From contig JAHDCD010000004.1 in the NCBI GenBank assembly GCA_020630095.1, positions 13,580 through 77,579 of the forward strand: a DNA stretch of 64,000 nucleotides, written 5' to 3'. Both the position numbers and the translations under genes were made by a program. Of this stretch, positions 1-64,000 are shown one piece after another; positions within the stretch are counted from its first letter, which is position 1, and each line of letters opens with the position of its first letter. The DNA comes from Rickettsiales bacterium (GTDB taxonomy: Bacteria > Pseudomonadota > Alphaproteobacteria > Rickettsiales > UBA8987). The notes below the pieces were generated by a model. The model saw only the letters and a program-made list of their open reading frames with translations. It ran no database searches and had not been told where the DNA came from.

Positions 1-434
1 CCTATTGGCGCAACAATTGCGAGTAAGTCTGTTACTCTTACGAAATCTGTTCTGTGAACCTTCGCAAATAATGCGATTGATAATATTACACCTACCATTC
101 CGCCGTGGAAGCTCATGCCACCTTGACGTATGTAAAGTAGTATTAGCGGGTTTTGTAGAAAGGCCTCGGTTTGATAAAATAATATATAACCGACTCTTCC
201 GCCTAAAATTATACCCAGTATTAGCCAGATAAAAATATCTGAATATGCTTTTTCTGATAGGATTTCTTTGCCGTTAACTGCGCTAGAGCGCTTAGCTAGT
301 GGCTTTAATAAATACCAACCGATAAGTAAGCCAGCTATGTAAGATAGCGCATACCAAAATATATCCACCTGCCCTAGGTAAGGTAAGTTAAAGGTAACTG
401 CGGATCTATCAAATAATGGTAATTCATATGCCAT
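1..434 (-). CDS. lgt: prolipoprotein diacylglyceryl transferase, N-terminal part (3' end lies outside the window)
   Basis: Absent from the ORF track because there is no stop in the window. My minus-strand translation from the ATG at 434 reads MAYELPLFDRS...LLYIRQGGMSFHGGMVGVILSIALFAKVHRTDFVRVTDLLAIVAPIG. The GGMSFHGG motif and multi-helix hydrophobic pattern are typical of Lgt. Confidence 0.8.
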   Translation of the reverse strand, partial: MAYELPLFDRSAVTFNLPYLGQVDIFWYALSYIAGLLIGWYLLKPLAKRSSAVNGKEILSEKAYSDIFIWLILGIILGGRVGYILFYQTEAFLQNPLILLYIRQGGMSFHGGMVGVILSIALFAKVHRTDFVRVTDLLAIVAPI

Positions 435-476
435 ATATAATACCTAACGGCTTATTGGCGATATGTGAAGTACGTA

Positions 477-1340
477 TTATTCTTTTTCGAAGCCACGAGC
501 ATTCGTTTGATTTACAATTTCAGCCATGGCTTGTGGGTATGCGTTTGCACCAACTTTTTCTGTTTCAATTTCTGTTAATTTAGCACCCAAACCCATTTGC
601 ATAATAAATTCTTGAGCTTTCCCATTTTCAATAAGGTTAAACACCTGCTCAAGGTCATCACCATTTACACCAATTCTACCTAGGTGTGTATATGAATCTT
701 TAAATGCAACATAGTTATCTTTCTTAGGGGTAAACATATCTTCATCAATCATCCATTTCAAAGCTGTAACTGCATTATCTTCATCTGCCTGAGTTTTTAC
801 ACAATCCATTGATTCTTCTAAATTTGGAAACGCCGAAAGTAGATCAACTGCTAGAGTTAACGGATTATTTGACTTTTGAGACGGGCCTTTAGGTATGTCC
901 TCAAAATCGATTAATATTAGCGAAGAGTTTTGTATCAGATCATTTAAATGTGAATATTCTGGGTTGCTAACCTTCTCTAATTCTACATCTAGCGCTTGAG
1001 AAACAAGTTCAGCAAATAAATCACATTTTTCTTCTGCCGTAATCTCTTCTTTTGAAAGAAAATAGAAAAAATCACCTAAATCCTTTGTGTCATCAATTTT
1101 AAAATCAATGCCGTAATGTACAAAAACTGTATTAATATGCTTATTCGCTATTTCTTGGGCATCCTCCTCGGATACCCCTTCATCTAACTGAGACATTCTA
1201 TTAGGATTAAGAAAATACCTAATTATCATATCACTAAATTCTTTATCATTATCTTTAATGATATCAAGATTGATAAGAAAGGTTTCTAAATCAGGATTTT
1301 CATCCAGATAATCTGAAGCTATTTGAGAAAAATCTGCCAT
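477..1340 (-). CDS. hypothetical acidic protein (287 aa), orphan
   Basis: Long ORF with a very D/E-rich product and no motif I recognise. It is preceded by the conserved TTAA-N7-TTAA/-10 promoter architecture. Confidence 0.6.
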   Translation of the reverse strand: MADFSQIASDYLDENPDLETFLINLDIIKDNDKEFSDMIIRYFLNPNRMSQLDEGVSEEDAQEIANKHINTVFVHYGIDFKIDDTKDLGDFFYFLSKEEITAEEKCDLFAELVSQALDVELEKVSNPEYSHLNDLIQNSSLILIDFEDIPKGPSQKSNNPLTLAVDLLSAFPNLEESMDCVKTQADEDNAVTALKWMIDEDMFTPKKDNYVAFKDSYTHLGRIGVNGDDLEQVFNLIENGKAQEFIMQMGLGAKLTEIETEKVGANAYPQAMAEIVNQTNARGFEKE

Positions 1341-1347
1341 TAGCCTT

Positions 1348-1379
1348 ATTGTAGGGGCTAATGTTTAATAAATCGTTAA
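1348..1379 (-). promoter_or_regulatory. CtrA-type box (TTAA-cgattta-TTAAA) + N10 + TACAAT, 7 nt before the ATG at 1340
   Basis: The minus strand reads cTTAAcgatttaTTAAAcattagccccTACAATaaggctaATG. The geometry matches seven other loci in the window. Confidence 0.55.
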
Positions 1380-4300
1380 GCTTGAAGGGAAATTACTTCT
1401 AGGTTATCCCATCCGATAGAGTTTACCTTCTCAATTGAAGCAACAATTTCACGTGCGCCAGTTGCGGTAGTTGTATAAGGAATCTTTTCAATAAGCGTAT
1501 TACGACGGATAGAGAAACTATCTTGTAACGCCTGCTCACCTTCAGTTGTGTTGATAACAAGGTCAACTTTACCTTCCTTAATTGCATCTACAATATGCGG
1601 ACTACCTTCAAGCACTTTATTAATTTGAGCAGCTTTAATGCCGTTAGTATTTAAGTGCTTTGCCGTACCTTCAGTTGCGGTAATATTAAAGCCCATATTG
1701 GCGAATTTTTGTGCGATAGGTAGAATGTCTTCCTTATCCTTGTTGCGTACAGAAATAAATACATTACCTGAAAGTGGTAATTTATTCCCCGTACCAAGCT
1801 GCCCCTTGTAAAAGGCGATTTCAAAGTCGGCATCGTAACCCATAGCTTCGCCAGTAGATTTCATTTCTGGGCCAAGTACTACGTCAACATCCGCGAAACG
1901 GCTGAATGGGAATACAACTTCTTTTACCGCGAATAACTGCTTAGCTTTACCTTGAGTTAAAGCTTTGATATCTTTTAGCTTTTTGCCAGCCATAACTTTT
2001 GCGGCAATTTTAGCGACAGGCACGCCAGTTGCTTTTGCAACGAATGGCACTGTACGCGATGCGCGTGGGTTAACCTCTAACACGTAAATTGTACCTTCCT
2101 GAGAAACCGCGAATTGTACGTTCATTAAACCGATAATCCCAAGCTCTTTAGCCATTTGCGTAGCTTGAGTTTTAAGCTCATCAATTTTAGCATCCGAAAG
2201 TGAATATGGCGGTATAGAACAGGCTGAATCGCCAGAGTGAACACCAGCTTCTTCAATATGCTCCATTACACCTGCGATAAAAATATCATCACCATCAGAT
2301 ATAACATCAACGTCAACTTCTGTGGCTTTATTTAAGAATCTATCAAGTAATAGAGGACCATGTTCAAAACAGTTGGGGAATTGGATTAGGTATTTAGCAA
2401 AACCCTCTGTATTATCTACAATTGCCATTGCCTGACCGCCAAGTACAAATGACGGACGAACAACCACAGGGAAACCAATTTCTTCAATTTTAACTTTCGC
2501 TTCTTCTGGAGTATTAGCAATAGCGTTTTCAGGCTGTTTTAAATCTAACTTCTCTAGAAGCTTTTTAAACAAATCTCTATCTTCCGCGTCATCAATTACT
2601 TTGGCAGATGTACCAAGTAACGGGAAGTTATTTTCGTGTAATTTGTTAGCTAGTTTTAACGGAGTTTGCCCGCCGAACTGCATATTAACACCTTTTACCT
2701 TACCGGCAGTTTGCTCTTTATAGATAATTTCAGAAACATCTTCATAAGTAATAGGCTCGAAATATAGGCGGTCGGAAGTATCGTAATCAGTTGATACAGT
2801 TTCAGGGTTACAGTTAACCATTATGCTCTCGTAGCCGTCTTCCTTGGCAGCGAAAAGTGCGTGAACGCAAGCATAGTCAAATTCGATACCCTGCCCGATT
2901 CTATTAGGGCCAGAGCCTAGAACGATTATTTTCTCCTCATCAGAAACACCTGCTTCGCAGTCTGGTTCATTTACACCGTCACCAGCGTAAGTTGAATACA
3001 TATAAGGTGTAATTGCAGCGAACTCGCCTGCGCATGAATCTATGCGTTTGAATACTGGGCGAACATCTAGTGAGTGACGAAGTGCACGGATTTCATCTTC
3101 AGTTTTACCCGCAAGCTCTGCAAGGCGCGCATCCGAGAAGCCTTTTTTCTTAACCGCAAGCATGCCGAATTTATCTTCTGGAATGCCCTGCTCTTTAATA
3201 TCTAGCTCGTAAGAAACGATTTCTTCAATTTGGTCTAAAAACCATTGATCCCATTCCGTTAATTCTTGGATTTTCTTTAATGTATAACCGCGGCGCATAG
3301 CTTCGGCTATGTACATAATACGTTTTGGGGTACGTTTTGCCAGTTCCGCATCAAGGTCTGCTGTTGCTATTGCAGCTTTATCATTTAAGCCTGAAACACC
3401 AGTTTCAAGTGAGCGTAATGCTTTTTGTAAGCTTTCTGCAAAGTTTGAGCCGATAGCCATAACTTCACCAACGGATTTCATTGCAGATGTTAAAATAGGC
3501 TCAGCGCCGGCGAATTTTTCAAATGTGAAGCGTGGTATTTTAGTTACAACGTAATCAATTGAAGGCTCAAATGATGCTGGCGTACAGCCAGTACAGTCAT
3601 TTGTAATTTCATCTAGCGTATAGCCAATCGCTAGTTTTGCGGCAACTTTAGCTATCGGGTAACCTGTCGCTTTAGATGCAAGCGCGGATGAACGGCTTAC
3701 GCGTGGATTCATTTCAATAACGACCATTTTGCCATTTTCAGGATTAACGCCGAATTGTACGTTTGAACCACCAGTTTCAACACCGATTTCGCGCAGTACA
3801 GCAATAGATGCGTTACGCATGCGCTGATATTCTTTATCCGTTAATGTTAGCGCAGGGGCAACTGTTATAGAGTCCCCCGTATGTACACCCATAGGGTCTA
3901 CGTTTTCAATGGCGCAAATAATAATGCAGTTATCAGCTTTATCGCGGACAACTTCCATTTCATACTCCTTCCAGCCAAGAAGTGATTCATCAATAAGCAC
4001 TTGATTAGTTGGTGAAGCATCTAAGCCTGAAGCTACGATTGCTTTAAATTCTTCCATTGTGTTAGCAATACCACCACCTGTACCACCTAGGGTAAATGAT
4101 GGGCGGATAATTGCCGGCAAGCCTGCAGTTTTAATGAACTCTAGTGCGTCATCAATATTATCAACAACAGTATTAGCGGGCACGTTTAAGCCGATTTTTG
4201 CCATAGCCTCGTTGAAGCGGGCGCGGTTTTCAGCTTTATCTATAGAGTCTGGCTGAACACCGATAAGCGATACGTTATGTTTTTCTAAAATGCCAAGCTC

Positions 4301-4609
4301 GTGAAGTTCAAGTGCGCAGTTTAATGCCGTTTGACCACCCATTGTAGGCAGTAAAACATCCGGCTTTTCTTTAGCGATAATTTTTTCAACAAACTCTGGA
4401 GTGATAGGCTCAATATAAGTCGCGTCCGCCATGTTGGGGTCGGTCATAATTGTAGCAGGGTTGGAGTTTACCAGAATTACGCGATACCCTTCTTCCTTCA
4501 ATGCCTTACAAGCTTGAGCGCCGGAATAGTCAAATTCGCATGCTTGACCTATAATGATAGGGCCAGCGCCGATAATTAATATTGATTTTATATCTGTTCT
4601 TTTTGGCAT
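1376..4609 (-). CDS. carB: carbamoyl-phosphate synthase large subunit
   Basis: The ~1077 aa product has duplicated ATP-grasp halves and the [31 protein letters not shown]-terminus. The start was moved to the MPKRTD methionine at 4609; the track start at 4645 adds 12 unlikely residues. Confidence 0.97.
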
Positions 4610-4700
4610 AGTATTAGCAGATGAGCATATAAGAAGGTTAAGCATATTAGAAGCCCAACTTCTTATCTGCTTATATGCTTATTCCTCTTATATGCTAAAT
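4610..4700 (-). repeat. ~90 bp palindromic leader element directly upstream of the carB start; first 42 nt shared with the lipA leader
   Basis: The minus strand reads ATTTAGCATATAAGAGGAATAAGCATATAAGCAGATAAGAAGTtgggCTTCTAATATGCTTAACCTTCTTATATGCTcatctgctaatactATG. The two arms are inverted copies of each other. Confidence 0.7.
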
Positions 4701-4774
4701 TTAGGCAAAACTTTGAGAGTACTACAAAATGAAGGCAATTAATCAAGGGGAAAATTGGAGAATTATAAGATTTT

Positions 4775-5020
4775 TTAGCCTAAGAAGATTTTAAGCATAG
4801 CAAACATACCGCCCAATATAGCAAATGCCATGATATACATTTTGTTAGTAAGCTTATATTCAAGAACTTGTAAAGAGTTCTCAAGGTCAGATTTTGTAGC
4901 AACACCATCGCCAATATCAGTAATTACTTCAACAACTTGCTGGGCTTGCTTTTTGGTAAAGCTCTTATTCTTCATAAGATGTTCTATAGCTTGATGTGTA
5001 TCTATAATTTGTGCTACCAT
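4775..5020 (-). CDS. small C-terminally membrane-anchored coiled-coil protein (DUF1640/CCDC90-like)
   Basis: The sequence MVAQIIDTHQAIEHLMKNKSFTKKQAQQVVEVI...ATKSDLENSL with a C-terminal TM helix resembles DUF1640 proteins. The start was set at 5020 to avoid overlap with dcd. Confidence 0.5.
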   Translation of the reverse strand: MVAQIIDTHQAIEHLMKNKSFTKKQAQQVVEVITDIGDGVATKSDLENSLQVLEYKLTNKMYIMAFAILGGMFAMLKIFLG

Positions 5021-5057
5021 GCCTTTAATATATAATATAAATCTATAAAAATCAAGG

Positions 5058-5621
5058 TTATACCTTTGGAAGGGTAACACCTTTTTGTTGCATATATTTA
5101 CCAGCTTTATCTGCGTATGAGGTTTCGCATGGTTGATCGCCCTTTAAGAATAAGAACTGACACACACCTTCATTAGCATAAATTTTGGCAGGAAGTGGCG
5201 TAGTATTTGAGAACTCTAGAGTTACATGACCTTCCCAATCTGGCTCAAGCGGGGTAACATTTACAATTATACCACAACGCGCATATGTAGACTTACCTAA
5301 ACAGATAGTTAAAACGTCACGCGGGATTTTAAAATATTCCGTAGTGCGAGCAAGTGCAAAGCTATTTGGTGGAATAATGCAAACGTCGCCCTTGAAATCT
5401 ACAAAACTATTTTCGGAAAAGTTTTTAGGGTCAACAGTTGCAGAGTGAACATTGGTGAAAATTTTAAACTCGTCAGCAACGCGGGCATCGTACCCGTAAG
5501 ATGACAAACCATACGATACTATTTTATTGCCATCGACCTCGCGGATATTGCCATCAACAAATGGTTCAATCATTGAGTGGTTTTGGGCTAAATCTCTTAT
5601 TGCTATATCGCTTAGTATCAT
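5058..5621 (-). CDS. dcd: dCTP deaminase
   Basis: 187 aa. [11 protein letters not shown]...EPF...SYGYD...[23 protein letters not shown] is the typical Dcd pattern. Confidence 0.93.
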
Positions 5622-5623
5622 CT

Positions 5624-5652
5624 TTTGTTTGTGTTTGTGTTTGTGTTTGTGT
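5624..5652. repeat. hexanucleotide microsatellite (TTTGTG)n, about 4.5 units, starting 3 nt upstream of the dcd start codon
   Basis: Read directly as tttgTTTGTGTTTGTGTTTGTGTTTGTGtag. On the dcd strand this is (CACAAA)n sitting where an RBS would be. Confidence 0.9.
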
Positions 5653-5670
5653 AGGTATCAAACTAAATTT

Positions 5671-5739
5671 TGTCATTCCCGCGCAGGCGGGAATCTCATA
5701 CAAATTCAGAGGAGATCCCCGATCAAGTCGGGGATGACA
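5671..5739. repeat. ~70 bp palindromic (MITE/RPE-like) element with TGTCAT...ATGACA termini
   Basis: The sequence is tgtcattcccgcgcaggcgggaatc...gatccccgatcaagtcggggatgaca. Each arm is itself a hairpin. A second copy in opposite orientation lies at 29521-29592. Confidence 0.8.
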
Positions 5740-5789
5740 CAAGCAAGACTAATAAACCACCTAAACAAAAACATAAACATAAAACATTA

Positions 5790-6806
5790 ATGGACTTTAT
5801 TGAAAATAACTTCGCTAATATCAAGGGGCATGAAGATATTGAGAAGCAATTTGTTGCTGAGTTTAATAACGACAAGATGCACCATGCGTATCTATTAAGT
5901 GGTGTTAAGGGCATAGGCAAGGCATCTGTAGCTTTGCGTTTAGCGTATTTTCTACTTACTCAACATAAAGCTAATGCTATGTTTGCACCTGAAGGGGTTG
6001 AGGTGGATGCTGAATCCTCCGATTATAGCCAAATGAAGCAAGGCATTACGCCAGACTTAATGTATTTAGGGCTAAATTCTTATGAGCGCTACCTTGCAAA
6101 GCCTGAGGATAAATCTGAAAAAACTATAAAAGTTGAAGCGATGAAGAAGATTGAAGCCTTCTTGATGCAGTCTGCAAGTATTGCAGAATATAAGGTAGTT
6201 ATTATAGATTCTTACGAAGCGCTAAATAAAGAAGGTGTAAATAGTATTTTAAAGATAGTTGAAGAACCGCCAAAGAAGTGCGTGTTCTTTATTATATCAC
6301 ATACGGATAACGTTCTACCAACTATAAAGTCACGCTGTAGAAAGCTTAACTTTAAACCTATAGAACAGGATGTTATTATAAATATCTTAGGTAATAAGTT
6401 AGGCGATGCAATTAAGAATTTTGCTGTTAACAATTCTGGCGGGTCAGTTGGTACAGCGCAGGCCTTAGCTAAGGAAAAATTATATAATCTTTATATGCAA
6501 ATCTCTACATTGCTGGCGGCAAATGATATAGATATTGGCAGAGCGCAGGAAATTGGTAAAGTTATTGATAAAGAGTATAAAAAAGACTTCGCGCTGATTA
6601 CTCTACTTATTCAACAAATTATTCGAGAGAAGGTGCTTCATAAATCCCCTCACCCAACCCTCTCCCCAGAGGAGAGGGCTAAAATAATGGCCAATCTTTG
6701 GTTTGAAGTTGGAGAAATTGGGATTGATAAAAATAATCTTAACCTAAGTGGCGAGCATGCCTTTGTTGAGATAGCAAGAAAATTTAGCAAGATTAGCGAG
6801 GGCTAG
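5790..6806 (+). CDS. holB: DNA polymerase III delta-prime subunit
   Basis: AAA+ clamp-loader pattern with GVKGIGKASVALRLAYFLL, a VVIIDSYEAL Walker B-like segment and the SRCRKLNFKP (SRC) motif. The start was set at MDFIENN (5790) because the track start at 5670 reads through the palindromic element. Confidence 0.75.
   Translation: MDFIENNFANIKGHEDIEKQFVAEFNNDKMHHAYLLSGVKGIGKASVALRLAYFLLTQHKANAMFAPEGVEVDAESSDYSQMKQGITPDLMYLGLNSYERYLAKPEDKSEKTIKVEAMKKIEAFLMQSASIAEYKVVIIDSYEALNKEGVNSILKIVEEPPKKCVFFIISHTDNVLPTIKSRCRKLNFKPIEQDVIINILGNKLGDAIKNFAVNNSGGSVGTAQALAKEKLYNLYMQISTLLAANDIDIGRAQEIGKVIDKEYKKDFALITLLIQQIIREKVLHKSPHPTLSPEERAKIMANLWFEVGEIGIDKNNLNLSGEHAFVEIARKFSKISEG
6645..6679. repeat. GC-rich hairpin element embedded in-frame in holB
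   Basis: The sequence tcccctcacccaaCCCTCTCCccagaGGAGAGGGc has an 8 bp stem (6658-6665 pairing with 6671-6678). It encodes SPHPTLSPEERA in an otherwise AT-rich gene. Confidence 0.6.
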
Positions 6807-6829
6807 CAGATGTGTAGCGAGGATTAGCA

Positions 6830-7987
6830 ATGATTTACTTAGATTACAATGCAACCTGCCCTATATTGCCTGAAGTTAAACAGACTATGTTAAGTGCTAT
6901 GGATAGACCTTATAATGCATCTTCTGTGCATGCCTTGGGGCGCGAGGCGAAGAATATTATATCCAAAGCTAAAGATAATATTCGCGGTAAGCTTGGTAGT
7001 GAATCTGCTGAGATAATATTTACTGGAACATCTACTGAAGCATCTAACTTAGCGTTAAAAGGATTAGATAAAGTTAAAACCATTATAACTACCGAAGTTG
7101 AGCATAGCGCAGTACTTAATACTGTAAAATCATTTTATCATTGCGAGAAACAAAGTGACGAAGCAATCCAGAAATCTACCCAAGCGAATAAATCACTGGA
7201 TCGCTTCGCTAATGCTCGCGATGACAGGATATATATAATTCAAGTTGATTCAAATGGTATAACTAAACTAGATGAATTAGATAAAGCCTTGAGTAAGGCG
7301 GAAAGCCCTGCTTTGGTTAGCGTGCAATTAGCTAATAGTGAAACTGGAGTAATTCAGCCTATTAAAGAAGTAGTTAAAATTGCGCTTAAATATGGCGCGT
7401 ACATCCATTCTGATGCTACTGCGGCACTAGGTAAGGTTAATATAAACTTTGATGAGTTAGGCGTGGATATGATATCCGTAGCAGCGCATAAAATTGGTGG
7501 CCCACAAGGTGTTGGCGCACTTATCCATAAGAAGGGATTACATTTTAATGCGTTAATTCAAGGTGGCGGACAACAAGGTGGCTATAGAAGTGGCACAGAA
7601 AATATAGCTGGAATTGTTGGCTTTGCTAAAGCATGCGAGCTTATTGAAACTAAAGCATATAACAATATTTCTATATTGCGTGATGAGTTACAGTACACAT
7701 TAGAAACTAAGGGCTGGCAGGTATTTGGTAAAGAGTCTGAGCGCCTATGCAACACCTTGCTTGTTTCTGATGGTAAAACGCCCGCAGAAACCCAGCTTAT
7801 TAAAGCAGACTTAGCGGGCATTTGTATATCTGCAGGTTCGGCATGCTCAAGCGGTAAAGTTACTGAAAGTTATGTATTAAAGGCAATGGGAATAGATAAA
7901 ATAATAGCCGAAGGTGCTATTCGCCTTTCCTTAGGGGTTAATACTACAAAAAATGAAATTAAAACCTTTTTAACCAAGTTAACTTAA
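6830..7987 (+). CDS. cysteine desulfurase (NifS/IscS-type class V aminotransferase) carrying an in-frame palindromic-element insertion
   Basis: Contains the PLP-lysine context SVAAHKIGGPQGVGAL, the catalytic Cys loop SAGSACSSG and the N-terminus MIYLDYNATCP. Confidence 0.85.
   Translation: MIYLDYNATCPILPEVKQTMLSAMDRPYNASSVHALGREAKNIISKAKDNIRGKLGSESAEIIFTGTSTEASNLALKGLDKVKTIITTEVEHSAVLNTVKSFYHCEKQSDEAIQKSTQANKSLDRFANARDDRIYIIQVDSNGITKLDELDKALSKAESPALVSVQLANSETGVIQPIKEVVKIALKYGAYIHSDATAALGKVNINFDELGVDMISVAAHKIGGPQGVGALIHKKGLHFNALIQGGGQQGGYRSGTENIAGIVGFAKACELIETKAYNNISILRDELQYTLETKGWQVFGKESERLCNTLLVSDGKTPAETQLIKADLAGICISAGSACSSGKVTESYVLKAMGIDKIIAEGAIRLSLGVNTTKNEIKTFLTKLT
7139..7225. repeat. RPE-like palindromic element inserted in-frame in the cysteine desulfurase gene
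   Basis: CATTGCGAG..ACGAAGCAATCCAG...CTGGATCGCTTCG..CTCGCGATG has two nested inverted repeats with one mismatch each. It is translated as HCEKQSDEAIQKSTQANKSLDRFANARDDR. Confidence 0.75.
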
Positions 7988-8010
7988 TATTAACCTATCT
8001 GTTGTAATAT
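7979..8010 (+). promoter_or_regulatory. CtrA-type box TTAAC-N6-TTAAC + N10 + TAATAT, 7 nt before the ATG at 8018
   Basis: Reads gTTAACttaataTTAACctatctgttgTAATATttgaattATG. Confidence 0.55.
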
Positions 8011-8017
8011 TTGAATT

Positions 8018-8572
8018 ATGGCAAAGGATACTACAGATAAAAAAGGGTTCTTTATACGTTTATTTACAGCAATTGGGCTAGCTTCTGTGTTACCTTTTAT
8101 TGGAAAAAAAGATGAGGCGGGAATTGATGGCATTTTACAGCCTGATGGTAGCATTACTCATCCAAAAAGTGGAGAAGTAATTAGATTAAATAACTATCTA
8201 GAAAATTATTTTGGAGTTGAACCTGAAAGTAAAAAAGAAACACCCATTACTGAGGATCAGCCAGCATTACCTTTGGAAATGAAAGAAATCATTGAAGCTC
8301 GCCCTAGAGGACGAGGTGATATTGTACCAATCCACCCTAAACAAAAAACTGAACCTGACGCTGCACCTAGTTATTGGGATGAAAAAAATTGGAAAAAACC
8401 TGATGAAAATCCTGCTCCTGAAGAATTATCTCCACCACAAGAAGATGAGCAAAAGGAAGAAAGAAGAAGGCCCAGAGGAAGGGAACCACATGCGCTTGAA
8501 GCAGAATTTCAGATGGCTGAAGCTCCTCAAAGTGAAGCTAGCGCACAAGTAACTGAAAATGAGCTAAGTTAA
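8018..8572 (+). CDS. hypothetical protein with N-terminal TM helix and a Pro/Glu-rich acidic tail (184 aa)
   Basis: ORF with the conserved promoter architecture. The hydrophobic segment is FFIRLFTAIGLASVLPFIG. No known motif. Confidence 0.55.
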   Translation: MAKDTTDKKGFFIRLFTAIGLASVLPFIGKKDEAGIDGILQPDGSITHPKSGEVIRLNNYLENYFGVEPESKKETPITEDQPALPLEMKEIIEARPRGRGDIVPIHPKQKTEPDAAPSYWDEKNWKKPDENPAPEELSPPQEDEQKEERRRPRGREPHALEAEFQMAEAPQSEASAQVTENELS

Positions 8573-8577
8573 TTATG

Positions 8578-8609
8578 TTAACTTTAAATTAACCTTTTGA
8601 AGATAAAAT
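8578..8609 (+). promoter_or_regulatory. CtrA-type box TTAAC-N6-TTAAC + N10 + TAAAAT, 6 nt before the ATG at 8616
   Basis: Reads gTTAACtttaaaTTAACcttttgaagaTAAAATttaactATG. Confidence 0.55.
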
Positions 8610-8615
8610 TTAACT

Positions 8616-9197
8616 ATGAATAGTCTATTTAAATTTACCCTTGGTATTTCATCTTTAATCTTTTCCAGCTCATTAACCCCTTTAAGCGCGCAGGAAATAT
8701 TTAAAGATCCAAATGCCCCTATAGAGAGAAAAGAACGATTTTTTACTGAACTAGTACCTAAAAGATTAAGTGCAGAAAGCTCCCAAAAAGAAGGGGATCA
8801 AAGATGGGGAGAGCTTTTTGGTAAATTAGAGTGGGATAACGCTGAAGGAAAAAGAATACCAGCTGATGACGATAGCATAATTCCTCCATTAATGCCAGAA
8901 GAGCTACCTACTATGTCAGAAATATTACAACATGACCCCTCCTTAAAAAATGGCTTTGAGGGCTTAGGAGAAAGCGTTGAAGTTGACTTAAGCAGACCTG
9001 AATCGAATTATGAACCGGATGATTCTGTTAAAAAATCAAACTCTAACAAACCTAATGTTATAAGAGTATTTTCAAAAGAAGATTTTAAAGAAATATTAAA
9101 TAGCCCTAGCGCACCTTCGCAAAAGCATAAACCTCATAAACCAATTACAGTTGGGAGCGCTGATGTGCAATCAAAAGGTTCGGAACTTGGTGGTTAA
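8616..9197 (+). CDS. hypothetical secreted protein (signal-peptide-like N-terminus, 193 aa)
   Basis: MNSLFKFTLGISSLIFSSSLTPLSAQE looks like a Sec signal peptide. The gene has the conserved promoter architecture. Confidence 0.55.
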   Translation: MNSLFKFTLGISSLIFSSSLTPLSAQEIFKDPNAPIERKERFFTELVPKRLSAESSQKEGDQRWGELFGKLEWDNAEGKRIPADDDSIIPPLMPEELPTMSEILQHDPSLKNGFEGLGESVEVDLSRPESNYEPDDSVKKSNSNKPNVIRVFSKEDFKEILNSPSAPSQKHKPHKPITVGSADVQSKGSELGG

Positions 9198-10180
9198 CTT
9201 GTCATTTCTAGCATTTTATTTAATGGCTTAGCGGCCGCCTCAATAAGTTCTGGAGTCATTGTTAGCTCTGGCGTTTCATTAGCTAGGCATAAATATAACT
9301 TCTCTAACGTATTCATTTTCATGAAGGGGCAATTGTTACAGCTCGTACACCCCTCCATTGTACCGCCAACTGTTATAAGTTCAGACTCTGGCGAGCGTTT
9401 CTGCATTTCGTGCAAAATACCTGGTTCGGTAAGAACAATAAATTGCTTACCTTTACCACCATGTTTTTCAACATACTGAATTAGCTTAATAGTAGAGCCG
9501 ATATATTCCGAATGATCTAGTAGAGGTTTAGGGCATTCTGGGTGAGCAATAACAACGGCATCCGGATTACGAGTTTTAAGTTTAACTAATTCTTTTTCGT
9601 TAAATTGCTCATGCACTATGCAAGTGCCCTCCCACATAATCATGTCGCGCCCTGTTTTGCGTGATAACCAACCACCTAAATATTTATCCGGCGAGAATAG
9701 AATTGGTTTATCTTTAGGGATTTGTTCAACAATTTGTTCAGCGCATGAAGATGTTACGATAATGTCCGATGCGGCTTTAACATCCGCTGAGCAATTAATA
9801 TAAGTAAGGGCAACATGTTCGCCAACTTCCTTATTCAGCTTTTCGCGGTATGCTTTGAATTTATCAATCGGGGCGGAAAGTTCTAGTGAACAGCCCGCAT
9901 CCATATCCGGCAGGACTACTTTAGTATTTGGAGAGAGGATTTTAGCCGTTTCAGCCATGAATTTAACACCGCAGAATACTATTAAATCAGCGTCAGCATC
10001 TTTAGCTTTGCGTGATAAATCCAGCGAATCACCTACGAAGTCTGCGATATCCTGAATTTCGGAATCTTGATAGAAATGCGCTAGAATAATGGCATTTTTT
10101 TCTTTCTTTAATTTGAGAATTTCTTCTTCAATATTAAACGATGGATCAGCAAATATTTTTTCTGTAACTTTCATGCTCAC
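9194..10180 (-). CDS. nadA: quinolinate synthase
   Basis: 328 aa. Contains ILAHFYQDSEIQDIADFVGDSL, three-domain NadA-like repeats, and conserved Cys in CIVHEQF and CTSCNNCPFM. Confidence 0.9.
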   Translation of the reverse strand: MSMKVTEKIFADPSFNIEEEILKLKKEKNAIILAHFYQDSEIQDIADFVGDSLDLSRKAKDADADLIVFCGVKFMAETAKILSPNTKVVLPDMDAGCSLELSAPIDKFKAYREKLNKEVGEHVALTYINCSADVKAASDIIVTSSCAEQIVEQIPKDKPILFSPDKYLGGWLSRKTGRDMIMWEGTCIVHEQFNEKELVKLKTRNPDAVVIAHPECPKPLLDHSEYIGSTIKLIQYVEKHGGKGKQFIVLTEPGILHEMQKRSPESELITVGGTMEGCTSCNNCPFMKMNTLEKLYLCLANETPELTMTPELIEAAAKPLNKMLEMTS

Positions 10181-10241
10181 ATTTATTTATATAGTAATAC
10201 GGCAATGTATTACAAGCTATTCGCAGTAATTTTAATAAAAA

Positions 10242-10273
10242 TTAACTAAAGTTTAAGAACTGAATAATATAAT
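10242..10273 (+). promoter_or_regulatory. CtrA-type box TTAAC-N6-TTAAG + N10 + TATAAT, 6 nt before ATT at 10280
   Basis: Reads aTTAACtaaagtTTAAGaactgaataaTATAATtttataATT. The layout is the same as the two downstream paralogue promoters. Confidence 0.5.
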
Positions 10274-10279
10274 TTTATA

Positions 10280-10963
10280 ATTACTGATAATAATAAAAAT
10301 ATACTCGGGCATAATATACCACCAAGTAAAAACGATAAAGAGGCAAGAGAGCTTTGGCGCTTTGGGGTTTCTTATCTTATAAAATCTATTTTACCTGAGA
10401 AAAAGCCCACACAGGCGGTTATAGCAGAAGACCTCGGGATTCCTTTATCAAAATATAGGCACTTACTTAGAGGGTATGGCGATACACCACAATTATTAGA
10501 TAAATTATTAGATAACTTTAATGTACCAGACAATGAGAGGCTTGAATTTTACAATAACTGTAATGAACTGGGTATTGTTACCAGTCAAAGCCTCTATAAA
10601 CAAGGTGCCTCAAGCTTAGGAGATTGCTTAAAGAAGATTAGACTGAAAGCCGGTTTGACTCAAGAAGAGCTTAGCGATGCATTGGATGTCGAAAGAGTTT
10701 TTCATAGCCATGTTGAAAGTGGTTATGAAGTTTATGACGCAACAACAACTGGCAAGCTTTTAGATTTTTGTAACGCAAGTGAGCTAGATAGGACCTTTAC
10801 TGAACAGCTTAGATCTGGAGATGTTGGATTTCAAAGAAACTCAGGAAAAAAACACCTTCCTAGTGATGCACAAATTAAAGCCGTAGAAATAGGCGCTGCA
10901 ATTGTTGAATCAATAGAGTATTTAGCCAATGAGTTAGATGCCCTACCCTCTAAAGAAAGGTAG
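10280..10963 (+). CDS. short multi-HTH protein, third member of the tandem family; no canonical start codon (ATT at the conserved start position), possibly a pseudogene
   Basis: The frame is open from 10268. The first ATG/GTG/TTG in frame is the TTG at 10655 (track ORF 10655-10963). The upstream part encodes HTH-like KPTQAVIAEDLGIPLSKYRHLLRG and LKKIRLKAGLTQEELSDAL. Confidence 0.45.
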   Translation: MTDNNKNILGHNIPPSKNDKEARELWRFGVSYLIKSILPEKKPTQAVIAEDLGIPLSKYRHLLRGYGDTPQLLDKLLDNFNVPDNERLEFYNNCNELGIVTSQSLYKQGASSLGDCLKKIRLKAGLTQEELSDALDVERVFHSHVESGYEVYDATTTGKLLDFCNASELDRTFTEQLRSGDVGFQRNSGKKHLPSDAQIKAVEIGAAIVESIEYLANELDALPSKER

Positions 10964-10992
10964 TTAAGTATCTATAGATAATTTAATAAAAA

Positions 10993-11024
10993 TTAACCAA
11001 ATCTTAAGAAATATGCTTTAAAAT
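10993..11024 (+). promoter_or_regulatory. CtrA-type box TTAAC-N6-TTAAG + N10 + TAAAAT, 6 nt before the ATG at 11031
   Basis: Reads aTTAACcaaatcTTAAGaaatatgcttTAAAATacccatATG. It is nearly identical to 13214-13251. Confidence 0.6.
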
Positions 11025-11030
11025 ACCCAT

Positions 11031-13208
11031 ATGGGACAAGATACAACATACGGCGGCCTATCCTTTGAAGAATATACCAATGGTTATGGAAGGGATAGCG
11101 GTCGAAAAATAGGGGCTGCTGGATTACCATTTGAATTTTCTGTATCTGGCTTTTTAAATCACTGGCTAGATTTAGAAGAAACCTCTGCAAGTGAGTTTTA
11201 TGCAATTCATAAACTGTCTGACTTTGAGGTGGATTATTCAGATTTTGAAAAATTAATATCTCCACCATCAAGAGAGAATGGCAGTTATTCGCTAGGTGAT
11301 AATTTACATATATATCTACAATCTGCATTACCTAAAAGTATGAAAGAGCATTCTTGGGCTTTAAGATATTCATCTCAGAAAGAAATTGATGCGATAGGAG
11401 CAGAGATTGTAGAGGCAGATATTAGCATTTTTGAACAAATTACAAAGGCTGATCCAAGAACTATATTAGCCCCTTATATAAAGCCAGCTGAAAGAGTTAA
11501 TGCACAGAATTACCCTTCTGAATTTTTAACAAAATTATTAAAAACCTTAAGAAAAGCTAATGATTTACAGGGCTCTTTGGGAGGAAGCTTTCCATTTGAA
11601 GAGATTGAATTCTTCAGAAAGGTAGATGATTTCTATCAGTTTCTTACTAAAGGCACAATCCCTGAAAAAAAAATGCTAAGTCTACTTGAATCAACGTATG
11701 ATTTAACAGACTCAGATATCAACTTTATTTCAGATGCTCTTACGGAGGCTGAGACTCAAGGCTATCCGAAAGATTTCTTTTCAAAAGAAATCGACAAAAT
11801 TATAGATCAGGTAAAAAATCAAGAGCAAGGCGAGGTTTTACAACTTAGCGATTATGAATTAATGAATAAATTTGCTAGAATAGTTGATGCTCCTATAGAA
11901 TGTTTATACGGGCTAAGGCCCTTAACATACTCTGATAAAACAAGGCAAATTAGTGCTATATGCGAAAAAATATCATCTTTTGCAGGTGAAGAGTTAGCGA
12001 ACTTAGCTGAAGAGCATTTTCAAAGTATTGAAGGCATTGATATTGAAAGACTCATTGAAATTAAAGAGGAATCTGGAGTTACAGGTAGAAAGCTACTTGG
12101 TTATGCGCTTAGTTTAATTCGGTTGTCTGAAGGGATGACTCAGGCTGAACTTGGCGATAAGGCTGACTTAAGGCCGCAGAAAGTTTCCTCTATGGAAATA
12201 CATACTAGAACCAGTATAAAAAATAGCTCAACTAGAGCGCAAAAACCCTCTCAGATAGAAGCATATCTTGACGGGTGTAATACTGATAAAAAGTTTAGAG
12301 GCATAATAGAAAGAATATGTAAAAAATATGATATTGATACAGTTAAAAACTTAACTGATAGAATTTATAAAACAGATAATGTGAATGAAGCCGTATATTT
12401 ACTTACAAAATTATATGAAACTTCACTGACAGCTATTGATAGGAAAGCCCGTAAACTAGACCCTGATTGTATTACATATGTTAAAATAAAAAACAAAAAA
12501 ACTCAATTAAAGCCTAAAGAAGTTAGACTTACATTAGGTATATTAGAAGTTAAAGCTGAACATAGGCAGCATTTTGAGGGGCTTATAAACCTTACTAATT
12601 TACTTGAGGCAGAAACTGAACTTGGCAGCGCTTTGAGAATAGTTAGAGAAAGTTACGACTTAACTACCACTGATATTAAAAATCGCCTAGGTGTTACTAG
12701 ACAGGCGGTCAATAATGCTGAAATAAAAGGCTGTAAGGCATCTACTGCAATGAATTATCTAAACGCTTGTGGGGCTACTAGAGATGTACGCTATATGGTT
12801 GCCGTTACAAGTGAGCATGCCGAATTTATACCAGAATTACTATATGAGGTAGTTAACAGGGTCTCAATTGACATAATGGATACTGATAATAACTTATCTG
12901 CTAGAGCTATAGTGGCTGATAATATGGGTATAAGCGTAAAAGAATTTAATAGCATACTATCCTACGAAACAAAACCCAATAAAACTGAAATTAGGGAGTT
13001 GTGCAAGTTAACTAGAGATAATTTAGCCAATTACCTTACCGATAAAGATTCAACCTATTTAGAAAATTCAATTGATAAAACTCGTACAAATAAAATAACA
13101 AAATCTGGAGCGTATAAGGAGCGCACCATTAGGCACCCTTCTGTAAATACTAAAGCGGATCATTGGCGGACTCTTAGCGGTCCTACTAAAATGTCTAAAA
13201 TTACTTAA
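11031..13208 (+). CDS. large multi-HTH (XRE-like repeat) protein, paralogue A (725 aa)
   Basis: At least three HTH-like modules: GRKLLGYALSLIRLSEGMTQAELG, LRIVRESYDLTTTDIKNRLGVTRQAVNNAE and ARAIVADNMGISVKEFNSIL. It shares blocks with 13252-15450. Confidence 0.7.
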   Translation: MGQDTTYGGLSFEEYTNGYGRDSGRKIGAAGLPFEFSVSGFLNHWLDLEETSASEFYAIHKLSDFEVDYSDFEKLISPPSRENGSYSLGDNLHIYLQSALPKSMKEHSWALRYSSQKEIDAIGAEIVEADISIFEQITKADPRTILAPYIKPAERVNAQNYPSEFLTKLLKTLRKANDLQGSLGGSFPFEEIEFFRKVDDFYQFLTKGTIPEKKMLSLLESTYDLTDSDINFISDALTEAETQGYPKDFFSKEIDKIIDQVKNQEQGEVLQLSDYELMNKFARIVDAPIECLYGLRPLTYSDKTRQISAICEKISSFAGEELANLAEEHFQSIEGIDIERLIEIKEESGVTGRKLLGYALSLIRLSEGMTQAELGDKADLRPQKVSSMEIHTRTSIKNSSTRAQKPSQIEAYLDGCNTDKKFRGIIERICKKYDIDTVKNLTDRIYKTDNVNEAVYLLTKLYETSLTAIDRKARKLDPDCITYVKIKNKKTQLKPKEVRLTLGILEVKAEHRQHFEGLINLTNLLEAETELGSALRIVRESYDLTTTDIKNRLGVTRQAVNNAEIKGCKASTAMNYLNACGATRDVRYMVAVTSEHAEFIPELLYEVVNRVSIDIMDTDNNLSARAIVADNMGISVKEFNSILSYETKPNKTEIRELCKLTRDNLANYLTDKDSTYLENSIDKTRTNKITKSGAYKERTIRHPSVNTKADHWRTLSGPTKMSKIT

Positions 13209-13213
13209 TAAAA

Positions 13214-13245
13214 TTAACCAAACCTTAAGAAATATGCTTTAAAAT
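13214..13245 (+). promoter_or_regulatory. CtrA-type box TTAAC-N6-TTAAG + N10 + TAAAAT, 6 nt before the ATG at 13252
   Basis: Reads aTTAACcaaaccTTAAGaaatatgcttTAAAATacccatATG. Confidence 0.6.
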
Positions 13246-13251
13246 ACCCAT

Positions 13252-15450
13252 ATGGGACACGGGCCTAAATATGGAGGATTATCATTTGATGATTATACCA
13301 ATGGTTATGGAAGGGATAGCGGTCGAAAAATAGGGGCTGCTGGATTACCATTTGAATTTTCTGTATCTGGCTTTTTAAAATATTGGCTTGAACAAGAAGA
13401 AATATCCGTAAAAGATTTCTATACGGGGCATAAATTATCTAACTTTGGGGTTGATTATCAAAGTTTTAAAAGTTTAGTTTATCCCCCCTCAGCAGATAAA
13501 GGTGAATTTGCACTAGGCGAAAAGTTGCGAGTATATATACAGTCTATTTTACCTAAAAAGATGGCAAATTACGTTTGGGTTTTAAGACACTCTGCTTATA
13601 ATGAAAATAGCTCAGGTATGGCACAGGTGGTTGAGGCTAAAATAGAAATATTAGACTCCATTGTAAAAAAAGATCCTAAAGATTTAAAAGCTCCAAACTT
13701 AAAATCTGCAAAAAGAATCTCTACTAAAAATTACCCATCAGAGTTTTTATCAAAATTATTGGAAGCCTTAAGAAAGGCTAATCATATGCAAGGCTCAATA
13801 GGTGATATTTTTCCATTTGAGGAAGTTGAGTTTTATAGAAAAATAGATGATTTATATCAATTCTTAACTCAAGGGTCAATATCAGCCGATCAAATGCTAG
13901 ATTTTCTTGAAGCTGACCATACACTTTTAGATTCTGATATATTATTTATATCTAAAGCTTTAGTTGAAGCTGAAAAGCAAGGCTATCCAACAGATTTCTT
14001 TAGCAAGTCTATCGATGTGGTAATAGAGCGTGAAAAGAGTAAAGAGTGCGGTGGTACAGCTAAGCAGTATAGTGATTATGAATTAATGAGTAAATTTGCA
14101 AAGCTAGTAAACTGCCCATTAGAAAGCCTTTATGGGTTAAAGCCCCTTACTCAAGTTAGAATCACTGAACAAATTAACCATATTTGTGAAAGAATAGCAA
14201 CTTTTGCCGACCCCAAATTAGCCGTTTTGGCAAAATCACATTTTGAATCAATAGAAGGTATTGATATTCCTCGCTTAGTTGAAATTAAAGAGGAATCTGG
14301 AGTTACAGGTAGAAAGCTTCTTGGCTATGCGTTGAGCTTGATAAGATTATCAGAGGGGGTGAGTCAAACGGATGTTAGTGCAAAGATGGGAGTAAGTCAA
14401 AGAGCTGTTAGTGCCATGGAGTACTTTGAAAGCTTTAGGGTTAGTGGTGTTCATAGAAAAAATCAAAAACCGTCAGAAATAGAAAATTACTTAGATGCGT
14501 GTGATGCTGATAAAAGTGCTAGGAAAACCATTGATAGAATTTGCAAAAAATATGACATCGATACAGTACAAAAGCTAGAAGGCAATTTTAATGCCTCTAA
14601 AACAACTTTAGAAGCCATTGTTAATTTAATAAAATTACATGAAGTTCCTTTTAAAGTTCTGGGAAGGGAAATTAAACAAAAAGGATTAAAGTGTGAGGCT
14701 TCAGTTGAATTTTTAAAAAAAAAATCTCAACCACTGACTGAGTCTGATACAAAGATAATAATGGACACTCTTGGTGCAACTGCAGAAGAAAGAGAAATAG
14801 TCGAGGGTGTAATTCAAGAAAATAGCATGACAGCCTTACTTCAAAATGCAACTCATAGCGGTGAGGCACTAAAGATAGTGCGAGAAGGACTTGATTTAAC
14901 CGGTGAACAACTTGCTAAATTATGTGGCATTTCTAGGCGAACTATACAAAACCAAGAAGCTACTCCAGAAGTTAGCTCTATAAATATAATTAAGAGACTT
15001 AATGTATGCGAAGTTTCTCCAGAAGTTAGATATTATGTAGCCTTAGCAAGCTCTAGAGTTGAGTTACTACCTGAAATACTTTATGAGGTAGTTAACAGGG
15101 TCTCAATTGACATAATGGATACTGATAATAACTTATCTGCTAGAGCTATAGTGGCTGATAATATGGGTATAAGCGTAAAAGAATTTAATAGCATACTATC
15201 CTACGAAACAAAACCCAATAAAACTGAAATTAGGGAGTTGTGCAATCTTGTAAAAGAGTCTTTATCTGCTCATTTAACTGAAAGAGAAGTTGTATTTATA
15301 GATTCTTCTTTAGACGCTCTATACATAGATACTTTAAAGAAAGATGGCACGAGAAGAGAAAGAAAGATATCCATTCCCTCACCAGCTGCTAAAGCGGATC
15401 ATTGGGAAAACTTATCATGCCCTGTAAATATTAATTATTTGGGTGAATAA
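13252..15450 (+). CDS. large multi-HTH (XRE-like repeat) protein, paralogue B (732 aa)
   Basis: Collinear with paralogue A and carrying nucleotide-identical blocks. HTH-like modules include LIRLSEGVSQTDVSAKMGVSQRAVSAME and LKIVREGLDLTGEQLAKLCGISRRTIQNQE. Confidence 0.7.
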   Translation: MGHGPKYGGLSFDDYTNGYGRDSGRKIGAAGLPFEFSVSGFLKYWLEQEEISVKDFYTGHKLSNFGVDYQSFKSLVYPPSADKGEFALGEKLRVYIQSILPKKMANYVWVLRHSAYNENSSGMAQVVEAKIEILDSIVKKDPKDLKAPNLKSAKRISTKNYPSEFLSKLLEALRKANHMQGSIGDIFPFEEVEFYRKIDDLYQFLTQGSISADQMLDFLEADHTLLDSDILFISKALVEAEKQGYPTDFFSKSIDVVIEREKSKECGGTAKQYSDYELMSKFAKLVNCPLESLYGLKPLTQVRITEQINHICERIATFADPKLAVLAKSHFESIEGIDIPRLVEIKEESGVTGRKLLGYALSLIRLSEGVSQTDVSAKMGVSQRAVSAMEYFESFRVSGVHRKNQKPSEIENYLDACDADKSARKTIDRICKKYDIDTVQKLEGNFNASKTTLEAIVNLIKLHEVPFKVLGREIKQKGLKCEASVEFLKKKSQPLTESDTKIIMDTLGATAEEREIVEGVIQENSMTALLQNATHSGEALKIVREGLDLTGEQLAKLCGISRRTIQNQEATPEVSSINIIKRLNVCEVSPEVRYYVALASSRVELLPEILYEVVNRVSIDIMDTDNNLSARAIVADNMGISVKEFNSILSYETKPNKTEIRELCNLVKESLSAHLTEREVVFIDSSLDALYIDTLKKDGTRRERKISIPSPAAKADHWENLSCPVNINYLGE

Positions 15451-15560
15451 AGACTTTACAAGGTCAAAGCCTGCCTTATTCTCAACTATTGTTTAATGGT
15501 TTCGCTGGCGCGAAACATACACTTACTTCGCAGTGCAAAATTAGCTCAAGCTAATTTTGA

Positions 15561-18038
<2,478 letters not shown>

Positions 18039-18117
18039 TTTAGCATATAAGAAGGATAAGCATATTAGCAGATAAGAGGTAATTATTGCTTATATGCCAA
18101 TCCACTAGTATACTTAT
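18039..18117 (+). repeat. leader element upstream of lipA sharing ~42 nt with the carB leader
   Basis: TTTAGCATATAAGAAGGATAAGCATATTAGCAGATAAGAGGTaattattGCTTATATGCcaatccactagtatacttatATG. About 37-38 of the first 42 positions match the carB copy, in the same orientation relative to the gene. Confidence 0.7.
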
Positions 18118-19071
18118 ATGCTGATGAATGAGCTGAAAAAGATACGTCATCCTGAAAAACAGGGTAATGCTGATAATGTAGCGCCGAAGCGTCCTGATTG
18201 GATTAGAGTTAAAGCGCCGCAATCGGAAGGTTATAAGAAAACTAAGGAACTTATAAAATCTAATAATCTTTATACTGTATGCGAGGAAGCCGCATGCCCT
18301 AATATTGGCGAATGTTGGGAGCAAAAGCATGCTACAGTGATGATTCTTGGCTCTATTTGCACGCGCGCTTGTGCGTTTTGTAATGTGGAAACGGGTAAAC
18401 CAGATATGCTAGACCCACATGAGCCGGAAAATTTAGCTAATGCTGCGAAAGAGCTCGGGCTTAACCACATAGTTATAACATCGGTTGATAGGGATGATTT
18501 GGATGATGGTGGTGCGCAACATTTTGCAGAATGTATTATACGTTTACGTAATGCTACGCCGAATACTACAGTTGAGATTCTTACACCAGATTTCCGCGGT
18601 AAGGAAGGCGCGCTAGAAATTGTAGTAGCGAGTAAACCAGACGTGTTTAATCATAATATTGAAACTGTACCATCGCATTACCGCACTATTCGCCCGTATG
18701 CGCGTTATTTTGAAAGTTTGCGTTTATTGCAACGCGTTAAAGAATTAGAGCCGATGATGTTTACTAAGTCTGGCCTTATGGTTGGGTTAGGTGAAACGGA
18801 TGATGAGGTTTATCAGTTAATGGATGATTTACGCTCGGCTGATGTAGACTTTTTAACGATTGGTCAATATTTACAGCCAACACCGAAGCATGCGCCAATT
18901 GACCGCTACGTTACGCCTGAGCAGTTCGATAAATATAAAGAAGTTGCTTATTCTAAGGGCTTCTTAATGGTTGCGAGCTCTCCGTTAACGCGCTCGAGCT
19001 ATCATGCAGGTGATGACTTCGCTGAAATGCGCCGTAACAGAGAAAAGAAGTTTAAGGAAGCCAATGCATAA
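18118..19071 (+). CDS. lipA: lipoyl synthase
   Basis: Contains the [13 protein letters not shown] and [10 protein letters not shown] radical-SAM/auxiliary cluster motifs. 317 aa. Confidence 0.95.
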
Positions 19072-19462
19072 CTCGTCTTATAAAGTTTACTATGAAGATA
19101 CTGATGCTGGTGGCGTGGTATATTATGCGAATTATTTAAAATTCGCGGAGCGTGCTAGAACTGATTGGCTGGATTATGTTGGTGTTAATCAGAAAGAATT
19201 GATTGAAAATGATAAAATTGCTTTCGTTGTTTCTGAGGTAAATGCAAAATATAAAGGTGCGGCAAAGCTTGGCGATATTATTGAAATAGAAACAAAATTA
19301 GTCGATTCTACAAAAATTTCTTTTAATTTTGTACAAATTCTTAAAATTGGTTCGAATATAATTAATGAAATGGAAGTTAAGGTGATATGTGTTACCTTAA
19401 AAGATGATGGGTCATTTAGGCCTACTAAGATTCCTGTTAATATAATCGAACTAATAAAATGA
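19064..19462 (+). CDS. ybgC: acyl-CoA thioester hydrolase, YbgC/4HBT family
   Basis: [31 protein letters not shown] is the hot-dog fold signature. The start was set at MHNSSY (19064), overlapping the lipA stop by 8 nt. Confidence 0.85.
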
Positions 19463-21333
19463 AATTCTTAATACCTGTAATAATTTTTCTAATATCTGCA
19501 CTTAATGTTAATGCAACGAGCTATCCTATTAAAAAGGATGAAGGGTATGAGGCATTTTATGATATTGAATCTTATGACGGCAAGGCCTTTACAGGGTTAA
19601 GATTTGATCTAGATGATGGCTATAAAACTTATTGGAAGCACCCAGGGGATGGCGGTTTACCGCCCGTTATAAATTTAGAGAATGCGGTAAATGTTAAGTC
19701 TTACGAATTAATATTCCCAGCGCCAGAGCGCTTTTTACCTTTCGAAGATATTCAAACCATAGGATATAAATCGGATATGGCTTACCCGTTAATTATTACT
19801 GCGGAAGATGATACTAAGCCTGTATCATTCACATTAAAGGGCGAGTTTGGAGTATGTAAGGATTTATGCTTATTTGGTGAGATTGACCAAGCGATAAGCA
19901 TTGAGCCTAACTATAACAGCGGGAAAACTGCAATATCTAATGAAATTGCCAATGCAGATAGTGATAAAATTACCGTTAACTCTTATGGATTAAAAGATGG
20001 CAAATTAATGTTTGATATATCTGCTGATGATAAGATTAAGCAAGCCGATGTATTTATTAATGCTAATGATGAATATAGGTTTGGTAAAACGGATGTTACT
20101 ATAGATGGTAAGAATGCCGTGGTTAGCCTTAATATTTCTGATGCTTTTGGAGAGAATGAAGTTAAAGCTACGGATATTAAAGAAGAGTTTGAGTATCAGG
20201 TTTCAGTAAAAACTGATGATGGTTTTTCTGGTAAAATTGGAAAAGTAGATTTTGCTAATTTAGCTAAATTACAAGAAGCTAAGAAATCTGATGGTAATAG
20301 TATTTTATATTTAATATTTGCAGCGTTTATTGGTGGTTTAATACTTAACATTATGCCGTGCGTACTGCCAATATTAGGTGTTAAAATAATTGGAGTTGTT
20401 AAAAGCGCGGGCGTAGAAAAAAAGCAAATTAGGAAGAAGTTTATAGCATCTGCTTTGGGTATTATTTTATCGTTCCTACTGCTTGCTGGTATTGTGATAT
20501 ATATAAAGTCACTAGGGAATTACTTTGGCTGGGGCACGCATTTCCAGCATAATGAGTTCTTATATTTCCTATTCTTTATAATGCTGTTCTTTGGTTTAAA
20601 TCAGCTTGGATTATTTGAGATTAAGCTACCATCATTATTTAATAATAAATTAGCTAGTGCTGGCGGTAACTCGGACAGTTTACTTAGTCATTTTATGACC
20701 GGTGTTCTAGCGACAATTTTAGCTACGCCCTGCTCTGCGCCGTTTGTAGGCACTGCGGTTAGCTTTGCGCTTAGTCAAGGTAGCTTACAGGTTTTCTATA
20801 TATTCCTATTTATGAGCCTAGGGCTGGCATTCCCGTATTTATTGCTAATAGCGTTTCCAAGTGCAGTTTCTGTACTACCAAAACCTGGGGCGTGGATGAA
20901 TAAAGTTAAGCAATTTATGGGCATTTTATTACTAGCTTCTGCTGTTTGGATTGGATCAATTATTTATAATAATTATACAGGCGGTGAAGCTGTAAAAGGT
21001 GAAGCTGTAAAATTTAACGAACAGCAACTTACAAGCCTTGTTAATGAAGGTAAAACTGTATTTGTAGATATTACCGCGGACTGGTGCTTGAACTGCAAGT
21101 ATAATAAGAAGTTCGTTATAAATACTGACGAAGTGCAAAACGCCTTTAAAGCCAATAACATCGTATTTATGCAAGGTGACTACACTCGCCCTTCGCCAGA
21201 GATTACCGAATTCTTAAAGTCTCATGACCGCTATGCTATTCCATTTGACGCGGTATTTAAGCAGGGTAAAGTACCCGTTATATTGTCTGAAAAACTTACT
21301 ATTAGCGAAGTTTTAGAGAGCTTAGGCCAATAA
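19459..21333 (+). CDS. DsbD/ScsB-family thiol:disulfide interchange protein
   Basis: Has a signal peptide, a central multi-TM CcdA-like core ([23 protein letters not shown]) and a C-terminal thioredoxin-like domain (DWCLNCK). Confidence 0.75.
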
Positions 21334-22381
21334 TCGCAAATAGGATGGCGATTATCCAGAAACGGATAACGACAGTTGGTTCATTCCAACCTTTCTTTTC
21401 AAAGTGATGATGAATAGGTGCCATTAAGAATATGCGCTTACCCGTTAACCTAAAATATCCGATTTGTAAAATTACTGATATAGTTTCAATTACGAATAGT
21501 CCACCGATAATGGCCCATACAAATTCGTGACGCGTTACGACACTCATTGAGCCTAACATTGCACCTAGTGATAGCGAGCCAGTATCGCCCATGAATACGT
21601 GCGCTGGTGGTGCGTTATACCATAGGAAGCCTAGGCCAGCGCCGCCAACTGCCGCGCATAAAATAGCAAGTTCGCCAGTTCCTTGTATGAAATTGATTTT
21701 TAAATAATCAGCGAAGTTTGCGTTACCTACTAAGTAGCAAATTAGTGCAAAGCATGAAGCTGATATCATAATAGGAACGATGGCTAAGCCGTCCAAGCCA
21801 TCGGTAAAGTTTACCGCGTTTGATGAGCCCACAATTACGAATGATGCGAATACTAGGTAGAAAAGTCCTAAATCTATATAGAAGCTTTTTGTGTATGGAA
21901 TGTAAACTCTACCGCCAGCATCTGAGATATTATAAATTAAGTATGCGCCGATTAATGCGATAAATAATTGCCCTAAAAATTTCTTACGAGAACTTATACC
22001 AGCAGAGCTATTTTTCTTTAGCTTTGCGTAGTCATCTATAAAGCCTAGTAAGCCGAAAAGTAAGGTAGAGCCTAGAACTATCCATACGAATTTATTGGAT
22101 AGGTCTGCCCAAAGTAGCGTAGAGATTGTGATAGAGATTAGTATCATTAAGCCGCCCATTGTTGGCGTGCCTTTCTTTAATAAATGCGTTTCAGGGCCAC
22201 AATCGCGGATAGGTTGCCCCTCTGCTTGGATGGTTTTAAACCAGCGGATCATGCGGGGGCTAATAAGGAATGATATTATTAATGCGGTAATCAATGCTGC
22301 GCCAGAACGCGTTGTTAAGTAACTAAATACGTTAAATGCACTTATGTTTTCTGATAGGCCTTGGAATAAATGATACAGCAT
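21302..22381 (-). CDS. mraY: phospho-N-acetylmuramoyl-pentapeptide transferase
   Basis: Contains [10 protein letters not shown]...[34 protein letters not shown] and HHHFE motifs. Confidence 0.95.
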
Positions 22382-22423
22382 AGGAGTTGTGTAATAATTT
22401 TACTTAGTTTAGTAAACTTAAAT

Positions 22424-23326
22424 ATGACTGAATTGAAGGATACATTCATAAAAATGATGCTTGGGCAGCTTTCTGATGCAGAAATGGAGGAGGTTTTACT
22501 TTCTACAGAGATTACAGCACAAAATGTAATTGCCGCGCGTGAAGGAATATTGGAGGTATCTAAGGATAATCTACCTAGCATTTCTAATGAATTGCGTGAG
22601 CGAACTATTGATGTTTGTGGTACTGGTGGCGATGGCTTAAACACGCTTAATATATCTACCGCGGTGGCATTTGTGCTTGCGGGTTGTGGTATTAAAGTTG
22701 CCAAACATGGGAATAAAGGGGTTTCATCTAAAAGTGGCTCATCCGATGTTTTGCAGGAGCTTGGAATAAATGTCCTTTCAGATAATTATTTGGATGCCCT
22801 GCAAGATGATGAGTGCAATATATGCTTTTTATTTGCACCGAAATTTTATCCTGCGATGAAAAATGTTGCACCTGTGCGTGCTAAGCTTGGTAGACGTACA
22901 ATATTTAATGTGCTTGGACCGCTGTTGAATCCGCTAAAAGTTAAGCATCAGATAATTGGCGTTTATGATAAGGCGCTTATTGAGCCGTTATCTGAAGCGT
23001 TTAGTGATAAGTTATTTATTCACTCTGAAGATGGCATGGATGAGGCTTCAATATTTGCCGATACTCATACCTCAAAAGGATTGAAAAATACAAAAATTGA
23101 AGGGCATGAACTAAAAGAAATTATAGGCGGTAATGCAAAGCATAACTCGACAGAGCTTGAAAAACTATTAAAAGGTAAAGGTGATAATGAAGCCTATAAG
23201 CAAATGGTTATTTTAAATGCTCAAATAGCAATTAATTATATGGGACTTAATAAATCAGCTAAAGAATCGCTTGAATCTGGGAAGGCATATAGGTCTTTAG
23301 AAAAGCTTAGACAAATTTGCACTTAA
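22424..23326 (+). CDS. anthranilate phosphoribosyltransferase family protein (short, 300 aa)
   Basis: Contains VCGTGGDGLNTLNIST and KHGNKGVSSKSGSSDVLQELG TrpD-type motifs. The start was set at MTELKD (22424). Confidence 0.7.
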   Translation: MTELKDTFIKMMLGQLSDAEMEEVLLSTEITAQNVIAAREGILEVSKDNLPSISNELRERTIDVCGTGGDGLNTLNISTAVAFVLAGCGIKVAKHGNKGVSSKSGSSDVLQELGINVLSDNYLDALQDDECNICFLFAPKFYPAMKNVAPVRAKLGRRTIFNVLGPLLNPLKVKHQIIGVYDKALIEPLSEAFSDKLFIHSEDGMDEASIFADTHTSKGLKNTKIEGHELKEIIGGNAKHNSTELEKLLKGKGDNEAYKQMVILNAQIAINYMGLNKSAKESLESGKAYRSLEKLRQICT

Positions 23327-23364
23327 AGGTTGATAATTTTTAGAGTCTAGCTAACTATGAGTTT

Positions 23365-23964
23365 ATGCTAGGTAAGCGTTTAATAAAAGTGGCTATGATT
23401 GCCATGTTGTCAATTTCTTTGAGTTCGTGTTATTTAATCACGACCTCTAAACCCTCAAACATAGATCATATATGTACGATATTTAAGGAGCGTCCGCATT
23501 GGCAACGCGCAGTATTTAAGGCATCTAATCGCTGGAATGTGCCTGTGCCGATGATAATGTCTATCATTTATCAAGAAAGTTCGTTTAGGCGCTACGCACA
23601 GCCTACTCAATATTTATTGCTTGGTAGTATTCCTATGCTTGGCTCGTCTGGCGCGCTAGGCTTTTCTCAGGCGATTGGTATAACGTGGAAGGAATATGTT
23701 TCTGAAACTTCAAATGACTTTGCAATGCGTACATCTTTTGATGATTCAGTAGATTTCATTGGGTGGTACGTTGATAAATCTGCTAGGCTAATAGATATTG
23801 CACGTACTGATGCGTTTGGTCATTACCTTGCTTACCACGAAGGACGTACAGGCTATAAGCGTAAAACTTATAATTCAAAGTCTAAGAAATGGCTGTTAGG
23901 CGCAGCTAAAAAAGTGCGCAACAGAACTGCAAACTATAAAAAACAATTATTGGATTGTTATTAA
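23365..23964 (+). CDS. lipoprotein with SLT/transglycosylase-like motif
   Basis: The signal peptide has a lipobox (LSLSSC). SIIYQESSFRRYA resembles the SLT catalytic ES motif. Confidence 0.5.
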   Translation: MLGKRLIKVAMIAMLSISLSSCYLITTSKPSNIDHICTIFKERPHWQRAVFKASNRWNVPVPMIMSIIYQESSFRRYAQPTQYLLLGSIPMLGSSGALGFSQAIGITWKEYVSETSNDFAMRTSFDDSVDFIGWYVDKSARLIDIARTDAFGHYLAYHEGRTGYKRKTYNSKSKKWLLGAAKKVRNRTANYKKQLLDCY

Positions 23965-23992
23965 CTTTCTATTAACCTTATTAGACTAGAAT
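23961..23992 (+). promoter_or_regulatory. CtrA-type box TTAAC-N6-TTAAC + N10 + TAGAAT, 9 nt before the ATG at 24002
   Basis: Reads TTAACtttctaTTAACcttattagacTAGAATcataaatatATG. Confidence 0.55.
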
Positions 23993-24001
23993 CATAAATA
24001 T

Positions 24002-24973
24002 ATGATCTTAGATAATAAATTGTTACATAAGTTATCATCATCGCTTCAAATTTTAACATCTATCTTTGGTTTTAAAGATTACCCTAACTTTAAACATTTA
24101 TTAGATTTTTCTAGAGAGCCTATTAATAATACAAGATCATTAGTAGCATTTATGAGGGTTTTATCCAGTGAGCTTGATGATAAAATAGATACACAGCCAC
24201 CTGAGGTAATATCTAATTTAGGTACGGCTAAATTAGGGTGTTATGAAGAGTGTGAGTTTCTAGAGTCTTTATTAGATGAAGACTCTAGAGTTAAATTGTA
24301 CGGATTATCAAAAAACGATATATTATCTAAAGAGGCTATAAGAGGATTCTCAAATTTATTGTCTGCTCTTGTTGTAGAGCAATCCGACTTGCAATTAATT
24401 GAATCTCCTACCCCTTCGGATAGAAAGGCTTTAATTTCAATCCATCATGATATATCTATTGCCTGCCTAGCTTTCACCCTGCAAATAGTTAATCCAGTTA
24501 AAATAACCGAAGAGACAAAGCTTGACATGGGTTTTATTAAAGAAAACTACAGAAACGTAGCTCTTCTTGGTAAGAATATGCAGGTTATCGATGATTTACA
24601 TGATTTTATAATTGATCTGTATGAAGAGTCTACTACAGGAGTTACAAAGCAAAACTCTGCCTTAGTAAATGCATACCTAAAATGCGGAGAGGATGAGGAT
24701 CAAATGTCTCAATTAAAAGAAAAAATTAATGCTACCGCAGAAACCTTTAAAAGAGAAGGTCATATAGATTTCAATAAGCTGCCAAGTAAATTACAGGATG
24801 CCTATAATAGTACATTGGGTAATTTAAGAGAAGATATCAATAAGATGCCAGTAGCATATAGACTTATTATCTCACCTATTTTAAAGGATCTTGAGAGAGG
24901 CCTTTTAGCAAACAATAAGAACTCATCATTTATTAATGGAGTAGCGGTTTCGGTTGCAAACTCTATAACTTAA
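24002..24973 (+). CDS. hypothetical protein (323 aa) with two DDxxD motifs about 138 residues apart (isoprenoid-synthase-like?)
   Basis: LSSELDDKID spans residues 59-63, and GKNMQVIDDLHDF (residues 197-201) resembles the G..FQ..DD..D second Asp-rich motif of trans-prenyl synthases. Confidence 0.5.
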   Translation: MILDNKLLHKLSSSLQILTSIFGFKDYPNFKHLLDFSREPINNTRSLVAFMRVLSSELDDKIDTQPPEVISNLGTAKLGCYEECEFLESLLDEDSRVKLYGLSKNDILSKEAIRGFSNLLSALVVEQSDLQLIESPTPSDRKALISIHHDISIACLAFTLQIVNPVKITEETKLDMGFIKENYRNVALLGKNMQVIDDLHDFIIDLYEESTTGVTKQNSALVNAYLKCGEDEDQMSQLKEKINATAETFKREGHIDFNKLPSKLQDAYNSTLGNLREDINKMPVAYRLIISPILKDLERGLLANNKNSSFINGVAVSVANSIT

Positions 24974-25317
24974 GCTGATTCAGCAGGAGGGTTAGCAGTA
25001 ATACCTTTTTGTTTTAGGAACGCTGGCCACTCGCCATTTTCGTACATTTCGTACATTATGTCACCACCGCCAATGAACTCACCTTTAATGTAAAGCTGAG
25101 GAATAGTAGGCCAGTCAGAAAACTCTTTAACACCTGCCCAAATTTCTTGGTCGTCGAATACATTTACAGATTCAAAATCTACACCAACATTTTGTAAAAT
25201 ACCTGAAGCACGTGCAGAGAATCCGCATGAAGGCATATGTTTTGAGCCTTTCATGAATAAAACTACATCGTTTGAATCTATTAATCCTTTAATCTTTTCT
25301 CTTATTTCTCTTTCCAT
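24970..25317 (-). CDS. grxD: monothiol glutaredoxin (Grx4 family)
   Basis: Contains VVLFMKGSKHMPSCGFS and WPTIPQLYIKGEFIGGGDI. Confidence 0.92.
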   Translation of the reverse strand: MEREIREKIKGLIDSNDVVLFMKGSKHMPSCGFSARASGILQNVGVDFESVNVFDDQEIWAGVKEFSDWPTIPQLYIKGEFIGGGDIMYEMYENGEWPAFLKQKGITANPPAESA

Positions 25318-25410
25318 AATATAATAATAAGGTTGGGGTTTGAGTTGGAGTTTGAGATAAGTTTATTCTGAAATAAAAATACCCAAACACTAACTCAAAC
25401 ACTAACGAGC

Positions 25411-25938
25411 TTAATCTTTATTTCTAAAACTATCTAATGAAATTACATTATTCTTATAACCACCTTCAGGAACTTCTTCGCCCTCAGGGTTTGCTGTATT
25501 GCCATCTAGCATATGCTCTAATTCTTCTATAGCTTGCTCAAGCGCTTCAACATCTGCATCCGTTTGTGCATCTGAAGTTAGATTATCAATATTACTAAAC
25601 TGAATACCAAACTTCATTGAAGGGTCTACAAATGAAGTAAGTGAATTAAATGGCACAGTTAAATGGTGCTTTACTCCGTTAAATGAAAGTGCTATAGAAA
25701 ATTTCTGCTCATCAACGCGCAAGTCCCAATATTGATGTTGCATAACGATGGTCATCTCATGCGGGTATTTTTCCATTAAAACTTCGCCGATATCCACCCC
25801 TGCATGGCGAGTGTTAAATGTAATGAAAAAATGATGCGCACCTTGTAGCCCATCTTTCTCAATTTGCTTTAGTGTCTTCTTGACTACGCCTTGCATTGCT
25901 TCATCTATAAGCGCACTGTAATTGATATATTCTGTCAT
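25411..25938 (-). CDS. sspB: ClpXP adaptor SspB (alphaproteobacterial type)
   Basis: HHFFITFNTRHAGV...YPHEMTIVMQHQYWDLRVDEQKFSIALSFNG...VPFNSLTSFVDPSMKFGIQF matches the SspB-alpha pattern from memory. The C-terminal tail is acidic. Confidence 0.8.
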   Translation of the reverse strand: MTEYINYSALIDEAMQGVVKKTLKQIEKDGLQGAHHFFITFNTRHAGVDIGEVLMEKYPHEMTIVMQHQYWDLRVDEQKFSIALSFNGVKHHLTVPFNSLTSFVDPSMKFGIQFSNIDNLTSDAQTDADVEALEQAIEELEHMLDGNTANPEGEEVPEGGYKNNVISLDSFRNKD

Positions 25939-25996
25939 CTGTTACTAATTTAGTATGCCATGATTATGATTACAAGGGGAAATGGCGTTTAATTTG

Positions 25997-26028
25997 TTAA
26001 CTTTATATTAACACCAAGCTTATATTAT
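25997..26028 (+). promoter_or_regulatory. CtrA-type box TTAAC-N6-TTAAC + N10 + TATTAT, 7 nt before the ATG at 26036
   Basis: Reads gTTAACtttataTTAACaccaagcttaTATTATatagctaATG. Confidence 0.55.
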
Positions 26029-26035
26029 ATAGCTA

Positions 26036-26392
26036 ATGGCTAATATTAAAAATAACTATCCCAGCTTTTATAACTTGGTTGAAGCTATTTTATTTAGTTC
26101 TTATCAAGAAGGCGATGAAGAACTTCAAGGATCTGGTGAGGTTGTACAGTTTATTGAAAACTACTGGAGTCTTAATCATGTATATTATCATGAGCCGTTA
26201 AAGAATATTAGAGAATCATGGGAAAAACCATTTAATAGTGATTCTATACCTATTGAAATAAATGTTGAAAGCTGGCTAAAACTAGTTGCATTCCCAACTT
26301 TGTTTTTAAATGGTGAATTAAGTGAATTTGATGATCCTGATAATGATATTAACATCTCGATAGCACTGCTAGAAGCTAGCAGTTTTTTTTAA
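26036..26392 (+). CDS. hypothetical protein, upstream part of a gene split at a T8A7 tract
   Basis: The 118-codon ORF ends in ...agtTTTTTTTTAAAAAAAgtt. The -1 frame stays open to 27105. Confidence 0.5.
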   Translation: MANIKNNYPSFYNLVEAILFSSYQEGDEELQGSGEVVQFIENYWSLNHVYYHEPLKNIRESWEKPFNSDSIPIEINVESWLKLVAFPTLFLNGELSEFDDPDNDINISIALLEASSFF

Positions 26393-27105
26393 AAAAAGTT
26401 TTTGAAACTGGGGCTACAAATGAGGCCATTTCTGAGATATTACAATCTAACTTCTCAGAGTTAGTAGAAAATATCCCTGATAGAGCGCTTACTATAGCTT
26501 ATGATAGAGAGGATAGACGAAGCGTTTCTAGGCGAATCAAATTTGGACTATCCCATGGAAACTCAGATGACTCAATTGTAGATGGGCATAATACCGTAGA
26601 GAAAATGGACTATGAGCGACATACAGAAATCACTGAGTTTATATATGAACGATACCCTAATGTTTCTAAGGATATAGATGCTATAGTTGAAAGCCTTCTT
26701 GATTATCCGGGGTATATTGGGAAAGACTTCTCAAGTCATGGACCTGAAGAATTATTAGAGGAAGCCTTAATGCTACATTTTGCAACAGATGGCGATCAAA
26801 CTAAGCTACCTTTTTTATTTAATCATTCACAGATAACACATACTAAACCAAAATTAGAAAGTTTAGATCTTGCTTTATATGACTTATTTGAAAACTTTAT
26901 GGCGATTACAAAGACCGATGTAATTGCAATTATTTCTCAAATAAGCCTATTAGGAATTGAACAAGACTTTGGTGATATACCAAGTATTCCTATAGATATT
27001 GATTCTATTGATTTTTCAAAAGAAAGTGAACCTAAGCCAGTTGTTCAAGATATAACAAAATACGATGCTATCGCTGAATATCTTGGTAAACAGCAAGGCG
27101 GGTAA
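26380..27105 (+). CDS. hypothetical protein, downstream part (open from 26380; first ATG at 26605)
   Basis: The frame is open for 75 codons upstream of the annotated ATG with no start codon. It would fuse to 26036-26392 by a -1 shift in the homopolymer tract. Confidence 0.45.
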   Translation, partial: QFFLKKVFETGATNEAISEILQSNFSELVENIPDRALTIAYDREDRRSVSRRIKFGLSHGNSDDSIVDGHNTVEKMDYERHTEITEFIYERYPNVSKDIDAIVESLLDYPGYIGKDFSSHGPEELLEEALMLHFATDGDQTKLPFLFNHSQITHTKPKLESLDLALYDLFENFMAITKTDVIAIISQISLLGIEQDFGDIPSIPIDIDSIDFSKESEPKPVVQDITKYDAIAEYLGKQQGG

Positions 27106-27109
27106 TAAG

Positions 27110-28585
27110 CTACTGTAATCTTTGGAATATACCTTGAGGTTTTTCGATTTTTTTATCAGGCGTAATAGAATACTCGCCGTGTAAGAAATCTTTCATTTTA
27201 TTAGCACCTTCAGGAACAAAAGGCTCAAGCATTGCAAACGCTTTTACCGCATAGTTAGCGATAATATAAAGGTAAGCCATCGCATCTTCAGGGTTTTCTT
27301 TCATTACCACCCAAGGGGCAATGCTATCAAACTTTTCATTAAGGAAAGATGTATATTTAGTGATGCTTTCAAGCGAGCTTGAGAAGGCATAATTATTCAT
27401 ATTCTCAGTATAAGATTCAACGGCCTGTTTATGCTGAGCATCAAGTTCCGCTTGTAACTCGTTAAATATATCACCCGTTGCAGGTGTAATATTGTCCTGC
27501 TGTTTAAATATCATAGAGATTGAGCGTTGTGCAAGGTTACCGATATTATTAGCAAGTTCAGTGTTAACGCGCTGGGCAAGGTTATCTGCCGAAAAGTTAC
27601 CATCATTACCAAATGGCACTTCGCGAAGTAGGAAATAGCGGGTATAGTCTATGCCGTATTTTTCAATTAGCTCATCTGGGGAAATTACATTACCAATAGA
27701 TTTACTCATCTTCTCGCCCTCAATCATCCACCAGCCATGGGCAATTATTTTCTCAGGCACTTTAATATTAGCCCCCATAAGGAAAGCTGGCCAATATACC
27801 GCGTGGAAGCGGATAATATCTTTACCTACTACATGATGAACTTCGCCTTTATTCCAGTGGTCGGAATCTTGGTCGGCGGTAAGGTAGTTACATAAAGCGT
27901 CTATCCATACATACATAACATGGTCGGGGTCGTTAGGTACTGGCACTCCCCAGTCAAAAGTTGTGCGGGAAATAGACAAATCTTTTAAGCCACCTTCAAC
28001 GAATGAAATAACTTCATTAAAACGTGCTTGAGGTTGAATAAAATCTGGATTCTCTTTGAAGAATTTAAGTAGAGGCTCTTGGAACTCTGACAATTTAAAG
28101 AAATAGCTTTCTTCCTTCACCCATTCAACTTCTGCACCCGTTGGGGCTTTGCCATCTATAAGTTCAGATTCTTGATAATAAGCTTCATCACGAACGGAAT
28201 ACCACCCCTCGTAAGCGCCTTTATATATGTAGCCGTAGCTCTCTAACTTTTTCCAAAACTCTTGCGCATATTCCTTATGACGCGGTTCGGTGGTTCTAAT
28301 AAAATCGTCATTAGTGATATTTAATTTATTCTCGCCAGTATTTACAAGGTCACGGAAGTTTTGTGAGAATTTATCGCACTGAGCTTGCGGAGTAACACCA
28401 GCCGCTGTTGCAGATTTATCTACCTTTTGCCCGTGTTCATCCGTTCCTGTTAAGAACTTAACATCAAAACCTTGCGCACGTTTAAAGCGTGCCATAACAT
28501 CTGCGGCGATGGTGGTATACGCATGCCCTATATGAGGCTTATCATTAACGTAGTAAATTGGTGTAGTGATGTAAAAATGTTCCAT
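27110..28585 (-). CDS. metG: methionyl-tRNA synthetase
   Basis: Contains MEHFYITTPIYYVNDKPHIGHAYTT (HIGH) and the KMSKS motif. The start was set at the ATG (28585), two codons inside the track TTG start. Confidence 0.95.
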   Translation of the reverse strand: MEHFYITTPIYYVNDKPHIGHAYTTIAADVMARFKRAQGFDVKFLTGTDEHGQKVDKSATAAGVTPQAQCDKFSQNFRDLVNTGENKLNITNDDFIRTTEPRHKEYAQEFWKKLESYGYIYKGAYEGWYSVRDEAYYQESELIDGKAPTGAEVEWVKEESYFFKLSEFQEPLLKFFKENPDFIQPQARFNEVISFVEGGLKDLSISRTTFDWGVPVPNDPDHVMYVWIDALCNYLTADQDSDHWNKGEVHHVVGKDIIRFHAVYWPAFLMGANIKVPEKIIAHGWWMIEGEKMSKSIGNVISPDELIEKYGIDYTRYFLLREVPFGNDGNFSADNLAQRVNTELANNIGNLAQRSISMIFKQQDNITPATGDIFNELQAELDAQHKQAVESYTENMNNYAFSSSLESITKYTSFLNEKFDSIAPWVVMKENPEDAMAYLYIIANYAVKAFAMLEPFVPEGANKMKDFLHGEYSITPDKKIEKPQGIFQRLQ

Positions 28586-28619
28586 TTTCAAGGGTAAAAG
28601 GGTAAAAGAAATGATAGGG

Positions 28620-28939
28620 TTAGCTGTTTAATTTAGCTATCATAGAGTTTAGCATTTTTTCTACTTCTAAAGCTAATTCTGTAATTTTTGTTATTTGTTG
28701 TTCTTTTATAATTTCAATTTCTAAACATATATCTAATTGAGTATTAAGTTCAAATAAAGAGCCACGAGCTATAACTAAAAATTTTAAGAAATCCTTTTTA
28801 CCACTTCTTCCTTTTCCTTCAGCTATATTTGAGGGGATAAAGTTTCATTTTTAGGGAAGGACTTAGTTAACCTATAAATCTCGCCTGCTAGCTTTATGGA
28901 TTTCTGCCAGACTATAAGGTCTTTATAATAAATATTCAC
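28620..28939 (-). pseudogene. four-helix-bundle protein (23S rRNA intervening-sequence protein family), frameshifted/internally deleted, flanked by GGGTAAAAG inverted repeats
   Basis: My minus-strand translation gives (GTG)NIYYKDLIVWQKSIKLAGEIYRLTKSFPKNETLSPQI* followed, in another frame, by IAEGKGRRSGKKDFLKFLVIARGSLFELNTQLDICLEIEII...KLNS*. GGGTAAAAG lies at 28592-28608 (x2), and its complement lies at 28939-28947 and 28964-28972. Confidence 0.7.
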
Positions 28940-28983
28940 TTTTACCCTTTTCTACCTTTTGGGCTTTTACCCTATTAAATTTG

Positions 28984-29460
28984 TTATACGAATTTAATAT
29001 CCAGAATTTCGTATTCATGGGCGCCGTTGGGAGTGTTAATTGTAACATCATCCTCAACCTCTTTACCAATAAGGCCACGTGCGATAGGGGTAGTTAAAGC
29101 AATTTTGCCATTTTCAAGGTCAGATTCTGCTTCGCCAACAATTTGGTAAATCACTTCTTTGTTAGTATCTATATTAAGCAACGTTACTGTTGTGCCAAAC
29201 ACTACACGATCCGTGTTAGACATAGCAGATACATCAATAATTTCTGCATGGGCAATTACGCCTTCAATCTCAGCTATGCGACCTTCAATGAAACCTTGCT
29301 TCTCACGCGCTGAATGATATTCCGCATTCTCCTTTAAATCGCCATGTTCACGGGCATCCGCAATTTGTTCAATAATAGCGGGGCGGTCAACTTTCTTTAA
29401 TTGGTCAAGTTCAACTTCTAAAGCCTCAAAACCGGTTTTTGTTATTGGTAATTTTTCCAT
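28984..29460 (-). CDS. greA: transcription elongation factor GreA
   Basis: Contains [22 protein letters not shown]...[20 protein letters not shown]. Confidence 0.95.
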
Positions 29461-29520
29461 AATAATTTTTCTTATTTTAGCGCCTTCCGACTATATAGGC
29501 TGATTGTAATATTAGTCAAT

Positions 29521-29592
29521 TGTCATCCCCGCGAAGGCTGGGATCTTATAAAACAGACCTATCAAAAGATTTCCGCCTTCGCGGGAATGACA
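29521..29592. repeat. second copy of the ~70 bp TGTCAT...ATGACA palindromic element (inverted relative to 5671-5739)
   Basis: Reads tgtcatccccgcgaaggctgggatc...gatttccgccttcgcgggaatgaca. It lies in the divergent greA / 29615 intergenic region. Confidence 0.8.
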
Positions 29593-29614
29593 AGAGGTAG
29601 GCTTTATATAAAAA

Positions 29615-29995
29615 ATGGAAAAGGAAAATAGCAATACATACTTAGATGAAACCTTTGAGAAATTCTTAAATGATTCGAACCCTAAAAGCTTCAAAATGAT
29701 GCTTAAAAATACCTCTGATTTACTAATTTTATTACTAAAAGAGCTAAAATTAAGCGTAAAAAATACAAAAAATGGCGAGTTTTTTGAAGAAAATAGCCAT
29801 ATTTTTGACATTTTTTACAAGTTTTCACCGTCATTATTTAAGCTTTTATCTATTCAAATGCGCTTATGTGAAACGAATTTTAAAAATATAAAAAGCGAGC
29901 AACTTACTGATATAGATGATATTTTTAATGAATCTGACGCAGATGATATAATTAGCTTCTTAGTTAATCGATACAACGAAAAAGGGGATAAATAA
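29615..29995 (+). CDS. hypothetical protein (126 aa) immediately upstream of the terminase gene
   Basis: ORF only. Its position would suit a small terminase subunit or partner, but I see no supporting motif. Confidence 0.4.
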   Translation: MEKENSNTYLDETFEKFLNDSNPKSFKMMLKNTSDLLILLLKELKLSVKNTKNGEFFEENSHIFDIFYKFSPSLFKLLSIQMRLCETNFKNIKSEQLTDIDDIFNESDADDIISFLVNRYNEKGDK

Positions 29996-30010
29996 TTTTT
30001 TCTGAGATTT

Positions 30011-31522
30011 TTGGGATCTCATGAAAATTCTATATTTGAGAAAATGGACTTTAATTTACTTTTAAAAGGCTTGGTAAAAAAGGATTTTCCTACGTTTATG
30101 AGGAAGTGCTTTTCTACCGTTAACCCAGGGATTAGGTATCAGCATAATTGGCATTTAGATTTAATTGCCGAATATTTAGATGCCATAGATAAGGGGCAGA
30201 TTAAGCGCCTGATAATTAATATTCCACCACGTTATTTGAAATCATTCACTTGCAATGTGACCTACCCTGCTTGGGTGCTAGCGAATAATCCTACAAAGCG
30301 AGTTATATCTGTTTCGTATAGCCAAGCTCTTAGCTTAAAACATTCTATTGATTCGCGCGCGCTAGTTGAAAGTAAATGGTTTAAGCAATGTTTTAAAGAT
30401 TGTGCGCTGTTGGCGGATCAGAATGAAAAACATAAGTTTATGACCGAACAGCGCGGCTTCCGCTTTGCGACATCTGTTGGTGGCACGCTTACCGGCGAAG
30501 GTGGAGATTTAATTATTATAGATGACCCGCAGAACCCGATTAACATCCATAATCATGCGTATCGTGAGCATAGTATGGAATGGTTTTCCACTGTGCTTTC
30601 CAGCCGTTTAGATGATAAGAAAAACGGCGCAATGTTACTTGTTATGCAACGTTTGCATGAGGAGGATTTAACAGGAAAACTACTTAAACGCGGTGGCTGG
30701 GAGCATTTATCTATCTCCGCTCTGAATGAAAATGAAATTACTTATTATAGTTTTAAACAAATAAAAGCAAAAGAGTCGAATAAAGAATCTGTTATAGCTA
30801 TAACAGATTTTATTGATAATAATCTATTTAATTCAATAAGATCTGAATATTTAAGAAAGCCTAATTCTCCTTTACATTTTACACGTGAAGGATTTGATGA
30901 GTTGGATCAAATAAAGGCCGATTTGGGTGATCATGCATTTGCCGCGCAATATTTACAAAATCCTGCCCCCGCTAAAGATGGTATGGTTAGGCGCGATTGG
31001 CTATGTTATATATCTGAACCCTCTGAAGCGCCTGAGCAGATAATTTATTCATGGGATACGGCAATTAAAACTGCATCGCATAATGATTATACAGTTTGCA
31101 CGCGCTGGAAGACTTATAAGAATTTCTATTTCTTGGATAATTTATATCGCGGTAAATTGGAATACCCTGAACTGCTTAATTTAATTGATGAATTTAGTGC
31201 AGATGCTGATGTGGTATTGCTAGAGGATAAAGCCTCTGGGCAGTCTTTAATTCAAGACTTACGGAAGAATAGTAATCATCCTGTAATTGCCATTACCCCA
31301 CATAAAGATAAATTAACGCGCTTTGCGGCAACAACTCCGCTATTTGAGGCGAGTAAAGTAAAGATTAATCAGGATAGAGATTGGCGCATAGATTTAGAGC
31401 GTGAATTGCTAACATTTCCGAACTCAAAACACGATGACCAAGTAGATTCAATTAGCCAGTTTTTAAACTATATGAAAAATAGAAAGATAGAAATTTCTAA
31501 GCCCAACTTACGGAGGTTTTAA
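30011..31522 (+). CDS. phage terminase large subunit-like protein (orphan)
   Basis: Contains a Walker A-like IINIPPRYLKS, a Walker B DLIIIDDPQNP, and C-terminal RNaseH-like nuclease Asp motifs (YSWDTA, KHDDQVDS). The start may be the TTG at 30011 or the ATG at 30044. Confidence 0.8.
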   Translation: MGSHENSIFEKMDFNLLLKGLVKKDFPTFMRKCFSTVNPGIRYQHNWHLDLIAEYLDAIDKGQIKRLIINIPPRYLKSFTCNVTYPAWVLANNPTKRVISVSYSQALSLKHSIDSRALVESKWFKQCFKDCALLADQNEKHKFMTEQRGFRFATSVGGTLTGEGGDLIIIDDPQNPINIHNHAYREHSMEWFSTVLSSRLDDKKNGAMLLVMQRLHEEDLTGKLLKRGGWEHLSISALNENEITYYSFKQIKAKESNKESVIAITDFIDNNLFNSIRSEYLRKPNSPLHFTREGFDELDQIKADLGDHAFAAQYLQNPAPAKDGMVRRDWLCYISEPSEAPEQIIYSWDTAIKTASHNDYTVCTRWKTYKNFYFLDNLYRGKLEYPELLNLIDEFSADADVVLLEDKASGQSLIQDLRKNSNHPVIAITPHKDKLTRFAATTPLFEASKVKINQDRDWRIDLERELLTFPNSKHDDQVDSISQFLNYMKNRKIEISKPNLRRF

Positions 31523-32244
31523 ATTCCCTTATCTATTGCATCTACATGCAGAGAATAATCTTCAATTATATATTCAATATCTCCACCTTGTTGGATAATT
31601 AGCTTTTCTTTTATCCCAACATTAAACAGGATATTACCTTTTACTGGCAACAACTCTTTTATGATCAAAGCCCCTATAACACTATTGTCACTTTCTAAAT
31701 ATCGCCCCATATATTCTGGAGTCATACAAAAAGCTTCAAGCTCCTCTACTTCTTGTATTTCTGATAGAATTCTATCCGTTGCAATTTCTGCACCATCTAA
31801 ATCTGCAATGGAATAAAGCTCTTTATTTTGACATGTATTAGCAACCGCTTCTTTTAAAATATTACTATACTGCTCCAATGTCCCCATGAATACACCACCT
31901 TCTAAAAAACAACCTTCTGCCCTATGTTTATCAATATCTTTATCACCAATAATTAACTGATTAAAGGTTGGATCTACTATCATTAAATCAAGATTCCCTG
32001 TTTTATTATCTTTTACTACTGTTGCAATATATACATGACCATCTGCATTAACTCTAGCACATGAAATATTCATTCTGGCAAAATGATTAGCATACATAAT
32101 TGAGTAAGGGCCACATGCTAAATATAAATCTTTCCCACAACCTTTATCTTGTGTAAAACTTTTCACCCTAAATTTTGAATAATCACCAAGGCGACGCTCT
32201 TCCCTTTCCTGCTTGATAAGCGCTATGTAGAGTATCAAATTCAA
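31519..32244 (-). CDS. hypothetical protein, paralogue 2 of a tandem pair with a conserved Cys...His...Asp pattern
   Basis: LACGPYSIMYANHF...ADGHVYIATVV...LMIVDPTFNQLI aligns with the upstream paralogue. Confidence 0.55.
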   Translation of the reverse strand: MNLILYIALIKQEREERRLGDYSKFRVKSFTQDKGCGKDLYLACGPYSIMYANHFARMNISCARVNADGHVYIATVVKDNKTGNLDLMIVDPTFNQLIIGDKDIDKHRAEGCFLEGGVFMGTLEQYSNILKEAVANTCQNKELYSIADLDGAEIATDRILSEIQEVEELEAFCMTPEYMGRYLESDNSVIGALIIKELLPVKGNILFNVGIKEKLIIQQGGDIEYIIEDYSLHVDAIDKGI

Positions 32245-32944
32245 TTTGAGAATTTGCTGTTAACATTTCTTTTATAGCTAGCTTTGTATCTTCACTTCGA
32301 AATTCACCTCTAACATCAACGACCTTGTGTATGCCTGCTATTCTATTTAAGGCTATTTCATCTTTTTCTGTTAATGCTGACTCAAAAAAGGAATTGCTTA
32401 AAACTGGCTCTTCATATAAATCTATATGCTCAGCTACCAATGTTGTATCTAGTTTTCCTTTTTCTGAAGACCTTCCCGTACTGGAAGAAAAGTCTTCATA
32501 TATAGCTCTGTTTCTTGGATCTTTGGAGTTTAACAATGCTTCGATTAATAAATCTGCATATTGATCATAAGAGCCTAAATACAAACCATTCTTATTATAT
32601 GAATCTCCAGCATTTTTAGAATCTTCTGCGTTAAGAACAATTTGACCAAAGGTTGGGTCTAAAACTACAATTCCTGAATCTAATGTTGGTATAAGGATAA
32701 ACTGATGACCTTCGCTTCTAACAATTATGTTATCTATTCCTTTATCATCTAAGAATTTTGAATATGAGTTAGTATATCTTTCACATGCTTTAGAAAGTGG
32801 TGTTCTATCTTCTGAAAGCTTATCTAATTTTCTAACCCATAGCTCCACCTCTTCACCATTAATTTCCATCTTGTGAGGTAATGATTCTCCAGGAAATATA
32901 AATACCATAGAGATGATATCAGATTTTTTAGGTAAAAGTCTCAC
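32183..32944 (-). CDS. hypothetical protein, paralogue 1 of the tandem pair (GTG start)
   Basis: SKACERYTNSYSKF...SEGHQFILIPT...IVVLDPTFGQIV...LGSYDQYADLLIEAL aligns with paralogue 2. Confidence 0.55.
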   Translation of the reverse strand: MRLLPKKSDIISMVFIFPGESLPHKMEINGEEVELWVRKLDKLSEDRTPLSKACERYTNSYSKFLDDKGIDNIIVRSEGHQFILIPTLDSGIVVLDPTFGQIVLNAEDSKNAGDSYNKNGLYLGSYDQYADLLIEALLNSKDPRNRAIYEDFSSSTGRSSEKGKLDTTLVAEHIDLYEEPVLSNSFFESALTEKDEIALNRIAGIHKVVDVRGEFRSEDTKLAIKEMLTANSQIEFDTLHSAYQAGKGRASPW

Positions 32945-32950
32945 AATACT

Positions 32951-32982
32951 ATTAACTCATAAAAAAGTTTATTTTCTCTTAA
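32951..32982 (-). promoter_or_regulatory. degenerate CtrA-type box (TTAAG-N6-TAAAC) + N10 + GTTAAT, 6 nt before the GTG at 32944
   Basis: The minus strand reads TTAAGagaaaaTAAACttttttatgaGTTAATagtattGTG. The geometry is the same but there is one half-site mismatch and a weak -10. Confidence 0.3.
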
Positions 32983-33007
32983 CAAAAATAACTTTATACC
33001 TTCCGAT

Positions 33008-34672
33008 ATGAATATTTTTGAGGAAATTAAAGGTTTAGTTGTTCAAATAGTAAAATCTGAGTTTGGTGAGGTTGATGAGAATATTTTAAGCCGTATCGCG
33101 GTGGAACCTCCTAAAAACCCTGAGCACGGAGATTTATCTACCAACGCGGCGATGCTTTTAGCTAAGCCATTAAAGAGCAATCCACGTGAGGTTGCACAAA
33201 AAATAGTAGGAAGTAATAAATGGGAAGTTGAAAGCCTAGATATTGCTGGTGCAGGGTTTATAAATATTAAGCTTAATAAGGCTGATCATTTAAATGTTTT
33301 AAAGAGCTGTTTAGAAAATAAGCGTAAGTTTGGTAATAATAACCAAGGCGGTAATTTAAAAACTAATATCGAGTTTGTATCTGCCAACCCAACGGGCCCT
33401 ATGCATATTGGACATGCGCGTGGAGCGGTTGTAGGTGATGCGCTTGCGAATATTCTAAAGAAGTCTGGGTATGATGTTACTAAAGAATATTATATCAATG
33501 ATGCTGGTTCACAAATTGAGACTTTGCTTGAATCTGCTAAGTGTAGAATGGAAGGTAAAGATATACCTGAAGGCTTGTACCCCGGGGAGTACTTAATACC
33601 TGTTGGTGAGAAATTAAAGGAACTTCCAGAAGGTGAATGGCGCGGCTATGTTGTTAAGGCAATGCTTGATAATATTAAGCAGGACTTAAAAGGTTTGGGA
33701 GTTGAACATGATATTTTCACATCCGAAAAGGAAATTGTAGATTCAGGTGCGATTGGTAAAGCGATTGATAAATTACGAGATTCTGGGCTTATTTATGAAG
33801 GTGTGCTTGAGCCCCCAAAAGGTAAAGTAATTGAAGATTACGAAGCTTTGCCGCAAACTTTATTTAAATCTGCGCAATTTGGTGACGATGTAGATAGAGC
33901 GGTAATTAAGAATGATGGTGGAACAACTTATTTTGCATCCGACATTGCGTACCATGAAGATAAATATAATCGCGGATTTAACTATCAGATTGTTTCGTTA
34001 GGTGCTGACCATGGTGGTTATATTAAACGCTTAAAGGCGGCAACTAAAGCGATATCTGATGGCGATGCGGAACTAGAAGTCGTTATACATCAGCTGGTTA
34101 ACTTCATGGAAGATGGTGTTGCCATTAAAATGAGTAAACGCGCTGGTAAGTTTAAAACTGTAAAAGATGTTTTAGATGATGTTGGTAAAGATATTTTACG
34201 CTTTGTTATGCTTACTAAAAAGTCTGACTCTACTTTGGATTTTGATCTTGTTAAGGTCAAAGAGCAATCTAAGGATAACCCAGTATTTTATGTGCAATAT
34301 GCGCATGCTAGATGCAACTCTATACTTAACAAAGCTTTAAATGACAGCGGTTTAAAGCCAGAAATTAGTGCAGTAGATAAATTAAAGTCTGAGCATGATT
34401 TTAATCTGATTAAGAAAATATCTGAGTTCCCAAGAATTGTGGCGCAAAGTGCGGAGCATTTAGAACCGCACAGGATCGCGTACTATCTATATGAGCTTGC
34501 TGGCGAGTTCCATAGCCTATATAATATGGGTAAACAAGATGGTGAGCTTCAATTTATCATTGAAAGCAATGTAGAACTTGCTAAAGCTAGATTATGCTTG
34601 GTTGAGGCCGCTAAATGTGTTATAGATGAGGGCTTAAGATTACTAGGTGTAACCGCCATGGAGGCAATGTAA
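33008..34672 (+). CDS. argS: arginyl-tRNA synthetase
   Basis: 554 aa. Contains SANPTGPMHIGHARG (HIGH) and an MSKRAG KMSK-like motif. Confidence 0.95.
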   Translation: MNIFEEIKGLVVQIVKSEFGEVDENILSRIAVEPPKNPEHGDLSTNAAMLLAKPLKSNPREVAQKIVGSNKWEVESLDIAGAGFINIKLNKADHLNVLKSCLENKRKFGNNNQGGNLKTNIEFVSANPTGPMHIGHARGAVVGDALANILKKSGYDVTKEYYINDAGSQIETLLESAKCRMEGKDIPEGLYPGEYLIPVGEKLKELPEGEWRGYVVKAMLDNIKQDLKGLGVEHDIFTSEKEIVDSGAIGKAIDKLRDSGLIYEGVLEPPKGKVIEDYEALPQTLFKSAQFGDDVDRAVIKNDGGTTYFASDIAYHEDKYNRGFNYQIVSLGADHGGYIKRLKAATKAISDGDAELEVVIHQLVNFMEDGVAIKMSKRAGKFKTVKDVLDDVGKDILRFVMLTKKSDSTLDFDLVKVKEQSKDNPVFYVQYAHARCNSILNKALNDSGLKPEISAVDKLKSEHDFNLIKKISEFPRIVAQSAEHLEPHRIAYYLYELAGEFHSLYNMGKQDGELQFIIESNVELAKARLCLVEAAKCVIDEGLRLLGVTAMEAM

Positions 34673-35895
34673 TGAGCTATAACGAGACTTATCAAACTAT
34701 TGACGCAAGGGATTCTAATTTTAAACGCAAAAAAGCCATAGCTGCTATAGCCATTATAGGCTCAATACTGCTTTTGGTAATATTAGGTGGACTAGCCTTT
34801 AACTCATCGCAAACTGGAAGTGCAGATATTCCACTGATAACTGCCGAAAGTGAACCTTATAAAACTTTTGTATCGGAACGCGTTGTGCAAACACCCAAAG
34901 TTTATGAAGTGCTTACTGATGAATCAGCCCAACCTGCAGCGCGTACAATTGTAAAAGAAGAGTATGAAAGTGAATCCTCAAGACTGGCGCAGATACGAGC
35001 GAATTTAGAGAGTAAATATGATGGCAATACTGAATCAACAGTGCAACAAGCTGTAACTTCAAGAGTTATAGGAACTCCAAGAAGTAATGCTGAGCCTACA
35101 AAGGTAAATAGCGATAATGGCGCTGAGTCTAACTTATTTAGTTACGTAACTCCTAAAGCTAAGCCTGAAGCTCCTAAGCAACAAGTTGCAAAGGTAAGGC
35201 CTAAAGAATCTAATTCAAGTGATGTATTTGCTGTAGTTAAACCTGAGAAACCAGTTAAAGAAATATCTAAAGTAATCGAGACTGCAACTGAGCCAAGTGG
35301 TATTGCTAAGCAATTTGCTTCAACTAATTTCAGATTTACCAAGCCTAATGCACCTAGAGTTAAGCAAGCTTTAGCTTCTAATAATTCTGATAATTCTAGA
35401 ATATCTATCTACGAGCCTGCTAGAGAAGCCTCTATTAAAACTCCAAGTAATGATGGCTTTGTAAAAAAGAGTTCTACTCCATTTGATCCATTTGCTAAAT
35501 TTGGCTCTGCTACTGTAAGTGGCAGTGTTAGGGATGCAGGTGGTTCAGTTCAATTAGCTAGTAATAATTATAGTAATGATGAAGTTACCTCTGACGCTTC
35601 ACAAATTGTTTATAACAATAACTCGGTAAATAGCACTTCTTCTGATAAAGATTATTTTATTCAGCTAGGCTCCTTCCGCTCTACAGATAATTTACGTACT
35701 ACTTGGAATATTTTAAAACGCAGATTCCCTAGTCAATTAAGGCGCCTAAACTATAACGTACAAACAGCCAACTTTGGTGAGCGTGGTACTTTCTATCGTT
35801 TGCAAGCTGGTAGCCTACCTAATCAAATAGCCGGCAAAGAAGTGTGTGCTATTTTAATGGCTAACGGTCAAGACTGTATCGTTGTTTGGAACTAA
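34672..35895 (+). CDS. SPOR domain-containing membrane protein
   Basis: Has an N-terminal TM anchor, a long low-complexity linker, and a C-terminal DYFIQLGSFRSTDNLRTTWNILKRRFP...YRLQAG SPOR-like domain. It sits downstream of argS, the usual alphaproteobacterial arrangement. Confidence 0.7.
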   Translation: MSYNETYQTIDARDSNFKRKKAIAAIAIIGSILLLVILGGLAFNSSQTGSADIPLITAESEPYKTFVSERVVQTPKVYEVLTDESAQPAARTIVKEEYESESSRLAQIRANLESKYDGNTESTVQQAVTSRVIGTPRSNAEPTKVNSDNGAESNLFSYVTPKAKPEAPKQQVAKVRPKESNSSDVFAVVKPEKPVKEISKVIETATEPSGIAKQFASTNFRFTKPNAPRVKQALASNNSDNSRISIYEPAREASIKTPSNDGFVKKSSTPFDPFAKFGSATVSGSVRDAGGSVQLASNNYSNDEVTSDASQIVYNNNSVNSTSSDKDYFIQLGSFRSTDNLRTTWNILKRRFPSQLRRLNYNVQTANFGERGTFYRLQAGSLPNQIAGKEVCAILMANGQDCIVVWN

Positions 35896-35898
35896 AGC

Positions 35899-36456
35899 AT
35901 GAATCTACTTAACCAGATATGGCTAGAAGCTTATGTTAAATCTGGTTGGATTAGGAGTTTTTATTTTTCTACCCTTATAATATTTGCGTTAACTTATTTA
36001 TTAAAAATTGATACAGTTAATGGCCTGTACTTCTGCCTAATAGTTATTAGCACTCTTAATTTCACCCAGATATTTCAAGATGATAAAGAAAATGGAGTGT
36101 TAGAACACAATATTATTAATTTAGGTACTTCCAGTACAGTTTTAGTTAAATTAACATCCTTTTTAGTAAGTAACTTTTTGCCAATTATTTTTATTAAACT
36201 AATTATTGATTTTGATAACTCTATTAGTTTTATTTTAATTTCTGCAATTATTGCAATGATTACTACACTTACGGCGGGGCTTTTAATTAAGCTTAATACA
36301 AGCTCTAACTTACCTTTAATGATTACATTCCCTGTAATTTTAAGCCTTATAGTATTTGCCATTAAAGGCTTGAGTGTAGCAATACTTGGATATCTATTAA
36401 TTATTTTGCCAATTTCTGTTTTCGTTACATCTTTTTCATTGCGTAATAATTTGTGA
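35899..36456 (+). CDS. polytopic membrane protein, possibly divergent heme exporter CcmB
   Basis: Has five to six TM helices. FQDDKENGVLEHNII resembles the CcmB F..D.EDGSL.LL segment. The call is weak. Confidence 0.4.
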   Translation: MNLLNQIWLEAYVKSGWIRSFYFSTLIIFALTYLLKIDTVNGLYFCLIVISTLNFTQIFQDDKENGVLEHNIINLGTSSTVLVKLTSFLVSNFLPIIFIKLIIDFDNSISFILISAIIAMITTLTAGLLIKLNTSSNLPLMITFPVILSLIVFAIKGLSVAILGYLLIILPISVFVTSFSLRNNL

Positions 36457-36497
36457 AAGGTTATAAATCTCCCATCTTTTTTATCTGATTTAAGTGT

Positions 36498-36573
36498 GAT
36501 CTCGTAGCTCAGTCGGTAGAGCAACTGACTTTTAATCAGTGGGTCGGGAGTTCGAGCCTCCCCGAGATCACCA
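36498..36573 (+). tRNA. tRNA-Lys (anticodon UUU)
   Basis: Cloverleaf read by hand. The acceptor GATCTCG pairs with CGAGATC. The D arm is GCTCAGTCGGTAGAGC, the anticodon loop is CTTTTAA, and the T arm is GGGAG-TTCGAGC-CTCCC. The discriminator is A and CCA is encoded. Confidence 0.93.
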
Positions 36574-36781
36574 ATCATTTCAATGACTTATCACGACCCA
36601 CTGCTCTAATTAACTTCCCAAAATCAACTCTAATAGGCACCGAATAGGCACGGTAAGTAAAAACTATGAGTATCATGGCACTAAAAGTAGCAACTCATGG
36701 TTTATTTTTTTCTATCTATATTTTAATGAATCTAACTAGTTTATCTTGTTTTTAAACTGGGTAATTATAACCTAATCAGCT

Positions 36782-37132
36782 ATGATAGACACTTACGAAA
36801 AAGCCTCTGCTCAAATGCTAGCTGCACTATGTGTCCGTAATACATTTCTTGAAGATTTGCATTCTGGAACCGTTCCAACTTCAAAAACTGGAGATTATTC
36901 AGACATTACTGTTAAAACTCCTTATGGTGAAATACCATGGAATGAAGTTTCACGTTTAAATGACGATGAAATGAAAATACTAATGAAAGAAGTTGTTAGT
37001 AAGCTTTACACCTTTTTTCAAAATCAAAATGATGATGATTTTATGGACGGCTTTGTAAATACAGCAATGAGATATATTGAGCATTGGGATGAGCCCAAAA
37101 TTGATAGTAGATTATTGTCTTTTAAGAATTAA
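36782..37132 (+). CDS. hypothetical protein (116 aa)
   Basis: ORF only. Confidence 0.4.
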   Translation: MIDTYEKASAQMLAALCVRNTFLEDLHSGTVPTSKTGDYSDITVKTPYGEIPWNEVSRLNDDEMKILMKEVVSKLYTFFQNQNDDDFMDGFVNTAMRYIEHWDEPKIDSRLLSFKN

Positions 37133-37224
37133 AGACATTTTCGGTCGTTTTATTTGCAAACTTGCAAATTCATTCTTGATTAATTTATATCAAGATGTCA
37201 GAATTTAAATTGGTGTAAATTACT

Positions 37225-39885
37225 ATGAATCAAGCGCAAGTTGAAAAGAAGCTAAGTGAGTTAGTTAGGAATATAAATAAAGAAGATTTTATATATGATT
37301 TTCTTATGTGCTACGGCATACCCAAAGCTACCATTACCTTAATGAAGAAAGGTAGTAGAGATTTATCAAAGGTTGAGCATCAAAAAATACTAAAGAAGAA
37401 AATATTCTTTCATGAAGAACTTAATGGCGGCAGTTTATACGAGGCTATTGATAAGTTAAAAAATGATAGTTCAACATTCAAGCATGACCCTAATTTTATA
37501 ATAGTAACCGATTATAAAAACATTGTCGCAATTGATGTTAAAGCAAATGATACTTTAGACTCCGAAATAGAAAATCTTCATAAGAAGTATGATTTCTTTT
37601 TACCTTTAGCAGGTATGAAGAAATATAATGTTGCTGATGAAAATGAAGCTGATGTTAAAGCTGCAGAAAGAATGGCAAAGCTTTACGATCAGTTGCAGAG
37701 CGATAATGAGTTTGAAACAGAACAAGAAATTCATCACTTAAACATCTTCTTATCTCGCCTATTATTCTGCTTTTTCGCTGAAGATACTGATATGTTTGAA
37801 GGTGGAGATAACATCTTCACAAATTCAATTAAAAGCCATACCCAAGAAGATGGCTCAGATTTAAATGTATATTTAGATAGGTTATTTGAAGCACTTAACA
37901 CTACATCAAGAGATGATTACCCAGACCATTTTTCTAATTTTGATTATGTAAATGGTGGCTTATTTGCTGAAAATATTAAAGCCCCTCAATTCACAAGAAA
38001 ATCAAAAAGATTAATTGAAGATTTAGGCGAGCTTGATTGGTCTGAAATTAATCCTGATATTTTCGGTTCAATGATTCAGGCCGTTATCACCCCTGAACAT
38101 AGGGGTGGTTTGGGCATGCACTACACATCTGTGCCTAATATCATGAAGGTTATTGAGCCTTTATTCCTTGATGAGCTAAAGGAAGAATTTAAAAAGAATC
38201 ATAACAATGAAAAGAAACTAAATAAGCTACTTTTACGGTTAGAGAAAATTAAAATTTTCGACCCTGCCTGTGGTTCAGGTAATTTCTTAATTATTGCCTA
38301 TAAAGAACTTAGAGAGCTTGAGATTAATATATTCGTTAGAATTAACGAGCTTTCGCAATCAAGGCAGCTTCCGCTATCTCGAATTAAATTATCTCAATTT
38401 TACGGTATAGAGCTTGATGATTTTGCCCATGAAATAGCCATTTTATCACTATGGCTTTCTGAGCATCAGATGAATAAATTATTTAAAGAAAAGTTTGGCG
38501 ATGCTCCAAACCTTCTGCCTTTAAAGCCAAGCGGCAATATTGTTCATGGCAATGCAACCAGAATTGATTGGGAAGAAGTTTGCCCTAAAGAAAAAGATGA
38601 TGAAATCTATATTTTGGGCAACCCTCCTTATTTAGGCTCAAGTATGCAAGACGCTACCCAAAAAGAGGATATGGCAATTGTTTTTGATGGGTTTAAAAAT
38701 TATAAAAACTTAGATTACATAGCCTGCTGGTTTTATAAAGGTGCTGAATACATATCGGGCATCAATTCAAAATATGCTTTTGTATCAACTAATTCCATAT
38801 GTCAGGGGGAGCAAGTTGGACTCTTATGGCCTACAATTTTTGATAAAAATATTGAAATTAACTTTGCTTATACTTCATTTAAGTGGAGTAATAGTGCTAA
38901 AAGTAAGGCTAAAGTTATCTGCGTTATAGTTGGTCTAGCCAATAAGCAAGAGTTAAGTAAAAAAATATTTAATGAGATATCTATCTCTGAAGTTAAATCA
39001 ATAACTCCATACTTAACTTCAGGTAGATATGTTAAGCTAGAGAGAAGGTCAAAGAATATAAGCCCTTCATTACAGTCAATGGTTTGGGGGAATAAGGCTA
39101 CAGATGGAGGGAACTTTATATTAACCATTGATGAGGTTAATTCTTTAAAAAATGATTTTCCTGATAGTGTAAAATTTATAAAAAAATATATAGGTTCTGT
39201 AGAGTTTATAAGGGGAGTTGCGAGATGGTGCTTGTGGATAAGGGATAAAGATTTAGATAAAGCAAAAGAGATTCCTTTTATATTTGATAGAATTGAACGG
39301 GTCAAAAATGAAAGACTTTTGAGCAAAGCTGCGTCTACTAGGGCGTCAGCTAATAAGGCTCATAAGTTTATTCAAATACAGGGGGAACCTGATAAAGCCT
39401 TAATTATACCTAGCGTTTCTTCAATCAATAGAGATTACATTCCGATAGGTTTCGTTGAATCTGATACTGTTGTTAATGCTCAATGTTATGTTGTTTATAG
39501 ACCAGAATTTTATCTTTTTGGAGTTCTATCTTCTAAAATGCATATTACTTGGGTTAGAGCCGTAGCAGGTAAGTTGAAAAATGATTTTCGCTATTCTTCG
39601 GCTCTTTGTTACTCATCATTCCCAGTTCCCGAACTAACTGATGCTCAAAAGAAGATAATAGAAGACTGTGCGTTAAATGTTTTAGATGAGCGAGATAGGC
39701 ACCCAACAAAAACAATGGCAGAGCTTTACGACCCTGATAAAATGCCTGATGGCCTCCGCCAAGCCCACAAAATGTTAGATGAAGCGGTTGAAAAATGCTA
39801 TCGCAAAAAACCATTTGAATCAGACGAAGAACGCCTTGAACACCTGTTTAACCTATACGAAAAAATGACATCGGAGGAAGTGTAA
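37225..39885 (+). CDS. MmeI/PglX-family N6-adenine DNA methyltransferase (886 aa), no recognisable N-terminal PD-ExK nuclease motif
   Basis: Motif I is FDPACGSGNFLI and motif IV is GNPPYLGS. The family-typical segments LDWSEINPDIFGSMIQAV...GLGMHYTSVPNIMKVIEPLFLDEL and the C-terminal AELYDPDKMPDGLRQAHKMLDEAV are collinear with MmeI as I remember it. Confidence 0.85.
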   Translation: MNQAQVEKKLSELVRNINKEDFIYDFLMCYGIPKATITLMKKGSRDLSKVEHQKILKKKIFFHEELNGGSLYEAIDKLKNDSSTFKHDPNFIIVTDYKNIVAIDVKANDTLDSEIENLHKKYDFFLPLAGMKKYNVADENEADVKAAERMAKLYDQLQSDNEFETEQEIHHLNIFLSRLLFCFFAEDTDMFEGGDNIFTNSIKSHTQEDGSDLNVYLDRLFEALNTTSRDDYPDHFSNFDYVNGGLFAENIKAPQFTRKSKRLIEDLGELDWSEINPDIFGSMIQAVITPEHRGGLGMHYTSVPNIMKVIEPLFLDELKEEFKKNHNNEKKLNKLLLRLEKIKIFDPACGSGNFLIIAYKELRELEINIFVRINELSQSRQLPLSRIKLSQFYGIELDDFAHEIAILSLWLSEHQMNKLFKEKFGDAPNLLPLKPSGNIVHGNATRIDWEEVCPKEKDDEIYILGNPPYLGSSMQDATQKEDMAIVFDGFKNYKNLDYIACWFYKGAEYISGINSKYAFVSTNSICQGEQVGLLWPTIFDKNIEINFAYTSFKWSNSAKSKAKVICVIVGLANKQELSKKIFNEISISEVKSITPYLTSGRYVKLERRSKNISPSLQSMVWGNKATDGGNFILTIDEVNSLKNDFPDSVKFIKKYIGSVEFIRGVARWCLWIRDKDLDKAKEIPFIFDRIERVKNERLLSKAASTRASANKAHKFIQIQGEPDKALIIPSVSSINRDYIPIGFVESDTVVNAQCYVVYRPEFYLFGVLSSKMHITWVRAVAGKLKNDFRYSSALCYSSFPVPELTDAQKKIIEDCALNVLDERDRHPTKTMAELYDPDKMPDGLRQAHKMLDEAVEKCYRKKPFESDEERLEHLFNLYEKMTSEEV

Positions 39886-40419
39886 ATGAAGTGGAAGGAC
39901 TTACATACCTTAGGTTATGATCAATCAGGAAATATTAATATACCAGCCTTGCAGGATTCTTTACCTGATACGCCACTAGAAGTTCATGAAGATTTACTTT
40001 CTGGCTTTGGTAAAAACGATGATTTCCTTGAGTTATACGGTGATATTGACTTATCAAAAATTAAGTGGGAGAAGCATAAATTGAGAGCAAAAGAGCTTGT
40101 TGAATGTAGCTACTATAATAAATACTCCGACTGGCTTGAAGGTATGTCAGAGAGAATGGATAATTATAGCACTTTAGGATGGGATTGTTTACATCACACC
40201 GAAAAAGTTATGAATTATTGGAAAAACAATTCAACTTGGTATAGAAGACCCATCTTCTTTGATTTTGATCCTAGCAGTATATCTCAAGAAAAATGCCTTA
40301 GACTTTTAGAGGGGCATACTCGAATAGGTATTTTAAAGGGTGCATTAAAAAACAATATCTTAGACAAAAATAGTGAGCATGAAATATGGCTAGGTAAACT
40401 ACTGGGAGGACATAATTAA
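39886..40419 (+). CDS. small protein of unknown function (177 aa), possible ParB/Srx-like LLEGHTR motif
   Basis: The start abuts the methyltransferase stop (TAAATG). LRLLEGHTRIGIL faintly resembles the DGHHR motif of ParB-like domains. Confidence 0.45.
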   Translation: MKWKDLHTLGYDQSGNINIPALQDSLPDTPLEVHEDLLSGFGKNDDFLELYGDIDLSKIKWEKHKLRAKELVECSYYNKYSDWLEGMSERMDNYSTLGWDCLHHTEKVMNYWKNNSTWYRRPIFFDFDPSSISQEKCLRLLEGHTRIGILKGALKNNILDKNSEHEIWLGKLLGGHN

Positions 40420-41699
40420 TGACTAAATGGGAAGATAAACTGGGTAATTCAGGACTAATTGCAGAATTTGAAGAAATGGAGGGTTTGATACCTCAAGTTG
40501 AAGACATACTTGATGAAGATGACTTCACTGAGTTCCGAAGGTTTAAAAAGGTTTTTAAATATTGCAAAGAAATTATAGAACAAATAGACCCCGAATTGAT
40601 TCCTTCACAGTTTTATAGCTTATTTAATAAAAATAACGCTATTAACAACAGCTTAAGGCAATTTATATCTACAAAAAATTCATCAAATATAACAGCTGCT
40701 TCAAATGGCATTGATGTCTATTTAAATAATATTAATAATCTTGCTCCACTATTAAAGAGAACAGCAAATTTAAAGCCCTTAAAAGGTTTGGAAGAACTGA
40801 CTGATAAAGCTATTGAAAAACTCAAAGAAGAGGAAAAAAGTCTTAAAGAAAAGTTATCAAAGTTAGACTTGGAAATTAAAAATCGAAAAAAGCAAATCGA
40901 AACACTTGATCAATCTTTAGAGAGTAAAAAATCACAGATCGACAACTTTGTTAATGATTGGCAAGAAAAATTTGCTTCTTCACAAGAATCAAGATCAACT
41001 TCATTTAACGATGAGTTAAAAGATAAGGGTAAAAAATATGATGAATGGTATTCAAAAACTAGGGAAGAAGTTCAAAAGGAAATAGATAGTTTCTATAAAA
41101 GTAATTCTGAAAAATCAAAAGTTGAATACGATTCATTTAATGACAAAATTACAAAATTCATAGAAAGTGCTAATGGGAAGCATAATGAAATCATTAACTT
41201 ATACCAATTGGTTGCAAAGGATAGTGTCGCTGGTGGGCATGAATCTAATGCAGAAAAAGAAAAGAAGTCTGCTAATATTTGGAGATGGGGTGTAATTGGT
41301 TCGGTAGTTGTGATTGTAGTGTGGAATATGTTTTCGCATTTAGTTGGCTTTAGTATAACTAATGAGAAAAATGAATTAGATATCTATTCTCTTGTTAAAT
41401 CCTTAACAATTAATTTAGTAACATTTTTTGTAATTGGATATTCGTCAAAGCAATCGGCCATGCACAGAAAGAAAGAGCATGAGGCTAGAAAGTTTGCTCT
41501 TGAAACTCAGGCATTTGATCCATTTATCTCATCATTAGAGAAAACTGAACGAGATGAGCTTAAAGTTAAAATTACCGAACACCTTTTTAAGGCTAATGAT
41601 TCTGATAAAAATTTAGATATATCTAAAAATGATTTCGATATATCTGATAAAACTCTGACTAAAATTGTGGAATTAATAAAAGCATTTAAAGATAAATAA
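40419..41699 (+). CDS. coiled-coil protein with two C-proximal TM helices (426 aa)
   Basis: The start overlaps the upstream stop (TAATGA). Contains a long heptad-like region EEKSLKEKLSKLDLEIKNRKKQIETLDQSLESKKSQIDNF. The TM segments are IWRWGVIGSVVVIVVWNMFSHLV and LVKSLTINLVTFFVIGYS. Confidence 0.6.
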   Translation: MTKWEDKLGNSGLIAEFEEMEGLIPQVEDILDEDDFTEFRRFKKVFKYCKEIIEQIDPELIPSQFYSLFNKNNAINNSLRQFISTKNSSNITAASNGIDVYLNNINNLAPLLKRTANLKPLKGLEELTDKAIEKLKEEEKSLKEKLSKLDLEIKNRKKQIETLDQSLESKKSQIDNFVNDWQEKFASSQESRSTSFNDELKDKGKKYDEWYSKTREEVQKEIDSFYKSNSEKSKVEYDSFNDKITKFIESANGKHNEIINLYQLVAKDSVAGGHESNAEKEKKSANIWRWGVIGSVVVIVVWNMFSHLVGFSITNEKNELDIYSLVKSLTINLVTFFVIGYSSKQSAMHRKKEHEARKFALETQAFDPFISSLEKTERDELKVKITEHLFKANDSDKNLDISKNDFDISDKTLTKIVELIKAFKDK

Positions 41700-41703
41700 T
41701 AAT

Positions 41704-43626
41704 ATGCCAAATATAATAGATTTAAAATATGAGCAAACTGGTGCTAGTACGAAACATAATAAAATGGGTATGCGAGATATGCAGGCTCAGGCTTATGAAA
41801 AACGTGCAGCACAATATCTGCTAATCAAAGCTCCACCTGCATCAGGTAAGTCTAGGGCTTTAATGTTTTTGGGGTTGGATAAGCTTCATAATCAAGGCTT
41901 AAAGAAGGTGATAGTTGCTGTGCCTGAGAGGTCTATTGGCTCTTCATTTGCACCTACTGATTTATCTAGTTTTGGCTTCTTTACTGATTGGAACCCAAGC
42001 CCTGAATATAATTTATGTACTGCAGGAGATTCAACGAGCAAAGTTAAAAAATTCGTTCGTTTCCTTAATTCTGACGAGCAAATTCTTATATGCACACATG
42101 CAACGCTAAGATTTGCTTATGAGCAGCTTGAAGAGGAGCAGTTTAATGATTGCGTACTTGCAATTGATGAGTTCCATCATGTTTCATCTGATAATGAGTC
42201 TAGTCGCTTAGGTAATTTATTAGGTAATATTATGGCTAAATCTAATGCTCATGTTGTGGCAATGACAGGCTCATATTTTAGAGGCGATGGCGTTGCTGTT
42301 TTATCTCCTGATGATGAGGCTAATTTTGATAAGGTAACTTATAATTATTACGAACAGTTAAACGGCTATAGCTATCTTAAAACGCTTGGTATTGGCTATC
42401 ATTTTTATCAAGGGAAATATACATCTGCAATAAGTGAAGTGCTAGATACTGATAAGAAAACTATTATTCATATTCCAAGCCCTAATGCAGGTGAATCTAC
42501 TAAAGATAAATATGCGGAGGTTGATACTATAATAGGAATTATTGGAGAGGTTGAATCTGAAGATTTTGATACTGGTGTAATTAATGTTAAGCGTAAATCT
42601 GATGGTAAAATTATAAAGGTTGCTAATTTAGTTCATGAAGAAGGTAGAGAGCGAGTTCAAGAGTTTCTTCGTAATGTTAATTCTGTTGATGATATTGATA
42701 TTATAATTGCATTAGGAATGGCTAAGGAGGGCTTTGACTGGCCATATTGTGAGCATGCACTTACAGTAGGATATAGAGGCTCTTTAACAGAGGTTATTCA
42801 AATTATAGGTCGCTGTACAAGAGATTCGGATAATAAGAGCCATGCTCAATTTACTAATCTTATTATTGAACCAGATGCAGCTAGCGATGAAGTTAATGTT
42901 GCAGTTAATAATATGCTTAAAGCTATTACCTGCTCACTTTTAATGGAGCAGATTATGGCTCCAGTATTTAAGTTTAAGCCTAAATTATCCGATGATGAAA
43001 AATCAAAAGGTAATAATGTTCTTATCAAAGGTTTAAAAGTTCCGAGCTCTAAAAAAGTTAAAGATATTTTAGAGTCTGATTTAAATGATTTAAAAGCTAA
43101 AATTCTTCAAGATAAACAAGTTGAGGAATCTATATCGGGCGCTATTGAGCCTGAAATTATGAATAAGGTAGTTATTCCAAGAATTATTAGGGAGAAATAC
43201 CCAGACTTAGATAAAGAGCAGGTTGAAGAAATTAGGCAGCACGTGGTTGCTGATTCAGTTCTTAAAGGTGCGAAAATTGATAATAGTGGGGATCAAAGAT
43301 TCTTAATAATGTCTAGTAAGTTTATCAATATTGATGAGCTTGAAATTGATTTAATTGATAAGATAAACCCATTCCAAGATGCTTATGAAATTATGTCTAA
43401 GAATGTTGATAAGAAAACTCTAAAAGCAATCAAGGATCATATAGATTCTAATAGGTCTAGCATTACTGAGGAGGAAGCCCTTTATCTATGGCAAAATAAG
43501 ACCATTCAAACATTCGTAGAAAATAATGGCAGTGAACCTGACTTAAATGCTAACAATCCATTAGAAGTAAGAATGGCTGAGGCATTGGCTTATTTGCGAA
43601 ATATGAAGCGTCAGTTAGCAAGTTAG
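41704..43626 (+). CDS. SF2 DExH-box helicase (ResIII-like, 640 aa)
   Basis: Contains Walker A KAPPASGKSR, DExH box AIDEFHH, motif III MTGSYFRG and motif VI QIIGRCTRD. Confidence 0.85.
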   Translation: MPNIIDLKYEQTGASTKHNKMGMRDMQAQAYEKRAAQYLLIKAPPASGKSRALMFLGLDKLHNQGLKKVIVAVPERSIGSSFAPTDLSSFGFFTDWNPSPEYNLCTAGDSTSKVKKFVRFLNSDEQILICTHATLRFAYEQLEEEQFNDCVLAIDEFHHVSSDNESSRLGNLLGNIMAKSNAHVVAMTGSYFRGDGVAVLSPDDEANFDKVTYNYYEQLNGYSYLKTLGIGYHFYQGKYTSAISEVLDTDKKTIIHIPSPNAGESTKDKYAEVDTIIGIIGEVESEDFDTGVINVKRKSDGKIIKVANLVHEEGRERVQEFLRNVNSVDDIDIIIALGMAKEGFDWPYCEHALTVGYRGSLTEVIQIIGRCTRDSDNKSHAQFTNLIIEPDAASDEVNVAVNNMLKAITCSLLMEQIMAPVFKFKPKLSDDEKSKGNNVLIKGLKVPSSKKVKDILESDLNDLKAKILQDKQVEESISGAIEPEIMNKVVIPRIIREKYPDLDKEQVEEIRQHVVADSVLKGAKIDNSGDQRFLIMSSKFINIDELEIDLIDKINPFQDAYEIMSKNVDKKTLKAIKDHIDSNRSSITEEEALYLWQNKTIQTFVENNGSEPDLNANNPLEVRMAEALAYLRNMKRQLAS

Positions 43627-43629
43627 ATT

Positions 43630-44778
43630 ATGGATAAAGATGAATTATTAGATATTTTAGGAGATGACTCTTTAGGCTTACTTAATGTTAAGCCTAAAGC
43701 AAAAGCCGTTACTGCTGATGAAAGGCTTGTAGAAACTCTTGAGCAGATTAATGCCTTCTATGATGAAAATGGAAAGGAGCCAGAGTTAACTAGCGATTTA
43801 ACAGAAAGAAAGTTATTTAATCATTTAAAATCCATTAGAGAAAATGAACAGTTTATTGAGTCTTTATTGCCTCTGGATAAATTTTCTTTGCTAAAAAAAA
43901 CTAAAAAGAAATCCACTAATGAACTTTTAGATGATGATGAATTTGGATTGTTAGACTCAGCTTCGGATAGTATCTTCACTTTAAAGCATATTAAAAAAGT
44001 TGATAAAACTAGCCCAGATTACATAGCCCGCAGAAAACCCTGTAAAGACTTCACGCTATTCAATGAAAAGTTTATTAAATGTCATGAAGATATACAATCT
44101 GGCAACAGGAAGATACTAGATTTTAAAAGAGGTGAAGATATGCGTGTAGGCCATTTCTTCGTTTTGAAGGGAATGCTAGTTTATATAGATGAAATCAATA
44201 ATGTTAGAAAAGATGACCATGGAAAATTAGATGCCAGATTAAGAGCTATATTTGAAAATGGAACTGAATCAGACTTGCTTTTAAGGTCTTTAGCTAAAGA
44301 ATTATATAAAGATGGTAGAAGAGTTAGTGAAATTAAAGGCTCTGGTCTTGAAGAGTTAACTTCAGCTAATGAAGAAGAATTAACAGGTTATATCTATGTA
44401 CTTAAATCTTTAAGTAAGAAACCACAAATACAAGATTGCAAAAATTTATATAAAATAGGTTTTTGCACAACCTCAGTTGAAGATAGAATTAAGGGAGCAG
44501 AAACTGATCCGACTTACCTTATGGCACCAGTTGCAATAGTTGAAAAGGCAATTTGTTATGGTGCTAAAGCCAAGCAATTTGAAAGCTTGATTCACAGGTT
44601 TTTTGACTCTGCTAGGCTTGATATAGAAGTAACAGAAAATGATGGATACAAATATAAGCCTAACGAATGGTTTAATGTCCCTCTATCCGAAATTAATAAG
44701 GCTATCGACTTGTTAGATAATGGACAGATTATTAATTATAAATTCAATTCCAGTAAGGATTGTATAGAACTAATTTAA
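43630..44778 (+). CDS. T5orf172/Mug113 (GIY-YIG superfamily) domain protein (382 aa)
   Basis: The C-terminal GYIYVLKSLS...LYKIGFCTTSVEDRIKG...LIHRFFDSARL...NEWFNVPLSEINKAIDLL matches the T5orf172 pattern. Confidence 0.75.
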   Translation: MDKDELLDILGDDSLGLLNVKPKAKAVTADERLVETLEQINAFYDENGKEPELTSDLTERKLFNHLKSIRENEQFIESLLPLDKFSLLKKTKKKSTNELLDDDEFGLLDSASDSIFTLKHIKKVDKTSPDYIARRKPCKDFTLFNEKFIKCHEDIQSGNRKILDFKRGEDMRVGHFFVLKGMLVYIDEINNVRKDDHGKLDARLRAIFENGTESDLLLRSLAKELYKDGRRVSEIKGSGLEELTSANEEELTGYIYVLKSLSKKPQIQDCKNLYKIGFCTTSVEDRIKGAETDPTYLMAPVAIVEKAICYGAKAKQFESLIHRFFDSARLDIEVTENDGYKYKPNEWFNVPLSEINKAIDLLDNGQIINYKFNSSKDCIELI

Positions 44779-44970
44779 CTTTTTTACTTGCAAGTGCAAC
44801 CTAGTGTTGCTATAGTGCAACACTTATCAACTTTGTGCATTTAATAAAATGTGTTTAGTTATGCTTTTTTTAGATTAAATTGAAAAAAATTATAAAAGGC
44901 ACTTCCGAACTTATTTTTAATGTGTTTAAGCTGATATATTAACAGGTTAAGTTACTTAAGGAGGTGACGT

Positions 44971-45321
44971 ATGAATAATGTGGTATTAGTTAAAGATTAC
45001 TATCAGGATCATAGGTTTGATAATGAAGTGGTCATAAATCTTATAAATTCTCTAAAAAATCAATTGGAGAAATATATATTAACAGCAAACAAGGAGCTGA
45101 GGTCTAACAAGGATAAGGATTTGATAAATTCTTACTCAATATTTAGATTAGTAGCCAAAAAGGCAGTCTTTAACTGTAATAAGATAGCTCAAGCACCTAA
45201 TAGTTTTACAGCATGGCAGATAGTAAACGAAATTGAGATAATTTTGTCTGCAATGCCAGATTACTTTAAAGAGGAATTTGAAGATAAATATTATGAAGAG
45301 CTTTCAGCTTTAAGATACTAG
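44971..45321 (+). CDS. hypothetical protein (116 aa) with a strong Shine-Dalgarno sequence (AAGGAGGTGAcgtATG)
   Basis: ORF with a canonical RBS. No motif recognised. Confidence 0.5.
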   Translation: MNNVVLVKDYYQDHRFDNEVVINLINSLKNQLEKYILTANKELRSNKDKDLINSYSIFRLVAKKAVFNCNKIAQAPNSFTAWQIVNEIEIILSAMPDYFKEEFEDKYYEELSALRY

Positions 45322-45322
45322 A

Positions 45323-45610
45323 TTACATATCAAAGAAATAATTGGCATCTTTGTTAAAGATTTTACATAAGGCTCTTATCTCGACATCTCTGACAGCCCT
45401 TATACCGTTCTCTATTTTTGAGATACCTTTTTGATTGATGATAATATTAAAATCAATTTCTAAGGCTGCTGATAAATCTACTTGCATCATGCCTTTTTCT
45501 TTTCTGGCCTCGGCAACCTTTTTACCTATTGTATTTTCTTTGATTTTTGAAGCTGTCATGAAACGCAACTTATTGTTTAATTTCATATTATGCCTGATAA
45601 ATACTTGCAT
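45323..45610 (-). CDS. XRE-family HTH repressor (phage cI/Cro-like)
   Basis: IGKKVAEARKEKGMMQVDLSAAL...ISKIENG is an HTH_XRE pattern. Confidence 0.75.
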   Translation of the reverse strand: MQVFIRHNMKLNNKLRFMTASKIKENTIGKKVAEARKEKGMMQVDLSAALEIDFNIIINQKGISKIENGIRAVRDVEIRALCKIFNKDANYFFDM

Positions 45611-45758
45611 TTACCCCTTATAAGGACTAAGGTTAAAAAAAGAAAACAAAGCCAATTTATGATAGGAGTATTAAAAATATTCATATTATTTTTCATGATA
45701 ATGATATCCCCTTTGGCTTTACTAATTTGCTTAATATTTAACACGATATTTAACAAAA

Positions 45759-46001
45759 ATGAGTACACCAAGCCTTGAAGAATTGCAGCAAGAGTCAGCT
45801 ACACTTGGTAAAAAATTAAAGGTTTACTTAAACCAGTACGAGAAACTTACACCTAAGCAAAGGTCGAAATTATTTAGAGTAGGATTATCCAGTTTATTAA
45901 TAGGAAGAGAAATTTATGATAAATCTATTACAGATCTAGAAACAAGAACTGCTAATCGCTACCCTCTTGATTGTCGTATAAAGCTTGTTGAAGAAGAGTG
46001 A
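45759..46001 (+). CDS. hypothetical small protein divergent from the repressor
   Basis: ORF only. Its position suits a Cro/antirepressor-like gene. It overlaps the 3' end of 45952-46176 on the other strand. Confidence 0.35.
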   Translation: MSTPSLEELQQESATLGKKLKVYLNQYEKLTPKQRSKLFRVGLSSLLIGREIYDKSITDLETRTANRYPLDCRIKLVEEE

Positions 46002-46176
46002 TTTCTTGCTCTAACGCCTCCCATTCAGATTGAGTGGGATTGCGGTTCTCTTCTACCAACTGATTTAGTAAATCACGAGATTGGTTATATTTACTTAAAA
46101 GCTCTGGTGCTAATTTTAACCCTAGGGCAAGTAAATCTAAGATTTTTAAAAGTATTTGAATATGTGTTGGGTTCAT
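45952..46176 (-). CDS. hypothetical small phage protein (74 aa)
   Basis: Its start overlaps the upstream stop (ATGA-type coupling with 46173-46511). Confidence 0.45.
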   Translation of the reverse strand: MNPTHIQILLKILDLLALGLKLAPELLSKYNQSRDLLNQLVEENRNPTQSEWEALEQEITLLQQALYDNQEGSD

Positions 46177-46511
46177 TGCTTTATCTCCACTAAGTTAGAA
46201 AATTCAGATAATAAAACCTCAATAGAAGCTATTGTAAGTGAGAGTTTTGTGTCTAAGCCACCATTCCTATAGCTATCAGCTAAAGCAAAGCTGGAGCTAA
46301 CTTTACCATCTATCTGGCGTATCTTTGCTATATTATCTTCACAATCCGGTTGGAATTTTAGGAACTTGCAATTTTCTTTATAGGCAACTGCTAGTTCAAG
46401 GATATTTTTATAATCAGACTTTAAGGCAAAATAAGCCTGTTCAGTCGTTGTAGCTTTAAGCCCTACGCATGAGGTAAGGCTTAAAACTAGAATAATTGCT
46501 AATTTTTTCAT
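46173..46511 (-). CDS. phage lipoprotein (spanin-like position)
   Basis: The signal peptide has a lipobox (LSLTSC). The gene lies downstream of the holin-like gene and endolysin. Confidence 0.55.
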   Translation of the reverse strand: MKKLAIILVLSLTSCVGLKATTTEQAYFALKSDYKNILELAVAYKENCKFLKFQPDCEDNIAKIRQIDGKVSSSFALADSYRNGGLDTKLSLTIASIEVLLSEFSNLVEIKQ

Positions 46512-46705
46512 GAGTCTTTGAAGATTCGAGTTTTAGTAAAGGTACGAAGAATAATATTTATTACACAAACGATGGTAACAGCGATTGCCGTTTGTTGCTC
46601 TTCAGATACTTCAATTCCATATTTAGTTGCTAACCAAGCCGCAAGTAATGCCACAAGATTAAAGATAACGGTTTTAAAACCGCTCAATTCTTTATTAATT
46701 TTCAT
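46508..46705 (-). CDS. holin-like small membrane protein (65 aa, two hydrophobic helices)
   Basis: Contains the helices FKTVIFNLVALLAAWLA and AIAVTIVCVINIIL, and is adjacent to the endolysin. Confidence 0.55.
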   Translation of the reverse strand: MKINKELSGFKTVIFNLVALLAAWLATKYGIEVSEEQQTAIAVTIVCVINIILRTFTKTRIFKDS

Positions 46706-46734
46706 TAGATATAAGGTTTAGATTTAATACCGTG

Positions 46735-47163
46735 CTATGATAAAAACATATTGGCTTCAGCGGCTCTACGCCTGATTAAGCCTCTATTTGGCTTGCCTTG
46801 AACTTTGTGCCAACGAAGCATCTCGGCAGGCACTTTATCTTTCTTATTTTCGTTCAGCCTTTTAAGTAAGGTGCTACGCCTAAACGCACCGCTTCCTATG
46901 TTATAAACTAGTGAAACTAGGCTTGAATATTCAGCATCTGAAAGCTCAATTTTGACATTCTTCTTAACTGCATCTTCAGCTTTTTGAATATCTTGGCGCA
47001 AAAGTTCTTCAGCTTTATCACGGCCAATAACTTCGTAACCTTCGCCCTTCTTAATAAGGTGGCCATATCCAATAGTAGGCTTACCACCTACATCTAAATA
47101 TTTGTGACTTCGGAAACCTTCAAACTTTTTAATAAGCTCTATGCCATTATTAGTTATTTGCAT
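46735..47163 (-). CDS. endolysin, GH24 (T4-type) lysozyme
   Basis: IELIKKFEGFRSHKYLDVGGKPTIGYGH matches the E...D...T catalytic pattern. Confidence 0.88.
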   Translation of the reverse strand: MQITNNGIELIKKFEGFRSHKYLDVGGKPTIGYGHLIKKGEGYEVIGRDKAEELLRQDIQKAEDAVKKNVKIELSDAEYSSLVSLVYNIGSGAFRRSTLLKRLNENKKDKVPAEMLRWHKVQGKPNRGLIRRRAAEANMFLS

Positions 47164-47389
47164 CTAAAGCCTCCAGTTTTTCAATACGATATTCAACTTG
47201 ATTAAGGCGTTGCTCTAGCACTACCGCCTTAATTTTATGTTCATCAACGCTATCAAGTTGCTTTTCGATATGGTTAAGTTTTTCATCGAGGCGAGTTATC
47301 TTTTCGCCATAAGATGTTAGCGAATAGCCCACCCATGAAAGCAGAGCTATAATTACGGCGCCAACTACCGCTTGTATGAATTTTTCCAT
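47150..47389 (-). CDS. small membrane-anchored coiled-coil protein (79 aa)
   Basis: Has the N-terminal TM helix AVVGAVIIALLSWVGY followed by a coiled coil. It is part of the lysis cassette. Confidence 0.5.
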   Translation of the reverse strand: MEKFIQAVVGAVIIALLSWVGYSLTSYGEKITRLDEKLNHIEKQLDSVDEHKIKAVVLEQRLNQVEYRIEKLEALDANN

Positions 47390-47402
47390 TTTAATTTTAG
47401 AT

Positions 47403-48254
47403 TTAAGAAGATGAGATAGCTTGCCGTGTATCAGTTCTAAGCCAGTTAGAACCGTCAGAAAATGCCGTTATCGGCAGTCCATTTGCTCCGTTAGATACGA
47501 ATATTATTGAACCATAATAAGTTGAAGCATTTGGTACATTTGAAACATTATAAGATTGCCCTTTAGCAGGATTATTGAAATAGCAATCTTTCTTGAAATC
47601 TATATTGCCGTTATCTTTATTAACCTTGAAAGACTCAAACCAGTTTGAGCCATCAGATACTTTTAAGGTAAAGCTATTGTCAGCAATTAAGCCAAATTCT
47701 GCAAAGCCAGTAAAAGCCTTTTGGAATATGAAGGAAGCAGTGTTAGCATCAGCATTTTTATTGAGCTTAACTCGAATATCTGTGCCATTATGATTAAGTA
47801 ATACTGCATCTGAAGCTACAGCAAGTTTATTGATACTATCCGCACTAGTATTGATACCAAGCATAGGTAAAGTGCTGATTGTGCCACCGCCACCCGAACC
47901 ACCGGCTTCAACCCAGCTTGAGCCGTCATAGGCATATAAAGCATCTTCATCATTTACCCATATTACAAAACCTTCATTGGGAATAATAAAACGCCATGCC
48001 TGATAATACCAAGCAATCTGCCCTTCTTTGCCAGTCCAGTCGCCAGTTGCAGAAGTTCCTACAATATACATATCGCCATTGTTAGGCGATGATGGTGGTG
48101 AAGATAAGTCCTTATCCTTAACGCCAGAATTAAGCAGTGCATCAATTACAATAAGAGCTTCATTAACCGTTACTTCTTTTTGGCTTTGACTCTGTTCGAG
48201 TAAGTCGAATCCTAAATTAGTTACTTGTGCCATGTGCAGGATAACCTCTGCCAA
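47403..48254 (-). CDS. DUF2793-type tail fibre/receptor-binding-like protein
   Basis: The N-terminal EQSQSQKEVTVNEALIVIDALL motif, and the position right after the g15-like gene, match GTA-type clusters. Confidence 0.65.
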   Translation of the reverse strand: MAEVILHMAQVTNLGFDLLEQSQSQKEVTVNEALIVIDALLNSGVKDKDLSSPPSSPNNGDMYIVGTSATGDWTGKEGQIAWYYQAWRFIIPNEGFVIWVNDEDALYAYDGSSWVEAGGSGGGGTISTLPMLGINTSADSINKLAVASDAVLLNHNGTDIRVKLNKNADANTASFIFQKAFTGFAEFGLIADNSFTLKVSDGSNWFESFKVNKDNGNIDFKKDCYFNNPAKGQSYNVSNVPNASTYYGSIIFVSNGANGLPITAFSDGSNWLRTDTRQAISSS

Positions 48255-51200
48255 CTATTGCTGATAGCTGGTAGATATTGAATGATATATTGTTTTGAGC
48301 CGTGCCGAAATCAGCAATTTGCATTGCCTCTGTATAAGTAAAATTACTAGTCGTTGCTTGATACGAAGCTATTTCGTTACCATTATCTAGTATTGTAATT
48401 TCGTATTTTTCAGATTCTTCAGAAAGTGGAATATCAACAAAGTCTTTCCAATCTCCGCCAAGCCTCGTGCGCCTTAGCCATGAAATCTCAAAATCATTAG
48501 CTGATTTATTAACCTCAATATTTACAGGCGAATAAGGCTTTAGTGTTTTTGCAGCATAAGTAAATGGTTGCTCTTGCGTTTCTACTATATTATCGCCTGA
48601 AGTAACGCCCTTGTAATGACGCTCTGAATTAAACAGAGAACTAACTACATCAATTTTAGAGATAGAGTTATCAAGCAGGATAAACCTATCGCCTATATCA
48701 TGATTAGCTATTTCGTGTTCTGTGCCATATCTGCCGCGCAGGAAGTTAGATAATCTGTAATATTTATCGCCAATTAAGCTTGCCGTTTGAAATTGCACTA
48801 ACTCGTTATTTATTAAAGCTAAGTTAGAACCATTAAGCATTTGAGCCTTGGTTACAGATGATAATTCACCTTCAATTAGCTGAACTTCAACTTCAGAATC
48901 AATATCTGTAATATTGCCTTCATGTATGGTTGAAAGAGTATTTAAGCAAGCACCTATTACTGAATAATTATCTGTGCTTGATATTGAGCCAAAATTATTG
49001 CCACCGCCAACTCCGCCATCATCAGAGCGATAAGTTATAGCACCTTGCCAGTTTTCACCTAGTGGAGCTACGGCAATTCTTAGTTTGCCTAAATTATCAA
49101 CATCTTCTTCTAATGCAGGAATATCAATAAGCTCAAGCTTAGTATCTGGTAAGATATAACCGATATCTTCATTCGATTCTGATAAACCAACTGGAATATA
49201 GAAATCATACGAGCTTATATCTTCAGCTACGCCTTGAACTTCCATTAAGCCGTTTCGTTCAATATTAATCTTATTGATGCGGATTTGATGGGTAACACCT
49301 TGAACCTCAACATCAATAATATCTGTAGGTTCTAAATAAGCATATTTAGGCGGAATAATTAGGCTATATGATGTTCTTCTTATCCAAGAGTTATAAAGCG
49401 TAATATCGGCTATATTACGCCCTTGCTGGTCATTTAGAACGATTGGTAAGTTCAAGCCTACTTTTTCAATAGCATTAACAGTATGACGCTGTGAACGCTG
49501 AACAGATGGATCGTAATTAGCAATTCGACTAATATATGAGATATTAACCTCTTTCGGTAATTCCAACTCTTGTGTGCGAGTTATCTGTAAAACATCTCGA
49601 ATATTGCCATCTTTATTGAGCGGAACAAGCTCATCTTGAGCTATGTTAGCAACCGCATCACTTCCACGCCTTTTGAATTTTAAGATACCGTCAGATTCGA
49701 CCATATCAAAAAAGTATGCTGCTTGCAGATGCTCTATAACCTGCCTAACGGTGCTTATTTGCATCCTGATATAGCCATCAACAATATCAGTAAGCTCAGA
49801 TACATCAAAGTCTGAATCTAACAGCCCTACTTTGCATAAATGATGAGCAATTATTGCCCCTAATGTTGAATTGCCTAATTTGCCTTGAACCCAATGGCCG
49901 CTTGAATATAGCCTAGCATCAGCCCATACGCTCTCAAAATCTGGCCATAAAGGGTAAGGTCTAGCATCCCATGTCCATAAAAAAGCTCTAGGTGTTAAAC
50001 CAGATTCCGCTTGATTGCGTTCTGTTAAATAATCAATAGTAGCTTCTAAGGCTTCTCTTTGAGCTACATAATCTATTCTGCCTTTTGAAGCTCTAGGGTA
50101 ATGGCTTTCTGATGAGGTAGGATCATAAAATACATTTGGTTGATTTGCAGCCCCATCTAAAGAAGGAAAGCCAAACTCCGTAAACCATACAGGCTTTGAT
50201 TTTGGAACCCATGCGGTATTATTGCCATCAGGGTTTTGATGTGTGTTAGACCACCAATATTCAAGATTTTTCCATGCGTATTTATTATCTGAATAATTGG
50301 TTTTGCCAGTACGATTTGCTGAATCTAAGTAATAATAGTCCCAACCTTCGCCAGATTCCCAGCCTTGCTTGATTTTATCATAAGTTATTTGAGCTTGTGG
50401 TAAGTCATCAGTTAATGGGAAATAAGCATCTATACCGATAAAATCTATATCAGGTGAAGCCCAAAGCGGATCCATATTGAACCAACCATTAACTGAATGA
50501 TACTCGCTCCAGTCCGCAGCGTAAGTTACTGCAACAGAACTACCAACAGCAGATTTTACAAGTGAAGCTAGATTAACGAATTGGTCAACAACGGGGTAAA
50601 CTCCACTAGTTTCAGTAAAATTGGTTAAGCCTCGAAGTTCTGAACCAATTACGATAGCAGAAATTAGGTCTTTCAAATTTACCGAATCGACCTGAAGATT
50701 AGCGTAATGTAATATGTAATCATTGTAGCCATTAACTTTTGTGAAGAAATTATTAGCATCAGCGGTGCTTTGCGGTGTTATTCTGCCTCGCCATGGCTTA
50801 GGGTTAGGCTCTGTTTCATCAACAAATATCATGGGGTAAAGCATGATATTTAAGCCTCTATTCTTAAGCTCTTGGCATATCTCAATTATGCTTCTGTCTG
50901 ATGGTGTACCGCCATAGGTAATTGAGCCATCAGGCAGAGTAAGTACCATTTGAGCGGTATGTCTATTCAGCCCTGCAACTTCCCATTCATAAGGTTCAGT
51001 TGATGTAGTATCTGCATTATATTCAACTTTAGGGATTACATCGCAAGCTCCTGCATCTGTTGATGTGCCGAACCAAGTTACCACTAGCGCCACCCATTCT
51101 AGGTTTGGCAGAGTTTCTTGGAGCTTATCTAGCGAAGGTAAAACATTCGCCACACCCTCAAAATTGTGCATGTTTATAGACTCTTTCTTTCCATTAGGAT

Positions 51201-51954
51201 TGAAAGTGCCATAGGCATAATATCCTGTGATTTTTTGATATACAGATGTTGAATATACGAACTCGCCCGCCCCAGGTATTAAAACTATGTCCGTTACCTT
51301 ATCTTCTAATGCAGGTGTGAAGCGGATATTACGCTTAACTTCAAAAGTAAAATTTGGAATACGGTTACCGAATTTAAGTAATGGCAAATCTTCAATTACA
51401 ATATAAGCAAGCCCTCTATAAGCTGGAACATTACCAACACCTTCAAAAGATTCTATTATCGGGTCAGGCAATTGCTCTTCAGTGCCAAGATAGATATTAT
51501 ATTTACCTTCAGCACCATTTACGAAGTTATTATCAATAACTTCAGTATCAGCCCAAGTTTTGACAATTTCTGTTATCTCGCCTTCGCATATACCAATGGC
51601 AAGTGTAGCGTAATACTCATAAGTATTGGTTGTTTGTGAAGTAGATGGCCCACCGCCTTTACCTTGCTGTTGAGTATTAGTTTGAGATTTCTTAACCTCT
51701 TTGATCTCTTGAGCCCATATAATATTGCCGGCTAACCTTGCTGTGCCGAATATTTCAGGGATGGACTTGCCATAATTTGAGGTTTGTATTCTTAAGTCAG
51801 CTAGTCTAGGCCCTTCTACCGTTGGTTGCTCAATAGTATCTGCACCAAAGGTTCTTGATAATATAGTGCCAATTCCTGCACCTAATTTAGCACCGGTTGG
51901 ACCGCCGATAATGAAGCCACCTACAGCTCCTATTACTGGTAATGCGGAAGTCAT
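48217..51954 (-). CDS. host-specificity/central tail protein, RcGTA g15-like (1245 aa)
   Basis: Size, position after the NlpC/P60 gene, and a Gly-rich N-terminus. A central glycoside-hydrolase/TIM-barrel-like region is typical of GTA g15 homologues (from memory). Confidence 0.7.
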   Translation of the reverse strand: MTSALPVIGAVGGFIIGGPTGAKLGAGIGTILSRTFGADTIEQPTVEGPRLADLRIQTSNYGKSIPEIFGTARLAGNIIWAQEIKEVKKSQTNTQQQGKGGGPSTSQTTNTYEYYATLAIGICEGEITEIVKTWADTEVIDNNFVNGAEGKYNIYLGTEEQLPDPIIESFEGVGNVPAYRGLAYIVIEDLPLLKFGNRIPNFTFEVKRNIRFTPALEDKVTDIVLIPGAGEFVYSTSVYQKITGYYAYGTFNPNGKKESINMHNFEGVANVLPSLDKLQETLPNLEWVALVVTWFGTSTDAGACDVIPKVEYNADTTSTEPYEWEVAGLNRHTAQMVLTLPDGSITYGGTPSDRSIIEICQELKNRGLNIMLYPMIFVDETEPNPKPWRGRITPQSTADANNFFTKVNGYNDYILHYANLQVDSVNLKDLISAIVIGSELRGLTNFTETSGVYPVVDQFVNLASLVKSAVGSSVAVTYAADWSEYHSVNGWFNMDPLWASPDIDFIGIDAYFPLTDDLPQAQITYDKIKQGWESGEGWDYYYLDSANRTGKTNYSDNKYAWKNLEYWWSNTHQNPDGNNTAWVPKSKPVWFTEFGFPSLDGAANQPNVFYDPTSSESHYPRASKGRIDYVAQREALEATIDYLTERNQAESGLTPRAFLWTWDARPYPLWPDFESVWADARLYSSGHWVQGKLGNSTLGAIIAHHLCKVGLLDSDFDVSELTDIVDGYIRMQISTVRQVIEHLQAAYFFDMVESDGILKFKRRGSDAVANIAQDELVPLNKDGNIRDVLQITRTQELELPKEVNISYISRIANYDPSVQRSQRHTVNAIEKVGLNLPIVLNDQQGRNIADITLYNSWIRRTSYSLIIPPKYAYLEPTDIIDVEVQGVTHQIRINKINIERNGLMEVQGVAEDISSYDFYIPVGLSESNEDIGYILPDTKLELIDIPALEEDVDNLGKLRIAVAPLGENWQGAITYRSDDGGVGGGNNFGSISSTDNYSVIGACLNTLSTIHEGNITDIDSEVEVQLIEGELSSVTKAQMLNGSNLALINNELVQFQTASLIGDKYYRLSNFLRGRYGTEHEIANHDIGDRFILLDNSISKIDVVSSLFNSERHYKGVTSGDNIVETQEQPFTYAAKTLKPYSPVNIEVNKSANDFEISWLRRTRLGGDWKDFVDIPLSEESEKYEITILDNGNEIASYQATTSNFTYTEAMQIADFGTAQNNISFNIYQLSAIVGRGYPAHGTSN

Positions 51955-52427
51955 TTTATTCTATAAATTGCTACTATTCGCTTACGCCAATTTTCGTTAA
52001 TGCGGTGTTCAACAACTTTTCCAGATGATAGATAGCAATGAATGAGGGTAAGTTGTCCCTCTATTTCGCCAATAAATGCTGTATGTTGAGGGTTGTTTGC
52101 AAAGCGAAGTAATGCTATATCGCCAAGTTTAATATTTTGTTTAGGTATTTCTTTTAAGTAATTGTTAAGTTTAGCTTTTAATCTTTTGCCGTCAGGTAAG
52201 TTTGAGTAATTGATTTCATCATATTCAGATAACAACTTTCCGTTAGAGTCTTTTATTTGAAGTTCATTTAATACGCCAATTATAAGCCCTAAACAATCCA
52301 CACCGCCATTATGATTAGAGGATTTTTTCAGTCGCCCTTGATGATGATATTTCGTGCCTAGCCAAGTTCTAGCTTGAGTTACTATTTTATCAGATAATGG
52401 CATCTGTGGTTGGTATGTGAGGTTCAC
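51951..52427 (-). CDS. NlpC/P60 family phage cell-wall peptidase (RcGTA g14-like)
   Basis: Has GGVDCLGLI (catalytic Cys) and a downstream His (PQHTAFIG). The position is conserved. Confidence 0.75.
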   Translation of the reverse strand: MNLTYQPQMPLSDKIVTQARTWLGTKYHHQGRLKKSSNHNGGVDCLGLIIGVLNELQIKDSNGKLLSEYDEINYSNLPDGKRLKAKLNNYLKEIPKQNIKLGDIALLRFANNPQHTAFIGEIEGQLTLIHCYLSSGKVVEHRINENWRKRIVAIYRIK

Positions 52428-53214
52428 CTCTAAAATTTATTATATTAGAAAACTTGTTTTTGCATGAATCTAAGCTTTTATCGCAACCCGCTATTGCTTT
52501 GATGTTATCGCCAACTTGAATTTCATAAGGCATAGGCAAGGCTAAGATTATAAAGTTTTCGGTAAATTCTTTAACTTCCATTCTAAGCCCTTGATTAGAG
52601 CCTGAGGTAAATTCAACTTCGCCGCCAGTAAAATAACCTGCATTTTGAGTAAGGTTATTAGTTCTAAAAGTAATATTATTAACAACTTCAGCTACATTAT
52701 CAGCGAATGTAAATGCAGATAAATTAGCCTTGCATCTGCTGTCGCCTAAATCTGCCCTGCAAGATTTGCTATATAATTGACCGATATTCTTTTGGATATT
52801 CTCTGATAACCCACGAAGTTCAGCGGTAAAACTATCTTTCTGTAATGACACTTCGCCAATACGACCACGCTTTAATATCATTTTACCTTGCGATAAATCA
52901 GCATAATTAAGCGAAAATATTAGAACTTCTGCATAGTCATATTTACCCGCAAGCAAATCTGGTGCTGTAATATGGTTAGAATGAAGCCCTGCTTGTATAT
53001 CAAGATTATCAACCGCCAGATTACCCTTTGCTTCAACTGAAGTTGGCGTAAATCCTGCTATTGAGATGTAATTAAAGCCCTCAAATTCAATATCCTTATC
53101 AGCATCAGTAAAGGCTTTTATATCGCCATTGGTAAGCTGAATTAGCCAACAAGTGGCAAGAGTAGTTAAATCTTGCTCAAGATGGCTTTTAAGCTCATTA
53201 GATATAGTTTTCAT
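52390..53214 (-). CDS. DUF2163 / BR0599-family phage protein (RcGTA g13-like)
   Basis: Contains the N-terminal LATCWLIQLTNGDIKAFTDADKDIEF pattern and the C-terminal CDKSLDSCKNKFSNIINFRGEPHIP. Confidence 0.7.
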   Translation of the reverse strand: MKTISNELKSHLEQDLTTLATCWLIQLTNGDIKAFTDADKDIEFEGFNYISIAGFTPTSVEAKGNLAVDNLDIQAGLHSNHITAPDLLAGKYDYAEVLIFSLNYADLSQGKMILKRGRIGEVSLQKDSFTAELRGLSENIQKNIGQLYSKSCRADLGDSRCKANLSAFTFADNVAEVVNNITFRTNNLTQNAGYFTGGEVEFTSGSNQGLRMEVKEFTENFIILALPMPYEIQVGDNIKAIAGCDKSLDSCKNKFSNIINFRGEPHIPTTDAII

Positions 53215-53819
53215 AAGCGTAATTCAATTAGCGGAATATCAGACCATGAACGAGTACCGAAATCATCTATGGAAGCATCTAAGCTGTCCGTGTCGAATCT
53301 TACAGGGACATCAAATTCAAAATTAGCCGTAATTATTGCACCATTATTAGGCGGAGTATCAAAATTAACTATGCCGGTTACGTAATCTACGCTGTAGCCA
53401 TTTGTTTGCTCAATAGAGTCTAAGAATATCTTAAACTCATCATTATCAACAGGCTTTGAAATATTGCGGATAATTTCTTGCCCTGCATTGGAGTAAGTTT
53501 TAACAAGCTGAAATTCAGTTGTAGCATCATCGCCAGTACCGATTTGCTGATTATTAGCTTTATAATCTAGCCAGTCTTTAAACCTAAAGCCAATTGCTCT
53601 GCCACGCCTTGCATGGAAGAACTCAATAAGAGCTTCCATTTGAGCCTGCTTCTTTACACCATGAGCTACATTATATTTTGCTCTTGGCAGTTGCCAGTTG
53701 ATATTTCTTTGCTCATGACCGTTAAATGTTTCTACAATATCCGTTGAATATACAGGCCCACCAGATGAGCCGTATGATATATCAGGTGGGAACTGAATTT
53801 CTGCAAATGATGAAGTCAT
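53211..53819 (-). CDS. DUF2460 distal tail protein (RcGTA g12-like)
   Basis: Contains FPPDISYGSSGGPVYSTDIVETFNGHEQRNINW and KYNVAHGVK. Confidence 0.75.
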   Translation of the reverse strand: MTSSFAEIQFPPDISYGSSGGPVYSTDIVETFNGHEQRNINWQLPRAKYNVAHGVKKQAQMEALIEFFHARRGRAIGFRFKDWLDYKANNQQIGTGDDATTEFQLVKTYSNAGQEIIRNISKPVDNDEFKIFLDSIEQTNGYSVDYVTGIVNFDTPPNNGAIITANFEFDVPVRFDTDSLDASIDDFGTRSWSDIPLIELRL

Positions 53820-53967
53820 TATGGTAGTTTTATGATGTTTTAAGCCTTGGTGTACATTAAATGTGGTAAATATTATACATATATAACAACACCTTAATTG
53901 GCGTTATGCAGTTTAGCTATTTTTATTTACTTAACTGCGATTAAATATGCCTAATCTAATCGTAATT

Positions 53968-54005
53968 AACGCTAAAACTAACACAAAACTGTTAGTTTTA
54001 GCGTT
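53968..54005. promoter_or_regulatory. perfect 15 bp inverted repeat with an 8 nt spacer at the edge of the inserted HTH/Fic module
   Basis: Reads AACGCTAAAACTAACacaaaactGTTAGTTTTAGCGTT. Confidence 0.6.
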
Positions 54006-54052
54006 AGTATAGTTGGTAAACTTTTGTAATTCATTTACTGGAATCATTTTTA

Positions 54053-54133
54053 AATGTATATATTGATAAATTACCTTGCTTTTCAATGTATATATTGATA
54101 TAGTAAGTCATAAACTCAATTTATATATTGATT
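54053..54133 (+). promoter_or_regulatory. three direct copies of a 16 bp motif (AATGTATATATTGATA) spaced 32-33 bp apart; the last abuts the ATG at 54134
   Basis: The copies lie at 54053-54068, 54085-54100 and 54118-54133. The third reads AATTTATATATTGATT. Confidence 0.65.
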
Positions 54134-54589
54134 ATGGGTAAGTTTAATAAATTACAATTAGAGTCTTTAGATAAGCAAATTAAGCAAGCTAATTGCCCTA
54201 GAACACCTAATGGCGGTTGGTTAAAGGCAATTCGTACAGCTCTTAAAATGCCATTATCTGCGGTAGCTTCAAGAATAGGAGTTAGCTCGCAGGCTGTATC
54301 TCAAGCAGAAAAACTTGAAGATCAAGGCTCAATATCTATTTCTCAACTAAATAAGATAGCTAACGCTATGGGCTTTGAACTACATTATGCTCTAAAGCCT
54401 ATAGATAATAAATCTATAAATGATGTTATTAAGGCTCAAGCTATGGTTAAAGCAAAGCAGATTGTCGATAAGGTTGATATTACCATGACTATTGAAGATC
54501 AAAAAGTAACATCTTCAAAGCAATCTATTGAGCAGTTAGCTAACGAATTAGCAGATAATCTTAACAGCAAATTATGGCAAGATGATTAA
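54134..54589 (+). CDS. HTH XRE-type protein ('mobile mystery protein A'-like)
   Basis: LKAIRTALKMPLSAVASRIGVSSQAVSQAEK is an HTH. The gene is paired with a Fic gene and overlaps it by 8 nt. The start was set at the ATG (54134) rather than the track TTG at 54128. Confidence 0.7.
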   Translation: MGKFNKLQLESLDKQIKQANCPRTPNGGWLKAIRTALKMPLSAVASRIGVSSQAVSQAEKLEDQGSISISQLNKIANAMGFELHYALKPIDNKSINDVIKAQAMVKAKQIVDKVDITMTIEDQKVTSSKQSIEQLANELADNLNSKLWQDD

Positions 54590-55166
54590 GTATTTCTACC
54601 CTGAAGGAGCAACTCCGATTGATGAACAAGAGAAGCTAGCTCTAATACCTATTCTTTCAAATATGGAAGAGCTTAACCTTTGGGAGCAAGAAAACATTAT
54701 CGAAGCTTATACATGGCTTAGCCGAGCTAGACTTCAGAACACCGATATCTTTACTGAAAAGTTCATTTGCAATCTACATAAACGAATGTTTAGCCGCACT
54801 TGGAAATGGGCTGGCGAATATCGTAAAACAAACAAGAATATTGGTTGTGAGTTTCATTTAGTACCTATTGAACTTAATTATCTATTAGAAGATGCTAAGT
54901 TTTGGCTTGATAATTCAACTTATACTATTCATCAACTTGCTTTGGCTTTCCACCATAGGCTTGTTAAAATCCATCTATTCCCCAATGGCAATGGAAGGCA
55001 TGCAAGGCTTATGGCAGATTGTATAGCTAAAAAATTAGGGGCAGAATATCTTAATTGGGGTTGGGATATGCAAGCAGATAATGACTATCGTAAATTATAC
55101 ATATCAGCATTGAAAGAAGCTGATTATGGTGATTACACGTCTTTATTTAAAATATTCAAAGTTTAA
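54582..55166 (+). CDS. Fic-domain protein ('mobile mystery protein B'-like)
   Basis: Carries the Fic motif HLFPNGNGRHARL. Confidence 0.85.
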   Translation: MIKYFYPEGATPIDEQEKLALIPILSNMEELNLWEQENIIEAYTWLSRARLQNTDIFTEKFICNLHKRMFSRTWKWAGEYRKTNKNIGCEFHLVPIELNYLLEDAKFWLDNSTYTIHQLALAFHHRLVKIHLFPNGNGRHARLMADCIAKKLGAEYLNWGWDMQADNDYRKLYISALKEADYGDYTSLFKIFKV

Positions 55167-58066
55167 AGATTACGCCTTGCCCGTTTAATTGCTAGTGCCA
55201 TGTCTGCAGTTATTTGCTTTTCAGAACGCCTAAATGAGCTAGCATCTTGAGCAGATATATTCATATTTATTGTAATGTTATCGCCTTTAGAAGAGCTGTT
55301 ATTATTGGTATTATTTACCGTTTGGTAGTTATCTGGAATAAATAACTCTGCACCTTTTTCGCCTACAACATGAAGGTTGTTAGCCATAACAGAGCCGCCA
55401 TTAGCATAATAACCTGCAAAATTACCCATCTTATGATTAGGTATAATTTCACCGTTGGCTGAAGGCACAAATAGTTCAGGTCCTCGCTCTCCTACTACAA
55501 TTGGAACAGATGATTTAACCATTCCACCGTTAGCAAAGAATCCGCCGAATATTGAGCTAAAGTCACCACCGAAAAAGGAGTCTCCGCCAGTTGAACCGCC
55601 ACCGAATAAAAAATCTCCAACAAATTGCGTGGTAAAGTTGAGAGCGATATCCTCAAAGCTGGTCATCATGTCTTTCCAGCCATCTTTACCTTTTGTGAAA
55701 ACGGATTTTAAGCCGTCAGTAAACGCACTTTTAAAATCTTCTGTGAATTGGTCTGTATGCTCTAATGATTGGTCTAATTCTTGCTTAACATTGTCAGAAA
55801 AGTCTAATTCAGGTAAGCTAAAGTTACCTGCTAAATCAAGTTCAGGCCTTGAATAGCTAAATTCGGGAGTGTCAAAACTAGGTGTATCAAATGAAGGCGT
55901 TGAAATCTCAGGCTTGGAGAAATCAATCTTTTGTGAAGAAGATGCTAGTTTAGATATTTTATCATCTGTATTTTCAGCAGCATTAGCTACAGAATTTAAA
56001 CTTTCTTCGGCTTCTTCTAAGCGATTAGATTCTCCGATTATGTCATCTACGAAATCAGAAAAGAAGCCACCTATTCCATCAAACAAGTCTGAGAATGTAC
56101 TAGATACGCTCTCGCCAATATCAATAAATACGGAACTAACCGTGTCATACATACTTGTAAAGAAACCGCCTATTTCTGGCATTGTTTCTGCTACATAGTT
56201 ATAGATTCCACTAAATGTATCTTCAGCAAAGCTATATATACCGCTAAATACTTGGCCAACAGGCTCAAGAAACTCACCGAAAAATCCAACTATAGAAGAC
56301 AGTGTATTAGCTGTAGTTTTTGCAAGGTAATTAAATCCTTCACTAATATTGCTAGTTATACCGACAAAAATGTCGCTAACAAATTCGTAAACCCCAGTTA
56401 AAGCGGAACTAACAACATTATAAATCTGCTCGAAGCCTTGAATATGCCAATCAACAATGGTTTGAATGAAGTTGCCAACTCGCTCTGATATTACATTCCA
56501 TGTACCGAAAATAATATTGCCAACAGATGCGTTTAATTCACCTACAGATACAATTTTATCTTTGAAGAATTGAAAAGCTCCAATAACAGCAGTAACCGCT
56601 CCTATGGCTAAACCAATAGGACCTGTAAGAAACGCAAAGGCAGCTCCTAAAATTCTAAGCCCTCCAGAAAGTAAGGTGCTAGCACTTCCCATTAAAGAAA
56701 AGCTGGTGGTTACATTTGCTGCTGCGAAACTAAACTTTAAGCCTAATGTCGATGCAAGGCTGATAAGCCTTAAAAACATCGGGGCAAGCTTTAGAAGTGT
56801 TAGCCCAGTTAAAGCTATACCTAAAATTTCAGCATTTTCTGCTAAAAACATAAAGGCAGAGCCAAGCGATTTGGCAAATACTTCAACAGCACCGCTATTT
56901 AGGAAAGTAATTAACTTATCAGATAGCAGAATTATTGCCGGTGCTAATTCTTTACCAATAGTCTTAGCTGCATCTTTGAAGTTATTGCCAAGTAAGGTAA
57001 GCTTTGAACGAAGTGTAGAAAATGCAACGGCAACTTCTTCATTTAATGCCTTGTTTTGTTGATAAGCTCTATTTGAATCTTCAACTTTTGATTTTAGAAC
57101 ATCAAAGTTTTTAGCCAATAATGGCATAATAGCGTTAATTTCTGTGCCATTAAGCCCTAAAGATTTTAGCGTTTTAGCAGCACTTCCGCCTTGGTCAATT
57201 ATACCTTTTAATCCTTTGGTAAACGATAAGAAAGCTCCGAATGCATCTTCTTCAAATGCTTGCTTAAACTGGTCGCCAGTTTGACCAGTCAAAATGGATA
57301 GAGTCTTTAAGTCATCTCCTCCTTCTTGGCTGACCTTTTGCATGGTAAGGAATAACCTTAACATTGAAGAACGAGCAAGTTCAGGTTGTTGCCCGAATGA
57401 CGATAAGGTTGCACCTAAGCCTGCTATATCGGCACTCGCAACATCAAATTGAGCCAAGCCTTTAGAGATTTCAATTACCATCTTGGCAATTTCTCGTTCG
57501 GTGGTAGCTGAAGTGTTACCTAGATAAACTAAGGCTGAAGCTAGTTTATCAACAGATTCTATAGGCTCTCTAGTATTATTTAAAATACGAGCAAGAGTAG
57601 TCGCAGCAGCATCACCAGATAAATTACTGGCAGCTCCTAGTTTTGATATAGTTTCTGTAAATTTCTCAATATCCTTAGGTGCTGAAATACCTAGCTGTCC
57701 TGCCGCTTGTGCGATAGATAAAAGCTCATCTCTAGCGATAGGAATACGCTTAGACATATTGACGATATTGTCGCCTAAGCTTTCTAACGCTTCGCCTGCA
57801 AGTCCTGTAGTTTTACCTACACCAACTAAGCCAGTTTCATAATCAGCAAATGAGTTTACAGAAGCCCTTATAAACTGCCCGATACCAAGAGTAGCTATTG
57901 CACCTCTAACAGAAAATAGATTTTTCTTCAGTCTATCAAAGCTAGAATCAATCTCGCCCGCCATAGCACGAGAGTTTTTTCTAACTGAATTGATGGCGCT
58001 AATAAGCTTCTTACTACCTTGAAGTGCTCTTCGAGCATCAATGGTTACGAGTAATTTGCTTTCCAC
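55163..58066 (-). CDS. tail tape measure protein (967 aa, GTG start)
   Basis: Size, position after the chaperone frameshift, helical/Gly-rich hydrophobic central region, and short internal repeats (TPSFDTPSFDTPEF). Confidence 0.85.
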   Translation of the reverse strand: MESKLLVTIDARRALQGSKKLISAINSVRKNSRAMAGEIDSSFDRLKKNLFSVRGAIATLGIGQFIRASVNSFADYETGLVGVGKTTGLAGEALESLGDNIVNMSKRIPIARDELLSIAQAAGQLGISAPKDIEKFTETISKLGAASNLSGDAAATTLARILNNTREPIESVDKLASALVYLGNTSATTEREIAKMVIEISKGLAQFDVASADIAGLGATLSSFGQQPELARSSMLRLFLTMQKVSQEGGDDLKTLSILTGQTGDQFKQAFEEDAFGAFLSFTKGLKGIIDQGGSAAKTLKSLGLNGTEINAIMPLLAKNFDVLKSKVEDSNRAYQQNKALNEEVAVAFSTLRSKLTLLGNNFKDAAKTIGKELAPAIILLSDKLITFLNSGAVEVFAKSLGSAFMFLAENAEILGIALTGLTLLKLAPMFLRLISLASTLGLKFSFAAANVTTSFSLMGSASTLLSGGLRILGAAFAFLTGPIGLAIGAVTAVIGAFQFFKDKIVSVGELNASVGNIIFGTWNVISERVGNFIQTIVDWHIQGFEQIYNVVSSALTGVYEFVSDIFVGITSNISEGFNYLAKTTANTLSSIVGFFGEFLEPVGQVFSGIYSFAEDTFSGIYNYVAETMPEIGGFFTSMYDTVSSVFIDIGESVSSTFSDLFDGIGGFFSDFVDDIIGESNRLEEAEESLNSVANAAENTDDKISKLASSSQKIDFSKPEISTPSFDTPSFDTPEFSYSRPELDLAGNFSLPELDFSDNVKQELDQSLEHTDQFTEDFKSAFTDGLKSVFTKGKDGWKDMMTSFEDIALNFTTQFVGDFLFGGGSTGGDSFFGGDFSSIFGGFFANGGMVKSSVPIVVGERGPELFVPSANGEIIPNHKMGNFAGYYANGGSVMANNLHVVGEKGAELFIPDNYQTVNNTNNNSSSKGDNITINMNISAQDASSFRRSEKQITADMALAIKRARRNL

Positions 58067-58813
58067 GACTTCTATTCTTTGTTATGGCATTTTGCTTGTT
58101 CTTTTTATTGAGAAGTTTTACGGTTAACTTATCCATTGATTGAACTAGATGGACAAAGCCTTCAACATCTGGAGGATCAAAAACATCTATATATGCTTTG
58201 ATTTCTGAAAATGGTATTAAGGATATTCCAAAACCTACATTTCTGCTTGAAGAAAGAGTTGTAAACCCTTGTTTTACATATTCTAAATGTGGGTATATTA
58301 TGGGTGTATTTTGTAGGGCATCAGGGATAGTGCCTGTTTTTTCTTTTATGCTATTTAGAAAGTCTAAATGCTTGCCCCACTCAACTTGCCATTCAACCCA
58401 CGAAGCTAGTTTTTTTCCGCTTCTTCTAACTCCTCTTCACGGAATAGCTCAAAGTTTGTTGCCAGCTCAACTATAAAATCTCTAAAGTCTGATAATGTAG
58501 GGTCAGAAAGAACCTTAAGAGCATTTTCTTTTGAGTAAGGTAATTTCTTATTATCTAATTCAAGATTTTCCCAGTCTAGTAAAACCGCTTCAGCTAGACA
58601 TTCGGTTGCTATCTTTTCTTCAATTTTAGGGTCTAGTTTGCCAGTTCTAATTTGCCTTTGGTAAGGTTGCGTAAGACGGTTATATTCCCTTTGGAAATTA
58701 GGGTTCTTAAGCCTAGCAATTTTAAGCTTTAAGCCATCGCCTAAATCTTCTGTCCAAGTTCCATCAGTAGCTTTGCTTATGTTAATTCCGTATTGTTTTC
58801 TTAAATCTGCCAT
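58038..58813 (-). CDS. tail assembly chaperone GT-like fusion made by a -1 programmed frameshift at A-AAA-AAC (58415-58409)
   Basis: After the heptamer, the -1 frame is open for 123 codons (LASWVEWQVEWGKHLDF...GKQITRNH*) with no start codon of its own. It ends at 58038, overlapping the tape-measure start. Confidence 0.7.
58406..58813 (-). CDS. tail assembly chaperone (G-like, 135 aa)
   Basis: It lies between the tail tube and tape measure genes. It ends ...GAA AAA AAC TAG, with the slippery heptamer in frame. Confidence 0.8.
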   Translation of the reverse strand: MADLRKQYGINISKATDGTWTEDLGDGLKLKIARLKNPNFQREYNRLTQPYQRQIRTGKLDPKIEEKIATECLAEAVLLDWENLELDNKKLPYSKENALKVLSDPTLSDFRDFIVELATNFELFREEELEEAEKN

Positions 58814-58857
58814 AGTTTATATGTTTTTGAATTATAAACCGTGCTGTAAATAAATTT

Positions 58858-59646
58858 TTATTTTTTAGGTTCTTCAATGGACTTGAGAACTTTAATACCT
58901 AAGTTTGTAATCTTAAAACTATCGTCTTTGTTTAACTCATTTACGAGAGGTTCTAACCTTGTATCCACTCCATAGGCATGAGTACCACTAGAACCATTAT
59001 TAACATTTAGAGAAGATGTATTAATTTTATTCTTTACAACTTCAATTAATCCTTGTGATAGAAGTTGGTAACTTATTGATTTCCTTTTATTTTCTAAATC
59101 GAACCTTTCATTTAAAGAGATATCTCTTTGATCAACTTCGCTACCAATCCAAAGTTGAGGAAACTTTCGTTTATATTTATTTAAATGAGGTAAATTATTG
59201 CTTATCTTTTTTTCTTTATAAAAGCCCAGCATTACAAGTTCAGTGTTACTTAGCTTTTGAATTATTTTAAATATAATATCTTGCTCTTCATAATTAAAAA
59301 CTTCATAAGATAAGCCATTTATTAAGGTGTTTACTAACCTTTCTCTCTTCATATCATTTGGAGTTTTAGGAATTATATATAGACTTTCTTCAAATAAGTT
59401 TTGGCGGTCTATATCATCTGAAAAATAACACTTTAACTTTTCAGGAGGTAAATATTCAAACAAAGTGTTTAAATATTCTATTGCCCTATCATTTTGTAAT
59501 GAAATAAGGCTACCTACAACAGTCTCAATAACGGTTCCAACAAGAGGTATGCAGAACAACTCAGATAGACTCTTTATTCCCTCGATACTCTTATCTGCTA
59601 TGTTTTTATCAAATTCTCCTTTTTTATTATCCAGTTTGGTCATCAC
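58858..59646 (-). CDS. hypothetical protein (262 aa) inserted between the tail tube and chaperone genes (moron-like)
   Basis: The ORF is very AT/Lys/Asn-rich compared with its neighbours. It is separated by intergenic gaps on both sides, whereas flanking structural genes are tightly packed. Confidence 0.55.
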   Translation of the reverse strand: MMTKLDNKKGEFDKNIADKSIEGIKSLSELFCIPLVGTVIETVVGSLISLQNDRAIEYLNTLFEYLPPEKLKCYFSDDIDRQNLFEESLYIIPKTPNDMKRERLVNTLINGLSYEVFNYEEQDIIFKIIQKLSNTELVMLGFYKEKKISNNLPHLNKYKRKFPQLWIGSEVDQRDISLNERFDLENKRKSISYQLLSQGLIEVVKNKINTSSLNVNNGSSGTHAYGVDTRLEPLVNELNKDDSFKITNLGIKVLKSIEEPKK

Positions 59647-59692
59647 TAGATAATGATTTTTAAAGATAAAAGAGCAAGCTATTTGAATTTAA

Positions 59693-60874
59693 CTAAGCAT
59701 CGAATTTGTCAATTTGAATAGTGAAGTCATAGTCTGGGTGGCGAATTGCTTGATATTCTGATTCCATGATAATATCGCTATCTGCCGAACCTGCCGCTAA
59801 GTTTGAGCTTACAAACTTAATTCTAGGGAGTGTGAAGATATAGTTATTTCCTGCTATATCCTTTACTCGAAGTGAGATAGAGGATTCCGTGCCTTCAACA
59901 TATTTCTTATATATTGAGCCATCTTTAAAGTAGGCATTGAGCGTACCAGTAACACCAACTCGGCCAACACCAATACAAACATTACCTAATGTGCCTACGG
60001 CTTTTTGTCCTCTTAGGTTATTAGCTAAGGCAATTGAGAACTCTTGAATCTCTCCGGGAAACTTAGCCCCACCTTCACCAATGTAGGCAACATTATTTAC
60101 GGCATTCATTACATCATTTGCGGGAGCATCAATAGGCGCTCCTGTGCCAACTGTAGCGGTATTTATATTAGCTTCCTTACCTAAGAAACCGAATGAGCCA
60201 CTTAGAATCTCGCCAACAGAAAGACTTAAATTAAAGCTGTTAATCAGCATTCCAGTAAATACCTTAAACTCATTAACATCAGTAAATGCAGTTTCTAGCG
60301 TGTAGCTTTTAGCTTCTGTGCCATTACGAATATTTTTACCTACTGCATCAACTGAAGCTCCTGCGGCTTCATCGACTAAAAGGGTTTCACCCGATACTTG
60401 AAGCGTATTAGACGTAATATCAAGAACTAGAAAATAGCCGTTATTATCTGCGTTACTGAAACCGTCAATTTTTATCCATTGCCCTTTTCTGATGCCTTCG
60501 GCAACAAAATCAGTTGAAGTAGATGAAAATGTATCAGGGTTAACAGAATCCGTTGCTATGGCTTCAATGTCAGTTGCACCCGCTATTGCTACATCTGAAC
60601 CCCAGTTATCGAATAATGCGCCCTCAAATAAATCGTCATAAGCAAGATACGATAATTCAAAATTTACATCGCCTGAAGGCTCTGCATCTGTTTGAATAAG
60701 ATCGGTAATTTGCCTATCTGAACGGATTTCTTGGGATTGAGTATTTTCAATAGAGAAATTAAGCGATTCACCAGTAAAGCGTAAGCCTTTAAGCGGTAAC
60801 GCAGGTGTTTCACCTATATTAGTTTCTTCTACATAAAATAGTTGGGTTCTTGAGGTATCTGCAAAACAAGTCAT
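59693..60874 (-). CDS. major tail (tube) protein (393 aa)
   Basis: Called from its position between the tail-terminator-like gene and the chaperone. The N-terminal FYVEETNIGETP...LRFTGESLNF...SQEIRSDRQ resembles siphovirus tail tube proteins from memory. Confidence 0.55.
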   Translation of the reverse strand: MTCFADTSRTQLFYVEETNIGETPALPLKGLRFTGESLNFSIENTQSQEIRSDRQITDLIQTDAEPSGDVNFELSYLAYDDLFEGALFDNWGSDVAIAGATDIEAIATDSVNPDTFSSTSTDFVAEGIRKGQWIKIDGFSNADNNGYFLVLDITSNTLQVSGETLLVDEAAGASVDAVGKNIRNGTEAKSYTLETAFTDVNEFKVFTGMLINSFNLSLSVGEILSGSFGFLGKEANINTATVGTGAPIDAPANDVMNAVNNVAYIGEGGAKFPGEIQEFSIALANNLRGQKAVGTLGNVCIGVGRVGVTGTLNAYFKDGSIYKKYVEGTESSISLRVKDIAGNNYIFTLPRIKFVSSNLAAGSADSDIIMESEYQAIRHPDYDFTIQIDKFDA

Positions 60875-60876
60875 TT

Positions 60877-61284
60877 TTAAGCTCCAGTTAGTTTGTTTCT
60901 AAAGAAAGGGATTGTAAGGTTTACTCGGTAATGAGTATCGTCCGTGCCTATATCTTGCCTGATAACGCTTCGGCAAGTTATGTCTGATATTGATTTACCT
61001 CGATAAAGGTCATCAATAAAATCTGATATTTCATCTGCTTTAGTTGTTGCTTTATTAAGCTCCAAAAATAAGCCGATAGATATTACGCCTATGTATCTAT
61101 GAAGATTTACATTGCCTAAGCCTATTAGGTTAGAATCTCCGTTTAATATTGCATGGCGTACAAACTCTGATTTTGAGCTAAGCTCTACATTAACCCATGA
61201 GATAGGAATATCTGGATATTGAGTTTCCCAATTACTCTTAAAATAATCTTCAAGTGCTGCTCTTTGTGATTGATAATTACTCAT
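60877..61284 (-). CDS. tail terminator/tail completion-like protein (135 aa)
   Basis: Called from position and size. The N-terminal RAALEDYFKSNWETQYPDIPISWVNVE pattern resembles DUF3168/DUF4128 proteins. Confidence 0.5.
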   Translation of the reverse strand: MSNYQSQRAALEDYFKSNWETQYPDIPISWVNVELSSKSEFVRHAILNGDSNLIGLGNVNLHRYIGVISIGLFLELNKATTKADEISDFIDDLYRGKSISDITCRSVIRQDIGTDDTHYRVNLTIPFFRNKLTGA

Positions 61285-61365
61285 TTATTTTTTGATACGC
61301 AACGCTTCGCTAGCGCATAATCAACTCAAGTTGATTATGACATAACAACGCAACAAGTTGCATTG

Positions 61366-61770
61366 TTATGTAAACATCTCACGAATTTCAGCTAAAGTAA
61401 TACTAACCATGCCTTTAGGAGCTTGCTTGCTAGAGCCAAGCTCTAATACACCAATATAGGGTAAGTTATTAGCTAATGATATTGCCTTAAAACCACGATA
61501 GCTTTCAATTACAGGAACTCCATTATCCATAGCAAGTTGAACTGCAGCATCTTTTGATAATTTATCAATTTCAACAACACCTTGAGGGACTGAATCTACC
61601 GCAACTAGCCAATTGCCTCTCGCTCTGCCACTATCAACGGGAGTTTTAACAACGATTCGTTGTAATGTTTCAAAGGCAATTTTCTGTACTAATTCTTCAT
61701 GCTGTTTTGGTACTAAAGTTTCGGCAAAATGTTTAAGGTCTAAATCAAATTCCTTAATATTGCTTGGCAT
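61366..61770 (-). CDS. HK97 gp10-like neck protein (134 aa)
   Basis: IVVKTPVDSGRARGNW is the typical gp10-family motif. Confidence 0.65.
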   Translation of the reverse strand: MPSNIKEFDLDLKHFAETLVPKQHEELVQKIAFETLQRIVVKTPVDSGRARGNWLVAVDSVPQGVVEIDKLSKDAAVQLAMDNGVPVIESYRGFKAISLANNLPYIGVLELGSSKQAPKGMVSITLAEIREMFT

Positions 61771-62129
61771 TACTTACGAATTTGAAGGTTATAAATTATA
61801 GGCTGACTGCCTATTTGCTCTGAAGTTACTTTGACAATATTATACTCTTCTGAATTGTAGCTTAATTTGTCACCTGAATTTGGAATAAAACTTAAATTCT
61901 TAGCAGCGATAACTACTTTAAGGTCATCTGATTCAACTTGTTTATTTTCAACATAAAAACGAGCATAGCTCTCAACAACGCCCTTAATATTTCTGATAAC
62001 TTCATTTTTAGATACAGTACCAGTTGAAGGATTATATTCAGAATTACTAATTTTAGTTATAGCTATGCTTGCTCCGAAATCATTTATCATAGACTCGGAA
62101 AAGTCTAAAAATTCATCTTCAAAGCTCAT
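61770..62129 (-). CDS. head-closure/head-tail adaptor-like protein (119 aa)
   Basis: Called from position and size only. Confidence 0.45.
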   Translation of the reverse strand: MSFEDEFLDFSESMINDFGASIAITKISNSEYNPSTGTVSKNEVIRNIKGVVESYARFYVENKQVESDDLKVVIAAKNLSFIPNSGDKLSYNSEEYNIVKVTSEQIGSQPIIYNLQIRK

Positions 62130-62686
62130 GATCTAAATATTGGAATTGATTTGTGAGCATAATTTGTAGGTTCGGCAACTTCAGAATTAGCGTTTACTGC
62201 TAATCCGAATAGTAACTGCAATGCTAGTTTCTGCGTTTCTGATGCAGTTGAAGCTATAGTTTCTGCTTCTTCATCATTAAAATATTCAACTTCTAACGAA
62301 CCTACTTTTTGCCTCTTTACCCTGCCTGATGAAGTAGAGCTTGAAGATAGAGTTGAGCCTGAATTAGCTGATAATAGGCTTAATTCAGCACAAGCATATT
62401 TTACCTTTGTTGGAACGGTATCACCGGAAATTAGCCTGCCTTCATGGTCATAGGCATTTCTTCTTGGCCAGCCCAAAGCTTGTGATTCATCTTTGATATT
62501 GCCAATCCATATAAAATTAGAATCAAGATAAGTAGTTGCGTAAAGTAAGCCTGCTTCTTTTTCTTCTGCAGATTTAGCAGCCCATTCGCTGTTATTTCTA
62601 TTTAAGAAATAACTATCTGCATCTGCTACAGATATATAGGAATTGGCATTTTCTAAGCCTGTTCCATCTTCTACAATTATTGCCAT
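62126..62686 (-). CDS. gp6-like head-tail connector (DnaT-like fold) protein (186 aa)
   Basis: The N-terminal IVEDGTGLENANSYISVADADSYF is typical of this family. Confidence 0.6.
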   Translation of the reverse strand: MAIIVEDGTGLENANSYISVADADSYFLNRNNSEWAAKSAEEKEAGLLYATTYLDSNFIWIGNIKDESQALGWPRRNAYDHEGRLISGDTVPTKVKYACAELSLLSANSGSTLSSSSTSSGRVKRQKVGSLEVEYFNDEEAETIASTASETQKLALQLLFGLAVNANSEVAEPTNYAHKSIPIFRS

Positions 62687-62689
62687 ATT

Positions 62690-63469
62690 TTAGTTTTGTG
62701 GATTCCACTTATCAGTATAAGCGCTCTGTATTCGTTGCCGTGTATGGATATGAGGTATGTTGTTAAAGAAACATATCTCTAATATATAGCCTTGAAGTGA
62801 GTGGGTATTTGCTCCGTCATATTTACCGCCTACGCCCATATCAAATGAGCTATCGTCTAATAATGTGCCACTTGTGGGAGTTTCTGTAATTAGTGTAATG
62901 TCTACACCATTAAGTAATATTGTAGGTGTAAATGGTGCATTAGCTGAATCATAAATAACCTCTAACATATAACGCTTTAAACGAGTTATAATCTTATCAG
63001 TTATTACTTCAATTTTACCACCACCAAAATTAGCAGTAAATTTAAGCTTAGCCTTGCGTGAGCTATAATCTACGAGGCTAATGCTCCAATTGCCTTTATC
63101 CAATAACTTGCCGTCATTGCTTCCGCCACGGCTATTCATACGAAACATAATTGCCGTATAAGCTCCACCATTCCAAATGTTATTTAGAAGCGAATTAGCC
63201 TCGCAAAGTAAAACATCGCCACGCCTTCTTCTAAAGAAAACGCCATCTTTATAATTTAAGATAGAACGAGCCTTGATTAGCCTAGGTCTTTGTTTGTTTT
63301 GAACTTTAACCGCATCATTTATATATTTACTGCCATCAGCTAGCAGGTTAACAATAGTTTCCCTTCTGTTGGTTAATCTTAGTGAAGGGTCATCTGCATC
63401 AAACCACAATACGCAATCTTCAGCATGAGGAGGCACAAACTTTGAATCTATTGTGCTTAGTATAATCAT
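62690..63469 (-). CDS. hypothetical phage protein (259 aa), possibly a lectin/LamG-like fold
   Basis: ORF with beta-rich composition, lying between fibre-like and connector genes. The fold guess is weak. Confidence 0.4.
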   Translation of the reverse strand: MIILSTIDSKFVPPHAEDCVLWFDADDPSLRLTNRRETIVNLLADGSKYINDAVKVQNKQRPRLIKARSILNYKDGVFFRRRRGDVLLCEANSLLNNIWNGGAYTAIMFRMNSRGGSNDGKLLDKGNWSISLVDYSSRKAKLKFTANFGGGKIEVITDKIITRLKRYMLEVIYDSANAPFTPTILLNGVDITLITETPTSGTLLDDSSFDMGVGGKYDGANTHSLQGYILEICFFNNIPHIHTRQRIQSAYTDKWNPQN

Positions 63470-63481
63470 ATCATGATATAT

Positions 63482-63985
63482 TTAAGCGAATGATTTGGCG
63501 ATTGTGCCATACATAGAGCCACCGTCTGAAGTGAAGGTAAGAATATCTAAATTGCTTCCGCCAACGCTTAATATCGGAGCATTGCCACCTTCCCATTTGA
63601 AAGCTGGCCCCCAAGTTACAGTTCTGCCACCAGTTGAGTCTTGCTTTAAGTAGAGAATATAAGTACCGCCATTAACCATATTTGTTGGGTCTGGTATGGT
63701 TCTATTGCCTGCGATAGTTACTTCAGCCACTTGAGCATCGTCTAAATTCCATGCAATAGATGGTGCATCTGATAATGAAGCTCGTGAGAAATTCTGCTGT
63801 TTAGAGAAATATGTTTTTACATAATTTTTAACTATGCCTGAATCATAGGCTTGAACATTTGTACCAATTTGCAAACCTAAGGCGGTTCTTGCTCCTGCTG
63901 CTGTACTTTGCCCTGTGCCGCCATTTGCAAGAGGTAATACTCCGCTGGCTTCAGTTGCCATGTTAATAGTGCCAACTTCTAGCAC
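63482..63985 (-). CDS. fibre-like phage protein (about 160 aa)
   Basis: The N-terminal LPLANGGTGQSTAAGARTALGL motif is common at phage fibre N-termini. The likely ATG is at 63961. Confidence 0.5.
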   Translation of the reverse strand: MLEVGTINMATEASGVLPLANGGTGQSTAAGARTALGLQIGTNVQAYDSGIVKNYVKTYFSKQQNFSRASLSDAPSIAWNLDDAQVAEVTIAGNRTIPDPTNMVNGGTYILYLKQDSTGGRTVTWGPAFKWEGGNAPILSVGGSNLDILTFTSDGGSMYGTIAKSFA

Positions 63986-64000
63986 TCCTGAATTAGCTCT

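Follow-up and report, generated by a model that had tools for sequence, protein, structure and literature searches.

An invariant TTAAC-N6-TTAA promoter module precedes eight genes in a stretch of Rickettsiales DNA

Direct repeats of TTAA recur at a fixed distance from the starts of several genes in the 64,000-nucleotide stretch of DNA analysed here (the window). Do these repeats mark one class of regulated promoter and, if so, which protein reads them? The initial annotation had proposed nine such sites with a single fixed geometry. All nine sequences are present at the coordinates given, and the geometry holds at eight: a TTAAC-N6-TTAA box, 10 nt, a −10 hexamer, 6–9 nt and the start codon. 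The ninth, described as degenerate (32967–32982, minus strand), scores −6 bits, has GTTAAT as its '−10' and GTG as its start, and is indistinguishable from chance.

Eight modules of one geometry

The modules and the genes behind them are as follows, with scores from a position weight matrix (PWM) built from seven independent sites.

1338–1379, minus strand: promoter module 1; box 1379–1364 (TTAACGATTTATTAAA), 10 nt, −10 TACAAT 1353–1348, 7 nt, ATG 1340; 29.8 bits.
477–1340, minus strand: box gene 1; 287 aa, acidic, pI 4.2.
7979–8020, plus strand: promoter module 2; box 7979–7994 (TTAACTTAATATTAAC), 10 nt, −10 TAATAT 8005–8010, 7 nt, ATG 8018; 32.9 bits.
8018–8572, plus strand: box gene 2; 184 aa, acidic, Pro/Glu-rich, N-terminal hydrophobic segment; no Pfam match.
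8578–8618, plus strand: promoter module 3; box 8578–8593 (TTAACTTTAAATTAAC), 10 nt, −10 TAAAAT 8604–8609, 6 nt, ATG 8616; 32.2 bits.
8616–9197, plus strand: box gene 3; 193 aa, Sec-type signal-peptide-like N-terminus from Met1; no Pfam match.
10242–10282, plus strand: promoter module 4; box 10242–10257 (TTAACTAAAGTTTAAG), 10 nt, −10 TATAAT 10268–10273, 6 nt, ATT (not ATG) 10280; 26.8 bits.
10280–10963, plus strand: box gene 4; open frame, Xre-type HTH protein.
10993–11033, plus strand: promoter module 5; box 10993–11008 (TTAACCAAATCTTAAG), 10 nt, −10 TAAAAT 11019–11024, 6 nt, ATG 11031; 29.0 bits.
11031–13208, plus strand: box gene 5; 725 aa, several Xre-type HTH domains; no homologue except itself.
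13214–13254, plus strand: promoter module 6; box 13214–13229, −10 TAAAAT 13240–13245, ATG 13252; 24.0 bits.
13252–15450, plus strand: box gene 6; 732 aa, multi-HTH paralogue of gene 5.
23961–24004, plus strand: promoter module 7; box 23961–23976 (TTAACTTTCTATTAAC), 10 nt, −10 TAGAAT 23987–23992, 9 nt, ATG 24002; 31.4 bits.
24002–24973, plus strand: box gene 7; 323 aa, all-alpha, DDxxD and DDxxDxxxDxxxE motifs.
25997–26038, plus strand: promoter module 8; box 25997–26012 (TTAACTTTATATTAAC), 10 nt, −10 TATTAT 26023–26028, 7 nt, ATG 26036; 32.6 bits.
26036–26392, plus strand: box gene 8; 118 aa, very acidic, pI 4.1; no Pfam match.

The bare repeat carries little information, as the initial annotation had itself warned: TTAA-N7-TTAA occurs 16 times in the window and 9.7 ± 2.7 times in shuffled sequence, a mild excess only. 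The invariant spacing, by contrast, lies well beyond chance. The composite TTAA-N7-TTAA-N11-TAnnnT is found nine times, against an expectation of 0.45 ± 0.67, and none of 100 shuffles reached nine. These matches are the eight sites and one at 7959, which was rejected as an artefact of its overlap with site 7979. When an ATG 5–9 nt after the hexamer is included, seven matches stand against 0.03 expected (maximum of one in 100 Markov shuffles).

Among all 4-mer/gap/4-mer dyads (~33,000), searched without bias in the 60-nt regions preceding 59 genes, TAAC-N6-TTAA came out on top, with 8 occurrences versus 0.41 (p = 1.4 × 10⁻⁸; corrected p ~5 × 10⁻⁴). When the window was scanned on both strands (128 kb) with the PWM, the score distribution was bimodal: the eight sites scored 24–33 bits, the next best position 11, and null maxima were 8–19 bits. 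The independent sites number about seven, because the promoters at 10993 and 13214 belong to paralogues and are nearly identical. Two controls gave chance-level counts: two composite matches in 10 low-GC alphaproteobacterial loci (~205 kb), and an ATG at 5–9 nt for only 11 of the 120 metagenomic hits that fit the strict pattern of box and −10. The motif was found only before poorly conserved, non-housekeeping genes, in keeping with its reported absence from housekeeping starts. The eight sites are thus one cis-regulatory class of invariant geometry and a genuine signature of co-regulation.

The genes behind the boxes

The box genes are scattered and mostly lineage-specific, and their GC content is lower (0.31–0.39 versus 0.36–0.43). 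Box gene 1 has no Pfam match and no homologue except itself. The label 'orphan' was mostly right, but not for box gene 7, whose remote homologues in other bacteria number 36 and whose fold resembles that of a class I isoprenoid synthase. No evidence was found for an effector role, so that the 'effector-like' regulon of the initial annotation was, like its ninth site, an overstatement around a sound core, the single cis-regulatory class.

By exact-sequence look-up, the start codons agree with the public annotation in seven of the eight box genes. That of box gene 3 is fixed by the signal-peptide-like N-terminus beginning at Met1, and those at 11031 and 13252 by the N-terminal conservation of the two paralogues. 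The exception is box gene 4, which has no canonical in-frame start ahead of a TTG at position 10655; in the public annotation it is reduced to a 102-aa ORF at 10655–10963, with the HTH truncated. This is either a decayed gene or a gene that starts at ATT. Modules 5 and 6 are paralogous copies that differ by one base, and patches of 100% DNA identity between genes 5 and 6 point to gene conversion, which confounds the likeness of the two modules as evidence of conservation.

Several modules lie against their upstream neighbours. In module 1 the TAA within the first half-site doubles as the carB stop codon (1378–1376), in module 7 it ends the SLT transglycosylase gene upstream (23962–23964), and in module 2 the box takes in the stop of the aminotransferase gene before it (7985–7987). 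Module 8 is divergent from sspB; its gene is a self-contained one-gene unit, given a terminator-like hairpin and T-run at 26365–26383.

Promoter architecture

In the alignment of the eight sites, box position 5 is C in all eight, position 16 is C or G in seven, and no G precedes the second half-site. The half-sites form a direct rather than an inverted repeat (TTAAC … TTAAs, 11-bp period), as would be expected of a winged-helix response regulator. The distal TTAAC lies 21 nt and the proximal half-site 10 nt from the −10 hexamer. Read directly, the alignment contains neither a TTGACA-like hexamer 16–18 nt upstream of the −10 nor an extended −10 (TGn motif) at any of the eight sites; a generic sigma-70 scan was at chance level overall (58 versus 54, and 67 versus 69). 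With no usable −35 hexamer or extended −10, these promoters should need an activator, and the box would have to substitute for the −35, as in a class II activator site. Its 5′ base lies at about −38 if transcription begins at the start codon.

Leaderless genes typically carry a TAnnnT hexamer 6–8 nt before the ATG and no Shine–Dalgarno sequence, and the box genes resemble the leaderless promoters of Caulobacter, Mycobacterium and Deinococcus in both respects. Those form a broad class of ordinary promoters, whereas here the geometry is bound to one activator box: a −10 hexamer lies 5–9 nt before the start in 8/8 box genes, compared with a chance-level 9/52 of the others. The lack of a Shine–Dalgarno sequence at the box genes, although correctly noted in the initial annotation, does not set them apart, since a Shine–Dalgarno-like tetramer is present in only 8 of the 52 other genes. 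Judged by this geometry, the box genes are probably transcribed as leaderless mRNAs from the predicted start sites. Counting against that reading, site 10242 precedes ATT, a start that should be poorly translated on leaderless mRNA. Internal initiation on transcripts that read through from upstream genes is also conceivable, because initiation without a Shine–Dalgarno sequence is general in the genome.

Candidate readers of the box

In Caulobacter crescentus, promoters with a full CtrA motif carry TTAA-N7-TTAA(C) at the −35 position, as at ctrA P2, fliQ and ccrM. The origin of the window is alphaproteobacterial: it contains GTA_TIM and Rcc01698 tail genes, and the best matches of GyrB are to Alphaproteobacteria without exception. 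CtrA, the known TTAA-N7-TTAA binder of that class and near-universal in it (PMC9437464; PMC9791040), is therefore the best candidate, and its phosphorylated form is most likely the reader of the box.

The likeness to Caulobacter extends to the core repeat, its 11-bp period and the replacement of the −35. Full motifs there have their 5′ base near −35 (−39 at ctrA P2), in agreement with the position of about −38 estimated here and with the proposed role of the box as a −35 stand-in; the record includes at least one leaderless Caulobacter gene whose CtrA motif lies at −32 (PMC4287350). Of the two published CtrA motifs, TTAA-N7-TTAAC and TTAACCAT (PMC9791040), the second, a half-site variant, resembles the TTAACCAA of modules 5 and 6. 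Differences are also apparent. The distal half-site is always TTAAC here, an invariant C outside the textbook CtrA consensus, whereas the proximal one is followed by C, G or A, so that the full 9-mer TTAA-N7-TTAAC is present in only four of the eight sites; both points count against CtrA. Unlike in Caulobacter, exactly 10 nt separate the box from the −10 hexamer, with the start codon 6–9 nt on, in every case; the targets are lineage-specific rather than cell-cycle, flagellar and pilus genes; eight sites fall within 26 kb, a far higher density than that of the 52 full-motif promoters reported genome-wide; and the regulator and transcription start sites are predicted ones here. The scanned ORFs (those of 80 aa or longer, covering most of the window) included no ctrA, cckA, chpT or other response-regulator gene, nor does the window contain any of the canonical CtrA targets (flagellar genes, pili, ccrM, ftsZ) that could act as a positive control.

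In Ehrlichia chaffeensis, CtrA, which is conserved in intracellular relatives that are reduced and low in GC, activates stage-specific genes through TTAA-N7-TTAAC (PMC9791040). Its reported sites there are well upstream of the gene (at gst, −181 to −166 relative to the start codon; PMC9791040) and form no fixed leaderless module, unlike the box promoters. By their geometry, these would belong to the class II, sigma-70-type promoters that depend on an activator.

The same promoter logic could instead serve another OmpR/PhoB-family regulator, of PmrA/QseB type. The genes would then make up a regulon dedicated to host interaction or to secretion substrates, comparable to the Dot/Icm effector genes that PmrA controls in Legionella and Coxiella; we regard this alternative as unlikely. 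Zusman and colleagues reportedly described in 2007 a Legionella PmrA consensus of cTTAATatT-N2-cTTAATatT. CtrA cannot be named from the box alone, because the TTAA-N7-TTAA core is common to enterobacterial PmrA boxes: PmrA/BasR, also of the OmpR family, binds CTTAAG-N5-xTTAAT head-to-tail, with tandem TTAA half-sites 11 bp apart (PMC3973317). Legionella PmrA directly activates ~40 scattered effector genes, and its element has been used in effector prediction (PMC6989116; PMC2701608). That element, a regulon signature, sits directly upstream of the −10 in many scattered, fast-evolving genes, and the box genes too are scattered, besides being lineage-specific, acidic and lower in GC content; the site density is also high for a CtrA regulon. 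However, those systems, including the 'ceg' genes of Legionella and Coxiella, are gammaproteobacterial and the organism here is not, the half-sites there are YTTAAK or TTAAT rather than TTAAC, and the window shows neither type IV secretion genes nor any recognisable effector domain.

Less likely again is that the box is the operator of the multi-HTH Xre-family proteins (10280, 11031 and 13252), which would regulate themselves and the other five genes. Three of the eight box promoters do drive HTH proteins, several HTH domains per chain could in principle read a direct repeat, and the proteins are as lineage-specific as the expansion of the motif. Yet Xre-type HTH proteins are normally dimeric repressors on inverted repeats, whereas TTAAC is here repeated directly; the box occupies a position at which the −35 has to be replaced by an activator; 10280, one of the three genes, looks decayed; and to our knowledge there is no precedent for multi-HTH Xre proteins reading such a direct-repeat activator box. 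Least likely, and highly improbable, is a promoter with no dedicated regulator, in which the TTAAC repeat is a −35-like or UP-like element read by RNA polymerase with a housekeeping or alternative sigma factor, or in which the sites are copies of one ancestral promoter: TTAACT matches TTGACA at four of six positions, a weak −35/−10 pair can be made out at two sites with alternative hexamers (10253, TTAAGA-17-TATAAT; 25997, TTAACT-18-TATATT) and modules 5 and 6 are true duplicates, but sigma regions 4 and 2 span 16–18 nt rather than 21 or 10, half-site-only promoters are not enriched in the window, and the spacers and flanks are dissimilar beyond the motif positions, the paralogue pair excepted, which argues against copying.

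We therefore favour, as the probable account, a set of class II promoters dependent on an OmpR/PhoB-family activator, most likely CtrA. A winged-helix response-regulator dimer, in an alphaproteobacterium most likely phosphorylated CtrA, would bind head-to-tail on TTAAC-N6-TTAA(C/G) at about −38 to −23, standing in for the missing −35 hexamer, and would direct RNA polymerase to the good −10 hexamer (TAnnAT) that follows after exactly 10 nt. With initiation 6–8 nt past the hexamer, transcripts would begin at the A of the ATG or no more than 3 nt from it and, being leaderless or nearly so, would be translated without a Shine–Dalgarno sequence. We infer activation rather than repression, as we do the identity of the activator and any biological role. 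Each gene would have its own compact promoter, squeezed into the 30–45 bp behind a housekeeping gene or overlapping its stop codon, and together the genes would form one co-regulated set encoding fast-evolving, acidic, non-housekeeping proteins. The kind of promoter is most likely already known, and its eight-gene instance in this bacterium new.

A start-coupled module in front of eight genes

All nine sequences that the initial annotation had assigned to a leaderless CtrA-type regulon are present in the window. Eight of them share a single module, which consists of a 16-nt box (TTAAC-N6-TTAA-s), exactly 10 nt, a TAnnAT-like hexamer, 6–9 nt and the start codon. The sites, each named by its box start, are as follows:

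Box 1379 (minus strand), before the gene 477–1340 (minus strand), hexamer to start 7 nt
Box 7979, before the gene at 8018, hexamer to start 7 nt
Box 8578, before the gene at 8616, hexamer to start 6 nt
Box 10242, before the gene 10280–10963 (plus strand), hexamer to start 6 nt
Box 10993, before the gene 11031–13208 (plus strand), hexamer to start 6 nt
Box 13214, before the gene 13252–15450 (plus strand), hexamer to start 6 nt
Box 23961, before the gene at 24002, hexamer to start 9 nt
Box 25997, before the gene 26036–26392, hexamer to start 7 nt

The bare TTAA-N7-TTAA box is in mild excess, with 16 occurrences in the window against 9.7 ± 2.7 expected. The composite pattern TTAA-N7-TTAA-N11-TAnnnT occurs nine times against 0.45 ± 0.67 expected; eight of these matches are sites from the initial annotation, and the other, at 7959, is an overlap artefact of site 7979. 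When an ATG 5–9 nt past the hexamer is added to the pattern, seven sites are found against 0.03 expected. When all 4-mer/gap/4-mer dyads in the 60-nt upstream regions of 59 genes (one paralogue omitted) were searched without bias, TAAC-N6-TTAA ranked first (8 versus 0.41, p = 1.4 × 10⁻⁸). Scores from a position weight matrix are bimodal: the eight sites reach 24–33 bits, no other position in the window exceeds 11 and the null maxima lie at 8–19. The claim of nine sites therefore holds for eight; the ninth, a ‘degenerate’ form at 32967–32982 (minus strand), scores −6 bits, carries the hexamer GTTAAT before a GTG start and was rejected. Promoters 10993 and 13214 precede two paralogues and are identical except for a single base, so the number of independent sites is about seven. 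Conservation between these paralogue promoters was considered as a sign of selection and rejected, being confounded by patches of gene conversion. Beyond these sites, weaker matches and half-sites occur in the window no more often than chance predicts. The eight-site observation is real and highly non-random.

Within the box, position 5 is C in all eight sites, and position 16 is C in four, G in three and A in one. TTAA-N7-TTAA is common to all eight, the full TTAA-N7-TTAAC is present in four and TTAACCAA is present in two. G never precedes the second TTAA, which makes this a direct repeat (TTAAC twice, with an 11-bp period) rather than an inverted one. The distal TTAAC lies 21 nt and the proximal TTAAC 10 nt from the −10 hexamer, spacings at which neither half-site can act as a −35 element. 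No TTGACA-like hexamer is found 16–18 nt 5′ of the −10 hexamer at these sites, nor is there a TGn extension. Ordinary sigma-70 promoters were rejected as an explanation, given that a generic scan over the region performs at chance level and touches two sites only, through alternative hexamers. A promoter in which an activator box would replace the −35 element, combined with leaderless geometry, is well supported by the sequence.

The modules are extremely compact. The TAA stop codon of carB (1378–1376) is also the TAA of the first half-site in box 1379, the same is true of the SLT gene stop (23962–23964) in box 23961, and the stop codon of the aminotransferase gene (7985–7987) lies inside box 7979–7994. 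The gene at 26036–26392 ends in a terminator-like hairpin, making it a complete one-gene unit of ~400 bp.

Start codons, leaders and products of the box genes

A −10 hexamer lies 5–9 nt 5′ of the start in 8/8 box genes versus 9/52 other genes, the latter being the chance level. In all eight box genes, the distance is 6–9 nt, leaving no room for a ribosome-binding site. The codon at the predicted start is ATG in seven sites and ATT at site 10242, and public annotation uses the same start codons as the initial annotation for seven of the box genes. The 8616 protein has a signal-peptide-like N-terminus that begins at Met1, and conservation between the 11031 and 13252 paralogues likewise extends from Met1, which makes the start codons reliable. 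Should RNA polymerase initiate from these hexamers, 5′ untranslated regions of 0–3 nt would result. The initial annotation had also argued from the lack of a Shine–Dalgarno sequence. This argument carries no weight, because a Shine–Dalgarno-like tetramer precedes just 8/52 non-box genes (9/60 genes in the whole window), and the organism appears to initiate translation mostly without such sequences. Transcription could also reach the box genes by read-through, since no terminator was found that separates the upstream genes from them.

Except for Xre-type HTH domains (10280, 11031 and 13252), no Pfam families were found in the eight box genes. Their products are all acidic (pI 4.1–5.8) and hydrophilic, and the genes are slightly lower in GC than their neighbours. 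Homologues of the 11031 and 477–1340 proteins other than the proteins themselves were not detected, and scanning metagenomes with the 13252 protein gave no matches. A 47-aa protein taken as a ‘cluster mate’ (P0008) proved to be an unrelated sequence. Genes 11031 and 13252 are tandem paralogues of ~730 aa with an unusual architecture of several Xre-type HTH domains. Their DNA identity is a mosaic, and the alternation of 100% blocks (~11077–11166 and ~12829–13008) with regions of 40–60% points to ongoing gene conversion. The 10280 gene is an Xre-HTH open frame behind an intact box promoter, with ATT at the canonical start distance. Its first ATG, GTG or TTG comes only at 10655, after 375 nt without a canonical start, and public annotation retains only a 102-aa remnant from that position, which truncates the HTH domain. 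This gene is probably either a recently decayed paralogue or an ATT-initiated gene.

The designation ‘orphan’ does not apply to the 24002 gene, for which a full HMMER search returned 36 remote homologues (P0130–P0165) at 22–33% identity. The family comprises uncharacterized proteins of ~330 aa, and its members, like 24002, lack a significant Pfam family. DDxxD and DDxxDxxxDxxxE motifs are common to the 24002 protein and its homologues. The structure model of 24002 is all-alpha and confident (pLDDT 86), and its best PDB matches are mainly polyprenyl synthases and terpene cyclases (class I isoprenoid synthases), at a weak E ≥ 0.05. On other contigs (loci L086, L087 and L088), homologues lie close to sspB, as 24002 does in the window. 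Upstream of the remote homologues on three other contigs there is no box, which makes the box a lineage-specific addition to an older gene.

Source genome and distribution of the module

The window has a GC content of ~36%. Pfam searches identify as housekeeping genes carB, dcd, holB, a class-V aminotransferase gene, nadA, gyrB, lipA and dsbD, together with mraY, a trpD-like gene, an SLT transglycosylase gene, grx, sspB, metG, greA and argS. The GyrB protein matches Alphaproteobacteria exclusively, at ≤61% identity to species representatives and ≤68% to anything among 5.8 billion proteins, and we therefore assign the source to a deep-branching, low-GC alphaproteobacterial lineage without a sequenced close relative. 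Several of the top GyrB matches are labelled ‘Rickettsiales bacterium’ metagenome-assembled genomes. The window DNA recurs in run SRR14415275 as an identical 962-bp Logan contig. The window also contains the following features:

5626–5652, (TGTTTG) × 4.5, a perfect hexanucleotide microsatellite that occupies the 48-bp spacer separating the divergent genes dcd and holB
30011–31522, a terminase-like gene, separate from the tail module
36498–36573, tRNA-Lys, the only Rfam hit in the window, at the head of an island that runs to 45610
37225–39885, an MmeI-type restriction–modification enzyme, in the island
41704–43626, a DEAD/ResIII helicase, in the island
43630–44778, a T5orf172/MUG113 protein, in the island, which also encodes a small HTH protein
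46735–63985 (minus strand), a GTA/phage-like tail module with lysozyme, DUF2793, GTA_TIM/Rcc01698 host-attachment, tape-measure and tail-tube proteins
54128–55166 (plus strand), an HTH and Fic/DOC gene pair that interrupts the tail module in the opposite orientation

The microsatellite could be a slippage-prone element of the shared dcd/holB promoter region. The island at 36498–45610 is probably an integrated defence island and contains no box promoters. The domains of the tail cluster (minus strand, 46.7–64 kb) include Rcc01698_C, and the cluster starts beyond the window end.

The 80 gyrB loci examined from Alphaproteobacteria, which total 1.55 Mb and are mostly of high GC content, yielded no composite match. 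Two composite matches, as many as chance predicts and both lacking the leaderless geometry, occur in ten low-GC loci (~205 kb), among them those of the four nearest relatives by GyrB. Those four relatives (65–67% identity, 10-kb flanks) share no synteny and no motif with the window. A metagenome scan with the strict pattern TTAACTTWNWATTAAC-N10-TAnnnT returned at least 120 single matches; an ATG lies at 5–9 nt in 11 (9%) of the 120 matches listed, again at chance level. One outside locus with five composite matches (L090) was rejected as AT-rich low-complexity sequence. Because matches elsewhere stay at chance level, the start-coupled module belongs to this genome in particular rather than to AT-rich DNA at large. 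Isolated TTAA-N7-TTAA boxes occur in distant relatives at L083 7281, which is the dnaA–dnaN spacer, L083 18043 (minus strand) and L086 8809 (minus strand). In two of them, a −10 hexamer again follows after 10 nt, but the leader is ~34 nt long. These boxes may be ordinary CtrA sites of those genomes.

Candidate regulators and biological meaning

Head-to-tail winged-helix dimers read direct repeats with an 11-bp period, and the repeat observed here therefore makes CtrA the most economical candidate. Heterologous CtrA is known to function in other members of the class. For CtrA, the literature gives the motifs TTAA-N7-TTAAC and TTAACCAT (PMC9791040), and the motif is reported as both conserved and functional throughout the class (PMC9437464). 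A TTAA-N7-TTAA(C) box or a TTAACCAT half-site is found at all eight sites. In Caulobacter, full CtrA motifs in activated promoters have their 5′ base near −35, or at −39 in ctrA P2, and a leaderless gene has been recorded whose CtrA motif lies at −32 (PMC4287350). Here, the box lies exactly 10 nt from the −10 hexamer, and its 5′ end is 38 nt before the A of the start codon in sites with the 6-nt spacing. The box would thus stand at −38 if transcription begins at the ATG, and its position would match the Caulobacter arrangement only if the transcription start lies where the −10 hexamer predicts. Our best inference from the sequence is that the regulator is probably CtrA. This assignment falls short of a finding because no response-regulator gene was found in the scanned window ORFs, no classic CtrA target (flagellar, pilus, ccrM or division gene) is available within the window as a positive control, and the core of the box is shared with PmrA.

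A PmrA/BasR-type regulator is a rival candidate. Its enterobacterial box, CTTAAG-N5-xTTAAT, is bound head-to-tail (PMC3973317) and has a TTAA-N7-TTAA core identical to that of the eight sites. However, the first TTAA is followed by C in 8/8 sites, where PmrA boxes have G or T (PMC3973317), and preceded by C in only one site, although YTTAAK-N5-YTTAAK would be expected. No pmrAB, secretion-system or effector genes are present within the window. The TTAAC flanks fit CtrA better than PmrA, but the box alone does not identify the protein. As a further rival, the regulators might be the lineage-specific multi-HTH proteins, three of which have the box before their genes, but both the symmetry of a direct repeat and the placement of the box as an activator site speak against this reading.

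The element falls into a familiar category, that of CtrA-type class II promoters that depend on a response regulator. This type is well known, so its occurrence here is an extension and not a surprise; what is new is the lineage and a form that is unusually rigid, dense and compact. The proposal that the box genes are effector-like is speculation. A broader reading, which we consider possible but rather unlikely, is that one response regulator (a co-opted CtrA or a dedicated paralogue) acts as the master switch of a large, fast-evolving set of lineage-specific genes. Each gene would carry a 40-bp ‘plug-in’ cassette of activator box, −10 hexamer and leaderless ATG that can be wedged against any housekeeping stop codon, and the set would parallel, in an alphaproteobacterium, the PmrA effector regulon of Legionella/Coxiella. 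The PmrA protein of Legionella directly activates ~40 scattered effector genes, and its element serves as a regulon signature (PMC6989116, PMC2701608). If the master-switch reading is true, the motif could enumerate host-interaction or developmental-stage genes from sequence alone. The overlap of boxes with the stop codons of housekeeping neighbours illustrates that a complete regulated expression unit can make do with very little intergenic space. If the signature is of the CtrA type, the sites would provide a clean case from nature in which activator-dependent promoters are hard-wired to leaderless translation, and a short pattern would pick out co-regulated, lineage-specific genes in an uncultured, deep-branching alphaproteobacterium (closest GyrB, 68%), giving a handle on genes beyond the reach of homology annotation.

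Follow-up and report, generated by a model that had tools for sequence, protein, structure and literature searches.

REP units are imperfect palindromes of 20-40 nt that carry a conserved GTAG-like 5′ tetranucleotide, and RAYT genes, which code for Y1 transposases, are often flanked by them. REPs stabilise upstream mRNA, and those that lie no more than about 15 nt from a stop codon lower translation of the gene before them. Rickettsia palindromic elements (RPEs) are lineage-specific palindromes of AT-rich alphaproteobacteria that measure 100-150 bp, occur at or inside gene ends and typically lie in-frame within ORFs. MITEs are shorter than 500 bp, AT-rich and intergenic, are bounded by terminal inverted repeats and give rise to transcripts that form a stable stem-loop, and their target-site duplications can decay in old copies (PMC10969869). 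The Correia elements or NEMIS of Neisseria are palindromes of about 100 nt located beside start codons and co-transcribed with their neighbours, and Correia elements are also known to create promoters (PMC2649163). Together with REPs, ERIC and Correia elements (PMC2229807, PMC2649163) provide the analogy for hairpins that may stabilise or process mRNA.

Here we describe two copies of an imperfect palindrome located upstream of carB (copy A) and lipA (copy B) in the window, that is, the whole 64-kb stretch of DNA analysed. The interpretation that we favour, with moderate confidence, is that both loci are copies of a small non-autonomous MITE/REP/Correia-like palindromic repeat rather than a dedicated regulatory leader. 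The kind of element is well known, and the sequence family was not previously catalogued.

Comparison with described palindromic repeats

The element resembles prokaryotic MITEs such as the Coxiella QMITE and ERIC (PMC10969869), being short (~85 nt), non-coding, AT-rich and intergenic, with inverted-repeat ends, a predicted stem-loop in its transcript and copies that differ by internal indels. The spacers that hold it have a G+C content of about 29-30%, the open frames that run across it are incidental, and both copies share the same ends (AGCATATAAG...CTTATATGCT). Two copies are seen in the 64 kb. Unlike MITEs, the element has no known parent insertion sequence and has arms built from sub-repeats of 8-9 and 17 nt instead of a simple terminal inverted repeat plus core. 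It also differs from them in that no target-site duplication was found at any plausible boundary (flanks CCTAAA and CTGCTA for copy A, ACTTAG and GAATGA for copy B), and such a duplication may have decayed. No transposase or RAYT (Y1_Tnp) domain was detected in about 60 window ORFs scanned with Pfam.

As in Correia/NEMIS (PMC2649163), the palindrome is of about 100 nt, lies beside start codons and would be co-transcribed with its neighbours, and by analogy its hairpin could be a target of RNase III or modify expression. In contrast with these elements, it shares no sequence similarity with them and resides in an alphaproteobacterium, not in Neisseria; among their hallmarks, neither a TA target duplication nor a consensus promoter was found in the two copies, and the IHF site WATCAANNNNTTR was not seen by eye. 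The likeness to REP/BIME lies in an extragenic palindrome between co-directional genes of transcription units with an mRNA hairpin as its likely role, whereas the unit of ~85 nt and the lack of a GTAG-like head and of a RAYT gene in the window set it apart. The stop-codon effect of REPs is nonetheless relevant to copy B because this copy begins 1 nt past the gyrB stop. Finally, compared by description, the element behaves like an RPE in overlapping the start of lipA and in giving carB an in-frame extension, and differs from RPEs in length and in lying outside the usual in-frame position within ORFs. The organism is not a Rickettsia, since carB and a GTA/phage-tail-like cluster are present.

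Anatomy of the two copies

The 42-nt block shared by the two loci is real and stands far above chance. In the window, the pattern TTTAGCATATAAGARGRATAAGCATA has two exact matches and one match with three mismatches against 0.00 expected from 100 shuffles, and GCATATAAG occurs 7 times against 1.03 expected, six of the seven occurrences being inside the two elements. The upstream arms are identical at 38/42 positions, in agreement with the 37-38 estimated in a preliminary description of this DNA, and a repeat search links the carB and lipA loci by a 47-nt repeat at 87%. This similarity is limited to the element, the flanks of copies A and B being unrelated. The coordinates of both copies and of the adjoining genes are given in Table 1.

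Table 1. Positions in the window of the two palindromic elements, their parts and their neighbouring genes.
Feature	Positions	Strand	Remarks
Copy A, whole element	4613-4699	minus	~85 nt imperfect palindrome before carB
Copy A distal (upstream) 42-nt arm, TTTAGCATATAAGAGGAATAAGCATATAAGCAGATAAGAAGT	4658-4699	minus	38/42 identical to 18039-18080
Copy A hairpin tip, 4 nt	4654-4657	minus	TGGG on the minus strand
Copy A gene-proximal arm (inverted partner)	4621-4653	minus	plus-strand reading ATGAGCATATAAGAAGGTTAAGCATATTAGAAG; holds the in-frame ATG at 4645
Copy A extra ATTAGCAG unit	4613-4620	minus	repeat reaches 4 nt from the carB ATG
carB, carbamoyl-phosphate synthase large subunit	1376-4609	minus	1077 aa from MPKRTD; Pfam
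Small upstream ORF	4775-5020	minus	co-directional with carB; coiled coil, C-terminal hydrophobic tail
Copy B, whole element	18039-18125	plus	~85 nt imperfect palindrome, gyrB stop to lipA start
Copy B upstream 42-nt arm	18039-18080	plus	begins right after gyrB stop TAG 18036-18038
Copy B loop	18081-18085	plus	
Copy B gene-proximal arm	18086-18125	plus	complete but degenerate; E 0.26 against the arm profile
gyrB	15603-18038	plus	co-directional, upstream of copy B
lipA, lipoyl synthase	18118-19071	plus	317 aa from ATG 18118

Each arm consists of two 17-nt direct sub-repeats with AGCATATWAG and can equally be read as a series of ATAAG-type units spaced 8-9 nt apart. The four ATAAG repeats described earlier are all exact in the distal arm of copy A, while copy B has three of them plus one ATTAG. 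Copy A is nearly symmetric: its 30-nt arms are 83% complementary in the repeat search, its proximal arm scores higher than its distal arm against the nhmmer arm profile (38.2 versus 33.6 bits), and the first 33 nt of the lipA upstream arm match the carB proximal arm (29/33) almost as they match the carB distal arm (30/33). The lipA inverted partner had been described as partial; it is in fact complete and degenerate, with a 7-nt insertion (ACTAGTA, 18104-18110) that interrupts it. The gene-proximal arms of the two copies agree at about 25/33 positions plus an indel and are thus less conserved than the upstream arms, a difference that might reflect constraint on the latter and counts against a plain repeat. 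The indels of the proximal arms are independent, with a 9-nt loss in copy A and the 7-nt insertion in copy B, so the hairpins of the two copies are not in register. Judging from the sequences, these separate indels look like the decay of insertions.

Both copies bear on the annotation of the genes that follow. Copy A lies between the stop codon of the small ORF, which has a weak CCDC90/DUF1640-like match, and carB. The canonical MPKRTD start of carB is the ATG at 4609-4607, immediately past the position 4610 at which the edge of the carB leader had been placed, and an in-frame ATG at 4645, inside copy A, extends the ORF. One public CarB annotation (P0122, 1089 aa) begins at this upstream ATG and thereby gains 12 residues before MPKRTD; the element has probably misled the choice of start codon here. 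For lipA, the public call (P0001, 315 aa) starts at the second in-frame ATG, 18124. The gyrB-lipA junction, with an identical copy B, also occurs in two short Logan contigs; the organism is present in the sequencing runs SRR14415273 and SRR14415275.

Predicted folding and the case for a regulatory RNA

As RNA, copies A and B are predicted to fold at -29.8 kcal/mol (z -3.55) and -30.0 kcal/mol (z -4.15), respectively, which bears out the long hairpin anticipated in the preliminary description. The accompanying proposal that the hairpin sequesters the translation-initiation region fits lipA and fails for carB. In copy B, the outer stem (18113-18124) encloses ATG 18118, the first in frame for lipA, and reaches the second, with a pairing probability of about 0.95-1.0 over 18113-18121, while the carB ATG pairs at 0.04-0.4 and is largely unpaired in the dominant fold. 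Likewise, an inverted copy ending 14-30 nt before the ATG describes copy A, in which the hairpin ends 14 nt from the carB start codon, and not copy B, in which the stem overlaps the lipA ATGs. Because of the sub-repeat periodicity of its arms, copy A has a second possible pairing register, 4682-4659 with 4636-4613 (truncated fold of -23.9 kcal/mol), which reaches 4 nt before the carB ATG.

Stable and significant hairpins, a paired lipA start codon and two registers in copy A are what one would expect if the transcribed palindrome were a cis-regulatory RNA, that is, a 5′ leader or intercistronic switch shared by carB and lipA and acting on their translation. Such control might work by way of an RNA-binding protein acting in trans, or by a switch of pairing register that opens or closes the initiation region. 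RNA structure around the start codon should be important in this organism because most window genes lack a Shine-Dalgarno sequence: a Shine-Dalgarno-like motif was present in about 5/32 inspected start regions, and translation initiation appears to be largely independent of it. We nevertheless regard this explanation as unlikely. The carB ATG is largely free in the dominant fold, and the antisense strand is predicted to form hairpins about as stable as those of the sense strand (-31.0 versus -29.8 kcal/mol for copy A, -27.7 versus -30.0 kcal/mol for copy B); both strands folding about equally is the behavior of a DNA palindrome, not of an RNA selected on one strand. An RNAalifold consensus of the two copies is uninformative, the 3′ arms being out of register and two sequences being unable to test covariation. 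At gathering thresholds, Rfam recognises a tRNA alone in the whole window, and permissive scans of both loci return miRNA/snoRNA noise that stays below threshold (≤20 bits, the thresholds being ≥33.8 bits), consistent with the earlier remark that no named riboswitch or leader was known to have this sequence. Moreover, we know of no regulatory logic shared by carB and lipA, and the leader is not conserved before either gene in any relative examined (see below).

Both copies face the same way and adjoin start codons, which counts against a plain repeat, is compatible with a regulatory RNA and had been taken as an argument against random insertion. This shared orientation carries almost no weight, because there are two copies, which agree by chance in 50% of cases, and because copy A is nearly symmetric.

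Distribution of the element

The window contains two copies, and an nhmmer search of it with the arm profile yields no third. Outside the two elements, AGCATATWAG has no exact copy in the window; sites with one mismatch number 29 there, the expectation for the window as a whole being about 20.5 +/- 5. We scanned for exact matches to a 22-nt degenerate core pattern, GCATATAAGNNGNNTAAGCATA, in collections from which the source genome is absent, namely one genome per species for 185,579 species, 241 million metagenome records and IMG/VR. The scan returned 9 genome, 15 metagenome and 1 viral match. All 24 genome and metagenome matches were inspected and proved to be single chance matches with the rest of the element absent; the lone IMG/VR match (L033) was treated as chance from being single. 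On the basis of this exact-pattern scan of collections lacking the source genome, the element family appears to be lineage-restricted. Six-frame translations of the element found no match among 5.8 billion proteins and 1.84 billion cluster representatives, BLAST of the element against plasmids gave no match, and a literature search with sub-strings of the element retrieved nothing. Exact look-ups of P0001, P0122, the dcd product and the proteins of the ORFs at the window edges gave no strain variants.

The element is absent before carB and lipA in the loci of five relatives, and this speaks against the idea of a gene-specific leader. In two of them (L031 and L032), carA overlaps carB by 8 nt, greA follows and there is no leader; in the other three (L027, L029 and L030), other genes lie upstream of lipA, the spacers measure 42, 4 and 50 nt, respectively, and the nhmmer arm profile found nothing. 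In the genome under study, carB stands alone: carA is missing upstream and greA (28984-29460) lies 24 kb away, while the nearest relatives keep the order carA-carB-greA. The adjacency of gyrB and lipA is unique to this genome, so both copies sit at junctions that differ from those of relatives. A true empty site was not seen because synteny with the nearest relatives is not conserved (LipA ≤81%, CarB ≤71% identical). The closest LipA, at 81% identity, belongs to the MAG GCA_964588995.1, the closest named one, at about 73%, is from a "Rickettsiales bacterium", and the closest CarB is 71% identical; these low values point to an isolated, uncultured alphaproteobacterial lineage.

Binding sites and promoters as alternatives

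A second explanation, which we also hold to be improbable, places the function in the DNA: the four AGCATATWAG sites of each element, two direct and two inverted, would bind one protein, putatively a transcription factor or a nucleoid-associated protein, and the gene that follows would thereby be repressed or insulated. This 10-mer is the best-conserved part of every arm, all 7 exact copies of it are inside the elements, the 2+2 inverted layout resembles multi-site operators, and conservation is higher in the upstream arms than in the remainder of the element. On the other hand, no solitary or paired sites precede any other gene in the 64 kb, and the spacers between the 10-mers are conserved too, as in a copied element and not as in convergent sites. 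The spacing of 8-9 and 17 nt does not follow the helical phase, the sites coincide with no promoter consensus that a bound protein could block, and no candidate regulator is linked to them.

The preliminary description had listed three options, a regulatory RNA structure, a binding array and a MITE carrying an outward promoter, and our results favour the MITE-like repeat of the third without its promoter. In this third reading, a Correia-like mobile repeat would bring its own transcription start to carB and lipA after genome rearrangement had parted them from their ancestral partners; the creation of promoters by Correia elements is documented (PMC2649163). Gene-facing TTAGCA-17 nt-TATAAG and TTAGCA-17 nt-TATTAG arrangements exist in the upstream arms of copies A and B, respectively; carB has lost its usual carA partner, and lipA follows the unrelated gyrB. 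Yet a consensus scan calls no sigma-70-like promoter in either element, since TATAAG and TATTAG lack the near-invariant T at position 6; the -35-like hexamer matches at only 4/6 positions, and transcription of carB could already come from a promoter-like site ahead of the small ORF (5055-5027, minus strand). We therefore consider an outward promoter very unlikely. Equally hard to credit is a modular cassette in which a lineage-specific protein would read the 2+2 AGCATATWAG array on DNA or RNA, copies in fixed orientation wiring carB, lipA and others into one regulon.

No intrinsic terminator was recognised at either element, the stems being AT-rich and a T-run after the stem absent. Separately, the CtrA box (TTAA-N7-TTAA), the DnaA box, the ARG box and the GANTC/CcrM-associated CIR repeats were dropped as candidates after giving no match by eye, as was the PyrR attenuator, which had no match by eye or in Rfam.

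A probable small palindromic dispersed repeat

For the small palindromic repeat that we favour, we infer mobility, transcription through the element and effects on mRNA as follows. A master copy would have been an inverted repeat of ~85-90 nt with arms made of short ATAAG-type arrays, which landed in, or was copied into, the short co-directional spacers between the small ORF and carB and between gyrB and lipA. With co-directional genes on either side, the copies are probably transcribed, and each would then form an intercistronic hairpin of about -30 kcal/mol within a polycistronic mRNA. Such a hairpin might act as a barrier to 3′ exonucleases or as a substrate of RNase III, and by analogy with the repeats described above it may stabilise or process the mRNA. 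Effects on neighbouring genes would be by-products of the hairpin and do not imply a dedicated control common to carB and lipA. For copy B, possible side effects include dampened termination at gyrB, whose stop codon the hairpin follows at 1 nt, and dampened initiation at lipA through occlusion of its start codon.

Other features of the window

A second palindromic family, unrelated to the first, is present in the window. It has the form GTCATYCCCG...CGGGRAT with G+C-rich cores and is found at 5669-5738 and 29520-29593 (TTGTCATTCCCGCGCAGGCGGGAATCT; GAGATCCCCGATCAAGTCGGGGATGACA), together with an inverted pair beside greA, all in spacers of divergent genes. It resembles repeats common in Rickettsiales-like and amoeba-symbiont genomes. 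The presence of a second palindromic family shows that this genome accumulates such elements, tolerating or propagating them, and speaks for the dispersed-repeat reading. Other repeats include a perfect 18-nt AT-only palindrome (ATTAAAAATTAATAATTT / AAATTATTAATTTTTAAT, 4-nt loop, 15560-15599) that ends 3 nt before the gyrB ATG at 15603, and an inverted repeat at 25332-25406 with 23-nt arms, one G/T-rich and one C/A-rich (GTTGGGGTTTGAGTTGGAGTTTG / CAAACACTAACTCAAACACTAAC), in the glutaredoxin-sspB spacer. A (GTTTGT)n / (CAAACA)n microsatellite at 5624-5652 lies directly upstream of the start of dcd (5058-5621, minus strand) and is a possible slipped-strand site.

The window as a whole has a G+C content of 36% and carries housekeeping genes, a GTA/phage-tail-like cluster and an MmeI-type restriction enzyme. 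Tandem paralogues at 11031-13208 (725 aa) and 13252-15450 (732 aa) share segments of 70-97% nucleotide identity over 10989-15450 and are preceded by the same 30-nt region; a weak HTH_3/XRE match in the second is their only Pfam match. A defence-island-like block (36498-44778) beside a tRNA gene (36498-36570) comprises an MmeI-family type IIL restriction-modification enzyme (37225-39885), a DEAD/ResIII helicase (41704-43626), a T5orf172/MUG113 protein (43630-44778) and several ORFs without a family. The GTA- or prophage-like tail cluster (46735-63985) codes for a GTA_TIM host-specificity protein, DUF2460 and BR0599 proteins, minor tail/tape measure, tail tube and tail terminator proteins and a phage lysozyme. 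An HTH and Fic/DOC pair is inserted at 54128-55166, and the large terminase is located apart from the cluster, at 30011-31522.

Implications

The element is of practical value for annotation, as it supplies spurious in-frame starts that make CarB 12 residues too long in a public annotation and leave the lipA start ambiguous, and it may mark rearrangement junctions. If orientation-locked copies were found before a defined set of genes, they would clearly exemplify the spread of a regulatory module by a mobile repeat, and the modular cassette, if true, would amount to a regulon spread by a mobile palindromic repeat. If the interpretation as a small palindromic dispersed repeat is true, the element would represent one more lineage-specific family of small palindromic repeats, in a poorly sampled, AT-rich lineage of alphaproteobacteria.

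What the first reader, a model, noticed from the sequence alone, without database searches (positions are those of the whole stretch)
10268..10963. First member of the multi-HTH family has ATT where its paralogues have ATG, and 125 open codons lacking any canonical start
The frame is open from 10268 to 10963. The first ATG/GTG/TTG in frame is the TTG at 10655, which is why the track shows only a 102 aa ORF. The upstream 375 nt encode plausible HTH modules. The promoter (box, perfect TATAAT, 6 nt spacer) points exactly at codon ATT 10280-10282, the position occupied by ATG in the two downstream paralogues. Either this is a start-codon-mutated pseudogene whose reading frame has not yet decayed, or it is translated from a non-canonical ATT start on a leaderless mRNA. 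The latter would be mechanistically interesting, because leaderless initiation is normally strongly ATG-dependent.
Basis: seen in the sequence. Interest (0 to 1): 0.55.

Follow-up and report, generated by a model that had tools for sequence, protein, structure and literature searches.

The report
HTH regulator gene starting with ATT
A small DNA-binding regulator gene in an unusual alphaproteobacterium has ATT at the spot where six sister promoters place the ATG of a leaderless message, so it is either a very young start-codon-loss pseudogene or a rare AUU-initiated leaderless gene, and sequence alone cannot decide.

Summary
The frame is open from 10268 to 10963, and the first ATG/GTG/TTG is the TTG at 10655. 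That TTG is the Leu of 'AGLTQEEL' inside an XRE helix-turn-helix domain. The 102-aa ORF, which is also the public gene call, matches no Pfam family. Adding 13 upstream residues restores HTH_31 above its threshold. The upstream 125 codons have coding-type codon usage and encode a second HTH module.

Seven promoters in the window share TTAA-N7-TTAA[C/G]-N10-TAnnnT (8 matches against 0.13 expected), which is a CtrA-box-like layout. Six of them have ATG 6-9 nt after the -10 with no Shine-Dalgarno sequence. Gene A has ATT at exactly that offset.

The host is a lone, AT-rich alphaproteobacterium. Neither A nor its neighbours B and C have homologues beyond generic HTH modules in about 1.8 billion protein representatives, in GTDB genomes or in JGI metagenomes, so no ATG-versus-ATT comparison is possible.

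My best reading is a recent G-to-T loss of a 5'-terminal AUG, giving a young pseudogene or a severe hypomorph (about 0.5). Functional AUU or AUA initiation is about 0.3. A base-call error or a genuine 102-aa product is each unlikely.

The parts
10232..10259 (+). Conserved upstream box TTAATAAAAATTAACTAAAGTTTAAGAA. It holds three TTAA half-sites at about 10-11 nt spacing and is shared with genes B and C.
   Evidence: the box matches at 10232 and 10983 with 0.00 matches expected. Searches show the C copy, which has a 1-nt shorter A-run.
10242..10257 (+). CtrA-box-like element TTAA-N7-TTAAG. It differs by one base from the CtrA consensus TTAA-N7-TTAAC and lies 10 nt upstream of the -10 hexamer.
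   Evidence: TTAA-N7-TTAAS-N10-TAnnnT gives 8 matches against 0.13 expected. The consensus is taken from PMC7200025.
10268..10273 (+). Perfect -10 hexamer TATAAT, at the class-conserved distance from the box. It predicts a transcription start at or next to 10280.
10276..10281 (+). Second TATAAT, 17 nt downstream of TTAAGA (10253-10258). This is an alternative sigma-70-like promoter found only in A. Its transcription start would be about 10287-10289 and would leave ATT out of the mRNA.
   Evidence: 10 of 12 consensus matches.
10265..10267 (+). In-frame TAA that closes the frame upstream.
10280..10282 (+). ATT codon at the position held by ATG in the sister promoters (6 nt after the -10).
10280..10963 (+). 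Full-length reading frame of gene A: 227 codons plus TAG, encoding a two-module XRE-family HTH protein.
10337..10567 (+). HTH module 1, about residues 20-96. It is degenerate but recognisable as XRE-type.
   Evidence: HTH_31 E=0.0055 at residues 44-89. BLASTP against P0004 gives E=8e-6 over residues 14-125. P0002 and P0003 align from residue 36; helices predicted at 20-37, 45-52, 56-67, 70-79 and 84-96, but at low confidence.
10604..10786 (+). HTH module 2, residues 109-169. It is a canonical XRE HTH that begins 13-17 residues upstream of the TTG.
   Evidence: HTH_31 E=7.7e-11 at residues 113-169; residues 109-167 align to PDB 7t8i from its residue 1; all generic metagenome hits start at residues 108-113.
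10655..10657 (+). TTG, the first canonical start codon in frame. It is in fact the internal Leu126 of 'AGLTQEEL' and the start of the public 102-aa gene call.
   Evidence: (P0001).
10983..11033 (+). Gene B promoter and start: box, TAAAAT 11019-11024, 6 nt, then ATG 11031, with no SD.
13205..13254 (+). Gene C promoter and start: box with a 1-nt shorter A-run, TAAAAT 13240-13245, 6 nt, then ATG 13252, with no SD.

Best explanation
Gene A (10280-10963) is a real lineage-specific gene for a 227-residue regulator with two XRE-type helix-turn-helix modules. It sits behind a promoter of a local class: a CtrA-box-like TTAA-N7-TTAA[C/G], then 10 nt, then a -10 hexamer, then 6-9 nt, then the start codon. 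In that class the transcript is predicted to begin at or within a few nt of the A of the start codon (leaderless or nearly so, with no Shine-Dalgarno).

In A the 5'-terminal codon reads ATT instead of ATG. The most likely history is a single recent G-to-T change at 10282 that removed the only usable start. The gene is probably still transcribed but is translated not at all or only at a small residual level. That makes it a very young pseudogene or a severe hypomorph whose frame has not had time to decay.

Shown here: the open frame, the coding character and HTH content of the upstream part, the fact that TTG 10655 is internal, and the promoter class and its geometry. Inferred: the transcription start, the leaderless status, CtrA dependence, the direction and age of the mutation, and the translational consequence.
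For: 1. The TTG at 10655 lies inside the HTH domain. The 102-aa ORF has no Pfam hit, but adding 13 residues gives HTH_31 at 28.4 bits against a cut-off of 27. PDB 7t8i aligns from A residue 109.

2. The upstream 125 codons look like coding sequence. Codon-usage log-odds are +0.24 per codon in frame and -0.27 and -0.79 out of frame, within the range seen for 125-codon pieces of real genes (minimum 0.18). They match HTH modules of multi-HTH proteins (P0002 at 2.5e-21 over residues 36-186; E=8e-6 over residues 14-125).

3. The promoter class gives 8 matches against 0.13 expected. Six of the seven promoters have ATG 6, 6, 6, 7, 7 or 9 nt after the -10, and A has ATT at 6. Only 5 of 44 genes in the window have an SD.

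4. No other start is available. No ATG, GTG or TTG occurs in frame before 10655, and an in-frame TAA lies at 10265.

5. Leaderless initiation depends strongly on AUG. In Caulobacter reporters AUU 'drastically decreased' output, and only 17 of 385 natural leaderless mRNAs use a non-AUG start (GUG/UUG/CUG class) (PMC8459731).

6. ATT is one substitution from ATG, in the GC-to-AT direction expected for a 36% GC genome.

7. An intact frame fits a young lesion. A nonsense hit reaches 50% probability at only about 1.9% neutral substitutions per site, before counting indels.
Against: - The frame is fully intact over 227 codons, in sequence where about 5% of all substitutions would create a stop.
- The promoter is intact, and its -10 (TATAAT) is better than those of B and C.
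- The 5' end is unstructured, as a working leaderless mRNA requires.
- AUU is a proven bacterial initiation codon (infC and pcnB in E. coli; my own knowledge).
- Start loss is a rare route to pseudogenisation compared with frameshifts and nonsense mutations.
- No orthologue exists to show that the ancestor had ATG.
- No transcript or protein data are available.
Confidence: 0.5

Rival explanations
1. The gene is functional and initiates at a non-canonical codon. The full-length 227-aa protein would be made from the 5'-terminal AUU of a leaderless mRNA. Alternatively it would be made from AUA 10301 or 10316 on a short-leader mRNA driven by the second promoter, TTAAGA-17-TATAAT 10276-10281. Output would be low and possibly sensitive to IF3, which could suit a regulator.
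For: - The ORF and both HTH modules are intact.
- The -10 is perfect and the box is conserved.
- The 5' end is unstructured and A/U-rich.
- The organism rarely uses SD (5 of 44 genes), so start selection here is already atypical.
- AUU, AUC and AUA occur as start codons of leadered mRNAs in Caulobacter (PMC8459731).
- Mammalian mitochondria initiate leaderless mRNAs at AUU and AUA.
- An alternative sigma-70-like promoter exists in A only.
Against: - No natural bacterial leaderless mRNA with AUU is reported in the Caulobacter set: 17 of 385 are non-AUG, and those named are GUG, UUG and CUG.
- AUU reporters are drastically reduced.
- In E. coli the 5'-terminal AUG itself is the recognition element for leaderless mRNA (cited).
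- There is no SD or other recruiting element ahead of ATA 10301 or 10316.
- No conservation evidence is available.
- Six of the seven sister promoters keep ATG.
Confidence: 0.3
2. Base-call or assembly error. The true codon would be ATG, and the gene would be an ordinary member of the leaderless promoter class.
For: - A single base (T10282 in place of G) would make A conform to all six sister promoters.
- The window holds one suspicious 1-nt frameshift inside a T8A7 homopolymer run (26383-26397), so the assembly may not be error-free.
- The record is a draft contig of 158,780 bp.
Against: - Substitution errors in consensus assemblies are much rarer than homopolymer indels.
- Only one candidate indel was seen among about 45 genes, so overall quality is good.
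- The position is not in a homopolymer.
- No read data are available for a check.
Confidence: 0.07
3. The annotated 102-aa protein starting at TTG 10655 is the real product, and the upstream open frame is a relic.
For: It is the only ORF with a canonical start, and it is the call in the public record (P0001).
Against: - The TTG is the conserved Leu in the helix 1-helix 2 turn of an XRE HTH.
- The 102-aa product loses helix 1 and matches no Pfam family.
- There is no SD or promoter ahead of 10655.
- The upstream frame is open and coding-like at p of about 1e-4.
Confidence: 0.05

Closest known systems
Leaderless mRNAs of Alphaproteobacteria (Caulobacter crescentus: 375-385 leaderless mRNAs; PMC4117421, PMC8459731)
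   Same: The host is an alphaproteobacterium. The -10 lies 6-7 nt ahead of the start codon, there is no SD, the 5' coding end is unstructured, and SD use is low genome-wide.
   Different: A has ATT rather than AUG at the predicted 5' end. In Caulobacter AUU is not among the natural leaderless start codons named, and it is crippling in reporters. No transcription-start data exist for this organism, so leaderless status here is predicted from geometry only.
Leaderless repressor genes of the XRE/cI type (phage lambda cI transcribed from PRM; my own knowledge)
   Same: An XRE-type HTH regulator is translated from an mRNA that begins at its start codon, giving low, tunable expression.
   Different: Lambda cI has a 5'-terminal AUG. 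A has two HTH modules, is chromosomal, and sits next to two 725-732-aa multi-HTH genes. No operator or autoregulation has been demonstrated.
AUU-initiated bacterial genes (E. coli infC and pcnB; my own knowledge)
   Same: AUU stands in place of AUG, giving low initiation that is discriminated by IF3.
   Different: Those mRNAs have a leader and an SD, and the AUU of infC is conserved across species and used for autoregulation. A has no SD, is predicted to be leaderless, and has no orthologues that could show conservation.
CtrA-activated promoters (consensus TTAA-N7-TTAAC; PMC7200025)
   Same: Four promoters in the window carry perfect TTAA-N7-TTAAC boxes 10 nt upstream of the -10. A, B and C carry TTAA-N7-TTAAG at the same position.
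   Different: A, B and C have G instead of C at the last position and add a third upstream TTAA half-site. CtrA binding is untested and ctrA itself is not in the window. The box could instead be the operator of the A, B or C proteins.
Tandem multi-XRE-HTH proteins (P0002-P0005)
   Same: The HTH modules are repeated with similar linkers. The P0004 repeat 'L..NLNIP..EINKFLDYD...AKTLG..L' parallels A's 'LLDNFNVPDNERLEFYNN...ASSLGDCL'.
   Different: Identity is only 28-33%. Those proteins have 5-10 modules against two in A, and they are not orthologues.
Mitochondrial leaderless mRNAs starting with AUU or AUA (summarised in PMC8459731)
   Same: A 5'-terminal AUU or AUA is used as the initiation codon on leaderless mRNAs, in an organelle of alphaproteobacterial ancestry.
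   Different: That system relies on a specialised mitoribosome and a modified tRNA-Met (my own knowledge). Nothing suggests the same for this bacterium.

Membership tests
XRE-family helix-turn-helix proteins (Pfam HTH_31 / HTH_3) | A domain match above the Pfam gathering threshold. | tested here: met
   HTH_31 42.6 bits (cut-off 27) and HTH_3 29.2 bits (cut-off 23), at residues 113-169; aligns to the PDB XRE regulators 7t8i and 2b5a.
XRE-family helix-turn-helix proteins (Pfam HTH_31 / HTH_3) | A complete five-helix domain, including helix 1, is encoded by the expressed ORF. | tested here: inconclusive
   The domain is complete only if translation starts upstream of 10616. The canonical-start 102-aa ORF lacks helix 1 and has no Pfam hit.
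Leaderless mRNA genes | [quoted passage not shown] | not testable with these tools
   The geometry fits: the -10 hexamer ends 6 nt before the codon, as in B, C and g8616. Confirmation needs 5' end mapping.
Leaderless mRNA genes | No Shine-Dalgarno sequence or 5' UTR. | tested here: met
   There is no GGAG, GAGG or AGGA upstream, and the -10 hexamer occupies the place where an SD would lie.
Leaderless mRNA genes | A 5'-terminal AUG (or GUG in some lineages). | tested here: not met
   The codon at 10280-10282 is ATT.
CtrA-regulated promoters | A TTAA-N7-TTAAC box overlapping the -35 region. | tested here: inconclusive
   A has TTAA-N7-TTAAG at 10242-10257, one mismatch from consensus. Perfect boxes sit at the same distance from the -10 in g8018, g8616, g24002 and g26036.
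CtrA-regulated promoters | CtrA binding, or CtrA-dependent expression. | not testable with these tools
   No ChIP or expression data exist, and ctrA was not found among the ORFs tested.
Genes with a conserved AUU start (infC type) | AUU conserved among orthologues. | not testable with these tools
   No orthologue was found in 1.84 billion protein representatives, GTDB genomes or JGI metagenomes.
Genes with a conserved AUU start (infC type) | An SD-led initiation region that recruits the 30S subunit to the weak codon. | tested here: not met
   There is no SD upstream of 10280, 10301 or 10316.
Pseudogene | Loss of a feature needed for expression (here the start codon). | tested here: met
   There is no canonical start for the domain-complete ORF.
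Pseudogene | Decay of the reading frame (stops or frameshifts), or relaxed constraint compared with orthologues. | tested here: not met
   The frame is intact and its codon usage is gene-like. dN/dS cannot be computed because no orthologues exist.
B/C 'multi-HTH' paralogue family of this locus | Collinear protein homology with B and C. | tested here: not met
   Only one HTH module aligns with B (E=8e-5), and nothing significant aligns with C. Only the promoter box is shared.

The most novel reading that the evidence does not exclude
A natural bacterial mRNA that is leaderless and is nonetheless translated from a 5'-terminal AUU. It would produce a low, possibly IF3-gated dose of the first regulator in a CtrA-box-controlled array of three HTH genes. 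That would be a bacterial counterpart of the AUU/AUA-initiated leaderless mRNAs of mitochondria, found in a deep-branching alphaproteobacterium.
Probability: 0.27. Interest if true: 0.65.

Novelty: new member of a known kind. Interest (0 to 1): 0.36.

Why it matters
If the ATT is translated, it would be the first natural bacterial leaderless mRNA with an AUU start. That would challenge the view that a 5'-terminal AUG is the recognition element for 70S leaderless initiation. The case is directly testable with three reporter variants.

If it is not translated, three practical points remain:
- The public 102-aa gene call is a truncation artefact that cuts an HTH domain.
- Start-codon loss in a leaderless gene cannot be rescued by nearby alternative starts, so such alleles look like 'open frames without a start'.
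- This uncultured-looking alphaproteobacterial lineage has a clear CtrA-box promoter class that drives leaderless orphan genes. That is useful for annotating its genome and for studying CtrA regulons outside the model species.

Tried and rejected
- The word-indexed protein search with A found nothing.
- The full HMMER scan of 1.84 billion representatives found only the self 102-aa call plus generic or tandem XRE proteins.
- The B/C profile found nothing in GTDB genomes or in metagenomes.
- B has only itself in the 5.8-billion-sequence database.
- A against metagenomes gave only generic XRE hits through the 'KAGLTQEE' pattern.

**Exact-product look-ups of the source contig failed** for B, for the 102-aa ORF and for P0001.

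**Alternative public gene calls were not found.** Exact-sequence look-ups of M-initiated versions starting at 10277, 10280, 10301 and 10316 are not in the collection.

**P0034**, a 47-aa protein clustered with C, turned out to be an unrelated GC-rich clustering artefact.

**AlphaFold without an alignment** gave pLDDT 48.5. That is too low to use for anything beyond a helix count, so I ran no fold search.

**Rejected ideas:**
- Rescue by a frameshift from an upstream ATG. Reading the sequence shows no ATG in any frame between 10208 and about 10474, and the other two frames are full of stops.
- Readthrough from the small upstream ORF at 10205. Two in-frame stops intervene, and that ORF lies upstream of the promoter.
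- An SD-led internal start behind the AAAGAGG at 10337-10343. No in-frame start or near-cognate codon follows it, and the nearby TTG at 10354 is out of frame with a 14-codon ORF.
- The gapped MAFFT alignment of the three promoters. It hides the fact that an ungapped alignment from the box puts ATT directly on ATG.

**PADLOC** gave only generic HTH matches.

Full report
**1. The observation**

Reading the sequence and translating it confirm the finding.
- An in-frame TAA lies at 10265-10267, and the frame is then open to the TAG at 10961-10963.
- The first ATG, GTG or TTG in frame is the TTG at 10655. This is why the mechanical ORF list shows only a 102-aa ORF.
- That leaves 129 start-less codons counted from the stop, or 125 counted from ATT 10280.
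- The only near-cognate codons early enough to encode the whole first domain are ATA 10277, ATT 10280, ATA 10301 and ATA 10316.

The open frame is not chance. At this base composition the probability of no stop in 125-129 codons is 3e-5 to 1e-4, and 1 of 20000 shuffles stays open. Of the 62 open frames of at least 120 codons in the window, this one has the longest start-less lead. The next two have separate explanations: a phage-type chaperone frameshift frame, and a frameshift inside a T8A7 run.

**2. What the frame encodes**

*The TTG is internal to a domain.* Numbered from ATT 10280, Pfam HTH_31 matches residues 113-169 (E=7.7e-11), and HTH_3 begins at residue 117. The TTG is residue 126, the Leu of 'AGLTQEEL'.
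- The 102-aa ORF alone matches no Pfam family.
- Adding 13 upstream residues gives HTH_31 at 28.4 bits, above the cut-off of 27.
- The PDB XRE regulator 7t8i aligns from its own residue 1 to A residue 109.
- All generic XRE hits from metagenomes start at A residues 108-113.

*The upstream part is real coding sequence.* The upstream 125 residues give a weak HTH_31 match on their own (E=0.0055). They align over residues 14-125 with a repeat unit of the tandem-HTH protein P0004 (E=8e-6). The full HMMER scan of 1.84 billion representatives places P0002 and P0003 across residues 36-186, straight through the TTG. Codon usage is gene-like in this frame only: +0.24 per codon against -0.27 and -0.79 in the other frames. 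Single-sequence AlphaFold was too uncertain to use (pLDDT 48.5).

The gene is therefore a two-module XRE-type regulator of about 227 residues. The public call (P0001, 102 aa, source NCBI, contig of 158,780 bp) is a truncation artefact.

**3. The promoter**

The 28-nt box at 10232-10259 recurs at 10983-11010 ahead of gene B, with 0.00 matches expected by chance. Gene C carries it with a 1-nt shorter A-run.

Counted without gaps from the box:
- TATAAT 10268-10273 in A corresponds to TAAAAT 11019-11024 in B.
- Six nt further on, ATT 10280 in A corresponds to ATG 11031 in B.

MAFFT's gapped alignment obscures this correspondence.

Printing all gene starts revealed a wider class with the layout TTAA-N7-TTAA[C/G], 10 nt, TAnnnT. 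It gives 8 matches against 0.13 expected. These are seven promoters, all on the + strand. The table lists them by the last base of the -10 hexamer.

| -10 ends at | Gap to start codon (nt) | Start codon |
|---|---|---|
| 8010 | 7 | ATG |
| 8609 | 6 | ATG |
| 10273 (gene A) | 6 | ATT |
| 11024 (gene B) | 6 | ATG |
| 13245 (gene C) | 6 | ATG |
| 23992 | 9 | ATG |
| 26028 | 7 | ATG |

By my own arithmetic, the chance that six of seven have an ATG in a 4-nt window is about 1e-6. None of these genes has an SD, and only 5 of 44 genes in the window do.

TTAA-N7-TTAAC is the CtrA consensus (PMC7200025). GyrB is at most 61% identical to any GTDB species representative, and all the best hits are Alphaproteobacteria. 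So the host is a deep, AT-rich (36% GC) alphaproteobacterium. That fits a CtrA regulon, and it fits the abundance of leaderless mRNAs known from Caulobacter and Sinorhizobium (PMC4117421).

A, B and C carry TTAA-N7-TTAAG plus a third upstream TTAA half-site. They may be CtrA targets, or the box may be the operator of their own HTH products. Both are inferences.

A also has a second TATAAT (10276-10281), 17 nt from TTAAGA. If that promoter were used, the transcript would start near 10288 and would not contain ATT. The conserved class spacing argues for the first -10.

**4. Can ATG versus ATT be settled by comparison?**

No. A, B and C have no homologues beyond generic HTH modules in any resource searched. 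Even GyrB is a singleton at 90% identity. A is also not a collinear paralogue of B and C. One HTH module matches B (E=8e-5) and nothing significant matches C.

**5. Weighing the explanations**

*For recent start loss:*
- ATT is one GC-to-AT substitution from the ATG that every sister promoter has.
- A leaderless mRNA has no fallback start.
- In Caulobacter reporters AUU 'drastically decreased' leaderless translation. Only 17 of 385 natural leaderless mRNAs use a non-AUG start, and those named are GUG, UUG and CUG (PMC8459731).
- An intact frame is compatible with a young lesion. A nonsense hit becomes 50% likely at only about 1.9% neutral divergence, and sooner once indels are counted.

*For function:*
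- The frame, both HTH modules, the box and a perfect -10 are all intact.
- The 5' end is unstructured.
- AUU is a proven initiation codon in bacteria (my own knowledge: infC, pcnB).
- Start loss is a rare way to make a pseudogene.

I estimate the following:
- Recent start loss (pseudogene or severe hypomorph): about 0.5.
- Functional AUU or AUA initiation: about 0.3.
- Base-call error: about 0.07. One T8A7 frameshift elsewhere in the window shows that the assembly or the genome is not flawless.
- A genuine 102-aa product: about 0.05.

**6. Comparison with what is known**

The locus works like the leaderless XRE/cI-type repressor genes and like alphaproteobacterial leaderless mRNAs. It fails one defining feature of that class, the 5'-terminal AUG. 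It resembles infC-type AUU genes only in the codon, since it has no SD and no demonstrable conservation. Mitochondrial leaderless AUU/AUA initiation is an analogy, not evidence.

**7. Verdict**

The feature is most likely an ordinary, very young start-codon lesion in an orphan regulator gene. The by-product is of moderate interest: a CtrA-box promoter class with predicted leaderless genes in a lone alphaproteobacterial lineage. The AUU-initiation reading is not excluded, and it could be tested cheaply.

Noticed in passing
window 7959-8017, 8578-8615, 23961-24001, 25997-26035 (plus 10242, 10993, 13214): A promoter class TTAA-N7-TTAA[C/G]-N10-TAnnnT gives 8 hits against 0.13 expected. Four members have perfect CtrA-consensus boxes. 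Each is followed 6-9 nt later by an ATG that opens an orphan gene with no Pfam family and no SD. This looks like a CtrA-type regulon of predicted leaderless, lineage-specific genes.
   Followed up: partly
window 26036-27105 (+), junction at 26383-26397: The ORF 26036-26392 (118 aa) and the start-less open frame 26380-27105 join through a 1-nt shift inside a T8A7 homopolymer run. This is probably one gene of about 356 aa. The shift could be a real frameshift (pseudogene or phase variation), transcriptional or translational slippage, or an assembly error.
   Followed up: partly
window 58812-58038 (-) and 58066-55163 (-): A phage- or GTA-like tail module. It includes a tail assembly chaperone (PF23812) whose downstream frame has 100 start-less codons and follows a slippery 'G GAA AAA AAC TAG', the classic G/GT programmed -1 frameshift. 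A tape-measure protein (PF10145) comes immediately after it.
   Followed up: partly
window 11031-13208 and 13252-15450 (+): Genes B and C (725 and 732 aa, multi-HTH) are 53% identical overall. They contain blocks of 100% identity (B residues 604-658, and the promoter together with the first two codons, ATG GGA), which points to ongoing gene conversion. They have no homologues in any database searched.
   Followed up: partly
window 54128-55166 (+): A gene for 'mobile mystery protein B' (Fic-domain, TIGR02613), preceded by an overlapping ORF of 153 aa that I did not scan. It lies beside the tail module.
   Followed up: no
window about 5622-5669: An (ACAAAC)n microsatellite fills the divergent intergenic region between dcd (5058-5621, - strand) and the ORF at 5670. 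That ORF's TTG start is followed by a GC-rich palindrome (ATTCCCGCGCAGGCGGGAA), so its annotated start is doubtful.
   Followed up: no
whole window: Only 5 of 44 long ORFs have a GGAG, GAGG or AGGA motif within 25 nt upstream. These sit mostly at internal operon junctions such as 34672, 39886 and 40419. SD-independent initiation seems to be the rule in this organism.
   Followed up: partly
protein cluster of gene C, locus L001: The 90% identity cluster that holds protein C is represented by an unrelated 47-aa GC-rich metagenome peptide (P0034). This is a database clustering artefact, and it explains why C does not appear in word-indexed searches.
   Followed up: yes

Follow-up and report, generated by a model that had tools for sequence, protein, structure and literature searches.

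Nucleotide-identical patches shared by two diverged tandem XRE-type helix–turn–helix paralogues of an uncultured alphaproteobacterium

The A/B locus and its promoters

The locus consists of two long genes, A and B, arranged as a direct tandem with a register of 2.22–2.24 kb and preceded by a shorter reading frame, ORF C. It lies within a 64-kb window, by which we mean the whole stretch of DNA that was analysed (64,000 nucleotides). Its features, all on the plus strand, are the following:

10242–10256, plus strand: TTAA-N7-TTAA box of ORF C, with a perfect TATAAT at 10268–10273
10280–10966, plus strand: ORF C, a frame open for 228 codons with an ATT start exactly 38 nt from the box
about 10616–10786, plus strand: XRE helix–turn–helix (HTH) module of ORF C (HTH_31, 42.5 bits against a cut-off of 27)
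10993–11007, plus strand: box of the A promoter, with a −10-like TAAAAT at 11019–11024 and the ATG at 11031
11031–13208, plus strand: gene A, 725 aa, all-helical
13214–13228, plus strand: box of the B promoter, with the −10 at 13240–13245 and the ATG at 13252
13252–15450, plus strand: gene B, 732 aa

The host is a deep-branching, low-GC, uncultured alphaproteobacterium; the best named matches of its GyrB are MAGs of Rickettsiales or Alphaproteobacteria at 68% identity or less. The neighbours of the locus are nadA and gyrB, the context is chromosomal and without an integrase, and no recombinase gene adjoins A or B among the ORFs of the window, which also holds an RcGTA-like gene cluster and broad biosynthesis genes (carB, trpD, nadA and lipA). 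No further copies or fragments of A and B were found in the window by blastn and tblastn, nor any other paralogue from the same genome in the protein collections searched, and no intrinsic terminator was found between the two genes.

A and B, with 725 and 732 codons in DNA of 35% GC, are collinear paralogues that share 53% amino-acid and 62% nucleotide identity in a pairwise alignment, in agreement with a sequence-only reading that had described two collinear genes strongly diverged over most of their length. Outside the identical blocks described below, the proportion of synonymous differences (pS, Nei–Gojobori) is 0.71, corresponding to a saturated dS of about 2.2, and pN is 0.36; the lower value of pN points to purifying selection. 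The short third copy that the same reading had placed at 10242–10963 is a separate frame, ORF C, which is not collinear with A and B. Its likeness to them comprises only a 29-nt promoter stretch (10231–10259, 90% identical to 10982–11010) and a weak BLASTP match to A through one HTH module (E = 8e-5), with nothing significant against B. The frame offers no ATG, GTG or TTG start before the TTG at 10655, from which the public annotation derives just a 102-aa product, and the place taken by the ATG in A and B is occupied by an ATT. ORF C is a gene initiated at ATT or else a recent pseudogene.

A full motif overlapping the −35 region, as characterises the CtrA regulon, is found at all three boxes (10242, 10993 and 13214), and a −10-like hexamer follows each of them at +26 to +31. 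Measured from the 5′ base, the boxes of A and B precede the ATG by 38 nt and the −10 ends 6 nt ahead of that codon; the box of B begins 5 nt after the stop codon of A. Given this spacing of box, −10 and ATG, transcription would start at or beside the ATG and the predicted mRNA would be leaderless; judging by the geometry, the activator of both genes would be CtrA, a regulator of the cell cycle or of development. No Shine–Dalgarno sequence can be seen ahead of the ATG of A; gyrB is likewise without one, and the absence may be general in this genome. The window contains 16 TTAA-N7-TTAA boxes against 9.7 expected, and seven box-to-ATG pairs at a distance of 38–41 nt against 0.12 expected (Poisson P = 5e-11); apart from A and B, five other orphan ORFs have the same layout. 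The CtrA-type leaderless promoters proposed earlier are in keeping with this geometry and its recurrence at the five other ORFs. A ctrA-like response regulator was not found among the scanned ORFs of the 64 kb.

Identical blocks and probable short-tract gene conversion

Four blocks of A and B, all on the plus strand, are identical or nearly so at the nucleotide level:

10989–11036 (A) and 13210–13257 (B), plus strand: promoter block, 48 nt with 1 mismatch
11073–11158 and 13294–13379, plus strand: block 1, 86 nt with 0 mismatches, encoding aa 15–43 of A (YTNGYGRDSGRKIGAAGLPFEFSVSGFL)
12055–12094 and 14279–14318, plus strand: block 2, an exact run of 40 nt, encoding aa 342–355 of A
12843–13006 and 15082–15245, plus strand: block 3, 164 nt with 0 mismatches, encoding aa 605–658 of A

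All four lie in perfect register, and both reading frames are intact across every block boundary. The pairs first picked out by eye were borne out by direct comparison, with 1 mismatch in 44 nt between 10993–11036 and 13214–13257, none in the 86-nt and 164-nt pairs, and none in a 38-nt pair (12057–12094 and 14281–14318) of which the exact run is really 40 nt; the translations given for the blocks were also correct. Block 3 can be lengthened to 178 nt at 98.3% identity (12829–13006 in A, BLASTN), and block 2 is embedded in a peptide of 26 identical amino acids whose downstream part contains 12 synonymous differences. Between the promoter block and block 1 there is a gap of 36 nt with 13 differences between A and B, in which the codons of a conserved YGGLS are changed synonymously in five out of five cases. 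Inside the blocks all 92 codons for identical amino acids are the same in A and B, compared with only 47% outside, and none of 61 synonymous sites differs, compared with 71% outside. Codons 41–120 show intermediate pS values (0.44–0.58), which suggests older conversion events there. The blocks show no shift in GC, and since they are only 21–38% identical to a distant homologue, P0005, amino-acid constraint alone cannot account for their identity.

Chance does not produce such a pattern. The longest run obtained by site permutation (2000 permutations) was at most 32 nt, as against the 164 nt observed. In a codon-aware simulation, in which the amino-acid alignment was held fixed and synonymous codon identity was resampled, the longest run reached 41 nt, the probability of a longest run of at least 40 nt was 0.0004, and runs of 86 or 164 nt were never reached in 5000 trials. 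Divergence along the alignment is not uniform but interrupted by exact runs of 164, 86 and 40 nt; these tracts are longer than the divergence predicts, which is the signature sought by GENECONV-type tests, and their silent sites are identical inside and saturated outside. The mosaic structure described earlier is real and lies far beyond chance by the permutation, silent-site and codon-aware results, and the recent segmental gene conversion proposed for it explains it best.

The best explanation is short-tract gene conversion between the tandem paralogues. The duplication is old, since synonymous sites have become saturated, and at a later stage homologous recombination would have copied short patches from one gene to the other, namely the promoter and codons 15–43, 342–355 and 605–658. 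As the patches are situated in better-conserved parts of the proteins, with enough residual identity to seed recombination, conversion would be self-sustaining there. A full account, in which A and B are old tandem duplicates that encode XRE regulators, are expressed from CtrA-type leaderless promoters and undergo short-tract conversion, is in our judgement the probable one. The alternation of identical, diverged and identical sequence at the 5′ end calls for two very short tracts or for patchy heteroduplex repair, which is unusual.

The encoded HTH proteins

The XRE modules of the two large proteins are located as follows:

12117–12197, plus strand: HTH1 of A, aa 363–389
12618–12722, plus strand: HTH2 of A, aa 530–564
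14341–14424, plus strand: HTH1 of B, aa 364–391
14860–15000, plus strand: HTH2 of B, aa 537–583

A and B each contain two modules that attain the gathering cut-offs of the Pfam families HTH_3 and HTH_31 or score above them (for HTH2 of B the Pfam match covers aa 537–569), marginally in A (HTH_3, 23.9 bits against 23) and clearly in B (HTH_3, 40.6 bits against 23; HTH_31, 35.2 against 27), so that A, B and ORF C all carry at least one domain above the cut-offs that delimit the XRE superfamily. A custom profile finds the same two modules per large protein, and HTH1 is related to HTH2 with a probability of 94% (hhalign). Three or more modules had been counted originally; Pfam and the custom profile support two in each protein, and segment-wise Pfam scans of A and B revealed no additional HTH. 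The candidate encoded by block 3 (aa 629–651 in A, 635–657 in B) scores −2.4 with the custom profile, which is the level of decoys, and comparison of HTH1 or HTH2 with segment 595–670 by hhalign gives a probability of about 1% or less.

The other residues, about 600 per protein, are all-helical and lineage-specific in sequence, and most of each protein is left without a fold assignment because the structure models are poor (pLDDT 50 and 45); Foldseek returned matches only to HTH domains of the C-protein, Stl and DdrO types. That no family name could be recognised is equally true of Pfam, NCBIfam, PHROGs, PADLOC, PDB sequences and Foldseek, which yielded only the generic XRE HTH. A single distant relative that is collinear, P0005 (25% identity, E = 4e-19), emerged from 1.84 billion representative proteins, and its HTH modules are barely detectable with the custom profile.

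Several familiar identities can be set aside. Type II antitoxins of the HipB, Y4mF or HigA kind score 22.8–36.7 bits in NCBIfam against cut-offs of 72–79 and match the HTH only, and no toxin gene adjoins A or B, their neighbours being nadA and gyrB. Regulators of the RNPP type combine an HTH with TPRs; Pfam detects no TPR in A or B, whose HTH modules are internal and not N-terminal, and the TPR signal that does arise consists of noise matches to designed TPR proteins (E = 0.14–0.27). As for phage or plasmid repressors (CI/Cro and C proteins), tblastn gave no match to A among 50,697 phage and 72,556 plasmid records, and the PHROG and BFVD matches cover the HTH region only; the earlier caveat that the family might be a well-described regulator of phages or transposons does not apply, tblastn having found nothing in phages or plasmids. 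Antigenic or phase-variation cassettes were discarded likewise, there being no silent copies in the window and no adjoining recombinase.

On the strength of their modules, A and B are most likely sequence-specific DNA-binding regulators. The HTH modules lie outside the identical patches and are strongly diverged between the two proteins (47% identity around HTH1, 23% around HTH2). A and B probably differ in the DNA sites that they recognise but have the same N- and C-terminal modules, which might be retained, for example, for a common partner or for co-assembly.

Alternative explanations and known systems

Selection acting directly on the nucleotide sequence, without recombination, could instead have kept the blocks identical if they contained embedded DNA or RNA elements such as operators, sRNA targets, internal or antisense promoters, or signals for leaderless translation. 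The promoter block is indeed non-coding and plausibly functional, a single tract does not easily explain the identical–diverged–identical succession over 170 nt at the 5′ end, and a consensus scan picks out a sigma-70-like match on the minus strand where block 3 begins, in A (12867–12839) as well as in B (15106–15078). Overall, however, the scan is at chance (25 hits, 21 expected), no known binding site or sRNA target requires anything near stretches of perfect identity of 164 and 86 nt, the blocks give no thermodynamic structure signal on either strand (z-scores +0.1 to +1.4), and the other CtrA-type promoters of the window have the box and the −10 in common but not the spacer bases; we regard such selection as distinctly improbable. 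Very improbable in our view is a programmed or contingency system resembling the surface-protein families of Rickettsiales, whose crossover points would be the blocks and which would shuffle variable modules, including the HTH, between A and B, with silent cassettes elsewhere or through expansion and contraction of the array. Identical blocks do flank strongly diverged segments in a direct tandem, and the most diverged segments hold the HTH recognition regions, but the combinatorial diversity available from two copies is very low, the 64 kb and the protein collections hold no others, and A and B have neither a signal peptide or surface features nor a recombinase gene beside them. That the pattern stems from two paralogues or strains having been fused or collapsed during assembly of the MAG is hardly credible: this is a multi-contig draft genome (contig of 158,780 nt) of a rarely sampled lineage, and an exact repeat of 164 nt is near short-read length, yet assemblers break or collapse at repeats and do not create exact identity inside sequence that is ~60% identical, let alone in four separate blocks that keep register and frame at every boundary.

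Gene conversion could also have taken place between genes whose products are not transcription factors at all, but stage-specific structural or secreted proteins with HTH-like helices, for instance nucleoid-associated scaffolds or effectors sent to the nucleus of a eukaryotic host. The seven ORFs that have this type of promoter are all orphans specific to the lineage, the nearest relatives of GyrB carry the label of Rickettsiales MAGs, about 80% of A and of B lies outside the HTH modules, and these modules are degenerate in the sole homologue; against this, DNA binding is the simplest implication of XRE modules that exceed Pfam cut-offs, neither a secretion signal nor an effector domain was found in A or B, and the broad biosynthesis genes of the segment (carB, trpD, nadA and lipA) mean that an obligate intracellular lifestyle is not indicated, which leaves the idea unlikely. 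Unlikely, too, is a more ambitious reading in which A and B, together with ORF C, would be the first of an undescribed class of giant, CtrA-timed, leaderless XRE proteins, with identical modules for co-assembly or a common partner and diverged HTH modules for different targets, forming a heteromer that organises the chromosome at multiple sites or serves as a master regulator of development; if true, such a heteromer might have the co-resident GTA cluster under its control or, should the organism be a symbiont, act on host DNA.

With short-tract conversion between old XRE paralogues as the preferred explanation, the mechanism is a known and ordinary one, and the protein family has almost no counterpart in public databases. 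The locus would provide an unusually clean natural case of very short-tract conversion (40–164 nt) amid saturated silent sites and show which protein modules remain recombinationally coupled after duplication. The practically orphan family, with two XRE HTH modules and ~600 residues of no known fold, represents unexplored regulator space, and the strict geometry of box, −10 and ATG, present also at five other orphan ORFs, marks out leaderless genes that may form a CtrA regulon specific to this lineage. Current understanding is not overturned, and the interest is moderate and of a specialist kind.

The modules of A and B match sequences and structures of HipB and C proteins and in this respect resemble factors of the XRE/Cro-C1 type (HTH_3, PF01381; HTH_31, PF13560), for which HipB, C.Esp1396I, C.BclI and 434 Cro served as examples. 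Those factors are typically 70–150 aa long, with one HTH and a small oligomerisation or sensor domain, whereas A and B comprise ~730 aa with an N-terminal region of 350 aa and long stretches between the HTH modules and towards the C terminus for which there is no match. Several XRE modules per polypeptide also occur in the metagenomic tandem-repeat proteins P0006, P0007 and P0008, which have 3–7 matched stretches and match A and B through a single HTH only (E = 1e-6 to 7e-5); they are regular arrays of near-identical modules of ~70–90 aa, and A and B are not repeat arrays.

In tufA/tufB and the rRNA operons, non-reciprocal transfer of the RecA type keeps the synonymous sites of paralogues identical, and whole genes are ~99% identical; A and B, in contrast, share just four patches of 40–164 nt in otherwise saturated genes. 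The msp2/p44 genes of Anaplasma encode outer-membrane antigens and combine one expression site with many silent promoter-less cassettes. Like A and B they are an alphaproteobacterial multigene family in which conserved nucleotide blocks flank diverged segments; unlike them, A and B are both full-length, have their own promoters and encode cytoplasmic-type HTH proteins, and no cassettes were found.

RtrA, RtrB, CdxA, CdxB and TgrL are small proteins, unlike A and B. Compared by description only, the two sets are alike in being alphaproteobacterial XRE paralogues, and an RcGTA-like cluster lies in our window; a link of A and B to GTA control would be speculation. These paralogues of Caulobacter and its phage phiCbK form heteromers and jointly control a set of genes that includes the GTA activator gafYZ (PMC10688885). 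The full CtrA motif of Caulobacter crescentus begins, at its 5′ base, near −35 relative to the transcription start, and at −39 in the activated ctrA P2 promoter (PMC4287350). The boxes described here, 38–41 nt from the ATG at seven ORFs, match this placement at −35 to −39. What sets the present promoters apart from those of C. crescentus is the fixed spacing between box and ATG, which would imply systematically leaderless transcripts and is local to this stretch.

Identical DNA blocks in a diverged tandem pair

Between nadA and gyrB lie three tightly spaced plus-strand frames: A and B, which are tandem paralogous genes encoding helix–turn–helix (HTH) proteins, and ORF C, the reading frame immediately upstream of A.

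Layout of the locus
9194-10180, minus strand: nadA, upstream flank
10268/10280-10966, plus strand: ORF C, open frame from frame translation
11031-13208, plus strand: gene A, 725 aa
13252-15450, plus strand: gene B, 732 aa
15603-18038: gyrB, downstream flank

An AT-only 40-nt palindrome with an 18-bp stem (15560-15599; fold z-score -3.7) stops 3 nt short of the start codon of gyrB.

The alignment of A and B covers the full length of both, is interrupted by just four small gaps and shows 53% amino-acid and 62% nucleotide identity. The sequence-only reading had listed several identical blocks within this pair, and each was found in its place when checked directly. The promoter stretch carries a single mismatch in 44 nt, and the 86-nt block (aa 15-43) and the 164-nt block (aa 605-658) carry none; the third coding block (aa 342-355) is likewise identical, but its exact run measures 40 nt (12055-12094 = 14279-14318) rather than the 38 nt reported. 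Where A and B have the same amino acid, they also share the codon in 134 of 283 cases (47%) outside the blocks, compared to 92 of 92 inside; by the Nei-Gojobori method, the sequence outside the blocks has a pS of 0.71 and a pN of 0.36 (dS about 2.2, in effect saturation), and none of the 61 synonymous sites inside them differs.

Permutation of the differing sites gave exact runs of at most 32 nt. In a stricter, codon-aware simulation the observed amino-acid alignment was held and synonymous codon identity alone was resampled over 5000 trials; the longest run averaged 19 nt and reached at most 41 nt, giving a probability of 0.0004 for a longest run of at least 40 nt, and runs of 86 or 164 nt did not occur in any trial. 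Both the permutation and the simulation therefore make each of the three coding blocks significant. Conservation of the protein is not enough to account for this frozen DNA, and the locus provides an internal control in EIKEESGVTGRKLLGYALSLIRLSEG, a 26-residue peptide that is identical in A and B: its first 13 codons are nucleotide-identical, the remainder carry 12 synonymous differences. The mosaic is fine-grained, such that codons 3-14 (36 nt), with the near-identical promoter block on one side and the 86-nt block on the other, accumulate 13 differences, including five of five synonymous changes in the conserved YGGLS. Over codons 41-120 pS is intermediate (0.44-0.58), which suggests older conversion events. 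In comparison with P0005, a distant collinear protein relative of A and B, the blocks belong to the better-conserved parts, at 31-38% identity where the full comparison gives 25%; more than 60% of block residues nevertheless differ from P0005, so across the family the blocks are not fixed.

The simplest reading of this mosaic is repeated short-tract gene conversion between A and B, which would have been seeded where protein constraint kept enough identity. Segmental gene conversion had been the main interpretation of the sequence-only reading, and it is supported by the over-long exact runs and by silent-site identity inside the blocks; both signs by which conversion between bacterial paralogues was judged here are present. 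Short-tract gene conversion is a known mechanism, and its form here is unusually sharp. Other accounts of the blocks were weighed and rejected. An RNA element embedded in the blocks is at odds with folding z-scores that are positive on either strand (+0.1 to +1.4), and GC-biased conversion with a GC content that is the same in the blocks as in the genes. No further copies of the blocks occur elsewhere in the window, and a cassette-type variation system is unsupported because neither donor copies in the window nor an adjacent recombinase were found.

Promoters of A, B and ORF C

The promoter block common to A and B spans 48 nt and comprises three elements, a CtrA-type box, a -10 element and the ATG. 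The box, TTAACCAAA(T/C)CTTAA, conforms to TTAA-N7-TTAA and is followed by TAAAAT at +26 to +31 and by the ATG at +38. No Shine-Dalgarno sequence precedes the ATG of either gene; the box of B begins 5 nt past the stop codon of A, and there is no terminator between the two genes. The same box, -10 and ATG geometry (38-41 nt) is found at seven ORFs where 0.12 would be expected, namely A, B and five more, all with a TAnAAT-like -10 at +26 to +31.

Box-driven ORFs
box 1365-1379, ATG 1340, minus strand
box 7979-7993, ATG 8018, plus strand
box 8578-8592, ATG 8616, plus strand
box 10993-11007, ATG 11031 (A), plus strand
box 13214-13228, ATG 13252 (B), plus strand
box 23961-23975, ATG 24002, plus strand
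box 25997-26011, ATG 26036, plus strand

The full CtrA motif of Caulobacter has its 5' base near -35, and at -39 in the CtrA-activated ctrA P2 promoter (PMC4287350); given this position, a coherent reading of the arrangement would be that CtrA-activated transcription starts at the ATG and the mRNA is therefore leaderless. Among the seven ORFs the only Pfam matches are the HTH modules of A and B, the five further ORFs (1340 on the minus strand, 8018, 8616, 24002 and 26036) containing no Pfam family, and homology of A or B to the other box-driven orphans was dismissed as BLASTP finds none. Together the seven may form a putative CtrA-type regulon, specific to this lineage and made up of leaderless orphan genes.

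In ORF C a box at 10242 is followed by a perfect TATAAT, spaced as is the -10 of A and B; at +38, where A and B have ATG, stands an in-frame ATT (10280), from which the frame is open for 228 codons. The deposited annotation recognises a 102-aa product from TTG 10655 only. Either ORF C uses a non-canonical translation start or it has recently lost its start codon. Its description as a short third copy did not hold, as it shares with A only a 29-nt upstream stretch and a 28%-identical HTH segment (E = 8e-5).

Genomic setting

GyrB of the host shares no more than 68% identity with any other sequence, with 'Rickettsiales bacterium' and 'Alphaproteobacteria bacterium' MAGs as the top named matches. 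Ordinary chromosomal genes populate the window (carB, holB, cysteine desulfurase, nadA, gyrB, lipA, mraY, trpD and metG). In the two closest retrievable relatives (L001 and L002) gyrB is preceded by recF, which is not so in this genome, and an A/B-like gene next to gyrB is absent from both.

The cumulative GC skew reaches its minimum near 4 kb (region about 4000-5700), gene orientation switches at 5621/5670 between a dCTP deaminase-like gene (minus strand) and holB (plus strand), and seven TTAA-N7-TTAA boxes fall within 7959-13228; a replication origin may lie nearby. An RcGTA-like gene-transfer-agent structural cluster, typical of Alphaproteobacteria, occupies 47403-63985 on the minus strand (GTA_TIM, Rcc01698_C, DUF2460, BR0599, DUF2793, tape measure and tail tube), and a lone large-terminase gene (30011-31522, plus strand) is located about 16 kb from it. 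A low-GC (31-33%) stretch after tRNA-Lys(UUU), at 36498-44778, is probably an integrated defence island.

Contents of the low-GC island
37225-39885: MmeI-family restriction-modification enzyme
41704-43626: DEAD/ResIII helicase
43630-44778: T5orf172 protein
also within the island: two orphan ORFs

Architecture, distribution and relation to known regulators

XRE/Cro-C1 HTH modules are the sole Pfam and NCBIfam detections in A and B.

HTH modules (Pfam, NCBIfam)
A: about aa 363-389 and 530-564
B: about aa 364-391 and 537-583

The two modules are related to each other (hhalign, 94% probability), and hhalign reveals no other convincing internal repeat. A short motif, YP(S/K)(E/D)F(L/F)(T/S)K, recurs in gene A at aa 161-168 and 245-252 (nt 11511-11534 and 11763-11786); the repeat is kept in A, B and P0005, with an hhalign probability of 72% over 16 columns. 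The proposal of three or more HTH modules per protein was not upheld: the segment encoded by the 164-nt block resembles an HTH on visual inspection, but Pfam, hhalign and a custom XRE profile calibrated against shuffled decoys neither support a third XRE module there nor detect any extra one. AlphaFold2 models of the full protein and of the N-terminal 350 aa, each run on a 3-sequence alignment, are all-helical and, with pLDDT of 50 and 45, too poor to assign a fold. Foldseek against PDB and BFVD retrieved single HTH domains only (C.Esp1396I, C.BclI, Stl, DdrO and phage CI-like proteins), all with E > 0.01, and the HTH was also the sole match in PADLOC, PHROGs and PDB sequence searches. Within the pair, the canonical HTH regions count among the stretches that have diverged most, with 47% identity between A and B around the first module and 23% around the second, as opposed to 90-100% at aa 15-43, 331-360 and 601-660. 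This identity pattern would fit paralogues with common modules but different DNA-reading heads.

The family is all but an orphan. Searched exhaustively with an HMMER profile, 1.84 billion cluster representatives yielded one true relative, P0005 (644 aa, E = 3.7e-19), which is encoded on a 118,628-nt NCBI contig and is collinear with A over the N-terminal region and from the centre to the C-terminus, as well as three unrelated tandem-XRE repeat proteins matching through an HTH only. Back-translated peptide patterns located no related loci in GTDB genomes, metagenomes or viral contigs, tblastn gave no match in phage and plasmid collections, and homologous-protein searches with A and with a three-sequence profile returned A itself alone. 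In the 90% protein clustering B is represented by the unrelated 47-aa JGI peptide P0003, a database clustering artefact that hides B from the homologous-protein search.

Tested for membership, the two proteins fall within the XRE HTH superfamily. Identification as antitoxins was rejected, a toxin partner being absent and the scores sub-threshold, as was that as RNPP regulators, since no TPR is present, and as phage or plasmid repressors, for which there are no homologues and no mobile context. As a pair of XRE-containing proteins, A and B have a new architecture and are nearly orphan. Among described systems, the closest in concept is the cluster of paralogous XRE regulators in Caulobacter and phiCbK, whose members are small proteins. 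Those regulators form heteromers, have targets in common and repress the GTA activator (PMC10688885).
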